Positions 1 to 64,000 of a DNA stretch of 64,000 nucleotides are shown here, in pieces (position 1 is the stretch's first letter; each line of letters begins with the position of its first letter). The notes beneath the pieces were generated by a model. It worked only from the letters and a program-made list of their open reading frames with translations. It was not told the origin of the DNA and searched no databases. Both the position numbers and the translations under genes were made by a program. Origin of the DNA: Trichoplax adhaerens (Eukaryota > Animalia > Placozoa); NCBI RefSeq assembly GCF_000150275.1, contig NW_002060956.1, positions 1 to 64,000 on the forward strand, written 5' to 3'.

Positions 1-858
1 TATAGATCTATTGGACTGAAATAGTTCTCGATATAAATCTAAGGTATCTAAGATGACAATAATGCTAAGTTCCATCTTAGGAGTATAACACTTGTAAACA
101 GCCTTTTACGTTGGAGTCTTCGCCTACTGTTTATCTTTAAGATTGAATGTAAGTAGTTACTTAGTTTGATATCTGTTTTTGACTTCAAGTAATCTCATAA
201 ATAAACGGTATGGCTCAATTTGCGAACTGAAAAACTAGGCGATATACGGAGATACACTGCTTTCGATCATGAACTGTAACTATGTATTGGGGATTCAGAA
301 TACAGTCCTACAATACGTACAATGGTTTCTTAAATTTAAATAAGGTAATCATCATCTACCATGACTACAAGTAATTCAACGGAATCTAAATTTAGGTTTA
401 ACTGCTATCGATTCAAACATGCTTTTAAGTATTACTTAAATTGGGTCATCTTACGTAACAGAATGTAATGTATAATTATTTCGATCTTTAACATACTGGT
501 AATCCAATCCTAAAGTAGATTACTCTCGAATATAAACGGTCATTAGCATTGATTTGACAGTAAATGCCATTTCATGATCAAAATCACGGAAATGTTAATA
601 AATATCTATCACTATTGACATCTATTTTAATTAGTATGAGTAAAAGCTGATTTTTATAGCCACCCTAAGACCGCGTACGGTCATCAACTTGATTCATTGA
701 TATTTATAATGATTATCGTTATCTCCTTGATTAGATTAATAGCTATTACTACACTGAGATAATTAGAAATCATACATAATCAAACTGATTAGATTTTTCA
801 GAATATTTGATGTAGTATTTCAAGTATTTTAACATTTTTTAAGAATAATATTACTAAC

Positions 859-2191
859 CTTGACCATTCATAGCGGTCGAATTTAAAATAGTTAATATTA
901 GACACAGAATCTGAAATGAATAAAAAAGTCATCATGAATTTCCCTCATGGAAAAATTGCTACCAATTATAATTATTAATTATGCAGTCTACATACTTAAT
1001 ATTATTAATAGATTTGAAATCGGATAGCATGGATATTAAGGAACTGATTTAAAAACTAATCACAGTAATCAGATTCATGTTAAAGTAAACTAATCGGTTG
1101 GAAATTGTGCAATTTTAAGATAGAGGGAATATTTTACTTCGTTGATCATCGAGTTTTTGTTGGTTAGGATTACGTAAAATTAGTTGAAAAAAGTTAATAT
1201 AATTATTATCGTCAAAGTGTCAATTGTCATTATTTCATCTATGAACATCTATGATTCCATTAAGGCTCTATTTAGATAAAATTTATTTACTATTTTTGCT
1301 ATTTTGCATTCTACTGTAAAATAATGTTTGTCAGCATGTAGATAACAGTAGTTACATCAAAATATCACTAAACGAATAAAAACTGAGAATTATGTAAAGG
1401 CATAACGGCTAAACACACATAACATATAAAACTAAATTCCTTGTCAGACTTCAAAATTAAATATTATTCAATTGGAAAATACTTTTTAATTAGAATACTA
1501 ATTATCAATCTAAGTACTATCACGACAGGTATAAAATCAATATGTATAAAATATTTATATACACGTCATAGATTCTTTGTGTGGAAAATATCCGAATAGA
1601 ACTCAATTTTACAAGTACAGGTTATAGTATTTTTTGATGAAAAGCATCAAAATTTAGGAGTAACTGAAATTGATCCGATTTCCATAGATCAGTCTATATC
1701 TACGATGCATTCTACTTCATTTCCAACATTCTAATGAGTTATCGCCATCAATTGCGACCGAGGATATTATCAGAATTAGCAGCCATTACATATGCGATAA
1801 CTTGCATATGAGTTTAACATATACATACTCGTTTACATATTATACACACTTTCAATAAAAGCGGTCCAAGTTGATGTAAGAGTAAATGAATATTTAAATA
1901 TTATTCTGATTATTTCTGTAGTATATGGTGTAAACTGCTTGATATGAGTTACCGAAAATAACATCCATCAATAATGACCTTGCATAGTAGCATAAACATA
2001 CAGAACAATAATCTATCAACGCGCACACTTTATGACATTGAATTATATCAGAGTGAAAGAAGTAGATAGAAACAAATAATATTATATTAGCATTCGCGAT
2101 CAGTCTATCCTTTCTCAAGCTTTCAAAAAAGATACAATATCATATGAAGCAATATAACTATAATTACCAAAATAATTTTAGCCAGGTCCAT
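859..2191 (-). CDS. 5' end (signal-peptide exons 1-2) of a further CTL-adhesion-GPCR paralog ('gene 0'); remainder lies beyond the left edge
   Basis: Exon 2191-2168 gives MDLAKIIL|gt and exon 910-859 gives ag|ILCLILTILNSTAMNGQ-G|gt. Sequence and phases match gene A exons 1-2 (MDLANIIL / ILCVILTPMKAE), and the upstream flank is also homologous. Confidence 0.8.
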
Positions 2192-2420
2192 CAGCCAGAG
2201 TAGAAATGAAATTGTTACGATAGCAGATGCGTATGTAAAGACAGCAACGATATACACTTATGAGAATAACACATTAACTCACTCACAACTAAATAAAATT
2301 TACAATGTTCTAAAGTAATTAGTGATGTTACTTTTATTTCAATTACTAATTGTTTCTTTCGTATCTGCTGCACCAGTGGTAATGCTATATTGAATTAATA
2401 TTTATCTTAAAATACGGAAA
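2192..2420 (-). promoter_or_regulatory. Conserved 5'UTR/proximal promoter block shared by gene 0 and gene A
   Basis: About 230 bp upstream of the ATG aligns with 22012-22225 (e.g. agaaatgaa.ttgtt, taaagaca..aacgata.acacttat, ttacaatgt, cttttrtttcaatt, caccagt). Confidence 0.55.
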
Positions 2421-4221
2421 TTGACCAAGTCTATGCACAATATATTAAAACACAATAAATGTCTGGAAAATTACATAACATAGCTCTCCAAGAAATGCTA
2501 GTTCATGTCTTTATAGAAGCTGAGAGAACTATTATGAAGGAAATAAATGTTCGTGTTATGCGTTAATGTTATAAACTAAGATTATTATGTAAATTATCAC
2601 CTGCGTCAAAATAATAATTAGAATTTTTATTTTTTAATTGTCTTGATATATTTGATACAATGAAGATAAACAGTAAATATTAACGTATTGTATATTGTTA
2701 CTATTAGTTTTCACAAAAATTACTTTTTCCTCTGTATATTTACTACCTTACTATCAATCTTTCGCATTAACTGATATGCCCTCTGCTGTACGTATTGTAG
2801 ATTTAGATTTTGCGATAGCGCATAATTTTTAATGAAGTAAAATCAAATGTATTTCTCATTGTAAGTCTTTATCTTTTTTGGTGTGTTCTAAAGTACCAGT
2901 ATACACTGCTAGTAAGAATAAATGAACATCTGATGATATGATCCGTTTAGTCTTTATAAGAAGATACTATGCGGTTCTATTTCTCTCTATTAGAAAAGCC
3001 GGTAAGAATAATCTCATTATGCGTTAAACCTATTGCAAAAATGGAAATTATACGTCACAACACCACAAAATAGTAAAGCAGTTGATATCCAACATATTTA
3101 ATGAGCAAAAATTAAGACTAAATTTAGAAACAAATTCGCAACTGATTACAATTTATAGCATCAATTACATCAATTAGAATATAAAGCTAACAATAGTAGA
3201 TGAAAAAAGAAAAGCTGCGATGAACAGTAGAACAATTACAGTTAATCAGATCAAGTTTGAATGTAATCATTACATGGAAACTTTTGCATAACTCAACATA
3301 ATACGGTAGTAATTTCTGTACCCATTATCGATTCAATATTCTAATGACCATTTTAAAGCGAAACAATTTGGTAATCTTACTGGTAAATTCAACTATCTAG
3401 CTTTCCAGTGTGATTTCTGATTCAATACAGTAGGATTCCAGTATTTAAGGTAACAAGTAGATCCAATTTTAGAGGTCATATTACCATTTAATTAACCAAT
3501 TAATCAAGATAACAACATCAAGAACATGGACAGATCATGATAAGCATGTCAATTTTGATCAGTAAAATTCGCTATTCGTTTAATCGACAAAATATTATTT
3601 AATGTTCTGCAGTTCTTTGTGTCTGTTTAATGTTGGTTTGTTTATTGTCTAATATTTCACTAGCGAAGTGATTATTAGTCGTCAGACATAGCGTGAATTG
3701 ATTTTACTACTGAATTAACTTTGATTTAAATTAAATTTATATATAGGTTACTTAACTGATATTCTATAGATAATTATAATCATATGATGTAGACCAACCA
3801 ACAACTAATCATCATTTGACTAGTTTTAACTGATGTAAGCGGATCGTTTTGTGATCTCAGTTACTGTAGGATGGTATAATTTCAGTCTATAATTTATGTG
3901 ATAGAATATATATGATACCATTTTTAAAATAAAAATTGCTTTGTAAATGCTTCCAGTGACCTTACCGTATATATGCGAATTTTAGTCACTGTACAATCCA
4001 TCTTGGTTAATTAATTAACAAAAGATTGATGACATGTGTGCACACAGTCTCACTGTATTTAAATAAGAAACAATGAAAAAATGTGACTAATGAGCCAATA
4101 TAGCATATCAAATGTTCAATTCCGAATATAGATTTATAAACACTGTCTAGATTCTCAATGAGTTGAACTAGCAGAAATGGATATAATTAGCAGTTAGTAA
4201 GAGTACAGGATTATATAGTAC

Positions 4222-4656
4222 TGTCACGGTACGAACTACCGTGAAGAAATAGCTATCTAAATTAGGTTAATATAATATAGCGATATTATATTACAACTAG
4301 TTACTTACAATAGGAATTACTCTAATTATAAATGTGTTACAGTAAATTTATTGCTGTGCTGTAATGTGTACTGAAATGATTCTGTGAATGGACATATTGT
4401 AGTCCGACTGTGAAAAACTAGTTAGTAGATGTTCTCACCCAAGTATTTTCATAAGATGACTTGTGAATGTTAGCTGCTGTAGAAGGGTATATAAACCCGT
4501 CAGATAGTTGAATAAAGCAGTTCTCAATTGTATAGTTGTTTTAACGTAGAATCAAAGGCGTCTAAATTCTTGTAAGTAGGGATACTGAATCCTGGAGACT
4601 ATAGTAATTTAGAGATTTGTTTTACGTTATCCTTGTCACGAAGCTGGTTTGTGACA
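4222..4656 (+). mobile_element. Solo LTR, family R1 (~435 bp)
   Basis: TGTCAC...GTGACA termini, flanked by AGTAC/AGTAC, TATA-like tatataaa ~4488 and AATAAA ~4511. Very similar inverted copies at 44760-45194 and 63303-63738. Confidence 0.85.
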
Positions 4657-4676
4657 AGTACAGGATTATATAATAC

Positions 4677-5304
4677 TGTCACAAAACAGCTTTGCAACAA
4701 GATAACGTAATGTACGATCAATAATTCAATTCCTTGAACCACGCATCAAGGAACGATATCTGCACTATCAGAAACACTTTTGCTCTACTAGCAGACTACA
4801 CAAAGACTTAAACGCCTCGTATTTTACGTTAAACTAAGTTTGAGAATTCACTTTATTACACGATATACTGCATTTATATACCATTCCTCAATAGTTCATG
4901 AGTCATAGTTAATACAATTAACATTAGAATCATTTACTGAATTAGATATTAATTTTAGCTACTGCTCCCTTAATGCAGACAACAGTATTTACGAACATAG
5001 ACATGTAATGACTAATACAGAATAGTCAGATTATGATATGTCCTATCACGGAACATTTCCATGATAATTTACAATCTATCATAAGTAAATTACGATCACA
5101 ATGATTCGAATTGTAAGTAGATGATTTGCATTCCCTATTATAACTATTAATTTCAGTATGTGTATAAATGTCACTGTCATTAAAAGTCAGTGCTATATCA
5201 AAATACAGTATATCCAAATTAGAAGTTAACTAAATAAGGATAGGCTAACAGAATTATCCTAACATAGATATTTCTACTCTAATACAGTATATAACACTGT
5301 AATA
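4677..5304 (-). mobile_element. Solo LTR, family R2 (related to R1)
   Basis: TGTCAC start, degenerate TGTAATA end, AATAC/AATAC TSD. Homologous to 25173-25663. Minus-strand TATA and AATAAA. Confidence 0.75.
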
Positions 5305-5929
5305 AATACTGTGTAAAACATATCGAATATCAAAACAGTGCAGCGACTATCTACTGCTTTCACGAAATATCTCCTTGAAAACCGCTAACGATTCCATATA
5401 ACTGTTAAATTTGTAGTCCCCACAGAGGATATGGTAATCATCTCACTTCTTGTATGAAGAAAATTTTTGAATAAATTGTCTAAGCGGAAATTGATAATAC
5501 TGTACGTATTTCAAAATATTTCTTAACGCTAATCTACGCTTCAATTTAACTCTAGGGATCATTTGTAACCTATGACATGTGTTATGTCATAGTAGAGATT
5601 TTGACTTTTCTATATATAGATAATTCATGCTTATTACTTATTTGGTTCTAATATATTACCACACCTGAGAATATAATTTTCATCTGTAACAATTTCAATT
5701 AGCATTGCGAAGCAAATGGTTCAATTCTTTATAACTATGTGTATGCCTACTCATACCTCTTGTACCGCAAATAAGCAAGGCCACTACATGTTATAAAATA
5801 CACTTTCTAGCAATAGACAATAGTAATGTAGAAAATAACGTTGAAATTGAAGTTTGCTATTCAGGATTAAAGCCATATAATGGTCCCAAGTTGTTATTAC
5901 GTCTTCAAGTAACATGAAAATAACATTAA

Positions 5930-7645
5930 TTAATGATGATAATATTCACTTCTTTTATGGTTGGCTGACGTAATTGATTAATCGCAAGCCGAAGCTAAGG
6001 TAGAACCACTATTTTGGGGATGAATAAGGTATTTAAAGTAATGATAGGCGTATTTTAAGAAAAATGTTAACAAATCAGTTATAATTATCAGGGTAACGGG
6101 GTAAGTATCAAATAAACGCTGATAGTTTGTAGAAAGCATTATGCAACTAATTCATATAGTCCTAGAAAACTTCAATATATGCTATACAATTGATCTTACG
6201 GTACTAACCAAATGGCTGCTCTAACAAACTCGTTAGATGAATGCAGTTCTGATCAAATGCATTAGTTTGGATTGAGAAAGGAAAAATATGATTTAATAAA
6301 TTATTAGCAAGGGTCGCTCATAAATTATGAATTCACTAAATATTCGAGGTATTTATTGACCAATATTATAAAGCAGTAATTGATGCCACTACAAGGCTAT
6401 CATTTTAAATCATTAATAAACCATTCTCAAGGGAATGAGTATAACTAATTGAGATTATGTGGTATCTTATTTAAATTGATCGGATCTTGTGTAATATCTC
6501 CATTGTCGTACGGCAAATTCTCCAAAGAAGCTAAAATAAGTTGTATTTTAATACTACGAGTTGAATGCACATTTTTATTCTATGAATAAATTTAGAGAAT
6601 GGATAAAGAGTTCAAATTATGTGCATGAAATCTTACGTAAAGTTACTGTATGCTATACATTGATAATAGCTTCTAGATTTAAATTATTTAATATAAAATA
6701 TCAATGATTCAATAGTCAAACAAATAATTAATTACAGATTTGAAACTTTATATAAAGCCAGCTATCTTAGAAACCTATAATACATGGGAATGGCAAATAG
6801 TACTCGTATATCTCTGCTAGGTTCTCCATCAGATTAGTTTTGAAGTATCATTGTACTGAGTTTCAATCTTTCTCGACTGTAACCTTACACCTAAAATCAG
6901 TTAAATTAGATATGATATAAATTAATGTTGCTAACAACCATCTATGTATATTGCTATAGCAGATATCGCACTATGATTATTTAGCACGATTACACTCAGT
7001 ATGTTGCTAAGTTATTAATGAATACTTTTGAAGCTTAATATATTTTTCCGTGTAATAATAATTCTAAAATCAGTCATCGAAAACTCACATCGCGATCTCG
7101 AAAGTAGTGAACGTAAAAAATTAACAAGCTCTTTATATGAAAACAACCCAAAATATTATCATTAGTGTCAACCAAATATTATAGAACCTGATACCCTTCC
7201 TTTTGGATAAGCTAGAAATAAAATTACACTTGATACAGTATCGGAATGAAAATTTGCCAGTGGGTAATTCAATAATGTAAACATATAAGCAAAGGCGATA
7301 TTATCTGTCGTGTGCTATACGATACCAATTAGCCAAGATATACCAAAAAGAAAAATTAATGAAGTAACAGCTCTGATTTCAACTTTGCAAGAGAAGAATA
7401 TACTTTGATTAAATTATATGCTGAATGCTACTATGCTACACGCAAAGTGCTTTAATTGTCGTAATTGCGATAAAAATTGCGAAACTGTTCTAATTTAGTA
7501 CCTATCAATATCATGGATGTCTCGGCAATTGAATTGTAAAAACAATTCTTTACTATACTTGACCTGTTGAATTTCAGATTTTGAGACCACAGCCGTAATA
7601 GAGAAAAAAGAATTTTATAGCAAAAATCGTAACACCAAGGTTACA
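5930..7645 (-). pseudogene. 5'-truncated adhesion-GPCR pseudogene (TM5b to C-tail exons only)
   Basis: Seven exons homologous to gene A exons 19-25. Lesions: +1 frameshift in a T-run ~7614-7619, TAG 7317-7315, TAA 6887-6885, 6836-6834 and 5980-5978, acceptor mutated to CAA ~7385, donor lost ~6462. Intron homology to gene A continues to ~7920 and then stops. Confidence 0.9.
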
Positions 7646-7964
7646 CTAAGAAATTTCTTAGAGAAAGATATTAAAACATTACGAATCGCTAAAGATATTA
7701 TAATAAATTCAAGTTTATTTTTATACTATACTATTAAGTTAGGTATTTAAAAGAATCAATTTTAATACCAATCTGATATTGGTACAGATTAAAGAATCAT
7801 AAACGGTTACGAAAATACATTCTCTATACAAGAATATCTGAGTATTGATATCCTTTATCATAAATAGCGCAGTAATTACTCAAGAGAAGCATTCAATATT
7901 GATTAATTATTAGTTCAACAAAATGGTGCAGTAAAGGGATATTTTAGTTATGATACGTAGATAT

Positions 7965-8355
7965 TGTTGGGATATAGTAATTAATTATATTAGATCTGAC
8001 TATCTATTCAATTCATTAGTCAGGAAATAGAAGTTACCAACGAGTAACTAAACAATAACTAAATCAATAGGGATATCTTACCAACAAGTAACCAGATCAG
8101 TCTTCGCCAACTCTCCTCCTCGTACTTAGCTCTCACAGCCTTAAATACTGTCTCTTTTATGCACTCATATTTAGTACAAGTTACCAAGTTTAGATAATTA
8201 TACTAAATCGGGAGTCATATCTAAATCTTGATATTAAATACTAAAAGCTTGCTTTAAATGAGCAGCTTGTGTTACAACCGTACGCGGTAATTTGCCGTTT
8301 GTATCTCATTAGTTAGTTATCAACTCTTTTAACCCCTTGGCTGCGTAGTCAGGAA
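7965..8355 (+). mobile_element. Possible degenerate LTR with PBS-like motif at the pseudogene breakpoint
   Basis: TGTT start, TATA-like and ATTAAA motifs, then TGGCTGCGTAGTCAGGA (loosely like a tRNA-Ser primer site). No second copy in the window. Confidence 0.3.
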
Positions 8356-9357
8356 GTATGTTTGCATCCATTACAAGGCTATTGGATTCAAACGACGAAC
8401 GACCAAAATATGAAAATTGTATATTTTCAGCTGCATGTCGCCAACTTCTAACGAACAAATATAGATGGTCGTTCAGTTACAGGTTTTGCATAGAAAGGTA
8501 CCACTTAGTCATTGCATTAGCAGTAAACATAATAACATGAACATAACAGAAATCATCAGATTCATCTTACCACAAGAATTAGAAATGATTGGGCCAGCAA
8601 AATGCTATATTAGAGGACTTGCATTCCAATTCAACAACTTTCGCAATCATGGTTGTCATTCATAGCGAGTAACCGAAATAGAAATATATCACATACGCAT
8701 ATTCGTATCTGGAACATACTATTTTGGGTTGCGATATGCATCTATTCCAATATACTCTGATATGGCGTCTACTATAGCTAAGGGTGCTAATTTGAAAAGC
8801 GTTTGAAAGCCCAATTGAATATGTTGCATAAAGAATGGATTAAAATCGACAAAAAATTTGACAAGGTTAACAATAATTGCTTAATCTTAAAGGTTGTATT
8901 ATTATTTCTTAATATAAACTTGAATGCAAATAACCATAATCTACTAGTTGTTGCTATTACGTTGCTATTAGAACCACTGTTGACTGAAAACTGGATAGTA
9001 AAGGCTGCCTATATATACTGAGACTCAAAAAAAGACCGAGTTTGTAGAAGCAAAAAAATGATCTATTAGCTACCGTTGTTCATTTACTGACTCTATAACT
9101 ACTATGAATCAATAAACAAGTCAATAATGACTGATTAATTATCAGCAAGAGAACTGTTACCATTGCTTATGAGCGCACTTGCTGTCAAAGTAATACATAA
9201 TAATTTTGTAGTTACTCCTGCTACTTGTAGCATTAGCGAGATTATAACTAACTTAAAATAGCTGTTGACGTTAGTATAGGAGATCCTATATTAGGAGAGA
9301 TATCCAATCTGTTAGTAGAAGCTCCTGCTGAATGAATTAGGAAACTATAGTTACTTG

Positions 9358-9542
9358 CGGAGTCCTGTAAAGGAGTGAAAACGCAACCCGAACCCGATAA
9401 AACACGATCAAATTGTTGATTTTCTAACCCAAAAATGAGTGTAATCGCTATACAAATACTGTATTACCACAGGAATTCTTAACCCGAATCCACCCTCGAG
9501 TAAGGTTCAAGTCAGGTTTCGGGTTGACTTTGAAGGACCCTG
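9358..9542. mobile_element. hAT-like MITE (185 bp)
   Basis: Imperfect TIRs CGGAGTCC / GGACCCTG, subterminal inverted CAACCCGAACCCGA / TCAGGTTTCGGGTTG, 8-bp TSD GTTACTTG/GTAACTTG. Confidence 0.65.
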
Positions 9543-9690
9543 GTAACTTGTAAGATGGTAGATGATGTCTTGCAAGTTGTATATAAAGTGAAATCTTTCT
9601 GTAATTTGTTAGTTCTTATCCTTTGTTAACATTATATTCCCAGCAAATTCAAATAAAAGCAATTACTATACGCGGACACTTTCTTTGGAT

Positions 9691-9769
9691 TTAAACTTTA
9701 TTACAACAGTCAATCTGCATGATATGACGAGCGCAAGCCGAAGCCAAGGCGGCAATGCTAGCACATTCG
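9691..9769 (-). CDS. Duplicated (candidate alternative) terminal exon of gene A
   Basis: CAG acceptor, phase 2, open: (S)ECASIAALASACARHIMQIDCCNKV*. Paralogous to the proximal terminal exon (ISVATLASTCDH...). Confidence 0.5.
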
Positions 9770-9892
9770 CTGACAGTATTGAATAATACACACGGGAATA
9801 ATTTAAAAGTTAAATTTTTCTATCTAAAATAACAATTTTTTAGGACCAAATTTCAATATATTGCATAATATCTTCAAAAATGAAAATACTAT

Positions 9893-12800
9893 TCAAGGAT
9901 CAACAGGAATTGTATTTTCAGTTAATCGGTATGGTCCATGATCGCAAGTCGAAGCCAAGGTGGCAACACTAATCCTAAAATGATTAGGTAATCATCAGTA
10001 TTGTTAGATACATACTTCAGAAAATTCTCAATGTTATTTATAACTCGTAACAATCGAAACTTAAAATGAATGTCATAACTTAACGCAATTATTCTGCAGC
10101 CAAAAAATCAAAAAAAATGGCATAGCTACTTAAACTAACCTCTTTGATAGATATGTTCCTGATCAAGGTAATGATTCAAACAATAGAATTAAAAAATATA
10201 ATTTGATGAGTTAATTAAAACGAACACTTACAAATCCTGAAGTTACTAAATATTTCACAAGTGTTTATCAGCAATAATTCTACAGCATTCAGTAACAATT
10301 GCTACGCTCTTACTATTTTAAGCCTTTCATAACTACTGCATACCTAAACGAATGAATAGAGCTAAATCAGATTACCTGTTATTTTATTAAGACTAATCGG
10401 ATCTTGTGGAATAACTTCGCAGTCTTGAGATCCATTCTCTGAAGAAACTGGAAGTAAAGGTATTTTGATAACACGCCTATAACGCGTGTTTTCATCCTAT
10501 TTTAAAAGATTGCAAAAAAATGAATAGCATGAAATCTTACATACTACGAAAGCTTACGTGAGATTATACTACTTTTGGATGCTGACTTTATTTTAAAGTA
10601 AATTAATCAAGATTAATCAATGCAAAATATTTCAGCATCTAAATTTTATTATATAATTAAAATTATGTCTTAACCAGCTATCTTAAGATATTTTACGAGA
10701 ATAGCCATTTGTACCCGCGTATCTCTACTAGCTTCGCCCATAGATCGGGTTGGAAAAATCGAATTGACGAAATTAAACCTTGTCCGAATATAATCTTGCA
10801 TCTGAAATCAATAGAATTAATTCCGTAACCTAATAGCTTTAGCTATCATCAATTCACTGCTATAATAAGCACTCCTACTTATCCGCCACTACTTAGTAAT
10901 CTAGTTATAGTCGCAAAATAATGTATTAAAAGTTATTAATTCCATAGCTGAATCTAGGTATACAGTATGTACAATAATAACTAAAATTAATCTTTAAAAC
11001 TTACATTATGATCTCGAAAGCAATGGAAGTAAAAGATTAACAACCCCTTCGTACAAAAGTAAGTCAAGATACTATCATTAGTGTCAAATTAATCTTTACC
11101 GTACCACACCAAATTGTCTTCTTCAAGGATAGAAGAGCTAGTAGCTAAATTAGAATTGATTTATTTCTCAAGAAACATGATCACTTACCTGTGGGCAATT
11201 TAAAATCGTGAATAAGTAAGCAAATACGGTTTCACTGGTTGCATAGTACAAGATCCCAAACAGCCAAGAAATACCAAAGAGGAAGATTAACGAAGCCACT
11301 GCTTTTATTCCAACTCTACAAGTGAAGGATAGGAGTATTTTGATTAAAATCATCATATTAGTTGTTAGCTCACTAAACTATTAGTAAAATACTTTAATTG
11401 CAGTAAATAAAGCAACAATCATAGAATACAGTAAGAGATTTATTCCTCGTATATCTACTCTAAATTATAATTACAACTGCTTAATTCAGCACTATAACAG
11501 CATTGTAGATATCTAGCAATTGAATCAAGGAATAATTCTTTGCTGTACTTGAACTTTTGCATTTCAGATTTTCGGACCATAGCCTTGATTGAGAAAAGCG
11601 ATTTGATTGCCAAAGTCATAATGACAACGTTACACTAACAAAAGTTTCGTTAAGAAAGTAAAATTAAAACTCTGCTTAGCGAACAGAATATTACAATAAA
11701 CCCAAGTTAGCATCTTGCAATGGTAATATTAAATGGGGCAACTACAAAATATCAATCCATTCACAATTCTAGTGTTTTGCGTAGATTAAGAAATCAAAAC
11801 TATAGCCAAAGTAACATTATTCGTACAAGAATGATTGATCAGCGATACTCATTATCATACACAGTGAATAAAGCATTCAAGAGAGGCAGTGAATATTAAT
11901 CATCAAGCTAGACAAAGAATAGTTCTTCGACATTTCAATCATCTTATATAATAAGTGTTTAATATCTCACCATCATAATTAATATAACTGGACCAACAAA
12001 AAACCACATTTGAGCGCTTGTATTTCTAATCCAGCAACTATCACAATAAATGTTATTATGTCCAAATTAATCGAACCAAACTGCATAATCTGCGGTATCT
12101 GATATTGGTATTTGAAACTTACTAATTTGGATTACGATATGCATCTATCCCCGTAGATGCAGATATGCCAACAATTATGGCAGGCAACACTAGTTTAAAA
12201 GCCATTGGATAGAATATGGAAAGATAATATATATATATATAGAATAAGTAACATGAGCATTTGGAACAGTGAATGATACTTATTTGATAGCTAAGAGGGG
12301 ACAACTTCTAAAATAACTGTCTGTCAATGTTATGACCACACCTTAGTTAGTAAAAATATCCAAAAGCTAGAATATTGACTATTAATACTTAAACGATAGT
12401 AGTTGCGAACTCTTAAAAGAAAATGATGCAATTGAGTTCTAAGCACTTACTCCATCCTAAAACAAAGTATATTCGTCGAATTCCTAGGTCCACATTTTTT
12501 CGTATCTTAGAAATTTTTCGAAAAATAAGCAAAGATTCCATCATCATCCACGTTAAGCTAGCCAAATAGAGAAAGTGTAATCCAATGGCAATGATAGTAC
12601 ATAGAATCTAAAAGAATACGAAAAATTATTATTTTATTCGTAATGATAGCAGCTTTGACGAATTAAATTGATCAGCTTTTGACTACTTAAGATAATAAAT
12701 ATAACTTAATAAACGTCTAGAAGAGGTCATATTATTTGCATGGGTTATAGATTACCATAGCAAATATCTTTTAAATTCATTATAATAAATAGCTTTATCT

Positions 12801-15800
12801 GTAGTAGATGGGCTATATTAATCTCTTCAAATATATATTATGCTATAAACATATTAATAATTGCCTACAGTAATAAATTGATTACTTGATGAATTAATCG
12901 GTATGATTTCTAGGATATCTAACGATTTTTTATCTGTATCTTTCCAGTTAGAAATGAATTACCGGCAATTTTGTAGCGTGTATACCACTTATGAATCCAC
13001 AAATAGATAGTGTCATAGCCAAAGCCAAATTAAGGTGAATAAAATTCTTTACCGTATGCAATTTTCTATATAAAATTTTAGTAAACTCGTCTTGATAAAA
13101 TTTTGTAGTAAGATTAGTCGATATTTAGTATAGATCAAGATAGATCTGTCAAGAATTTTACAAATATTAGGTGATATTCATAGTCTACTTCATAAATATT
13201 GTATTATCAGCAGCAAGAATAATGTCATCTTACGATTATTTGGGCAAATTAACCATGAATACAATTATTTATGCTAATATCTAATTAACCCTTGCTAGAT
13301 TTACTTGTAATCATTATTTTGACTTATTATAATTCCTTTCTATATTATGTTTATATTTTCGAGCATAAATAACTTATAGGCAGCTACTATGCATTGAAGT
13401 AATTGATGATATGATAGGCCTCACTGATCCATAATTATGATATCTATAATTATAGCATTCCTTCTCTATTTCTCTAGGCAATTCAATTCTACAATCTCAA
13501 TCTTGTCGTCATTAGTGCTGCACCAATTACTGTTTAACAATTATTATCTTAGCAGATCCCTTACTTGCTAGTATATCTCGCTATGCTTTGCTTTACAGAC
13601 TTAGAGAAGATCTTTTAACTCATGACTGTTAACGTTTAAAATGTTTAGAAGTAACACTTGGATAAACTGTTAAAACTAGATCGCACTACAATATATTTGT
13701 CATCAAAGAATTTGTGGTCTATGCTCTCAGCATAATCTATTATTAATTAGCAAAGAAATTACTTCTTATCTGAAACCGACGATTAAGCCAATATGCTACA
13801 TTAATATTAAGCCTATCCAATATCTATATTGATAGCCTATTTATTAACTATCCTACTAACCTGCTGCTAATTATTAGTGCCATCATGATCAGTAGAGCAA
13901 ATAGTGAAATAGAGTAGCCGATATAAGTAATGATGCGAAGGTTAGTATCATGGAATTCAGTAAGAGCCTACAGCCAAAGCATAATCAACTACGTTAACAT
14001 ATATTATTGAGTTTTAAATATGCATCAAAATGAGTATATTTAAGTATAAATCAGCTCGCGGCAATTCCTATCACGTTTAAACTATTTCTAATTTATCTAT
14101 AAGATCAAGTATTTTGAATTTTTACCTTAGAATTTTGCATAAGGATCGCAAAACTCGTAAAATGAACTGTTATGCAGTGAATTGTGGTTGAATTATAATC
14201 TTTTAATTTCATTCCATATTCTGACCATCGACTTTACCACGTGGCAATGCATTAATAAAATAAGAACAGTATATAATACATAGAAATATATTAATAAGGC
14301 AAGTCTTGATCCTGAGATTAAATGCTAACATTTCTAGTTTGTTGCGATACAAGTAGGTAATTCAGGTAGCTAGTTTATCTTACGTTTTTTCCCAATATGC
14401 ACATCGATAGGGTGGATTTCGCTAAAAAGATAACTCTCATAATGTTATTAATGAATCAATATTAAAATAATCACTGTATTGTACTAATTAGGTTACTAAC
14501 TTGTTGATGGTGTAGATTGAGGTAAAGATGAACAGGCAAAGCAAAATTCTTGTCTTTGTACGGATAAACGGAGCAAGATAAAACACTGGAAATAATGACA
14601 CTATACGAAAATTTTATAGCGTCGTTTCAACATTAAACACAATGAAATTTTTATGACTTGAGAGGATAGAAAATTTTACAAGATTATAATCGATCTACGT
14701 TTATTAATTGTACAGGAACCACACCTGTCGTTATTTTCAGAAATATTGTTTTCCGTCCAATTATTACGGATATTATACGATCGTACTACCAAAGTTACAG
14801 TATCATCTAAAAAAATATTTATAAAGTTATAAGCAAGAGCTCTGTTGTTAAGTGTGGTAATAGAATAATTTAAGTGCAGCTTGTTTGCCTGGTTGTTTTT
14901 TCTAGCGTCAATTAAGATACATTAGCGAATAAGCTAGAATATTATCTATACATGATAGTTTTAAATATTACTAATGTTTCTTATTAATAAGGGAGATACT
15001 GGGATATTTCATATCTAGAATATATTTAGAAGTGTTCGTTACCTTGACCCAGAAAACGAAAAGCCGCTTTAGGAATCATCACTTTCGCAACAGATTTATT
15101 AGATAATGAGAAAGCGAGGTTGACGATTGATTTAGTGTCCGATGCTGAAATCGTTTGAATAACTAATTCTAACACAGTAAGAAAAGTAATAAGCAGAAAT
15201 GGGTTAAATAATAAAAACAACAGTAAAGAGCTAGGATAATTAAGTCACTTGATAGAATTATTTTAAGTTGGTACATCTAAATTCAACATACAACCAGTTC
15301 CATAATGACTTAAAGATCACATAAATCACTAAGAAATTTATTTTTAGGCATAGAAATGCCATTTATTAATGATCTATAGACGGTACCGTAATATTTAAAG
15401 AAACTTTTTGATATTTTAAAAAATTTTTTACTTGTAGTATGCGAATACCATGGCTTTGATGACATTTATATTATATTAAATGATTATCGGTACCTGACTC
15501 GGGTGTCGATATGATTAACCTCATAGTAATATTGGCTTGGTGAATTTCTCTTGCTAAATCTGCATCAAATTTATCGATTTGTTCAAAGATGAAGCCAGGG
15601 TTCTAAATAAAGATATACAGATGAATCTTGCGTAATAGTCAACCATTTTGAATTTTACATATCCTGATACTTGAGAAGTACGCGGTCACGTCATTTAAAC
15701 CAGTAAAGAGAGACTGATTTTTCGGAGGTAGTTTAAACTAAATTATGAATTTTGAAAGTTCGAACAGAGAATTTTCAAAATGCATCATTACCTATGGCAT

Positions 15801-18800
15801 ATTCAAGTACGTTTTATTTACCGTATCTACACCATTGATGAAGTTTGCAATAAGCTGGTTGCAAATCGTTTGTATCCTATTAATCTATATATCAAAGGCA
15901 TCCAATATTTTTAGCTTTCACATTAAAATTAAGTCCTAATCTAATTATAGAACAAATTATTCAACTTCATTATCACAGCTATCTTGATTTAACTACTGAC
16001 AGATTATTATTACATATTCTAAAGAGTCAAAAATCATGATACATGCAAAAACTCTAGAATAAATTGCTGTTAATAGACTCATGCTCAAATATCTTATTTC
16101 TAACAATTTATATGCGGTATTCTCTTTCCTATACTAAATGACATCAAATGCATTATTAATAACCATTTTATTGATCTTCGTAGGATATGCAAAATAGCTT
16201 CCATTATTCGATAATGGTGGCTGGTTTGATGTGATGCTTGCTGTGACTATCAAATATATTATAACCCGAGTTAGAATAAAAAAGCGATAATATACACAAC
16301 AAATTGATAGCTAAGTATTAGAAAAAATTTTATACGACTAAAGTGGGTTTATAGTGAGCGTTAGCAGTTGATATTTCAATTCAGAAAATTTTGAGTGTGC
16401 TATTCTACTAACTTATTACAAAAGTCCTTTGTTAGAAAATAGGGTTCTGCTACAATTTTTTAATTTCATTTAGAAAAGCTATTGTGATATATACCGATCA
16501 CGAAATTCCAAATTTTAGAAAAATAAGGGCTTTATTGAATCTTATACAATGATTAACTTCACACAGCTCTACTTTAGCCGAATACTACTACTAAAGACTT
16601 CTACAACGAACTAACTGAATAATCTAAAGTTGCATGCTTTTATACTTTTCGTAGCATTCGCAGCTACAATCCGCATGGCAACCTTTTACCTTATTTTACA
16701 CATAGTTAAACTATTCTTAGTTCCACTATTCTACTGCGGACCATCATTAATCCGATATGGATACGACTACAGTATTTATGTAGACATTATTCACCTCAGC
16801 CAAAGTACAATGAATTAACCATATCCTAATATATGATTTACGGTTCTATTTTTACCTATAACCTTATTAGTAACTCAACACCTTACTGTATATAGTCATC
16901 TGTTTTCTAGAATAGAGTCTATACCACTACAGTCTATAGTTATAGCTACCAAATATCTCTTAGGATAAATATCTACCGTACATTACACTAAGCATGGCTA
17001 ACAGTCTACAATCACAATACCAAGTTACATTACAGCTATCAAACCCTTTCTTTAGATTAGACCGTTACTCGCATTTTGGTATGCATAATCTAAGTCGACT
17101 GGTGCAGTATAAGAGAAATTATTAAGTGTCGGAGTGTAAAATCTTAAAATCTTACACCAATCGATAGTATTGAAAAGAACATAGTTAACTTTTCTATAGT
17201 AATCTATATCAAACACAGTGCAAAGATGACGATTTATCGCCTCAGCAGAGTAGCACTATGAATAATATTACTTTGTATACTATCTCTATCGTTAAATAAG
17301 AACATTTTCATAGTCAAAGACTCCGTTTTCAGTCTTTATTACAATGACCTTCGAAATAGGATTGAAAATTCGATAGTATGCAGATTATCATGGTTATAGC
17401 AACAACTTTATTGCTCTTGCTAATTTTTAAATTTAGGATATCGTAAGTATATCATAATCGGTCTTAGAGTTATAAATCTATCGAGGATATGATAATGTGA
17501 AAAATTAACGGAATTACGAAATAGTATCAACTACCATATAAAAGATATAATTTATACACTACGAGCTCTGAATTCAATTAGCCGTAAATAATCTTATGGT
17601 TACCTTTATTGGAGGATATTAATGAAGATGAATCATTTGTGCTAGCTGAAGTAATAATTGTAGTTAGTACTTACGAACGACATCTTATTGATAGAATTTA
17701 TACATAATTCTATTCATACGGTACTAATACAAAGTGTGAAAGACGGCAAAGCTTGAATAGAAATGAGATTGGAATGCAATGAAGCTTGAACTCATTACCG
17801 TTCTTAATGTATACTAGTAGCATTACATTCGTAATGAAGAACATATTGGATCGAAGATTATTTAAGTACATTTTGTACTATTCGATAATATAACACGGCA
17901 TCAAATGTGATGTTCTAATAGAACTGAAATGTAAATAAATTATTCATACCTGTTCTTGATGATAATAAATTTTCTGGCGTATATGAGCTAAGATCGGAAT
18001 CAGATAGGGTGTGAGTTAACAAAATTGATTTGTTAATAGTTACTATATTTGCGACAATTGAGTGGGAGCTGTCATGTAGTATCGAATTTGACGATAAGCG
18101 CTGATAGACAGCGGCACTGCTTTCATCAATTACACTTGTAGCTGTAATAGAGACATAATTTGTGCCAATATTATCTAGTAAAGTAGGAATGAAATGTCAA
18201 GTGCATGGCCTAAAATTGATATTTAGTAAAGCAAGAACTACTTTTTCTCGTTATCAATCAAATCAATAAATTTCTGTTTGTAATTGAGCTAGTATGTGAT
18301 TCGAAAGTAATAGAAACTCTCTACTGGAATTGATTCATTATACCAGTACCTTTTATCAAGATAATATCAGAATTACTATCCTTCCATAAACTAGTTTGAA
18401 CTGACCAATTATGAGTATCTAAACTCTCTTCATCTCTTTTGATTGTTGTTGTAGTCGAATCAGTATTCACAATGTCAACCATAGTCGGCGATAAAATGAA
18501 TGATGACAACGAATACTTAAATGCGTTTGATTTTCTGTTAAAATTTGAATTAGTAGAAACAGGAAGAAGTGGTCCACTCGATGTTGTTACTGTTATAACG
18601 TTAAAAGCATTGCTTGCTATTGAGCTGATAATTTGGTTATCTATGGCTGAAATTGACGATGAAACAGTTAATACTAACGGGCTATCTTCATAAATGCTAG
18701 AGTTGATACTGGAGCCTGAAGACACTAGCAATTGCAGTCCACTGGCCGTCATAGTTTTTGTTATGCTGCTAGCCAAATCATTAACTGATAAACTAAACGA

Positions 18801-21800
18801 TAGAGTTAGATCATAAGTAGGTACAGTGAAATTTTTTTCACTGTTTAATACAGTATTTGTCGTTAAAATGATATTTAGATTATTATTAACGGAGAAAACT
18901 GACGAGGAAGCGGATGATATTAATAGATTCTCATACAAACCGGAGCTACAGCTGTGAATGTTCGAAGCTGTAGGAGTGAGTAACTCTAATTCCTCGGTTA
19001 TAGTGGATACTGGAGAGCTAGAGTTACTGAGTATAGTAGTTGATGGCAATGAAAGATTTAAATCGCTAGTAGCAACGCCAATTTGTGAATTAGTCCAGGT
19101 TGTTAACTCTAACTGGCTCGTAGAAGTCGTTGCTGAAAGGATAGTATTATCGGATAAAGTAGATGATGCTATTGGCGAATTGAGTTTGGTAGTACTAACA
19201 TCCAATCGCGAAGAAATCGAAGCCAGTTGCTCTGATAAGTTAGCAATAGCTAACGTTGAAGCAATGACGTTACTAGATAAAGTAGATGATGTTAGTGAAG
19301 AATTTAGTTGGATAGTAGAAGCTGTAGAACTTGTTGAAGTTATGCTATTAGCGACTGAAGAAGAAACTTCACCAATTGGCTTCTGACAAACATATCGATA
19401 AAAATCGTTACAACTGCCATCACGCCAGATAAACAATAATAAGATATCAGCTAGGTGCACACATCTATAGAATTTATTTGCTGGATATAAGGACATCCAA
19501 AATTGTGGACCAGTAGTAACACTTTGATTGGTTGCTAGCCAGTGATAGTCGCTGACGACGTTATCTCCCACTAAATCTTTCAATCCAATCCAGTAACGTA
19601 CGTTAACATGTAATATAAAATATAAACCATTATGAGTAGCATAGGAATCATCAACTGCTAAATCGCCACCAGGAAACCCTTGACAGGCTCTTCGAGCGTT
19701 ATCGAAAGTATTCGATCCTTCGGAAGGTTTAAAACAACGATTACTAATTTTTGTCCATCCATTATCACATTCCTCTGTTTTAGTGAAAGATAATCACGAT
19801 GAAAAATATAAATTTAGTATATTCTACTGAGCTGAAGTATGGAATAAATTATCGTTAATCGATTTCATAATTCTCCATTTTAATTTATAGCATCCAAATA
19901 TCACTTGCAGCCAATTTATAGGACAGATAAATAATTTCCATTCTTAGATTCTAGTCACTGTTTGGTTGCAATTTTGAATTTACTAGTTGCTAGCTAGTAG
20001 CTACTGGGTTACGCATCAGTTTTCATATCAACTAGTCTCGGTCTGTAATTGTACTCTAAAATATAGCTCACTCTTGTTATTAAATGGAACTATAAGGAGA
20101 TATAGAGAGAAGCCAAGTTAGATAGCTGACTGAAATTAGATTGAATGCATTCTTGTCATGAGTACGCATAACGTTATTCTTAAATTTTAAAACAAAACCT
20201 TAATCATAGCCATCAATCTATTACTAAGGTGATTTTCTCCTAGCCTGAATTATAACCGATTCAGATACACTTATATAATACAATTTATATTTTTTTATAT
20301 ATCGGAATTGATATTTATCTAGTACGCATAATCTGATTTCTTAGATTTTGAAACAGTATCTTTATCATAGCTATTAGTCCATTACTAAGGTGTTCTGTTC
20401 CTAGTCTTAATTATTACTGATTCAGATCCATTTTAATTTACTATTTATCTTAGGATACGTATTCTGGTACAGTAATATAGAAAGAACCCAAACTACGTTA
20501 TTTTTAACGAAATTCCATGCTAGCTTTACATATACTACATTAAGAAACTTGAGAATCAACATGATATTAACGTTGAATTATGATGATAGCCACAAGATAT
20601 GTTAAATAGCTACCACGATAGACGGCTTCTATAAATAATTAGTATAACTAACTCTTTTCATAATCGCTCCAAATATCATAATAAAAGTATTACATTTTTG
20701 TTGATTAAATTTATCAGTTTTACTCTTTGTTAAATTATGCCAAAAAGAAAATGAATTATTCACAATTGAAGTAGTTATATTTTTATGATACTATACATTA
20801 ATTAATTCTATAATTTATTCATATCGCGCTATATTTTGCTCATTTTCTATTTTATCTTTTAATCAATAGTCTTACTAACCTTCAGCTTTCATGGGAGTTA
20901 ATATTACACAGAGAATCTAAAATAGATAAAAATGTAGCTGTAAATTTTCTTCAAATTAAAATAGACATCAAACAGTCAATCTTGTTGTTATTGCTTTAAT
21001 ACATTAATTCTGTCATGATTAGCTTTTTTATACTTAGATACAATAAACAGGTTTGGAAAATTCCATTTATTTTGATACTGAATGAATAAATCTTATAATT
21101 ATTTCTTAAAATATATTATCGATTACGCAAACCGAGAAATATGTAGATTGCGTGACTGCGATTTTTGATTTTCCTCAATACGTGCGTCAAGTGTATCCGT
21201 GATTTCGCTGGAATTTTTATCAGACGTCTTATTAAATTTATATCAGCAATTTAATGTCTCTATCATAGCTGATAATAATGTAAGAGTAATCAAGGTGTAA
21301 TAATTATTAGCGATTTGAAAGCAGAAAAATTGAATTCCTAAATTGGAACGTAATCAATTATCAACTTTAAATGCCACTAACATTAAATTGAAGAAAAATT
21401 TTCTGTTAGGCTACTGTCACGTAAGGTAAGGATAGTAACTTACGAAAAGCCTTCTAATCAAGGAGCTAGAAAACATTAGAATAGAAAAGTTCCTGGAATT
21501 TGATGATATTCTAATCTGCAGTATATTCTTCTTTACTATCAGTATCAATATGAATTTTCCCTATTAGTTGTGAACTAGGATACTAGCAGAGTAAATGGGT
21601 ACACTATGGGCAATAAGCTATGAGAAAGCATGCATGCCAAAAATTCGTTTTGCTAACACATCAAAATAAAATTTAAAAACAAACGGACATAAAATAATTT
21701 TCTTATCATTTCTATGATACTTTTTTCTCAATTAAGTTATGATAAGCAACTACCGACTATCGGTTACGACATAAGATAACAATAGTAAGTGCGTATATAC

Positions 21801-22011
21801 TAAAGATTTGTTGCTAATATATCTCATTACAGGCTCTTTCTACGCAAAGAAATACATTAGAATTGAAATTAAGAATACTTGTAGATAGATACAAATTCGT
21901 TCTAGTCATGCCTTTGATATCAGTTACTCTCTTCGTCAGCTTTAAATAAAAAGACACATATTAGACAAATCTTGCATCATTAATTACCAAAATAATGTTC
22001 GCTAGGTCCAT
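9893..22011 (-). CDS. Adhesion GPCR 'gene A': SP, C-type lectin-like domain, Ser/Thr stalk, GAIN/GPS, 7TM, C-tail (~1170 aa)
   Basis: GT-AG exons in continuous frame: 22011-21988, 20916-20880, 19774-18350, 18174-17950, 17645-17604, 16246-16164, 15884-15822, 15602-15494, 15168-15043, 14806-14725, 14600-14501, 14421-14384, 14231-14126, 13967-13861, 13065-12963, 12607-12451, 12189-12123, 12037-11971, 11634-11549, 11315-11189, 11046-11005, 10801-10715, 10496-10376, 10158-10140, 9974-9893. Motifs: CDNGW..CF, YWIGL, WRD..C....VCQ; CAYW..WSEYG..HCITVHF|TSFAILM; IHLNLA, WMMMES, GW, CWI, FFVGP, GISWLFG, NCPQG, FHC. Stalk exon boundaries are less certain. Confidence 0.92.
16483..17034 (-). mobile_element. 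Solo LTR, family R3 (552 bp), in a gene A intron
   Basis: TGTG...TACA termini, GCTAT/GCTAT TSD. Near-identical inverted copy at 40325-40876. Confidence 0.88.
20202..20452. repeat. Diverged intronic direct repeat (~160-bp spacing)
   Basis: atcatagc..attactaaggtg..cctag.ct.aattat.ac.gattcagat occurs at ~20202-20291 and ~20364-20452. Confidence 0.7.
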
Positions 22012-23538
22012 TTGCCAAGACAGAAATGAAGTTGTTCCAATACCAGTTAAAAATATAAAGACAATAACGATAGACACTTATCGAAATAGCACTTTCTATC
22101 CTCGTTTCTAAAAACTTACAATGTATCGATAACCTAATGATATTGCTTTTGTTTCAATTGTTGATTGATTTTAACTATCACCAGTCATACTATTATTTTG
22201 ATTAATTATGTACTTCAAATACAAAAGTTTCCTATGAGTTCATATAATGTAACAATAGTTATTTAGAAGATTATGACAGAATTTCTGTTTTATCTCTCCA
22301 TAATACCACTGGTATTCATCAATTTCTTATGGAGATGTTCAATAATGTGTTACTGAGAATGAACTAGCACAATTTTATTACAAAGAAATGTACAAGTATA
22401 TATATATAAGATATACCTTATCGATATCACAATATTTATTTCTAATAGTACATAGATCATAATGATTAAAATCTATAGTATAGTCAATAAAGTTCTTAAA
22501 TTTTGATCTAGCCTTCTTCAAAGTCTAAAATTTTATTTCATTTTGAACTGATTATAATGATTTGAAATGATTCAGTTGTGAATTAAAAATAGATAACTGA
22601 TGAAATTTTGAGCAGCAATATTTTAACGAGCATACATGTGTTGTATATTATGAATATTGTTCCATAATAAATCTGATTTTGAAATGACTCATCATGATGG
22701 AAACAATTGATTAATCTTCTGATTTTAACACATATTGATCAATTATTCATAATGATAATTATGTTTATAAATTGTTATGTTTAGATAACAAATTTGATGA
22801 TGAAAATCATATGCGAAACAGCTTAGCTATCATTGTCCGCCTTATTCCCGATTCTGATAGTGCAGATATATTATATTATCAGTATAATAAACGAATAATT
22901 TAAAGCGATAGCAATGTCTGAATGCATGATTTATCACTACTTGCTATATCATATTCCATACGCTTTTCCATTCTCCATCTTAACAGCTTGCTCATTTAAA
23001 ATTTTACACTGACACTCTATTAACTTTAACGAGTAAAAATGGAACATCCACGAGAATTATTTCTTAAAAGAAGTTTCACGCTCACTACAAAGTAAAGCCT
23101 TAATTAACTCTGAAATCTCTTTTATATGCAATTGTACTCATTTTATCAAAGAATTAATTAACAGTGTCTATATTATTTATTACGATCAAATGATGATTTA
23201 CGAGATGTAATTCAGCTCTAAACTATTATTAAAACGTTAGATTTTTACTCATTGACTTCTTGTACTTCAGGTACCTTACTCGTTCTTACTGTTATGAATG
23301 CAAAGATTTAGACCATTAATGAACTCTAGCGTATCTAGATGATTTCATGTTCCTAATATGTCAGTGTAGATTATAAAAACCGAGGTTGAACAGTTTATGT
23401 CGGCATAATCCGTGTCGTAAGATATGCTAGCAAATTTAAAAATGACTCTTGTGTTTGTTTTACAGTGCTATCTTTGTAGCTGTACGCTTATCCTTTCCTG
23501 ACAGTATAGGGTAAGATTTGTGCGAATATTCGTATCTA

Positions 23539-23655
23539 TGTCACAACCCTCGCTGGCGACAAAGATTTCGTAAAGAAATTCTCGTGCAAGTATTATAACT
23601 TGAGCTACTTCCCCAGTATTTTCAGTCTATATGCGGGTGATAAACGCCGGTGTTA
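23539..23655 (-). mobile_element. LTR end fragment, family R5
   Basis: TGTCACAACCCTC...GTGCAAGTATTATA...TTTTCAGTCTATATGC matches the reverse complement of ~51220-51333. The other boundary was not resolved. Confidence 0.6.
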
Positions 23656-24846
23656 AGTAGCAAAAATACATATTTTACAAGTTACATTAATAGATTTATA
23701 TAATTACTAAATAAATACGAGTAGGTAGATATTCTGGAAGTTAAGGTGTTGAAACACTCTTCCTCCGTCCATAATTCCATATACGGCTCGATTATAATAT
23801 TACAGCCTAGCACATCTTTTAGTCTTCAATAAACTAACTTGCAACAGTTCTATATCACGATTTTACTACTAAGGAATTTACTAGTACAAGCCTAGAAGAA
23901 CTAATATGACCTTATCTAGATTATTCTCAAATATCAATAATCAATTAATCGGTAACGCAGTACCGTAGTAATTTACTAAATTAATGTATAAAAGGGAAAG
24001 GGCTCCGTAAGTAATATTCGTCGATAACGAAGTTATTTTTAAAATAAGGAATGTCCTAGCTGTATATCATACTTTATAAGATTACTTAAGGTGAACAATA
24101 CCTTCTATAATTATTATACGCCGGTTAGACATGTGTTTTTAGAAGTGTGTTTACAAATAATTATTGTTGTTTAATTAAGGATATTAAGGTTAGTATGAAC
24201 TATTATTAGTTGTTGCTATAATAAATAATTATATGTTCGATGCCACAGGCATGATAGTTGATTTAGGTAAGAGATGATGGTAATTTAGAATTATGTAAGA
24301 GCATACATTTATGTGTTTATCTACTTTATGAAGCCTCAATTAAGACTTGTATGTTCGATAACAAATTGTTTACTAGCAGGCTTTACTCTATATAATAGCA
24401 AACTCTTTGAAAACACTTCCATAACTTCTAGTTAAAATATTTATTTGTGACCTGCATTAATCAGTAAATCAATAAATTAATTAATTATATTTACAAATTT
24501 AAAACAACCTAAATTGATAGACGAGCTGCGTGCGGAAGATAAATTAATACGATAGCTAACGTACTCTCTGTAATGGCTCTTATTATAATTTAGATTATTG
24601 GGGTACATATCTGGCTTAGAAGCTTATAAATCATAATATCATCTTTCTACATCTGTTACCAGATAACTACTAGATTGTATAAAATTGGAAAAATACTGCC
24701 TTATAGGAATGTAATATATTCACCAACAATACTGGATAGTAATCAGGCGATTGACGTTCATGCTCTCCATCCGGAATCAGTACCATAGAAGTAGGATAAG
24801 TACTACACTGAACCGCGTAAATCTCTAGGTATCACGAAAGTATTAT

Positions 24847-24925
24847 TTAGTGATGACCAATAGCATCCTTTTTACGATTGGTTGACAAGACTAGATGATC
24901 ACATGCCGAAATCGAAATTGTAACA
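24847..24925 (-). CDS. Duplicated (candidate alternative) terminal exon of gene B
   Basis: TAG acceptor, phase 2, 79 nt, open: (S)VTISISACDHLVLSTNRKKDAIGHH*, compared with the proximal (S)VSTSILACDHFVLSTDRKTDAVSHH*. Confidence 0.55.
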
Positions 24926-25172
24926 CTAAATCTAAGAAAAATTTAAGCCATAAATGATAAAGTTTAGAAACGTGCTCTATCTAGAAAATTTTTTTGAGGC
25001 ATCAATATAATCAAATATGGGCTAAATGCAAATAATAATATCGACACTATTCTAGTAGCAATAATTAATTTAATACTTGTCACTAATTAATATTAATTAG
25101 CAACTCCATACCGAAGATGTATTTTAATACGATCACTAAGGCAACTTTCTGTAAAGACTCTTATTATAGTTC

Positions 25173-25663
25173 TGTAATAAACAGCTTTGCATCAAGATAA
25201 CGTACCCGGTAATGTACGATCAATAAGTCAATTTCCTGAAGTACGTATCAGGAAATAATATCTGCACTATCAGGAACACTTCTTCACCTACCAGTAGACA
25301 ACACGAAGACTTAAATACCTCGTATTTTACGTTAAATATTCATCTTGAGAGCTAATTTTATTATACGGCATACAGCATTTATATATCTTTTTATAATAGT
25401 TCAGGAGTCCTAGTTAGTACGATTAACTTTGAAGCTATTCAATAAATTAGAAGCTAATTTTATCTACTGCTACATAGTAAAGACCACAGTATTTACCAAC
25501 GTAGATATCAAGTGACTAATACAAAATAGTAAGATTGCAACATGTTCTATCACGGAGCATTTCCATAATAATGTACAATCTGTTCTAAGTAAGTTACGAT
25601 CACTGTGAATTTAACATAGATATCTCTACTCTAATCTCGACAATACACTATATAACTGTAACA
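25173..25663 (-). mobile_element. Solo LTR, family R2
   Basis: TGTAA...TGTAACA termini, AGTTC/AGTTC TSD, homologous to 4677-5304. Confidence 0.85.
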
Positions 25664-25924
25664 AGTTCAAAATATTCGAGCTCATATCCGGCGTAGAAGC
25701 TTACAAATTATAACCTCATCTATCTATAGCATTTACTAAATAACTCCTAGACACTGGGCAAATCCGATGAATACTCCCATATAGGAATATAATGTATTCA
25801 TCAACAACACTGCATAGTAATCTGGTGATGGACATTCACACTTTCCATCCGGAATCAGTATCAAAGAAGTAGGATAAGTGCTGCACTGAACCGCATAAAA
25901 TTTCTAGGTATCACAAATATTATT

Positions 25925-28900
25925 TTAGTGATGACTAACAGCATCAGTTTTACGGTCGGTTGACAAGACAAAATGATCGCAAGCCAAAATCGAAGTTGAA
26001 ACACTAATAGTAAAAAATTTAAGCCATAAACAATAACATTTAGAAACATGTCCCGTCTAGAGAATATTTCGAGGTATTAATGTTATCCGCTATAGATCAA
26101 ATACAACTAAATAACGAAACTATTCTAGTAGCAACATTTTATCTAAGTGATAATATAAAAGAGTATCTATCTTAACTATATAATATCATCATAGTAAAAA
26201 AGTTAACTGGCATTTAGCTAACCTATTTCGGGATTCCAATTCTAATTTATTTATTATTTTCGCAAATAGAAAAAATGTAATTTGACATTTTGATTTAGGG
26301 GAGGTTCGTAAGACATAAAGTTAATAAATATTCCCAAGGTACAGCAGTTAGCAAGTGCAATAGAAATGATGCGATTATCATTCCAGCTTACAAATTTGAT
26401 TAGCCTAAACGGATAATCATCGTCCTAAGAGAATAAATAAAAATACTGGTTTCGATTACCTGCCATCTCATTCAAATTGGGTGAACATCTTCCACTGTCT
26501 CTACATTCACGAGATGCATTCCCTGTAGAAACTGCAACTAATGGTATTTTAGCCTTCCAACTGAAATGCTTATTATCGGCCTGAATTAAAAATTGAAAAG
26601 AAGAGACAAATAAGCCGAAGTAATGTAACTGAATGATTGGATAAGATCATATAAATTACGAATCGATGTTGAATTAGTTTTAGACAGTAAGATATAACTT
26701 AAAATTAGTGTTTCTTATCATCCTTATTTCATCAAAAAATTGCGCTACATTGCAAAATTTTTGAATAATTCTCCATCATAAGTATTAAATGTGAATGATG
26801 TATCATACTCGCGTATCTCTGCCAATGTTGCCCATATAATTCGCTGGAAAAATCATAGAGCCGAATTTAAATCTTCTCCGAAAATAATCTTGTACCTGAA
26901 AGTCATTTATTAAATCAAGATGTAAATTACCGCTACTATCGTATTCTATTATCATAGCCGGTATTGAAAATGTTCCTCATAAAATACTATGTTACCAGCA
27001 TCTATAGTACTACTAGCATATCGCACTTAAAACTTTATGTAGGTATGTTATATGTATGTGAGATATAGATCTGGTATTACAACTTACATCACGATCTCGA
27101 TAACAGTGAAAGTAAAAAATTAGTAGCCCCTTCATACCAAAATAAATTAAAATACCATAGTCACCAATTAAGTCAATAGTAAAGGTTATTTTGATAGACA
27201 GAAAGCTTAGTGATAAAAATTAAACTTGATTTATGACTATAAAATAGGTAAGGACTTGCCTGTGGGCAATTTAATATTGTAAACAAGTAAGCAAAAGCAA
27301 TATTATCTGTAGCATAATACAAGACACCAAAGATCCAAGATATACCAAAAAGAAAGACTAATGAGATCACGGCTTTTATCCCGATTCTATATTTATAAAT
27401 GTGCGCACTTCAGTTCTTGATAAGTAATCCACAACTATGGAGAATCAATTTTATACAATTCCTGTCGCAAATCTAGATCGTAGCTATAATATCGCTGTTA
27501 TCCAGCATTAGTGTTATTTTCTTAGAAAATTAATATTAGGAATGTGTAATTTTGCGCTATACTTTAATTTTTGAATTTCAGATTTTCGGACCATAGCAGT
27601 TACTGAGAAAAGCGATCTGATAGCAGCAATCAAAACGGCAAGATTGCACTAAAGCATTCAGTTTAGAACAATAAATCAAAGCATCACTGATTAGTAAGAA
27701 TATTCGAAACAAATTTTACGCCAAGTTAGTGTTAAGTCAGGTAAGAACGGAATAGGTTAAGAATAAATAACCCACTAATGATACCCAAATCGTCATGGAT
27801 ATTGTCATAATTGCGCAAGATACCAAATTGATATTGAATTGCTAGATAAGATGTAGTTTGTGCATATTTCGATCATTACGTTGGAATAACAGCTGTAATT
27901 GCTATCTTACCACAAAGATTATAATGACTGGACCAACGAAAAACCACATTTGAAAACTTGTACTTCTAATCCAACAACTGTTAATATAAATTGCTATCAA
28001 TATCGATTTAATAGAAACAGAAATTCACAGTTTTCTGTTACAATACCGTTAGTATTGTAAAGTATAAATTTTATAATTTTGGACCTTAAAATGTACTTCA
28101 GTAAAAGTAGGTCTTAAATAAGACATTTATATTTTTAGAAGATCGCTATGTATTTGCTGATATACCGATACCTCACTGATACTAAATTTAATAAAACTAT
28201 TATTAGAGTATTTTAATATTATGATTATGATTGCATGTTTAATGTTATAGTCGCCGAACATTATTCTAGACAAGAGTCTTAGAAAAGTGGGATACCGTAG
28301 GAAAATCTGTTTACATATTTACTAGGTTGGTGAACACTTAATTAAGAGATAAAAATAGCAATAATAAACATCTTTAACGCGTAGACGTTTTCTATATAAC
28401 TAGAGTTTCTCTTAAAATAAAAATAACTGTTGTTAACAACTTTAGTTTAAAACTTGACTTTGTATCTTAAGTTAACTTGTGTTTTCTTGTTCCAACTACT
28501 GAATTGTGACATTATCAAGTATTTATAACTTACTAATCTGGATTTCGATATGCATCTAAACCAGATAGCGCTGATATAAGCACTATTACTACTGGAGGTG
28601 CTAATATGAGAGCCATTTGAAAAAAATTGTGCGAAAAACAAAAAGACAAACATTACTTAGGATTCAATATTTGCATAGTTATCGGACGGTCTTTTACAAT
28701 CTTCGGAATGAATAGCTCCTAAATAATTCTAACAATAGGCAATACTACGCTGACAATTAATATAAGATATTAGAACATTAACTATTAGCCGTCCTTATAT
28801 AACACCATACTAAAGTACACTGGATACCTAAAACTAAAGAAAGTGTGATATCGTTACCTTACTGAAGTAATCGGATACTTTAACCTACCCCATCCTAAAA

Positions 28901-31900
28901 CAAAATAGACCCTTCGAATGTTGGGATTTAGGTTTTTGCGGATAGAAGAAATTTTTTGCAAGAGCGTTAAGGCTGCCATCATCATCCACGTTAAACTAGC
29001 CAAATAGAAAAAGTGTAGTCCAATCGCAATCGCAGTACAAAGAAACTAAAATTGAAATAAAAGTAAAATTATTTAAATTGCACTAGTAAATTTCAAGCAA
29101 TTAATTTTTTACTATGACGTAACAGTAGCCAAGAAGTCTACAACTATCTGAGGGATAATAGCATTTATTATAGTGGTACGAGAATTTGATCTTAAGGACA
29201 TGAGATGAATCGTTTGCATGCTAAATCTTTAGAATATAGACTATATACGTTTCGAAAGACAGATGCAGGGTAAATACAGTAAACGAATCACTTGATAATC
29301 AAAATATTAAAATTTCTGAAAGCCTATATTTGATGATTTTTGCCTAAAAGTCATCATTAATTACCGGTATTTTTGCTGCACGTATACCAACTAAAAATCC
29401 ACAAATAGATACCGCCATAGCGATAGCTAAATTCAGATGAACGAAGCTCTTTACTGGATCTAGTTTTCTGTTTGAAAATATTAATGAAGACATTATTATT
29501 AAGATAGTATCGATATCCATTGAATTTACAGTACTGCAGATCAAGAAATGTTTGCGATTTTAGAAACTTTCTTGCTACCATTCTATTCAATGGATATTAT
29601 ATTATCAATAGCGTGGGTAACATGCAGATCTTATTTATTCAATGTAGATGATTTTATCGATAGTATCGATATCTTTTAAATAAATTATCCTTAACGAATG
29701 CTACCGTATGCTTAATCTGAATGTAAGTAGCTTGATCGCTACTGCATATTATTAATAAATTATTGTTGACTAATACATTACTGTTCTCATCCTTTATCTA
29801 TTCTTTTATTATTAGTAGCATATTATTGTGTTACAGTCATGCATCGCTGAGAATTTAAAATAAAAATTAAAAATAATTTCTCGTCGGCCTTTATTAAAGC
29901 TAAAAATTGGCCTTGCACTGTCTTGAATTATTTTATATCGTATTTTACAGAAATCTTACTAACCTGATGCTAATGAATATAGTTATCATGATAAGCAGAG
30001 CAAGTAGGGAAATGCTGCAGCCTATGTAAGTGATCCAACGGAGGGATATTTTGTATGGCCTGGCAAGCGCCTAAAACGGTAGTCGATTATTATCAGTTGA
30101 TGTAACATCGAATTCAGTAAGGTAAGATAGTTTATGATTACATTCAAAATCTTCTAAATTAACTATAGCATCTGCTGGAAGTAAATTGAACTTAAGTCTA
30201 CAGTAATTTGTGCTTTCTGAAGTGATATAAACTACGCAATAGAGAAAACTATCTTGCGTTCAAGAAAATGTGTAGTTTGAAAACGGTATTAACTAGTAAA
30301 ACAATGGATAAAGTACTGCCTAAGCAGATTGCAGCTTACGGTATGTTTAATAAACAAATTCTCCGTTAAGCATAAAATCTATAGTAAAAAGATGAGTAAT
30401 TTGCTGTTTTCTAAAACTATTATTGCCATCTATTATGTCATTGCCTATAAATAATTACACATCGACATTGTCTTTAAACTACGCTTAATTCATCAAAACC
30501 CTTAACTTCATTTCTTCTTACCTTAGAACGTTGCATAAGGACCGCAAAATTTGTAAAATGGACTGTCGTGCAGTGTACTTGAGTCGAATTGTATTCCAAT
30601 AATTCCATTCCGAATTCTGACCAATGACTTTATCATGATTATGCGCGTACATAATGAAGTATGAGCGTCGTTACGATTAGTAAGACAAAATCTTACGATA
30701 ATACACCTTTGCATGTTAAATTTTATTTAAAGTTTGGAGTAATATTATAATCACAAAATAAAGATACTTTATCCTTTTCAATCGTGGTAGACTAATGTTT
30801 GATCTTTCTCTTTTGAGCTACATTTACATGTTTTAGTGTTACATTTGTATTAGTATGGCAGTTAAGTTAACTTACTTCTTCTCCCAATATGTGCATTGAT
30901 AAGGTGGATTGGCCTAATAGAATAGCAACCGTAATTGTATTAGTTTTTAGTCAAAATAAAAAATAATCAATAAATTAATATGATCAAACTAAACTGACCT
31001 GCTGATTTTGTAGCTTAAAGTAGAAATGAACAGGTAATGCAAATTTATCAGCTTGCAGTGGATACACGGAACAAGACAAGAAAGTGGAAATGATGACACT
31101 AGAGAAAATTTAAGTAACACTACTTAAAAATATCTGCACTATTAATGAAGTGAAAGAATTTGAAACCTCAATGAGTACCGTAGTCAGTTTTATGTCATAT
31201 GATTGTGTAAATTTAAACCTATACCTGTCGTTATTGCTTTCATGAGTATTGTTTTTTGCCCAACTTGTGCCTACATTATACGATCTCACTACCACCGTGA
31301 CAGAATCGTCTAAATGGTATTTATAAAATTATAAGCAAGCGGACTATTATCAAGTTTGGCAGGACAATAAAGTTACATGTATGATTACAATTTGTTCATC
31401 CAGTAGTTTCGTAAAATTGGATATACAGTATATTTAAAATTATACTATGAAATAACCTAAAAATATCGTCTGTTCAGAGAAAACTAATTTCAATATTACT
31501 TCCGAGTTTTATCAACACAGGTACTATAGATCAGATTACGACTAAAATAAGGATATCACTAAAAATACGATACGCATCAAGTACCCTGATCAGAAAATTG
31601 GAAAGCCGAACGGGGAATCTCTACTCCGACTACAGGCTCGTCGGATAATGATAATGCTAAATTAATGGTTGGCTTGGTATCTGATAATGAAATTCCTTGA
31701 ATGATTAATTCTTTTCATAAGATGAAAGCCACCAGTGGGCAGTGGGATAAATCACAAGAAATAAAAATTAGTTAGTTAAAGTGATCTTACTAACTTGATC
31801 ATAATAGTTTACTTTATATAAATTCAGTATATCAGCAATAACGATCTCACAAGTACGATTCCATTTTTGAAATAGTAACTTAATCGTAGCAATACTACAT

Positions 31901-34900
31901 ATGAAAGCGTTAATATTACGAACTTTTAAGAAACCTAATGATATACATTTAAAATTACAATACGCTATAACAATTTTAACACTAGTTATCTTCAGTAAAT
32001 ACCCGATTGAGGTGTAGCGAAAGTAAATCGCGTAGTAATGTTAGCTTGATGAATTTCTCTTGCCAAATTTGCATCAAATTTATCGATTCGCTTGAAAACA
32101 GTATTTTTATTCTATAGAAAGGAATATAGATGTGACTGATCTGGTCAAATATTTATTGTTGCTAGTTCTAATTATCCTATCTCAATCAGTTAAAAGTATC
32201 ATATACGATCCAAATAAATTATGATTTTATCTCTTCTAGTGTAATGAAATTGGTCTTTACAAAGACAATTTCATTGATGTTTCATTCATTTTGAATGAAA
32301 CATCAAGGTATGAAACTTTACTACTATGATATTCTAATAGACATCCCTATTTTGCAAACCTTTTCAACTTCATTTCTGATACTTGCCATAAATTGACTGT
32401 TAGCAAGTTGTATCTTCGTAATCTATATAATCAGTAAAAGTGTGGGTATTTTAACTTATACAGCGAAATTGAATATTCATTCTTGGTTAATACCATTCTA
32501 TCATACCCCTATATTGCAACATACATATGTAAATATTATTGTCAGATGGCACTAGGAAGATTTAAGAATCTAATACTGCTTAGTATGTTAATCTTTGTTT
32601 GAATGTAATGACTACTAACTTTATTAGATATAAGGTACGGTACTGTATCAGGTTACCCCTAACAGCCAATATACGGTATTTCAATTTTAAAGAAAATAGT
32701 GGACAGCCGACTATTTTACGCCACATACTTTACTGCTCTACTATATATTACCATCATATAGTGTGTTTACCAGGTCTCTACATGTTTTAATGACAGTAAA
32801 TGTATGTATTATTCTTATACTAAAAGTTGTAGAAAGTACTCTACTCATACGTCGGTTTAAATCACATCTTTTTTAATTTTACTTATATGGAAACTTTTTA
32901 AACACACCGTACTTTCAAGTTACACAACTGCTTAAATTTTGCTGAAAATACTACAGTAACCATCTAGTCAGTAAGCTTGCTAAAAGTTTTACAGTTACTA
33001 TACGGTGTTTTAATTTTAAAGATACTAGCTCAGCAGCCCGTCGTTTAATTGCCGACAGTATGCATAAGAAATCTTATGATTATCATTAACCATTTCATTA
33101 TTCTCGACATCAGGTGCAATATGGCTTTCGCTATCCAAGGACGAAGGCTGATACAGTAGAGTACTTGCGGTTGCTATCGTAATAATAATAATGTAGTATT
33201 AATGAAATAGTGAAAGGATAAAGATCATAAGATATTAGGACCAATTAAAATTACACCGCACGATGTTGTAGAAACAGTATAGTCATAACTGCTCTTTAAA
33301 TTAGAGACGTAAAGAGGACTGAAATCAATGATGATTTATTACCGGTAATAGCTGTAGTGGTGGAAACGATACTCGAACTGTCAGATTTCAACAAATCGGA
33401 TAAATGTTGATGATGGATAGTTGTACGCTCTGTATCGCACACACTTGCACTTCCAATAGAGATATCATTGGCACTGAAATTATCTATTAGAGCATCCAAT
33501 GATCTTAAATTATCAACAAGCTTGAAATGAAGTACATAAAAAGCGAAAGTGCACAAATTTACTTGTTGAAGGAAAATGATTTTCAAAGGCACTAGAGCTG
33601 ATATGAAAGTAGCAAGTATCGGAAGCCTTCAATTGTACTTGACTCGTTGTACTCGCAGGCATGATGATACTCATACCAGAATTATTATTGGTCCGTAAAT
33701 TACTTAAGACTGATTGATCATGGAAACTTTCGTCATCACTTACAACAATCACACTTGTTACCGAAGTCATTTTAGAAGTTTTATCCATAATACTCGACGA
33801 GATAGTGGACAAGGCTAATGAATCCTCGTACGCTTTTGAATTAGCATCAAAATCTAATGTAGTGGTAGCAATCACTTGCGAGGTGCTAGACATGGTTGCA
33901 ATTTTGTTACTATCAAAATCAACATTAACCAAGAAGCTAGAGGATGAAAGCTGATTATAGATGTTGGTACTGTCTTCACCCACTATCACGCTTGCTGTTG
34001 AGATAATATTTTAGAGTATTATTGATATGGACAATAAATAATGTAGATAGATATTTTCACACTTACTTGAATTATAGATGGAATTAAAAATAGCAGTTGG
34101 TAGAAATTGCGTTTCGCTACTTGCTATCATGCCAATATTGACTAATAAATTAGACGACAAAGACGAATAATGGTTCTGGCTAGTAGAGCTTTCTCTATCA
34201 CTAGCTATCTTATTTGTTATTAAGAAAATATTCACTTCATTATCAGCGACAGAAACGGATGATATTGATGGATCCTCGTTCTTGCTTGAAGTAATAATCA
34301 AATTTAAATTACTAGATGGTAGTAACTGTGATCCACCTGTAGTCGTGAAAGTCGAATTACTAGTATAGCTGTTACTCAGTAATAAGCTAGATGAAGTTGA
34401 ATGATCATCTCGGACTACTGAACTTTCTTCATCATTACTACTATAGCTGCTACTAAGTAATAAACTAGATGAAGTTGAATTATCATCTCGGACTACTAAA
34501 CTTTCTTCAGTACTAACTATCGTTTCTGCTGTTGAAACGGTCTCGATATTACTATCAACAGCCAAAGAGGACAATGATGGAGACCCATTTACATACTTAG
34601 CTGAAGTCAATAATTCTAATTCACTGGAAGTACTGTCGCTTAGGATTCTAGTATTGGTGGATAAGGTAGTCAATGATGATGATAGTAAATTTATGCCATT
34701 ATTTTCAGTATCCCATCGCACAGTTATAGAAGTGGATAGATCTAACTGACCATTAGCAGTTGTTGTTAAAATAATATTTTCGCTGATTGAAGTTGACATC
34801 TCCACAAGGGAATTTAGTTGGCTAGTAGAAACAGTTGACGTTGCTGAACTTGTGCAGGTAATACTTGAAGAAGTGGAAGAAGATACGCTAATTGGTCTTT

Positions 34901-37900
34901 GACAAATGTATTTAAGATCAGTAGCACAGTCATCATCACGCCAGTAAAAATTTGATGAATCAAGCTTGACAATATGAACACATCTATTGCTAGCATTCAT
35001 TGGATAATTAGTCTTCCAAAACTGTGAACCAGTTGTAACACTTCGACCAGTTGCCATCCAGTAATAATCGCTGATGACATTGTATCCCGATCTATCTTTT
35101 AACCCTATCCAGTAATTTGCTACAGATTCTAGAATTTCATCTAGGTTTCCATGAATTGTAGGGGTATTGTCAACTGCTAAGTCACCACCAGGAAATACTT
35201 GACAAGCAGTCCGGGCATTATCAAAAGATTTAATAGTTGAAAAACCCTTAAAACAACCATCAGCTATTCCTGTCCATCCATCAGCACATTCTTCTGTTCA
35301 TAACAGATTTGATAATTAGCTAAAATTTAAAATTTCGTATTCTACTGCATTTTAAACATATTAACAATAAAGTTACGTCTAGAAAGTTAGGATCAGTCAC
35401 TTGATTACAGAAAGTGTAGTACGACCGCATTGTCTAGATAAGCGCAGAAAATTACTCTTTTCAATTTTAAACTAAAGGTTACCCAAATCTTAGAATGTCG
35501 AATAAAGTTACTGTGTTACTAAAGATTAGCTTCATTTTCATCAATCTCATCATACAAGAAGACTCTATAACAAAAATATAACTAAGTCTTGGAGGATAAG
35601 ATTTACCGAAAAGAGATACATATTTAGAAATTTATCAAAAGCTAATTGAGCTCAATATTTACCGATATTATTACTACTATGGATTGATCTCACTCCCTCT
35701 TAAACTACACTTATGCTAATTTTTAACTTACTACCCTAGTTATGTCATAATTATCGCTATTGTAACCTTACTTTGTCTGTATTATCCTACAGCCAAGGTT
35801 ATTTTGAGTATTTTCTATAGTATATCAGGGCATCATTTTCAGTAATCAGACTTGCTATAACGTAACTTAGTATGGGATTATAGATTCTTAGCCATGATTA
35901 GTATGATTTACGATAGCGTAACTTTCTATATTTATCTTAAGATATATTTAGTAGATCATAAGCATAAACTGTAGTGGAAAATTCTATGCTGCAGTATCGA
36001 TGGGTATATACTGTACAGTAGCTTATCGAGTAACTATAAAGGTTAGAGGTAAAAATAAAACTATAATTTATATATTAAAACTTGTTCAGTTCATCGTACT
36101 CTGACTGATACAAATAGTGTCTACGTAAGTACTGTAGTAGTTTTTGTATTGGATTAATGAAGGGCCGTTGTAAAATACTGCTACTAATATTAATCTGAAT
36201 AAATGTAAAATATGGTAGAATATGCGATGCTGATTGTAACTGCGAATGTTACGAAAAGTATATAAGCTGGCAACTTAGATTATTCTAGAAGTTCTTTCTA
36301 GAAGTACTTAGTCCTTAGCACTATGTACATCGCTTAACCTTCATTTCTATCACGGGCAAACAAACAAACTTTCATTGTTATATATGCAAGAGTTATTTTT
36401 CCTCACCAACATTGTTTAAAGCTAATATCTACTTCATTAATTCTTTCTTGCTAGTATAATAAATCTGTTTTTCTAATAATTGTAGTTGTCTTTACAATTA
36501 ATATATGTAATCATTAGCTATGGTTTCCTTACATCAAGAAAGCAAATCATTCAAGAATAAACTAATCAAGTACTCAGAAATTTAATCTATTAGTATATTT
36601 CTGTAATAAATCCGATATATAATTACTTAGATCTTATATTGAGCAATGCCAACTTAACTAACCTTGAGCATTTACTGTCATCACGATGATGCAAAAGACC
36701 TAAGTAAATTAAGATAATAAAATCAATTCACATAATAGAAAGTAGCAGAAATTTATTAATCACGCCGTACAATTTTAGGCTTTTGCGGCAATTTATTCCA
36801 TCATAATTATAATTCTAAATATTTAATTATTACGGTGTTGCCTTGCCGTTAAGATAGTTTAATAAGTACAGTAGTAGCCAATATAGAAAGTATCCATATT
36901 TGTAGTGCTAGGCAAGATAAGTAACGACTAAACGTGGATGTTATTTGTGATAGTTCATTACAGATTTGATAAAGATTGTTATTGTGTGATAGACGTAGTA
37001 AAATGATTCAAGTTTTAGTTGATGATAGTTGAATTAGACAACCTACATGCTTAGATTAAGATTATGTATGAGTAAGGCATTCAAAATATTTACTGATAAA
37101 AAGCTACGTAAGGAACTTCTCAGTTTAAGATGTTTCTCCAAGTAATAATAATAATGCTGTTGTTATTTACAAATTAGACGGTTTCTATACAAACGGGAAC
37201 ATTTGAGTTGAGTTGTATGGTGAAAATTTGTAGATGTATCTTTGCTAATATAAGTTTTATCTTCGCTGTATTTTGCTGTATGTGTTTAAGGTTAAGTAAA
37301 AGGGCGTTCTAGTCAGTAGCTACTTATGGGCTTTTACTGTACATTACCTTATCGTAGAGTTGAAATTGCGGCATCAATACAGCGAAGAGACTCAATAAAT
37401 TGATGAAACAGATATTGTAGAATTATCGTAGCGCTAAATATTTGCATAGCGGTCAAATTTGAGGTCATAATCTATCGATCAGAAAATAGTATGGCTTTAA
37501 AGTAAAATGAATAATTTATTAGGTATATCATGGAATTATTATAGGGTAAGATTACATAAAACTAGATAAAAAGCGAATTAGCTATAAACTATGAGAAATT
37601 TTTAATTATTAGCTTCGAAAATTTAAAAATGTTACAATGCTATCAGTATCGTAAAGCATAAATCTTATAATTTATCAACCATTATCTACTTGAGTAGAGG
37701 TATGTCCCAGGGCATTTATATACTTAGAAAGTCCACATGTAGTTGTTATGTAGCTTATTATTGTAAAATTTAGTAGAAACTATCATGAGTATGTTTGATA
37801 ATGTGTACGTCTGTAACTTACTTGTCTGGTGCTGCGACTTCAGAACATTACTTTAAACAAGGGAAGTATAAAGAGTAAGATAATGTAGGAAAACCTATTT

Positions 37901-38579
37901 GTATATTTACTAGTATTATAAATCCCAAGTTAGGAATAGTGATAGTGAAAATAATATGTTTTTGTTGACTATATTTCCTATTTAACTCGGATCTTTTCGT
38001 TTAATAAAAATTTACTAAAACTATACGAGTCTTGTCGTAGCCAAGACTTTGATTCTGTGTTTCAATGATAAGAAGTTCTTTCTATTACAACGATGGGCTG
38101 TGGCAAAAAGACATTGCTAATAGAATACCTACAACTAAAACTCATATCACTGCTTCAGAATATTCAAAATTACACAATAGCCAACTTGATATGATCAGAT
38201 TTTAGTTGGGTTCTTAGCTATAACCTTTAATATTTGCAAAATAAGCAATTACGCGTGTAATAGTAGTTAAATTGTATACGCTCATATATATATATATTGC
38301 TATAGAAACGTAAGAATATAAGTATGAGTCTAAAAGTGGATATGGACTTGAAATAAAATACTTTAATCTTAACTGAGGTAAATAGTGCTTCATTTAAAGC
38401 ATAGAATATCGGAATAAAATTAATTAGTAAAGAGAACGCGAAATAATTTACTAGCCGTATCCGAAGTATTCGCCATTATTACCATAAACCTTAAATAATA
38501 TAAAGTAAAATATTAAAAATGTCAAAATTACCAAAATAAATAATATTCGATTTATTCGGCTAGAGCGAAGGGAGATCAT
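25925..38579 (-). CDS. Adhesion GPCR 'gene B', same architecture (~1220 aa)
   Basis: Exons: 38579-38532 (MISLRSSRINRILFIL), 36699-36663, 35293-34067, 33994-33563, 33483-33343, 33173-33091, 32422-32360, 32111-32003, 31710-31585, 31309-31225, 31098-30999, 30913-30876, 30627-30522, 30070-29964, 29467-29365, 29045-28889, 28600-28534, 27977-27911, 27648-27563, 27386-27260 (GC donor), 27129-27088, 26895-26809, 26580-26460, 26241-26223, 26003-25925. GPS CTYW..WSEFG..HCTTVHF|TNFAVLM. Exon sizes and phases match gene A. Confidence 0.92.
28036..28511 (+). mobile_element. Solo-LTR-like insertion, family R4, in a gene B intron
   Basis: TGTTACA...TGTGACA termini, TTTTC/TTATC TSD. The 3' part recurs at ~39400-39591. 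Confidence 0.65.
34356..34510 (-). repeat. 78-bp in-frame tandem duplication in the gene B stalk
   Basis: EESLVVRDDNSTSSSLLLSSSYSSN-D-EESSVVRDDHSTSSSLLLSNSYTSN. Confidence 0.9.
35856..36312 (+). mobile_element. Older diverged R3 LTR copy
   Basis: Colinear similarity to 40325-40770 (gtaacttagtat, ttagccatg, gtctacgtaagtactgtagt, gtattggattaatga, gcgaatg.tacg.aaagtata). Confidence 0.7.
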
Positions 38580-39178
38580 TATTGCAGCAACTTGGTAATA
38601 AGAGATATTAACGATATACTGTATTAATTCAATACTATTTGTTCACATCTACGTGCTATCTAAACTATATATGATATACTGAACACCTAAAATATTCTAC
38701 TTTTAATTCTCTTAGCACTATCATGAGTTAAATAATTTGCAATATTTACTTATAGTAATAAGTCCACTGAATTTGGGCATCATCAACAATAAAACAACAT
38801 CTGGAGTATACGTCAGACCAAGAATAAAGAAGAAAACTGTTTGATAAAAATATATTTTTAGGCAGTATAGCAACCGAGAGCATTGCCATGTTAGATGTAA
38901 ATATTGTTTACTGTAATCTGTAATTAAGTAATTGATTTTGAGCATCAATGCAACAACATCATTACTTTATGATCATTCTTGAACACCTGATATAACATTG
39001 ATACAATTGTGCAAGTAATTTCAGAAATTGTTTCAAAGAATGACGCATTGCATTAATTTTTTTCTTTTCTTTAAGTGGTGATGCATCTGTGCGGAATATC
39101 CGATACGATAATCTATTATATGTACTGATATGATTCCAATTGAGATGTAGATATAAATACTGGAGTACCGCATTGAAT

Positions 39179-39591
39179 TGTGGTATAACCGATCACGAAA
39201 TTACAAAATTGCTAGAAAATAAGAACTTCTTCAGATCTTTATACAACATAATCTACACACAACTCTACTCTAGCCGAATACAACTACTAGAAAGACTTCT
39301 AGACATAATTACTGAATAATCAAAAATTGCCTACTTAAATGCTCTTCGTAACATTTGCAGTTACAATCCGCACAGCAACAATTAAATTTGTTTATGCGTT
39401 TACTAGGGTGATGAAGGCTGAATGAAGAGATAGAGATAGCAATAATAACATGTTTATGCATAGAAGTTTTCCATACAACCAGAATTTTTCTTGAAAGAAA
39501 GATAACTGATATTAATGACTTTAGTTCTAAACTTGAATTTAAATCTTAGGTTAACTTGTATTTTTCTTGTTCTATCTACTGAATTGTAGCA
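39179..39591. mobile_element. Composite of truncated R3 (39179-~39380) and R4 (~39400-39591) LTR fragments
   Basis: First part matches 16483-16683; second part matches 28321-28511. Confidence 0.7.
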
Positions 39592-40324
39592 GTGCTATGT
39601 TAATTAGCAGATTTAGCTATTAAAAATGAATTAATGACAGTATCATCGATAGATTAAGATAAGCTTTCTGCCTTGGGAAGAAATTATGAATAACTAGTCT
39701 AGAAGACATCTCTAGAGTGTAACTGTCTTTTACATCAAATTAATACTGTGCACTAACATTATTAGGTTCTATTAATTATAGATGAAATTACAGCATGATG
39801 TTTAAGAAATAATGCGATCCGATTTCTAAATAATAAGTTCTGGTATTGATTTATAAATAGAATGCTTAGGTGATAATTAATAAACTTTCTTCTAGTACGA
39901 ATCTTCATGGATAACTCTTGATTTAAGTTGTTTCTAAAGAATACTCTAGTTTCCATCCGCTGCTTATTTAATAGGATAACGTTTATTAAGCTTTTTTGCA
40001 TTTATGGTTTACAGATTTTTTCGCTAGTTCTTTAAACGTACGAATACTTTTCCTTAATCAATGCTAATTCACGAATTAACAAATAACTAGGAATATATAC
40101 TACAATATCATTGCGTACGTATAGGAGAATTGATTCAAAAAATATGCAACCTGATTTCGATGATCAACATCGTAAATTTACAAAATAGAATATACAGTAT
40201 ACAGTCTTCTAATACCTCGAATAAATCAAACTTCTTAATAACTAATCATTAATTAACGATTTACATTATAAATATACTACATCAGAAACTGAAATGTATC
40301 TTACTGTCGATCCCAATACTATCT

Positions 40325-40876
40325 TGTAATGTAACTTAGTATTGTGATTGTAGACTGTTAGCCATGCGTAGTATAATGTACGGTAGATATTTATCCTAAG
40401 AGATATTTGGTAGCTGTAACTATAGACTGTAGTGGTAGAGACTCTATGCTAGAGTACAGATGACTATATACAGTAAGCTGTTGAGTTACTAATATGGCTA
40501 TAGGTAAAAATAGAACTGTAAATCATTTATTAGGATATGGTTAATTCATTGTACTTTGGCTGAGGTGAATAATGTCTACGTAAGTACTGTAGTCGTATCC
40601 GTATTGGATTAATGATGGTCCGCAGTAGAATAGTCTTTCTAAGAATAGTTTAACTATGTGTAAAATAAGGTAAAAGGTTGCCATGCGGATTGTAGCAGCG
40701 AATGCTACGGAAAGTATAAAAGCATGCAACTTTAGATTATTCTGTTAGTTGGTTCTAGAAGTCTTTAGTAGTAGTATTCGGCTAAAGTAGAGCTGTGTGT
40801 AGTTAATCTTTGTATAAGATTCAATAAAGCCCTTATTTTTCTAAAATTTGGAATTTCGTGATTGGTATATATCACA
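40325..40876 (+). mobile_element. Solo LTR, family R3
   Basis: TGTA...CACA termini, TATCT/TATAT flanks, TATAAAA ~40715, AATAAA ~40823. Inverted copy of 16483-17034. Confidence 0.88.
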
Positions 40877-41486
40877 TATATATATCAAGAAATATAATAA
40901 TTCAGTTAAAATTGTTTACGATGCTTATTAAATGATCTTCACTGCCTTTATTGCCTAAGAAGATTTTAAAATATTCTATTTTAAAGAAAATTTATATTAT
41001 ATCAAGGCATGTATTGTTAAAGGTCTATACACAATTTCAGTTAGCTTCGAATATTAGTTACTACTTATTTATATCATCGAGAGTTATAGTAATGTGCATA
41101 GCTAGACGATTAGCAAATAGGAGCCTCAACTAAGCTAGTAATTCAATGGGATTTCTAATATTATATTCAATCCGTATAGTATAGGTACCTGTCACAAACT
41201 TATGTTGCGAACTACTACAATAAACTAATAGATTACTTATGCCTTGCTCCACTACACCTGGAGATCTACTGTATGGTAGTTCTTTACTACTTTCGGTCAC
41301 ACAGGGATAAGACTGTTCTAAAAGATTAGTATAGTTTTTATTAGTAGAGTAGCCTAGTACCTTCTCGTACACGATCTAATAAGGAACTCAGGAACTGAGC
41401 ATTCGCTCGTCCTTTTATACCATTCCACTAAATTTATGGTGCACACATAGTAACTTGACAATATAAGATTTACATGATTTGTATAC

Positions 41487-41563
41487 GCGATAATCGCACG
41501 ATAAGTGCGCGATAGTCACACGATAAATGCGCGATAATCACACGATAAATGCATGATAATCGT
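41487..41563. repeat. Minisatellite, ~3.5 x 22 bp (GCGATAATCACACGATAAATGC, two 11-bp subunits)
   Basis: Tandem units are directly visible. Confidence 0.85.
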
Positions 41564-42504
41564 ACGTACGTAGCGGGTGCTAACGTATCGCCATTATTAA
41601 TATCTACTGTATGTAGGCTCTACTAATTAATTGCAAATACAATTATGCCTTTTGTCGTCTAGCAATCTAGACATTAATATTATTAATTTCAATTACGCTT
41701 ACCAATATGATCCATTAGCTAAATACTGACAAAATCTATTTAATTAGCAAGTACGGTGCTTTGCTCCGTAACAGTACCATAACTACAGTAGTACTATTAA
41801 GTGCATCAAAATTATGCTAAAGCACCTAACATTATTAGAAAAAAGTATTACTAATTTAATATTTTAGTAACTCTATTTAAAAATAATAAATTATTATCAA
41901 TTACCTCTAACATTATCCACAGATGATGGAAATCGTACTGATATATCCTCTTTCAATAAATCTTTCATCTTGCAAACGGACTGGCATTATGTATACTAAT
42001 CAGTTGTGATCGTTCACTAGACCATTGAAAACAACATGCAAATGAATATAGCATAGCAAGAACAGAATAAAAAGGGACATTTGTTAGTCAGTAGGTCTGT
42101 AGGCACTTTTTAATTATTTTTAACTTCATGACAAGGTTTGGGAAAAATACCATAGCTTTCGTTAAATTCTTTAGCCAGAGTCATTTCTTTTAATTTTATT
42201 TTATAATTTAACCAGTTGATCAAATTGATCTTGAACTACTATGTTACATGCTTTAGAAGAGACAATAATTTGATAAATATTTAGGTGTTGCTTTCATTAT
42301 AGCTTTCTTAACAAGTCTAATCATGAAGACGAGTTAATTAATGACCAATCGGTTTATCTTATTTGAATGGCTTTTAAAAGAACTAGCCCATTGATTCGTT
42401 AGCCACATGTGCCCTTTACGAAAATCTTGAACGCTGTCGAATTCGCAAACTGTGAACAGCATTGTTTTGCTTCTTCCTTCCTGTTAGCTCCAAAATACTG
42501 GTAT

Positions 42505-43000
42505 AAGAATTAATTAAGAAAGGAACCCCCCCCCCCAAATTCAGTTAACACCTGAAACGAAGACTAGTATTAAAAGACTGAAGGAAGAAATCGGGAAAGA
42601 ACCAGTACTGCAGCTAATACAGCTCGGGCCATAATTTGTGTTACAGACTTACGCATCTGAGAGAGGAATATGAGTAGCAGCAAGTCAAACTGATGAAGAT
42701 TGAGAAGGGGGACCTGTGCTGTTTATGAGCAAGAAATTTCTAAAGCCAAGAAGAACAAATTCTACGATAGACAAAGAATGTATGGTGGTTGTGCAGGCTG
42801 TGAAGTCGTTCTACACTTATTTGAATGACCCAGAATTTTTCTTGCGGACCGAACAAAAGCCTTTAGTGTAGCTTATAAAAAGTGAAGAATAGCAATTAAA
42901 GACTAATGACATGGGCCATGTATCTGTGTCAATTCCGTATGAAGATACGATATCATCCAGGAAAAGAACATGGAAATGCAGGCGGACTCTCAAAGTTAAA
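42505..43000 (+). mobile_element. Decayed Ty3/gypsy pol fragment (RT connection and RNase H)
   Basis: Translation with stops/frameshifts: LKEEIGKEPVL..FVLQTYASERGI*VAASQ..PVLFMSKKF..STIDKECMVVVQAVKSFYTYLND.EFFLRTEQKPL..RLMTWAMYL.QFRMKIRYHPGKEHGNAGGLSK. This matches the gypsy RNase H pattern TDAS / SKKL / EKE.LA / TDH.PL / RW / Y.PGK.N.NAD.LS. Confidence 0.88.
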
Positions 43001-43046
43001 TGAAAGTTTTAGAACTGAAGCCGTTAACGAGTGTTAGTTTGATTGA

Positions 43047-43665
43047 TGTTATAATTTTCAAGGATATAAAAATTATAGAGGTGACCAATGTAGTGATACA
43101 TGCCATGTTTGATTATAATGATAGCTATATTTGGTAAACTTAGGTTACTAAGAATAGATGTTATCGTAATATTAATATTAGATGATTGCTAACTACTATA
43201 TTAGAAATAGTTGATAACTAATATTAGTTAGTTAACTAATTATGGTACAAAATTCATGTGACATGATATATGCTGTAATTATAAAGATGCCCAACACCGA
43301 TAGGTTTTGGACATTAACAGAAGAGTAGCTTATCTTAAGTGGAATGATTCGGATTATAGAAGATAATGATGTTCTATTTGAGGAAAAGTATTCTGTTTGA
43401 TGACTCAAATCTGATTGTAGTTAATTATGTTGTTATAAATGGATTTAACGCAATGTATTTAAGAACTGTGGAGATGAGCTCACATTAAAGACTTCTCTTC
43501 AATTTGAGTTCGGAATATTTTAGATTTTGGACTAGGTTCTTGTAGTAATTAATTTATTGCTCTATATTCTTAAAACCTTGTAATAAAGCCTTTTAAAAAT
43601 TCCATTTGGCAAAAGCAGGTATAGTGAGACACTTTTATTACATTTTTTGAACGTTGTGTGATACA
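43047..43665 (+). mobile_element. Possible LTR downstream of the gypsy fragment
   Basis: TGTTA...GATACA termini with TATAAA and AATAAA inside. No clear TSD. Confidence 0.35.
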
Positions 43666-44759
43666 TTAAATATTTGCTTCATTTCAAGAACTCTAATTTT
43701 GAATTTGAGAATTGCAAATTCTAGTTAAAACCCACCCATGGTTGTGGAGGGTAGCTGGAGAATTCCATAATTGCAATCATAGCAACACTATAATCTAAAT
43801 TTTTTAAGCTATAAACTGTCCTCAAGTAACTTTATTTCCTACGTGATATTTACATATTATTTTTAACTATTGCTATTGATAATTGAATTGAAAAATTAGG
43901 TCTACTTGTAAACTTAACATATTTGCCGTCCGTAAGGTAACCTAAACTGTAAAAGTTAAGTCAATGTAGACTGCAATGAGCCATGTAATATCGGAAAACT
44001 TGAATAAAATTTTTAAAATTTAGAAAGCCAATAATAAACCAAATAGTTGTTTAACGAGTTACTGATTTAATTTAAGTTCGTCCACAAGTATAGCAATATT
44101 ACAAAATTTCAGATGTATGTCACTATGTATTTATTAAGTATCGATGGGATTTATTTTCATAAAAAACGTTCCTCTACCGTAAATAATCATTTCTTAAGAA
44201 CGTGATATTACAGCACTATTTCAGTGCTATCAGCCTCTATAGCGACCTTAATTTCGAGATAAAATGATCAAGGTATAGCGCTATCTCACAAGCTGTAATT
44301 ATAAAAAAATAAATCTTGCTTCATTGTTTTACTATGACTGCTTTTTGATGTATGTCCTTTGAAGCTAATAAATCCTGCGTAATGTAAAGATTATAAAAAG
44401 TAACCTTAATCACTTAATTCTCTTATACTCTATTTCAATTTCCTGGTGCTATTTTTCTGTTTGTTAAAGTAGCAGTTTCTTCAAATAGCTAGTCATGCAA
44501 CTGAGTTGCAAATTACTACATCTATATAGCATAAAATTGCTGTGCTCTAAGAGCGAATGAAATGGAAATGATGAAGCAAACCCGACTGCTTAAATATCAA
44601 GTCATTTACCCCTGTCTTCGACTGTCCTTGACGAAGACAAAAATATAGGATTTGACTGGAGTCCTTATGGTAGTCCTGGAAAAAGTTCATCGTGTGAACG
44701 TACCTTAAGAACCCTTTCATTACGTGCTAACCTCATATTATATTATACTATAAGAGGTC

Positions 44760-45194
44760 TGTCACAAACCAGCTTCGTAACAAGGATAACTTAAAACAAA
44801 TCTCTAAATTACTATAGTCTCCGGGATTCAGTATCCCTACTCACAAGAATTTAGACGCCTTAGATTCTACATTAAACTCAACTAGACAATTGATAGCTAC
44901 TTTATTCAACTATCTAACGGGCTTATATACCCTTCTACACCAGCTAACATTCACGAGTCATATTATAAAATACTTAGGTGAGAACATCTACTAACTAATT
45001 TTTCACAGTCGGACTACAATATGTCCTTTTACAGAATCATTTCAGTGCACATTACAGCACAGCATTAAATTTACTGTAACACATCTATAATTAGAGTAAT
45101 TCCTATTGTAAGTAACTAGTTGTAATATATTATCACTATATTATATTAACCAAATTAAGATAGCCATTTCTTTACGGTAGTTCGTACACTGACA
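44760..45194 (-). mobile_element. Solo LTR, family R1
   Basis: TGTCAC...CTGACA termini, AGGTC/AGGTC TSD. Inverted copy of 4222-4656. Confidence 0.9.
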
Positions 45195-46846
45195 AGGTCA
45201 TAAAATCGAAACTGTCCAATATTAGTGAAAGAGTACCGGTACTGAAATTATAATATATATAATTAAAAACACAATTTCATATTATTATTTAAGTGCCGGT
45301 AGTACATCATATTGAAAGAAAGCTAATCACCGATTAAATCGAGGACTTGCATTGCTTAAGATATCACGAAATGGAAAATGTGTGGTAATAATATGACAAC
45401 AGCAAATGTAATCGCCATTAATGAAACATTTTCATTACCAGTATTTACTGTACTTATAAACATTGTTTCACTTATCTATTAAATATTCTATTACAGAACC
45501 AATGATTTATGGCTATAGAAACCAAAGTGAATAAAATTAAGTAGCAGTCTTTCCAACCTAAATACCCATAATACATTCAATTTACGGGTATAGTTGATAT
45601 AATGAGATTTTAAGATTAGCCTATCTAATATCTAACCGGCACTTTTTAAACTTTAAATATGTCTAGTATACAGCATAAAGTCTAAGCAACGCCGATGACA
45701 ATTTAACTGCGTAAACATGCCTAACCTTCCCTCTTAGATTAAATGCCGATTAATTCATAGCTTTAATATATTCATTTCGCACTATTAACAGTCATTAGGG
45801 TTGACAGTGCCCTTTCTAAAGCACCTATTCAAAATACTGAATAACTCATCGTACATTATCGGAAGTCCGATAGCTAAAATTTTGACTTTTTTATTTGCAT
45901 GCACTGCATAAGATACAATATTGTATCTTAACCTACTGAAGTTCAACTCTTAATTAAGACAGCTGACAGATAAAATCTTTTCCTTTACGGTATTTAGAAT
46001 TGAAATAATCGCTAAGAAATTACAGAGAATCGATCATATTTTGATAACAATTTCATCACATCACATGGAATTTCAGAGTGGCATAACGAAGGCATTAAAT
46101 ACTGTCTTGCATAACTGAGCAACTGAATGAAGCAATTTATAAGATATATGGCTACTTGGTATTGCATACTATGATACTTTATGAGCAATATAGATTTAAG
46201 CCCTGCAGGTGTTAGCCCTCTGGTACAATTGATTATAGAGCTTATAATAATTATAAACCACTATTTTCTAGGAATGATATTAGTTTAACATAATACATTA
46301 AGATTATATCTACGAGATCATCGATAATTTTAACAACAAACATTACACAGAGCAATTGACGTAGAAAATTGTTTGTGTGTTATGATCATCTATTTTTAAT
46401 TTTAAATAGCATACTAAGCGTTACAAATTTTATCAATACAATAAAATCTAGAAGAAGAAAATTGCTATAAATAATATTCTATATTCTATAATATGACTTA
46501 GTACATCAAATAATAAACCTTATAAATTGCATGAGTATTAAGGAGCATATAGGAAAAAATTACTGTAGTGCAGTAGACAATATCGTATGGACTCTGGCTT
46601 TACAATTGATTGATAATAACATGGTAGTTGACTAAATCTCGCAGCATTAATAAATAGAATTAGTATGGACACAGACTGCTGCATCCTAATAGGCTATGTT
46701 TCGTAGCTTATATATTCTATTTGCCAATACTATGAAAGATAATTATTGCGAGTGAAATTTCTTTTCTATAATTTACATCTCAGAAGACAGTATTAATTGC
46801 ATATTGTAGTGTAAAATAGCTTCAAAGGTCATTCCAATATGCCTAA

Positions 46847-49800
46847 TTAAAGATGACTAACAGCATCTGCCATATTGTTAACTGACAAGGCAGGATTATC
46901 GCACGCCGAAAGCAAGGTAGTAGCACTAAATGGAAAAAAATTAAATCATAATTCAAGACATTAATTATACCTCTTAATCCATGAGATAACCATCTTCGTA
47001 ATCAATAATGTCTACTTTAAAATACCACATATAAGAATAGCATTCTATGTCGTCATTTGACTGAAATATGTAATATAAAAAATATGTTTGTCCTAGTTTT
47101 TCTCACCTGTTCGATGAATCCTTTCTTACAAATTCTACAGCTATCAATACAGCAATAAGAATCAGAAGATTAATTTTAGAAAATTATTTAAAATGAATAC
47201 TTACGAATTATGAAACTAATAAATATTTCTTAACTAATTATCAGTAGTATGGATAAGCTAATATTTGCTGTAGTCTTAAAAATGTGATTATTATAAACCG
47301 ATAATTGCTAAATGAATAAATGAACAATTGTATTTGAGTCTGATACCTGCAGTCTTATTTTGACTGAATGGAAATCCTCCAATATTCTTGCATTCGTAAG
47401 ATGCATTGTCTGGAGAAATTGGACGCACTGATATTTTAGTAGTATGGCTGAAACGCGTGTTTCCGAGCTAAGTTAAAACGTCGCAAATAGATTAATACGT
47501 ATGTTAGAGTTCGATAAATGAAAGATAAATACGATAAAGTAGATTTTATTTATTCTAATTTAGTGTCGTATTCGCTAGTTAAGAATCTAAGCAATCTAAT
47601 TTCATCCCAAAGCTAAGCTATATAGTAGTACAGAACCGGCTTATCTTAAGACATTAAAAATTAGTAACAAGTCATACCCGAATATTTCTGCTACAATCGA
47701 CATTGGAGCGCATTGGAAAAATCATGGAACTAAGTTTGAACTTCTTCCGCATATAATCTTTTATCTAATAGTAATCGAATAAGTCATAATGTAAAGCAAC
47801 GTTGCTGCTATCAATTCTCATCATTTACTGCTATTTTAATATTATGACCTGTATAACTGCTCTTAGTATTTTATCGATATTTAGTAAGTAACTTGACAAG
47901 CTTTACTTTATCGCTGGAAGATTTCCCACTTTACTATACGTTTACAATTATAATTTATGTGTACATAAAAGAGATTAGAAAGCATGATCAATAACTTACC
48001 TCGCGATCTCGAAAGCAGTGAAAGTAAAAGATCAACAATCCCTTTACACCAAAGAAAATAACAAAATCATTAATAGCGTTAAATAAAGAGGACCAATACT
48101 TGGGGTGTACGGAAAGTTAACAGAAAGCTAACAAAAAATAAGATTATGAGTGCTAAACAGGCTAAAAGCATACCTGTGGACAGTTTAATATTGTAAACAA
48201 GTAAGCCAAGACAATATGGTTCGTAGCATAATACAAGATACCAAATATCCAAGATATACCAAAGAGAAAGACCAAGGAAGTTACAGCTTTTATTCCGACC
48301 CTACGCGAAATCGTTGAAAATACCCTGATTAGACTATCATATTACTTGTTGTTATACAACTATTAGGGAATACTTGCGCCTTTAATTTTTAATAAGGTCA
48401 AATTTACACTTTTTACAGCTACGTTTTACGGTTCTAATGTATATGATTATGTTAATGTAGTGTATTTAGAATATACTGTAACTATATTCTCCTCAAAAAT
48501 ATAGACATGTTGTATTGCTCTTATATTTAGACAGATCTACAGTCCGCTTACTCTACATTCATATATAGACTACTGTATTTAGTTATTACGGTACTCGCTG
48601 TTTTCTACAATCATCTGCTATTTTGTAACCTGTTATGGTATATGTTGTATCTAATTCCACAATCCTATTCTCTGCATGTGCTCTATCTTTAAAACTATAA
48701 ATACCGGCGATTTCTACCTCAGAGTTCGTTAGCCTCTCAGTTAGTCTTCTAGTTAGTCTCTCACAGTCTAATACTTCTACTCGTTACTCACGACAGCTTG
48801 CACGCTGATCTACCGTAACTACCTCACTGTACTTCACATTACTAACCTACAATAAAGCATAACTTTTATAAACCCTTGTTGTAATAATTGTAAATGGCGA
48901 CTAAATCTCAATCCTCTGAGATATTGAACCCTCCATCACAGTTAACATCTTAGCAATTAAATTCAGGAGGGATGAATTCTTTATCATACTTGAATTTTTG
49001 AATTTCGGACTTTCGGACCATAGCCTTAATAGAGAAAAGTGACCTAATAGCGGCAACTACTACCACCACGTTCCACTAAAATATCCGGTGAAGATAAAAA
49101 CTATTGAAATTTAGCCTAATGCTAGCGTAGACTATGTCACAAACTATATAGCTAAAACTGATTAATTGTAGATCAAAGACAAATTGATAATACTTTAAAT
49201 TTGCAAATACTGTACGAAGTAAATATTAAATATTGGTTAGCCTGTTGATAAGATACATTTTACTGATATTTCAAGCCTTGCATGAAATATGACTATCTTC
49301 ATTATCTCACCGCAACTATAAAAATAATTGGACCTACAAAGAACCACATTTGAGTAGTAGCATTTCGAATCCAGCAACTGTCAAAAGCGATGTTCAATTA
49401 ATTACATGTTAACAGATATATGAGTACACGATCATCGTTTATTCATGCTAAAAACTTACTAATCTCGATTACGATAGGCATCAATCCCAGTAGATGCGGA
49501 CACAGATACTACAATAGCTGGAGGTGCTAAGAGCCATTTACAAACATAAATAAAAAATACTTCAATTGTCTCAGCATTTGTATTAATAAATGACCTATGA
49601 TACAAATGTCAAACGAAATTACTTCTTACACTTTCTTAAATTAAATAGATTAATAATAATTATCGATAATCAATTTACTGTACTAACAGTAAATATTCAA
49701 TTTTAAAATAATATTACAGCTACTGCGATTTACGGATATATCTTTTATACGCACCCCAGCCGAAAATAAAGTAAACCCATCGAAGGTTCGGATCCATATT

Positions 49801-52800
49801 TTTGCGTACGGAAGAAATTTTGTGCAAAAGTAGTATGGCTTCCATCATCATCCACATTAAACTAGCCAAGTAGAAGAAATGCAACGTAATCGCAATGATG
49901 GTGCAAGTAACCTATTATTAAAAGAAAGTCACAATTATTTCATTATAGCCAATTCCAAGAATTCCAAGAAATCCAAGTGATGCTCTTGTAATAAATGTCA
50001 TCTTATACGTTGAACATATCTAGAAATAATAGTAATGCTGATCATTTGCACGCATAATATTATTTAATCATTAAGAGATCTTAAACTTATCATGATCAAT
50101 CTTTAGCAAGCTTGGTCTTTAAGTATCAGTAATACGTACTTAGAGAACAGATAGAGGCCGTGCATCCAAATTATCATAAATTTTATCACTCGTATTCTAA
50201 TATCTTATAATATCTTAAAATTTTTTTACAAGGCATTATTTTATTTATCAGCTTTCTATTAATGAGCAATTACCGGCAGGCTAGCTGCATTCATACCAGC
50301 TAAGAATCCACTAATACATATCAACATAGCAATAGCCAAATTCAGATGAATAAAGTTCTTTACCGTATGTAATTTCCTAGAATCAATTTTAAGAGAACTG
50401 TTCTGATTAAAAATTTATAGATAAATTAATTAATATAATACCCGTGCCGTTGTTACGGTACTGTCTTCCCGATTAAGTGATTATTGAATAGTGAATAATG
50501 AATACCTTAGAATAGTCTAGGTAAGGTCATATGTTATAATATTTAATTTTGCTAGCCTTGTACTATTTAATTCTTTACTATAGTAGNNNNNNNNNNNNNN
50601 NNNNNNNNNNNNNNNNNNNNNNNNNNNNNNNNNNNNNNNNNNNNNNNNNNNNNNNNNNNNNNNNNNNNNNNNNNNNNNNNNNNNNNNNNTATAGCTTGGA
50701 TTGTGATTGTAAGACTGTACGAGAGTAGTAGTACTCGTACGTTAGATTGTATGATTTTGAAGATATCTATTTGTAGAAGAGGTTTACATACGTATTGTCT
50801 TGATACTTTTGAGATGTTCATATTAAGATTTCGTGATAATAATAGATAACGCTAATTAAGGTAATACCGTGAGAGTTGCATTGTGGTGCTTTAATTAGAC
50901 GCGTGAATAATGAATAGCTCGCGCGATGATAAACTGTTATCTTGTGACTTAATTGGCTAGATATAATTGTAATGCGTAAAATTCATTCTGTAACAAAGGG
51001 TATATAAACCGCTAGCTTGCGCTATAAATATAGTCCAGAGGTAGTTCTATTGGAGCTAGTTAGTACTTGGTAGTTGTAAGGCTAACCTAATCTTATGTAA
51101 TAAAGTGAAGTTTACAAGAAACTGTAGTTCTTTTGTGTTTTTGAGAAGACACTTAATCACAAACGCGAAGAAAAGTGTTACACTTAATCAGTTGTCTGTG
51201 GAGTACCGCCGAGAAATCGAGTTCCCATATATCGCTGGCATAGAGACTGAAAAACTCTGGGATAGTAGTCCGATTTATTATACTTGCACTAGAGTTCTTG
51301 ACAAAAATCTTAGCTACAAGTAAGAGTTGCGACAGTAGTAAATGCTTTAGTTTTTCTCTAACTGTGTAATCACTTTCGTTTTATTTGCTATAATATAGTA
51401 GTCAACTATTATGGTAAAATACCAGGTAACTAACGTAACAATTCTATCCATTAATGGATTTTTTGCTTACTATTGCTTCACGACCGTTATCGCGCAGTGA
51501 TTTTTGCTTACTAATGCTTTTCTTATTTTCATCAGATAACAAATTTTGGTCTTTGTTGAGAACATCGCTATGAATGAAATCATATATTCTTATGTAAATA
51601 AATGCATAGTTAAATAATATTATCCAAGTAGTGATAATTAATATTTATGTAGGTTTACTGCAAATTGACTGATTTTTCGATGAAGTTAGAGTTCAGTTTT
51701 GCCCAAGAGAGACTAGTAATGCTACTGTTCGTCCCCATCAGGATTTAGTGTCGTACCGTAGGTAGATGTTATGACCATCTTTATTAGACTATAAAACGCT
51801 CTATTTACGGATTATACCTGTGTCTCGAACTAGTAGCTATAATATATTTGCTTAGAGGGCCTTGTCTTTAAAAATTGAGAATCAGAAGTTCAGTAATCAC
51901 GCTGCTATATATGTATCGCTCTTATTCCTACGACTGTTGACAGATTCCAAATAGGAGTCCCTAACTTCTCTTCAACATCTTAAGCAATTCAGTAACAAGA
52001 TATTCTGGACTAACAAGTTATAATCGTGAGCAGATAGTTTATGTAATAGTTCGTGTCAATATCAAACCTGGCACTGCAAAAGTTCATTACATAATTTTTA
52101 GCTATCGTACTCTTTACAAACCTGCTGCTAATCAATATCATTATCATCATCAATAAGGCGAATAGTGAAATAGAGTAGCCAATATAAGTGATATAGCGGA
52201 GGTAGGTATCGTGAGGCCCAATCAGCCCCTATAATCAAAACACGATCAATGATTTCATAGCACAACATTAAATCCGGACATATAATATCGTGATATGTTG
52301 TGTCATTATGTCTTCTAAAGTGTGTTGTTCGAAGAATGTCACTCAAAGAAAATACGCAATATGAAAGATTTAATACATAAAATTTATCTCGCTCTTAAGT
52401 TCCTTCATTAAAATGCAATTTACACGTAACTAGTATGCGAAGGCTTATTGAATCTCAACTTCTAGGATAATCCATAATCTACAGCTAGGTTTAATTCATG
52501 CAAAAGGCAAATGCCTTGATAAATCGATGTATTTCTATATTCTCATTAAACTGTTTGTATTTTACGAATATATTTATATCTGGTATCAATAAATATTTCT
52601 GATTTACCTTGGAGCCTTGCATAAGGACAGCGAAACTCGTAAAATGATTGGTTATGCAATGTACCGTGCTAGAATTATAACCTATCAAATCTGTTCCATA
52701 CTGCGACCATTGCCTGTAAACATGTTTTTAATTTAATAAAGTTTAATCAATACGATTAATATGAAAAATCAAGATCTTCACATTAAGAATTCCTTATTCT

Positions 52801-55800
52801 AATCTCAAGTGAAAGAGGAATAAATGTTAGGTTATCTATTTTAATAAACAGGTAAGTTAGATTGATGTTTGTTACAAAATACACTCAGGTATTATTAACA
52901 TAATATCGAAGTTAGATAGACAAATTATCTTACGTATTCTCCCAATATACACATCGATAGGGTGGATGAGGCTAATAGTAAAACGGTCATTACAGTACTT
53001 AGTTAGATTTAATCAATTTAAAAAATCAACAAATCGGTATGAATCAATTTAACTAACCTTTCGAGATCCTATTTTAAGATAAAAATGAACGGGTAAAGTA
53101 AAGTTTTTGTCTTGGAGTGGATACATTGAGCAAGACAAGATACTAGAAATTATAACGCTGAATGAAACATTTAAAGTATTGCTTAATATGAGACATATTG
53201 AATACTGCTAGCAAAGTTGAAGGAATAAAATTTAAAAGTAGTCACTTTGCATTATGTATGTTACTGACCGTAACATTTGCACAAAATATAATAAATCTAG
53301 AGGTACCTGCTACTATTTTCGTTAGTATTAGTTTTGGTCCAACTTTCTTGGATATTATACGATCGTACTACCACAGTGACAGTATCAGCTAAAAAATATA
53401 ATAAAATTACTAACAAATAACGATATCAAATAATGTAGAGTAATGAAATTGTATAGATATAATTTATTCGCCTATAGATTCACAATGCTTTCGCATCAAT
53501 TAAAATTATGCTTCAAAATTAGCTAGCACATTATCAGAAAAAGGTAATTAACCTATAACATTACTTTTATATCTTATTTAACGAAGCTTTGCGAATATAT
53601 GATTATGAATACATCATATATCACTGAAAATATTCGATACCTTGGCTAGAAAACCGAAATACTGATCTGGGAATTCTCACTTCTGCTACTGGCTCATTGG
53701 ATAGTGACAACGCTAGATTGATGATTGGTGTTTCATCCGATGCGGAGATTTTATAAGCAATTAGTTCTAGCACATAATATGCGATGCAAATAGCATTAGG
53801 ATATATGACAGGATGAAAAGTCAGTAGTGGATGAGTTAATGTAGTTTCTCTTTCCGTAAATTATTATAAAAGTGTAGATTCGAAGTTAAAACTGTGGTAA
53901 AGTTTCGATAAGTAGTGTAGACAAGGACTTAATTATCTGAGTTTGTAATGAATTGATAGAGATATAACTATCTCTAATAGAAATAGAAGTACACATTGCA
54001 TTGCATTGGTGAAATAGTATGTTGTGATAAAACATTATTTCCAAGAGCTCTCTTTCACACTAAATCATACGACTGAAATACTACTGTATGATAAACCTAT
54101 GAATAGTTAAGTAAGATTTTTATTGCCTCAACTGGACTGAGCCAAAGCTATAAAAGCCGCCTATTTGGTGCAATTTTTATTCCCTTATCCTTCATTACCT
54201 GATTGAAGGTTCTGATAAATGTAAAATTATTTACGTAGCTCTTCTATAAGTACGAGTAATCATAACTTTTGTGTAGTATTTAAGTAAATCTGTAGTCTGT
54301 ATTCAGACTGCAGTTTCCTTTCCAATCTGGAGAAAGTTGAGATAAAGTAGTCTTGGTTTAAAGCACAGTTCTACGTGGTAGTGAATGGAGCATATCGTTG
54401 CAATAATCTATCTAAAACTTACGAAAATTAGGCACAATTTCGTACATTTTTAGTAACTTATTATAATCATCAATATCAAGTAAATGATTAAACAATTTCG
54501 ATTTAGTCGAAAATTATAGCGATATGCTAACTCGTCAATGACAAGTGATTATGCAACACTTATTTTAATGAACATAATAATAAAGACTAATTATAAAGAA
54601 AACAAATCACTATTAATAATTTATGGAAATAAAATGGTATAAATTCGAAATCGTAGCATGAATGAAAAGATCAATTTTACGTTATTTACAGTAAATGAAA
54701 TAAACACCTGAATTTGGTGTCAACAAAGTTAGTCGTGTCGTGATGTTGGCTTCATTAATTTGTCTTGCTAAAACCGCATCATTGTGATCGATTTGCTTTA
54801 GAACAGAACCAAGACTCTTTAATAAGACAAAAAATTAATCTCGATCAAGCATTTAATATCTATAATCTTTTACAAAATAGTCAAGACATACAAGATATCA
54901 TTATATTATCTCATTTGTAAGCCAATTAATCTTTTGAGCAATAAATTAGACTGCATCGTTTTAAAGTATGAAATTTTTCTCCCTAAAGTCCTAAACTATA
55001 TCAAGACTTGACTAACCTTATTGACGCCATTAGCGATATTTGCAATAAACTGGTCGTTGGCCAGTTGTATCTCCTTTACCTATAAGATAAAGATAAAGAT
55101 TTAACATCTCAATTTATATTGTAAGATCGAGAAACCTTTATTAGCTTATACTAACGAATTCGTCATTATGGATACAATTGTTACATCCTTACAAGAGGAT
55201 TTACACCTTAAGCCCATAATAGTACAGTACTAATCAATAGCATGTCTGAATTTAATCACAAATGCCTTATTAATAAATTTAAATAGCTATGAGTTATTAA
55301 CCTAGCACAAGAGTTAATTATTAGCTTTAAAAACAATAAGCTGAGCGTCCTATCTAAGAAAGTAACATTCAAAAACCATAGAGATACCATTTCTTGCAGA
55401 TAGCATACCATATTACTTTTAAAATTAAAAGCAGAATATTTAATATGCTATCCCTGCTATTAACCTTATCATTTGTCATGAAATCAGACGCAATAGAGTT
55501 TCCATTATTCAATGAAGGAGACGGATTGAGTGTAGGGCTTGCGGTAACTGACGTAAAAGACAATATTTATAATATAAATAAGAATCGTAAAGTGACAGGG
55601 TCTTTATAAAATTTATAGTTATGCTTTCGATCAGCGTAATATATAACTCGTACGATATTTCGTTGGAACAATACATTCTGTAAATATGAACTTATTAGTT
55701 TATATTTCATTAGAAAAATTAATAAATCCATTAAATTAGTTCTGCAAGATTACTAGTTATTTTACGGTACGATAGATCTTTCTGTCATATTATACTTGTA

Positions 55801-58800
55801 ATGAAGCGTCTTCTCAATAAATTTAACAAGAACCACAGTTTCTAATAAACTTCTTCTTATTATATAAGATTAGGTTCGTCCTACAACTACCGAGGACTAT
55901 CTCACTGCAATCAGAATATCTCTGGACTATCTGAATTATTGCAGCAATATTCACGATTTATATACAATTAGTTACACCGTGATTTTTCTTCATATACAAT
56001 CATGTCATACCAATTTAATTACAAGATCATATCTAAGTTTACTATCGCGCTATCAATTCATCATTCGCGATTATAATTAAAGCGTCTCAATACAAATCTC
56101 ACAGTACTAACAAAATAAGTGCAATCTACTATATTATTATTTCAGAATCTTAATATAAGCATCCCAAAACAATTATTACAGTTCGTACTGCAAATATTAT
56201 CCACAATTAGACACTTATGTAATCTTGTAATCTAGCGTATTTATCTATTTTCTTGTTATCCTATAATCTTAATCTTGAACTTATTTAAGGCTGCACTGCA
56301 ATACTATATAATTACAAAAGAGTCACTAGAATATTCTAATTACTGTATTACTGTTATTGGAAAGGCGTCCAATAATAGAATGAGTACATAGGTATATCGC
56401 TAGAGGACAGCAGACTTTATATTACGTCTAATGATACCTGAAGAAAACCTGCTAGAATATACTGACGGCTGCATCGCTGGTGATAAAAGAGTATCTGAAT
56501 AATAAAGCAAGTCTACAGATGTACGGCTGGGAAAATATCCGTAAACATCACTGGTTTTCCTGTACTCTACGTGAATGAAGAAGTATGCATTAGCCACTAT
56601 TGCAAAATAAAATAATATCAAAGTTTTACTCGAGTTGTCAAATTTACAGCAACAAGTTATCTTCTATATTAGCTACATATAACGTCGTAAAATTAGTTCA
56701 TGATGATCATACTTCATTAAAAGTGCATTCTTATTAAATATGATACAAAATTTAAATACTGAATCACACATACCGCTTACTGGCAATATAGATGGATTTT
56801 CTTGCTTAATTAAAGTAAGATTATGACTGGAACTAGTGGACCGAAGTGACTGTTCATCATTGAAGTTATAAAAGTGGATGCCTCAATATAAGTTGTATTA
56901 GTTGCGGAAATAAAACTTGGGATGGCATATACTATTAAATTGGATGATGACCGCTGATGATGGTTTGTAACTTTTTCTACATCCGATATACTTGTACTAG
57001 CAATGGAGATAGGACCTAGTTACAAGGAATTTGATCATAAATCATGAACAAAACTTGAAACAACGCCTAGAATAAATGAGTATACGGCTAATTCTACCAA
57101 CAACTATTGCAGCTAATAGATTTTAGTGATACCTGAGTAAATGTGTGATTCGTTAGGAGTCGACGCCGTTAATTCCGCCTGGTTTGTCATATTTAGTGTT
57201 AAAATATCAGAATTATCATTATTTGTAATAGTGCAAGATGATTCTAAAATACCCTCAGACTGCGTCGAACTAAATATAAAATCCAAACTACTACCAGATG
57301 TTAACAACTGTGATTTACTCATCGGTATGGCTATAATATTATTGACAAAACTAGCTGATGAAGAGGATGATATAAATGAATTCTCATATGTATTTGAATT
57401 GATGCTTGCGTTTGAAACACCCATCTCATTGATCGCAGTGGTTGTTGCCGTCGAAATGGTAGCGTCATAAGATAAAGTTGATATCGCTACTGAAGGATGT
57501 AACTCGCTTGAGGAATCATCGGAGCTTACTGAATAAGAAGACACTACGCCAATCGGCCTTTGACAAATGTATCTACAAGCATCGCTGCAGTTATTATTAA
57601 TCCAGTCAAACTTATTTGATGGCAAACTTCTAGCAGAAACGCATCTATCACTCGTCCGCTTTGGATAACCCTTCAACCAAAACTGTTCACCATTGATTAC
57701 ACTTTCATTGGTTGCCAACCAATGATAATCCTCGATCTGGTTGTTTCCTGCTATGTCACTTAGTCCAATCCAGTAACGTCCTGTAAATTGTAGTATTCCC
57801 TTTAGGTTATCATGAATTGCAGTGGTATCGTCGACTGCTAAATCGCCGCTAGGAAATTGCTGACAAGCGATTCGAGCATCTTCGAACGATTCAACGTCCG
57901 AGAAAGATTTAAAGCATCGATTACTTATTTCCGTCCATCCATCAGCACATTCCTCTGTTTAATCAAGAATTAACTCTTTAGCTAAAATTTTCTCATATAC
58001 TGTAGTCCTGCATTAAAATAAGTGATATATTAAAGATCCGGACAAAGTAGTTGGAAAGTATAAGCTTGTAGTACTAATAAATTGCTTTTTCAACGTTGAA
58101 CTTCTTAATATCCAATTAAATTTTACAGCAGCAAATATGGGTATAGCTAGAGCATTATACATTTCTTTCGAAATTATCAACTTCCTTCTGTAGATATGCG
58201 AAATAATTACAGTTCAGTCTTGCAGGTAAAACTGAGGTAGACGCAAATGCATTAATATCCTACACAATTAGATATTTAACTGAAACAGCCGTACTGGAAT
58301 TGTTTGATACCCTTCCTACTATATTTTTTTTTTTAAGTTTTAAAACTGCGATAATAACAAAAAGGTCATAAATATGATCTTGGATTTTATCATCATTACT
58401 TCAAACTTGCTTTTGAATATCATCTATATTGCAGAAATATTTTAGGCGTAACGACATACGGCCATAAACACCTGAAGATGTTTAAGTAAATTCCTCTTTT
58501 TAATCTAATTCGATGCTAAAGCGTTGCTTGCTACCAACATTAGTATCGTCACAGTTAAAATTATGACAAAATGTAAAATTTTCAAATATCTTTTCCAATT
58601 AATAAGCATTTTCTGAGAAAATTTTTCCTTTCATTCAATATTTAAATTCCATAATATAATGGTTTTTGTTAAAATCATTGTTATCGTTGATTAAATTCAT
58701 TAATTTACTACCGATTAGTCACGAACTCGTTACTTCCAGCAAATAGACAAATTATTTTACGATTAAACTAATCACGTTCTTAGGCAGCAAATCTATCAGT

Positions 58801-59902
58801 TATTTCTATATTCAATCCAAGGCATAAATTATTTATATTATTTATCGTTCAATATTTTAACAAACCTTGAGCAATGACGACGCGTAATGCTATACAAAGG
58901 ATCTAAAAATAGATTAAATAAAGATTTTAATTCCTATAATAAAAGAGAAACTACTATCAATCATTACTAATTTCATCTTATAATTTCAGGTCATTGTTGT
59001 ATCCGTTATAATTATTTCTTTGTGCATTCATGGAATAACAGAGATGAATACTGTAAAAATGATATTATGCTACTGCCATTACAGTTTTAGTTAAGATAAA
59101 TTAGCTTACTTAAAGAACTTGGCAAAAATTAAAATTTTACTAAAAATTTACTTGAAAGTCTACACGAAAATTGTATATTACTATGATTAGTATTATCAGA
59201 TTTAAATCAAAACTACCTAATCGATTAGAAAAAAGCATAGGTTTATACAGAATGTAATATATTTAAGACTACATAAAATTGAGATAATAGTATAGAAGGT
59301 TGCTAGCTGTCATTTATGACATTTTCACTCCTTTGTATATGATCTCATGAACGTTCTTGTCAGATAAAAATTATGAGTAATTTGTAGTCTAATATTTCTT
59401 CTTTGGTATACTGTAAGGTAGTACACGATAACAATTGACAGTAAATACAAAGACAGAAATACAAACTATGAGAAACAAAAATCCAAGGCAGAAAACTGAA
59501 TCAAAGTCGTATCAGTCTCGAAGTTAAATTGCATTTAATTGGATATAATGGAAACCTGCTAGCGAAAAATAATGTTTCCCTTGAACGTTGAACTAAAGCC
59601 CCTGAACTACAAAATCGCTCTTAGGGATGACCATAACATAGAGACTAGGCAGAAGCATTAAAGTTCACAAGCTACAATTATGCGCGTTATAAATGCATAT
59701 AATTGAAGAGCAGGGACAGGTGTACCCATTGGGTAAAAAATTATATCAAAATAGAATTGAGAAGTACAGTAAGCAGACATGAATACAGTTATATTCTAAC
59801 CATATACCGGTATGCAGTAGCAGGCATTCTTGTTGTAAAATTTAAATGAAATACAGACATTAATATAGTATTCTACCATATGCTTACCAAAATGATATCC
59901 AT
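46847..59902 (-). CDS. Adhesion GPCR 'gene C', same architecture, shorter stalk (~935 aa if the 57015-56774 segment is skipped)
   Basis: Exons: 59902-59888 (MDIIL), 58902-58866, 57954-57133, [57015-56774 frame-disrupted], 56596-56438, 55547-55465, 55079-55017, 54816-54708, 53766-53641, 53388-53307, 53157-53058, 52971-52934, 52713-52608, 52228-52122, 50376-50274, 49911-49755, 49526-49460, 49377-49311, 49075-48990, 48300-48174, 48041-48000, 47764-47678, 47467-47347, 47134-47107, 46925-46847. GPS CVYW..WSQYG..HCITNHF|TSFAVLM; ends DAVSHL*. Confidence 0.88.
48450..48947 (+). mobile_element. Solo-LTR-like insertion in a gene C intron
   Basis: TGTTAA...TTAACA termini, TATAAAT ~48696, AATAAA ~48851. 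The intron is ~0.5 kb longer than in A and B. TSD weak. Confidence 0.55.
50587..50689. other. Assembly gap (N run) in a gene C intron
   Basis: 103 Ns. Confidence 1.
50690..51333 (+). mobile_element. LTR, family R5, abutting the gap
   Basis: gggtatataaacc TATA, AATAAA ~51099, GCGACA end. Related inverted sequence at 23539 and ~55950-56300. Confidence 0.65.
55950..56303 (-). mobile_element. Diverged R5 LTR copy
   Basis: Patchy colinear similarity to the reverse complement of ~50690-51010 (atcgcgc, taattaaagc, tctcac.gta.ta, aatcttaatat). Confidence 0.5.
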
Positions 59903-62900
59903 CTGGTCTTTCTACCAAGATAGAAAAAAAGTTGCAATACTAACTAACTATGCAGAATAATTGACGATTTACTTGTATTAGAGTAATACTATTTGTCAAC
60001 ATCCATATGAAATTGGAAATGAATCAGATACCTAAATGTCACTATTTTTATTTCAGAAGGAGTACACCCTCTAATACACTGTCGTCTGATCTAATTATTT
60101 TAATTTGTAAATATTTATTTTAAAGTACAAGAATTAAGCAAGCCTATACATCAATCAATTACAAATATTAAGAGCGCACAATAATGACCAAATGGAAAAA
60201 ATTTATTGTGCAATGTGTTCTTTTATGCCTATTTAGCAGCTAAGAACATCACATACAGTTGAATATACTGTACGCCTAGTCCCTAATCTGAAAATATCTT
60301 AATTATCAACTCAATCAAAACAATAAGATTGCTTCTTTTCAATTTTCAATACATTTCATATAATGGCAGTAACGTAGTTCAAGCTCTGGTAAGGCCAATT
60401 TTCACATAATACCCTGTTATATGTAGATGTAGTACAGTATTTGCTTATTAGGATTTACGGTATAGAATACTTAGATTGTGAAGTTACTTCCATTAATAGG
60501 TTTGCTATAATTTTAGTGCATTTTGTATTAAATATAGATATTGCTACTTAAACGTGTTAAAACACACATTAATTGTACCACATGTAAAGTAATTCGGAAA
60601 TATATAAATACACGATTCTGATTGATCAATAAACGATTTTCAACTAAACCTACTACCGATTATCACGAACATAACGTACCGTATCCGTAGTAATTATTTT
60701 CTGTGCGCAATACGATATTAGCGTACTGTAATTCGATGCTACCCCTTCATTCCTGTTCACTGACATGTCTTTATTAGGATCTGCGTGCAGGTAGTAGGAC
60801 ATCTTCTGTACTATGCTAATAAAAAATTAAGATTTTCTTAATGCAAATCGATCTCGAATACCTCATTGGATGTCGCTAAGAGTAAATAAATTATAATCGC
60901 GTAATTCTTCTTTATATCAAAATTAAATCAAGTTTAATACATACTATCAATGCACCGTCCACCGTGGTATGACAATTACAAGAATAATGAAATTTTGTTG
61001 GCTTGAATTCATCCATTTAGCTTCTAGATTCTCTAATAGTTTATGTAGTTACTGATTGTTCTTGATGAGAATGGCTTTTCTAACACTTAGTTTTAAAAGG
61101 TACAGTAAGACATATACTAAATTGCAAACTTATTATGCTATAACAAGTCATAAAATGGAAAATATGTGTATAACAGTAGGATAAAGTTATGTCGAAACGA
61201 TCACATTCGTAAACTCAAGAATAAAAAATCAAAAGTGTAAATTTTAGAAAATTCATGATTGATTGTTATGTACGACACAAATGATATATCAATCTTGACG
61301 CACAGGAAATAATTAACAGTAGTCAAAGAAAATAAAAGCTGATGAATAAAATCGTAACAATATTATTCCATTAGACGGGATTGGATAAAAATGGTAATAG
61401 ATAACAGACGATATAGTTCAACTGATGTATTGATGAAAATGGTCATAATTATTTATTCATAATTACTCTTTCTCTTAGACACTGTATCCATTAAAGATTT
61501 TTCTCATTTAATATCGACCGCTTACGCTCGTAAATATTCAAATTAATTCAAATTTGTACTCTTTCAATTATTATTTTAGTTTTAGCCCTTAAAGGTATTT
61601 CGATTAGTATAACACAGGCGCGCACGTAACTTGAGGAGCGATACAGATTTGTTTATATATTCAGGCGATTAAAAAAAATAACATCAATGAAATTGATAAA
61701 TTATGAAGAGCTTGTTAATAATTCTGTAACAATAGCAATTATTTATAACCTCTTTCTATGATACATTTCTAATATCCGATCAGCTCTTATGCCTGTCCAA
61801 TGTTAGTCTGTACCGTTTATTAATTGCAATAGCTCCTATTTGCGATTGAATTTCATAAACTTTCAATAATATATTTAAATAAATTATTGAAAAAAAACTA
61901 TTAATCCCAAGTAATAAATTGGTTGAAGAATTGAAATTCGATAGAAAAAATAGCATAATATGGGCCTGTAAGGGAATTATAGTACTCATTTTCTTTATAA
62001 TTTTTCATGATTTCCATAATACTTTTATGAATGACAACGCTATAGAGGTTATTTAGTACCTATATTTTGTAACCGTTTACTTAACAAAATAATATAAATA
62101 TAGAGATTCCTACACCTTTTTTATCTATAGATCTGTTTCCTTTAGTTTGTTGCATATATAACCCTCTTTCTAACTATTATCTCCGAACTAATCAGTAAAT
62201 ATCAAGCAACATACAATCTTGCTGTATGTGTACTAATAAAAATAAAGTGAGACAGCATGAATCACTTCAATTACAACTGTATAAAAAATTACAATTTAAA
62301 TTGAAGACCATAGGGTGTTTTACTGATCGAATAAATCATGTAACTGATGACTATCAATTAGACAGATGTACCATACTCATCTGCATCATAACCAATCAAA
62401 GATGTCTATTCATCTCTCAAAAACATATTTAAAATGTACATACAATAATTAATTGCTAAATTATAATACAAGCAAATTCTAAAAAACGGTTATTCAATTC
62501 CTTTTACATTAAGAAAGTTTGAAATGAATCAATAAAGCAAAAATTAACAATATCGGCATGTATACGTCATATCGTCTCCCGGAACGTAGATACGGTTTAA
62601 AGCAGATTTCGGTATTGTTTATCATAACCTATACAAATAAATTAGACGGATAACATGCATCGTTTCATACAGTATTTTTCTAAACAAAAGATTATTATAT
62701 CTAAAATTCCTAAAATCACAGCAAAGTTGTATAATAAAATACTGTTCAGTAGATACTAGGTCAGTAAATACAATTTTAATTATAGCTGATAGATGAATCA
62801 GATTTACTCAACATTTAATTATTCTATTAGCTTATACAATAATGATGATAATAGCTGATATTAACGTCAGCGGAGCCATAACTAATATTTACGGTATTTA

Positions 62901-63302
62901 GAAAGCTCATTAGCCGTACCTTGACAATGTTTACATACTAATAAATTATTTGCCATCAACAAAATCCCTAATAGCTAATACTATACATCGCTATTTTACA
63001 GGGCTGAAAAAAATTGCATAAATGAATTTACTTTGGAAAACATCCATCTTATAACCACAATAAGTATTATGAAACTGAAGTAATTACAACTTAACAATAA
63101 TTTTTATAGTTGAAGTTTGCATGTAAAATTTCGAATGAAAACAGACTACATTATTCTCCATTGTAATCCTGACAAGTTACAAGAATCTTATCTATTTAAT
63201 AAGATATTGATAGTGAAATTAGAAAGTCTTTCGTGAATTTTTAGTTCAGTTTACATCAATTATACACTATGGCACAAAATTCGGCTGCATGGAGTATAAC
63301 AT

Positions 63303-63738
63303 TGTCACAAACCAGCTTCGTGACAAGGATAACGTAAAACAAATCTCTAAATTACTATAGTCTCCGGGATTCAGTATCCCTACTCACAAGAATTTAGACG
63401 CCTTTGATTCTACGTTAAACTCAACTAGACAATTGAGAACTGTTTTATTCAACTATCTAACGGGCTTATATACCCTTCTACAGCAGCTAACATTCACAAG
63501 TCATCTTATAAAAATACTTAGGTGAGAACATCTACTAACTAATTTTTCACAGTCGGACTACAATATGTCCATTCACAGAATCATTTCAGTACACATTACA
63601 GCGCAGCATTAAATTTACTGTAATACATTTACAATTAGAGTAATCCCTATTGTAAGTAACTAGTTGTAATATAATATCACTATATTATATTAACCAAATT
63701 TAGATATCTATTTCTTCACGGTAGTTCGTACCGTGACA
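63303..63738 (-). mobile_element. Solo LTR, family R1
   Basis: TGTCAC...GTGACA termini, AACAT/AATAT flanks. Very similar to the other two R1 copies. Confidence 0.9.
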
Positions 63739-64000
63739 AATATATTGCTATATTTTGTACCATAATGTTGTTAATATTTCTTTTTAATAATTCAGTGAAT
63801 TTGATATTTAAACCTGTAACGATTATATTATAAGTTTAAATGTACTGCATTATATACTAGTATTTAAGAAATGTTTGACGAGTAAAATTTAACGAATGTG
63901 TGAAGTAAAACCTTACAATAAATTTGCCTACTCTATAAGTAACTATGGTGACCAGAAATTAATCTCTTAGACTAATTCTAAGCATATTGATAGATTATTC

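Follow-up and report, generated by a model that had tools for sequence, protein, structure and literature searches.

Placozoan receptors that join a CTLD to a Secretin/Adhesion GPCR were described by Kamm et al. (2019, BMC Genomics 20:5, PMC6321704). In that survey 28 of the 36 CTLD receptors of Trichoplax sp. H2 were Secretin/Adhesion GPCRs, a matching alpha-arrestin expansion was noted, and the CTLD-bearing adhesion GPCRs were proposed as candidate pattern-recognition or scavenger receptors. Its 'CTLD with 7tm_2 domain' list includes TrispH2_011070 and TrispH2_011071, the orthologs of genes H and A of the present locus, and its 'single TM' list includes TrispH2_011671, a truncated model of the ortholog of paralog E. 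The family is the same and, for H and A, the loci are the same. The candidate recognition system of a preliminary description of the locus is not undescribed: orthologs of two of its genes were already listed, with the same recognition role proposed. The word 'tandem' was absent from the paper by term search, and stalk, GPS/Stachel, missing sugar site, pseudogenes and selection were not found in its sections 7 and 8 or by term searches (PMC6321704). In four placozoan species, CTLD-GPCRs were reported from a single, specific type of peptidergic secretory cell (Mayorova et al., PMC11452194).

Vertebrate stalked receptors such as ADGRE (CD97/EMR), ADGRL4 and ADGRD1 share with the array receptors an N-terminal binding module, a Ser/Thr-rich stalk, a compact GAIN domain, a TxFAxLM agonist in the GPS and a 7tm_2 domain. 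Their heads are EGF or pentraxin modules, whereas the array head is a CTLD; 7TM identity is only about 30%, the array GPS has HF|T and one disulfide, and orthology is not implied. The single-pass receptors with a CTLD and a mucin stalk (CD93, thrombomodulin and endosialin group), together with non-sugar CTLDs such as DEC-205, likewise display a Ser/Thr-stalked CTLD that lacks the EPN/WND Ca2+ site; the likeness is one of domain type only (E about 1e-7). Such proteins have a single transmembrane helix at the end, the array receptors GAIN plus 7TM. Lineage-specific tandem arrays of receptors under birth-and-death evolution, such as chemoreceptor and innate immune receptor clusters, are like the present array in having neighbouring copies in one orientation along with a pseudogene and a domain relic, and in coupling a variable ectodomain to a conserved signalling part. 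Unlike them, the array is small (7 genes), lacks domain-wide positive selection, shows gene conversion and has a stable gene order between H1 and H2.

The window analysed here (C1401:1-64000 of Trichoplax adhaerens, 64,000 nucleotides) was confirmed to hold a real and expressed tandem array of adhesion-type GPCR genes, with all array genes on the minus strand. Self-comparison and spliced protein-to-genome alignment yielded three intact paralogs (A, B and C; Table 1). The aligner gave back the RNA-supported copy A model exactly. The 17 core exons run from the GAIN helix through to the tail and have lengths of 63, 109, 126, 82/85, 100, 38, 106, 107, 103, 157, 67, 67, 86, 127, 42, 87 and 121 nt; they contain no stop codons in A, B and C, and their lengths (±3 nt in two exons) and phases are the same in these three and in four copies outside the window. 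The stalked subfamily has seven members, and 89 CTLD exons were counted genome-wide, many of them clustered with 7tm_2 exons. The window is very probably part of a roughly 150-kb placozoan array of CTLD-bearing Secretin/Adhesion family GPCRs with tethered-agonist signalling.

Copy D retains 3' remnants with at least four in-frame stops; its nearest relative is gene H, and it is present in H2 at the same location with 96.3% identity. Gene H is TRIADDRAFT_59938 / TrispH2_011070. The exon at the start of the window is its 5' end in a second haplotype-like copy, and the remainder of the gene lies on scaffold C1403. C1401:1-4224 duplicates the end of C1403 at 94%, directly upstream of TRIADDRAFT_59938, and the matching region is single in Trichoplax sp. 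H2. Five co-oriented copies with shared exon phases had been counted initially: the phases, the three intact copies and the dead one stand, but the fifth is the signal-peptide exon of neighbouring gene H and not an independent copy. A lectin-only relic was located at C1401:66.4-67.1 kb.

Table 1. Features of the array in C1401:1-64000 (strand '.', not stranded).
Feature	Position	Strand	Remarks
Gene H, signal-peptide exon	859-910	-	52 nt, phase 0 to 1, AG...GT-flanked, encodes ILCLILTILNSTAMNGQ
Copy D, truncated pseudogene	6451-8784	-	Remnants only: TM4, TM5a, TM5b, TM6/7, three tail exons
Copy A (TRIADDRAFT_60117; H2 ortholog TrispH2_011071)	9893-20916	-	24 exons, ORF 1166 aa
Copy A, 7TM, 7 exons	11189-13967: 13861-13967, 12963-13065, 12451-12607, 12123-12189, 11971-12037, 11549-11634, 11189-11315	-	7tm_2 pieces
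Copy A, GPS exon	14126-14231	-	...HCITVHF|TSFAILMQ, cleavage-site motif and tethered agonist; Pfam GPS 9.3e-5
Highly repeated element	16483-17034	.	Copy A intron 4; inverted 95% copy at 40325-40876
Copy A, exon 2	18350-19774	-	CTLD 19380-19772, then about 1 kb Ser/Thr-rich stalk, one open exon; Lectin_C 8.6e-9; covered by transcript contigs and joined to downstream exons
Copy A, signal-peptide exon	20880-20916	-	Stop at 9893
Copy A, candidate first exon	21444-21476	-	Putative
Copy B, putative terminal exons	about 24.0-26.2 kb	-	Beyond core exons
Copy B (TRIADDRAFT_60118)	about 26460-37374	-	First exon 37348-37374, signal exon 36663-36699
Copy B, TM6/7 exon	27260-27386	-	GC-AG donor CAG|GCAAGT, also in H2
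Copy B, CTLD+stalk exon	34067-35293	-	Stalk exons 33563-33994, 33343-33483, 33091-33173; 17 core exons down to 26460
Copy C, putative terminal exons	about 46.8-47.1 kb	-	Beyond core exons
Copy C	about 47347-58902	-	Signal exon 58866-58902, CTLD+stalk exon 57133-57954
Assembly gap (N)	50587-50689	.	Copy C intron between TM1 exon (52122-52228) and TM2 exon (50274-50376)
Copy C, stalk exons	56438-56566, 55465-55547	-	17 core exons then down to 47347
Decayed former stalk exon	56676-57019	-	In copy C intron; frameshifted homolog of the stalk exon of 732 nt in E

All introns of copy A are GT-AG, its exons form a single open frame, and the 24 exon lengths are identical in the H2 ortholog. Spliced transcripts are present for this copy. 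A 1748-nt contig links exon 2, four stalk exons, five GAIN exons, the GPS exon and TM1, and the joints of these 12 exons, all GT..AG on the gene strand, recur in three RNA studies. RNA evidence covers copy A only, from exon 2 to TM1; its 7TM junctions were placed from GT-AG sites, frame and paralog models, and B and C were modelled from open frames, splice sites and selection. In the public gene models, several 7TM or GPS exons are missing from each of A, B and H. The copy B model requires a GC-AG intron after TM7, and the copy C model requires skipping the decayed stalk exon, which was identified from the ORF map and comparison with P0002 (ortholog of E). Sequence on either side of the Ns in copy C gives an in-frame joint of the TM1 and TM2 exons. 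An insertion of roughly 900 bp, specific to C and carrying a TE-like inverted repeat, surrounds the gap, and paralog E, the closest to C, has no exon at the matching position. Contig depth over the repeated element in copy A was hundreds of times that of neighbouring bins.

The intact genes encode a signal peptide, one CTLD at the tip, a Ser/Thr-rich stalk, a compact GAIN domain, a class-B 7TM and a divergent cytoplasmic tail. Domains were assigned with Pfam on database models as well as on exons; searches of single exons matched Lectin_C (8.6e-9 in copy A, 2.8e-12, 8.4e-10), GPS (9.3e-5, above the cut-off) and 7tm_2, in pieces collinear with the profile. Residues 560-785 of the copy A ortholog gave a GAIN-like fold matching ten adhesion-GPCR clusters (TM 0.74-0.80 by query, 206-220 residues), with ADGRE1 and ADGRL4 among the best structural matches. 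Using the H2 ortholog of a paralog as query, the nearest solved 7TMs were ADGRD1 (1.4e-41) and ADGRL3 (1.9e-39), with the alignment continuing through the GPS; these two and ADGRE5 are the best solved-structure matches, and the class-B 7TM of the intact genes is most like ADGRD1 and latrophilins. The GPS reads HF|TSFA(I/V)(L/I)M, a motif kept in seven of seven copies. Position -1 is Phe instead of the consensus Leu and one of two disulfides is gone with the loss of a Cys pair, so autoproteolysis may be weak or absent. Together, the 7tm_2, GPS, GAIN-like fold and conserved tethered-agonist sequence uphold the adhesion GPCR identity first assigned. The accompanying term 'lectin' is doubtful, as the EPN/QPD and WND Ca2+/sugar-binding residues are absent in all six CTLDs that could be aligned; the best solved match is DEC-205 CTLD2. 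'Mucin' is a loose name for stalks of 211 (copy C) to about 590 aa that are 33-38% Ser+Thr but 2-4% Pro and almost without tandem repeats, and whose O-glycosylation is assumed.

Amino acid identity among copies, the C-E pair excluded, was 61-72% in the 7TM, 39-62% in GAIN and 37-54% in the tail, in agreement with a conserved 7TM set against divergent lectin, stalk and tail as first noted. The recent C-E pair was more similar in every region. Paralog omega was 0.26-0.45 for the CTLD, 0.17-0.31 for GAIN, 0.14-0.23 for the 7TM and 0.40-0.65 for the tail, the least constrained ordered part; these values are rough because dS is near saturation (0.7-2.2) in all pairs except C-E. All four domains are under purifying selection. 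Between H1 and H2, copy A had a pN of about 0.003 over CTLD, GAIN, 7TM and tail and of 0.022 in the stalk, against an intron divergence of 0.0116; change in the stalk is no slower than neutral. The copy A CTLD differed by a single nonsynonymous change. Between C and E, dS was 0.04-0.05 over TM2-7 versus 0.30-0.52 in CTLD, GAIN and TM1, and nucleotide identity including introns was 91% over TM2-TM7 versus 75-84% in other aligned blocks, a gene-conversion-like tract.

The array has evolved by old tandem duplications and one recent duplication (C/E), by loss or gain of phase-1/phase-1 stalk exons, by decay and truncation, as in D and the lectin-only relic, and by local 7TM gene conversion. Birth-and-death, as first proposed, is seen in birth (C/E), death (D, the relic, the decayed C stalk exon) and variable ectodomains, but it is not pure, given the C-E conversion. 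More distant relatives from metagenomes lie equally far from all copies, at 40-50% identity, with no 1:1 pairing to the paralogs, which suggests lineage-specific turnover. H1 and Trichoplax sp. H2 share the gene order B-A-D-H, and dN/dS is below 1 in all domains.

Diversified non-self recognition, largely the function first suggested, would keep copies for different microbial or food surfaces, with CTLD loops under positive selection. Differences among the CTLDs of the copies fall mainly in the long-loop and beta4 region, which makes up the ligand surface of other CTLDs; omega in the CTLD is roughly double the 7TM value, many of the 89 CTLD exons of the genome are clustered with 7tm_2 exons, and the role was proposed by Kamm et al. 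(2019, PMC6321704). Domain-wide CTLD omega is nevertheless below 1, as is dN/dS in every domain, copy A has one nonsynonymous CTLD change against H2, canonical glycan-binding residues are absent, the stalked subfamily has only seven members and H1 and H2 do not differ in gene order; we consider such diversification quite unlikely. That most copies are decaying duplicates, with one or two working and the rest young pseudogenes still looking open, is highly improbable. About 1.6 kb of core coding sequence is open over 17 exons in seven copies with conserved splice sites and dS near 1, and omega is well below 1 everywhere, although D and the relic show local decay and C lost a stalk exon; the non-GT donor of B, a further point for decay, is a GC donor with a functional consensus, common to H2.

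Scavenger or endocytic receptors would chiefly take up bound material through arrestin-mediated internalisation and signal through G proteins only in second place (Kamm et al., 2019, PMC6321704). The alpha-arrestin expansion in placozoans fits this role, and a conserved K-I-P-L-L-P-like block in the tails might serve for sorting; full conservation of the tethered agonist and the low 7TM omega point to selection on signalling, tail sequence is the least constrained among the ordered parts, and the role is rather unlikely. CTLDs of the non-sugar type commonly bind proteins. It is possible, though rather unlikely, that the CTLD has a matrix or cell-surface protein of the placozoan itself as its partner, and that the array serves self-adhesion or mechanosensing, tuning the mechanics of tissues or cell-type-specific contacts instead of detecting foreign surfaces. 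The DEC-205 CTLD2 match, an architecture like that of stalked adhesion GPCRs such as ADGRE5/CD97 and the single secretory cell type (PMC11452194) favour such a role, whereas the equal distance of the metagenome relatives points to turnover less typical of core tissue-adhesion genes.

For an array of CTLD-bearing adhesion GPCRs with tethered-agonist signalling, established adhesion-GPCR biology predicts that the stalk would raise the CTLD well clear of the membrane. With its Ca2+/sugar site missing, the CTLD would contact a ligand by a non-canonical surface. Ligand binding, or a pull on the N-terminal fragment, would expose the conserved tethered agonist TSFAILM, which would activate the shared 7TM and G-protein, possibly arrestin, signalling. 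The observation is sound and the receptor family has been known since 2019; new here are the array map, the turnover of stalk exons and the fast evolution of the stalk between strains.

Exons were searched one by one, database proteins were used for whole-protein searches, and exons were joined solely for checking frames, phases and dN/dS. The preliminary description had reported an array of co-oriented receptor genes, and this observation was confirmed in nearly every detail. DNA and translated self-comparison of the AT-rich window (about 30% GC), the first 64 kb of C1401, gave three full paralogous units (A, TRIADDRAFT_60117; B, TRIADDRAFT_60118; C) and one partial unit (pseudogene D), all on the minus strand. 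TRIADDRAFT_60117 and TRIADDRAFT_60118 mapped to the window at 95-100%. Intact copies were also located beyond the window on scaffold C1401 (E, F and G) and on scaffold C1403 (H). Coordinates are collected in the table.

Coordinates of the array copies, their exons and neighbouring elements (window positions unless a scaffold is named)
Feature	Position	Strand or orientation	Remark
Copy A, exons joined by contigs	13861-13967 (TM1), 14126-14231 (GPS), 14384-14421, 14501-14600, 14725-14806, 15043-15168	minus	
Copy A, exons joined by contigs, continued	15494-15602, 15822-15884, 16164-16246, 17604-17645, 17950-18174, 18350 onward	minus	last exon also carries the CTLD
Copy C, stalk chain	57954-57133, 56566-56438, 55547-55465, 55079-...	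minus	
Copy C, decayed stalk exon	57019-56676	minus	
Copy C, TM1 and TM2 exons	52122-52228, 50274-50376	minus	
N run	50587-50689		intron of C
Pseudogene D	8784-6451	minus	
Signal exon of H	859-910	minus	
Copy E	C1401 72.8-83.5 kb	co-oriented	intact
Copy F	C1401 91.4-101 kb	co-oriented	intact
Copy G	C1401 109.9-119.2 kb	co-oriented	intact
Copy H (TRIADDRAFT_59938)	end of scaffold C1403		intact
Lectin-only relic	C1401:66449-67085		between C and E, outside the window
Scaffold-end repeat	1-4224 (also 5305-5710)		against C1403:1937389-1942000
Duplication downstream of B	24606-25073, 25683-26146		also 9691-10158
Element of about 436 bp	4222-4657, 44760-45195, 63302-63738		
Repeated element in intron 4 of A	16483-17034	40325-40876 inverted	weaker copies 35854-36312, 39177-39379
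TE-like inverted copies	50738-51162, 55796-56239		two introns of C
RT_RNaseH fragment	42716-42871	plus	B-C spacer

Contigs of four public runs were aligned to 13850-19849, which covers copy A from exon 2 to TM1 only. Spliced contigs were found in three of the four runs, from three studies (one run is recorded as RNA), and all introns that they skip are GT..AG on the gene strand. Spliced transcripts, the absence of which would have counted against the proposed receptor system, join the TM1, GPS, GAIN and stalk exons of A to its CTLD-bearing exon 2. A single 1748-nt contig contained every listed exon plus 260 extra letters 3', which equals the summed lengths of A's TM2 and TM3 exons (103 + 157). 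The other junctions follow from frame, GT-AG and the gene models of paralogs. The resulting model has 24 exons from 20916 to 9893, all splice sites are canonical, and the reading frame is open over 1166 aa. Exactly this model was recovered by a purpose-built spliced protein-to-genome aligner, which also placed 17 core exons, from the GAIN helix to tail exon 3, in six further copies including B and C (63, 109, 126, 82, 100, 38, 106, 107, 103, 157, 67, 67, 86, 127, 42, 87 and 121 nt). The shared exon phases claimed for the array hold for these exons, which have equal phases and no stops in all copies aligned; B, C, E and F depart from the listed lengths in a single exon, by no more than 3 nt, and G and H depart from them in three and two GAIN/GPS exons, respectively. 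Micro-exons that arose from aligning A's protein over the B, C and E stalks were spurious and were rejected, and these stalks were rebuilt with the help of ORF maps, splice sites and gene models in databases. Terminal-exon placements by the aligner were weak in B (24.0-24.9 kb) and C (46.9-47.1 kb). Downstream of B lies an internal duplication (78%) that includes tail-exon-like sequence. Several 7TM or GPS exons are missing from each deposited model (those of A, B and H), and the one for B contains intron read-through.

Assignment to the adhesion GPCRs was upheld by the 7TM, the GPS, the fold of predicted models and the tethered-agonist motif. The 7tm_2 pieces of A's exons are collinear (profile 2-30, 27-62, 75-126, 145-171 and 204-246), and the full 7TM of H matched 7tm_2 at 6.7e-43. 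The nearest solved structures were ADGRD1 (1.4e-41), ADGRL3, ADGRL2 and ADGRE5, ahead of secretin-type hormone receptors. Pfam GPS was matched over its curated cut-off on A's exon (9.3e-5), and also on two deposited gene models (P0001 and P0003). The GPS stands directly before TM1 and reads ...HC.T.HF/T(S/N)FA(I/V)(L/I)M in 7/7 copies, within the seven-copy consensus C.YWE...W..YG...NST..(H/R)C.T.HF/T(S/N)FA(I/V)(L/I)M. Of the autoproteolysis motif (H-L before the cut, T or S after it), the copies retain His(-2) and Thr(+1), and every copy has Phe instead of Leu at -1. The second Cys pair of the GPS, one of its two disulfides, has been lost on both sides in all seven. The predicted tethered agonist (Stachel) is TSFAILM, TNFAVLM, TSFAVLM or TSFAVIM and aligns with TNFAILM of ADGRD1. 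The Pfam GAIN profile gave no match to the domain, which is short (about 210-220 aa). In the ESM Atlas prediction for the ortholog of A, residues 560-785 aligned with the GAIN regions of ten adhesion-GPCR clusters, with TM scores of 0.74-0.80 by query over 206-220 residues; the predicted models matched include ADGRE1, ADGRL2/4, LAT-1, ADGRG2 and ADGRF5.

The term 'lectin' stood for the fold and not for the binding site. Lectin_C was matched above cut-off by single exons of A (8.6e-9), B (2.8e-12) and C (8.4e-10), the WIGL and cysteine framework is visible in the copies' CTLDs, and the best solved-structure match is CTLD2 of DEC-205. EPN or QPD, the Glu that follows and WND are the Ca2+ site 2 and sugar-binding residues of C-type lectins. 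Whereas canonical CTLDs carry EPN or QPD, six aligned copies have YPA, YPM, YPK, YPK, CPS and NPV; the following Glu is absent, and WND is replaced by WRD, WRD, WIN, WRN, WCD and WRN. Residues of this site are therefore absent from the six copies, and the CTLD probably does not bind sugar classically. 'Mucin-like' is a fair nickname for the stalk and not a finding: Ser+Thr make up 33-38% of 211-589 aa (C 211, A 459, B 494, E 561 and H about 589 aa), but Pro only 2-4%, and the one tandem repeat in the whole window is a 78-nt unit present twice in B. Stalk exons all start in phase 1 and all except the last end in phase 1, so they can easily be gained or lost.

Copies B and C have features that might be taken for damage. 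An in-frame stop in B's stalk falls inside a 72-nt intron with good sites (CAA/GTAAGT...AACAG/C); another short intron (79 nt) comes next, and copy A has an RNA-verified intron of that length. The TM6/7 exon of B ends CAG/GCAAGT, with the same letters in its ortholog in Trichoplax sp. H2. This donor fits the consensus usual in working GC-AG introns, and it could explain why the deposited model of B lacks the exon. In C, exon 2 is short (822 nt) and is followed by a decayed stalk exon, two frames of which correspond to successive segments of the 732-nt exon in E. Phase and GT-AG sites are preserved along the exons around it, so that C is probably intact with a 211-aa stalk. The N run of C lies in the intron between its TM1 and TM2 exons, which are in frame. 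Copy E aligns on both sides of this region with 9 nt between blocks, C having ~900 extra bases that include a TE-like inverted repeat, and an exon would not be expected in the gap. One of the two TE-like inverted copies in C's introns (71%) adjoins this assembly gap. Pseudogene D, the one dead copy reported, retains remnants of TM4, TM5a, TM5b, TM6/7 and three tail exons only. At least four of these exons carry stops, conserved cysteines are replaced, and D is nearest to H. In H2, D is present at the corresponding position with 96.3% identity, against 98-99.5% for most neighbouring blocks.

The preliminary description had a further copy leaving the window at its start. Exon 859-910 codes for a signal peptide identical to that of H in H2. 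The first 4224 bases of C1401 match the terminal kilobases of C1403, immediately upstream of the lectin exon of H, at 94% (91-94% over the repeated regions), and H2 has the region once; an independent fifth gene was therefore rejected. A 58-kb H2 contig has the order B(3' part)-A-D-H, then an Arf/Ras-like GTPase gene, which makes H the last member of the array and brings the two H1 (T. adhaerens) scaffolds together. C1401 and C1403 thus probably abut, their repeated ends being unmerged haplotypes, and the exon is most likely the 5' end of H on one of them. Less probably, the repeat is a true duplication in H1. Within the haplotype-like overlap, one of three copies (92-96%) of a ~436-bp element interrupts the match to C1403, indicating its recent insertion.

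The duplicates, D, exon decay and the lectin-only relic, downstream of which no 7TM exons were found within 8 kb, fit birth and death, as claimed; one tract shared by C and E may not. These two are a recent pair (identity 96% in the 7TM, 86% in GAIN and 76% in the tail), in a core-sequence tree that is star-like save for (C,E) and, weakly, F with C/E. For this pair the CTLD, GAIN and TM1 have dS values of 0.46, 0.30 and 0.52, and the value falls to 0.04-0.05 in TM2-TM7. Nucleotide identity including introns is about 91% exactly over TM2-TM7 and 75-84% in aligned blocks elsewhere. This pattern looks like gene conversion. An H2 protein of 210 aa (RDD36264.1, 'C-type lectin domain family 10 member A'), numbered beside E's H2 ortholog RDD36265.1, may be the counterpart of the relic; it gave no match to C1401:66449-67085, and the two proteins are on separate H2 contigs.

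Other repeats were recorded in the window. The element in intron 4 of A gave no Pfam match, and in each of the four runs contig depth over it exceeds that of adjacent bins by a factor of hundreds. The intergenic ORFs of the window yielded nothing beyond a retrotransposon RNase H fragment (RT_RNaseH, 1.9e-8) in the 10-kb B-C spacer.

Selection was estimated by the Nei-Gojobori method on six paralog pairs; dS was 0.7-2.2 except for C-E, so the values for those other pairs are rough. Omega was 0.26-0.45 for the CTLD, 0.17-0.31 for GAIN, 0.14-0.23 for the 7TM and 0.40-0.65 for the tail, none near 1, and these pairs gave no sign of positive selection across the CTLD as a whole. Between H1 and H2, copy A has identical exon lengths. 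Outside the stalk there are 5 nonsynonymous changes in 1628 nonsynonymous sites (about 0.003), in the stalk 23 in 1045 sites (0.022) plus 4 synonymous, and intron divergence is 0.0116. These figures, with only 27 stalk changes, are suggestive of a stalk evolving at or above the neutral rate while the other domains are constrained. Its rate of amino-acid change between H1 and H2, about twice that of introns, the differences in length among paralogs (211 to about 590 aa) by entire phase-1 exons and the lost sugar site together allow a reading in which the stalk is no passive spacer. Its length and glycan coat would be rapidly tuned between a CTLD without a sugar site and a constant tethered-agonist switch, as a placozoan-specific sensor. 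We consider this improbable; if true, it could mean, for example, reaching through or evading differing biofilms or symbionts. CTLD-plus-stalk exons were also found in environmental metagenome and Logan contigs (L012, L013 and L014), 40-50% identical to each copy alike. They are probably from other placozoan lineages, and their equal distance from all copies is a hint of lineage-specific turnover.

The family has been described before. Of the 36 CTLD receptors in Trichoplax sp. H2, Kamm et al. (2019, PMC6321704) assign 28, each with seven helices, to the Secretin/Adhesion GPCRs. The combination of CTLD and adhesion GPCR is given there as almost unique to placozoans, and the receptors are proposed to link pattern recognition with signalling through the GPCR and with endocytosis mediated by arrestin. 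In their Dataset S3A, 'CTLD with 7tm_2' includes TrispH2_011070 (ortholog of H) and TrispH2_011071 (of A), and E's truncated ortholog, TrispH2_011671, appears in 'single TM'. Copy A belongs to the CTLD-7tm_2 set, its ortholog being listed and RNA tying its CTLD-bearing exon 2 to TM1. In all four placozoan species studied by Mayorova et al. (PMC11452194), expression of one or two CTLD-GPCRs is seen in the metacells of one peptidergic secretory cell type. The available parts of these two papers do not describe the array, its stalks or its evolution, and a full-text literature search for the locus tags returned no paper naming them. Of the interpretation first offered, tandem adhesion GPCRs with signs of birth and death stood; the system is not new (Kamm et al., 2019), and recognition is not demonstrably diversifying, no CTLD omega being near 1. 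In the 105.6-Mb genome assembly 89 CTLD exons were found, several clusters also holding 7tm_2 exons. With the family and the functional idea already published, the anatomy of the array is an incremental addition.

Placozoans have no nerves, no gut and few cell types, yet hundreds of GPCRs. CTLD-adhesion GPCRs are good candidates for the sensing of food, microbes or self by these animals, an idea already in print. What is added here is full-length exon models, the probable C1401-C1403 join, a caution on classical sugar binding, apparent gene conversion in the 7TM region and a stalk that apparently changes faster than introns. These additions leave the field's picture unchanged and are useful for cloning and de-orphanising the receptors.
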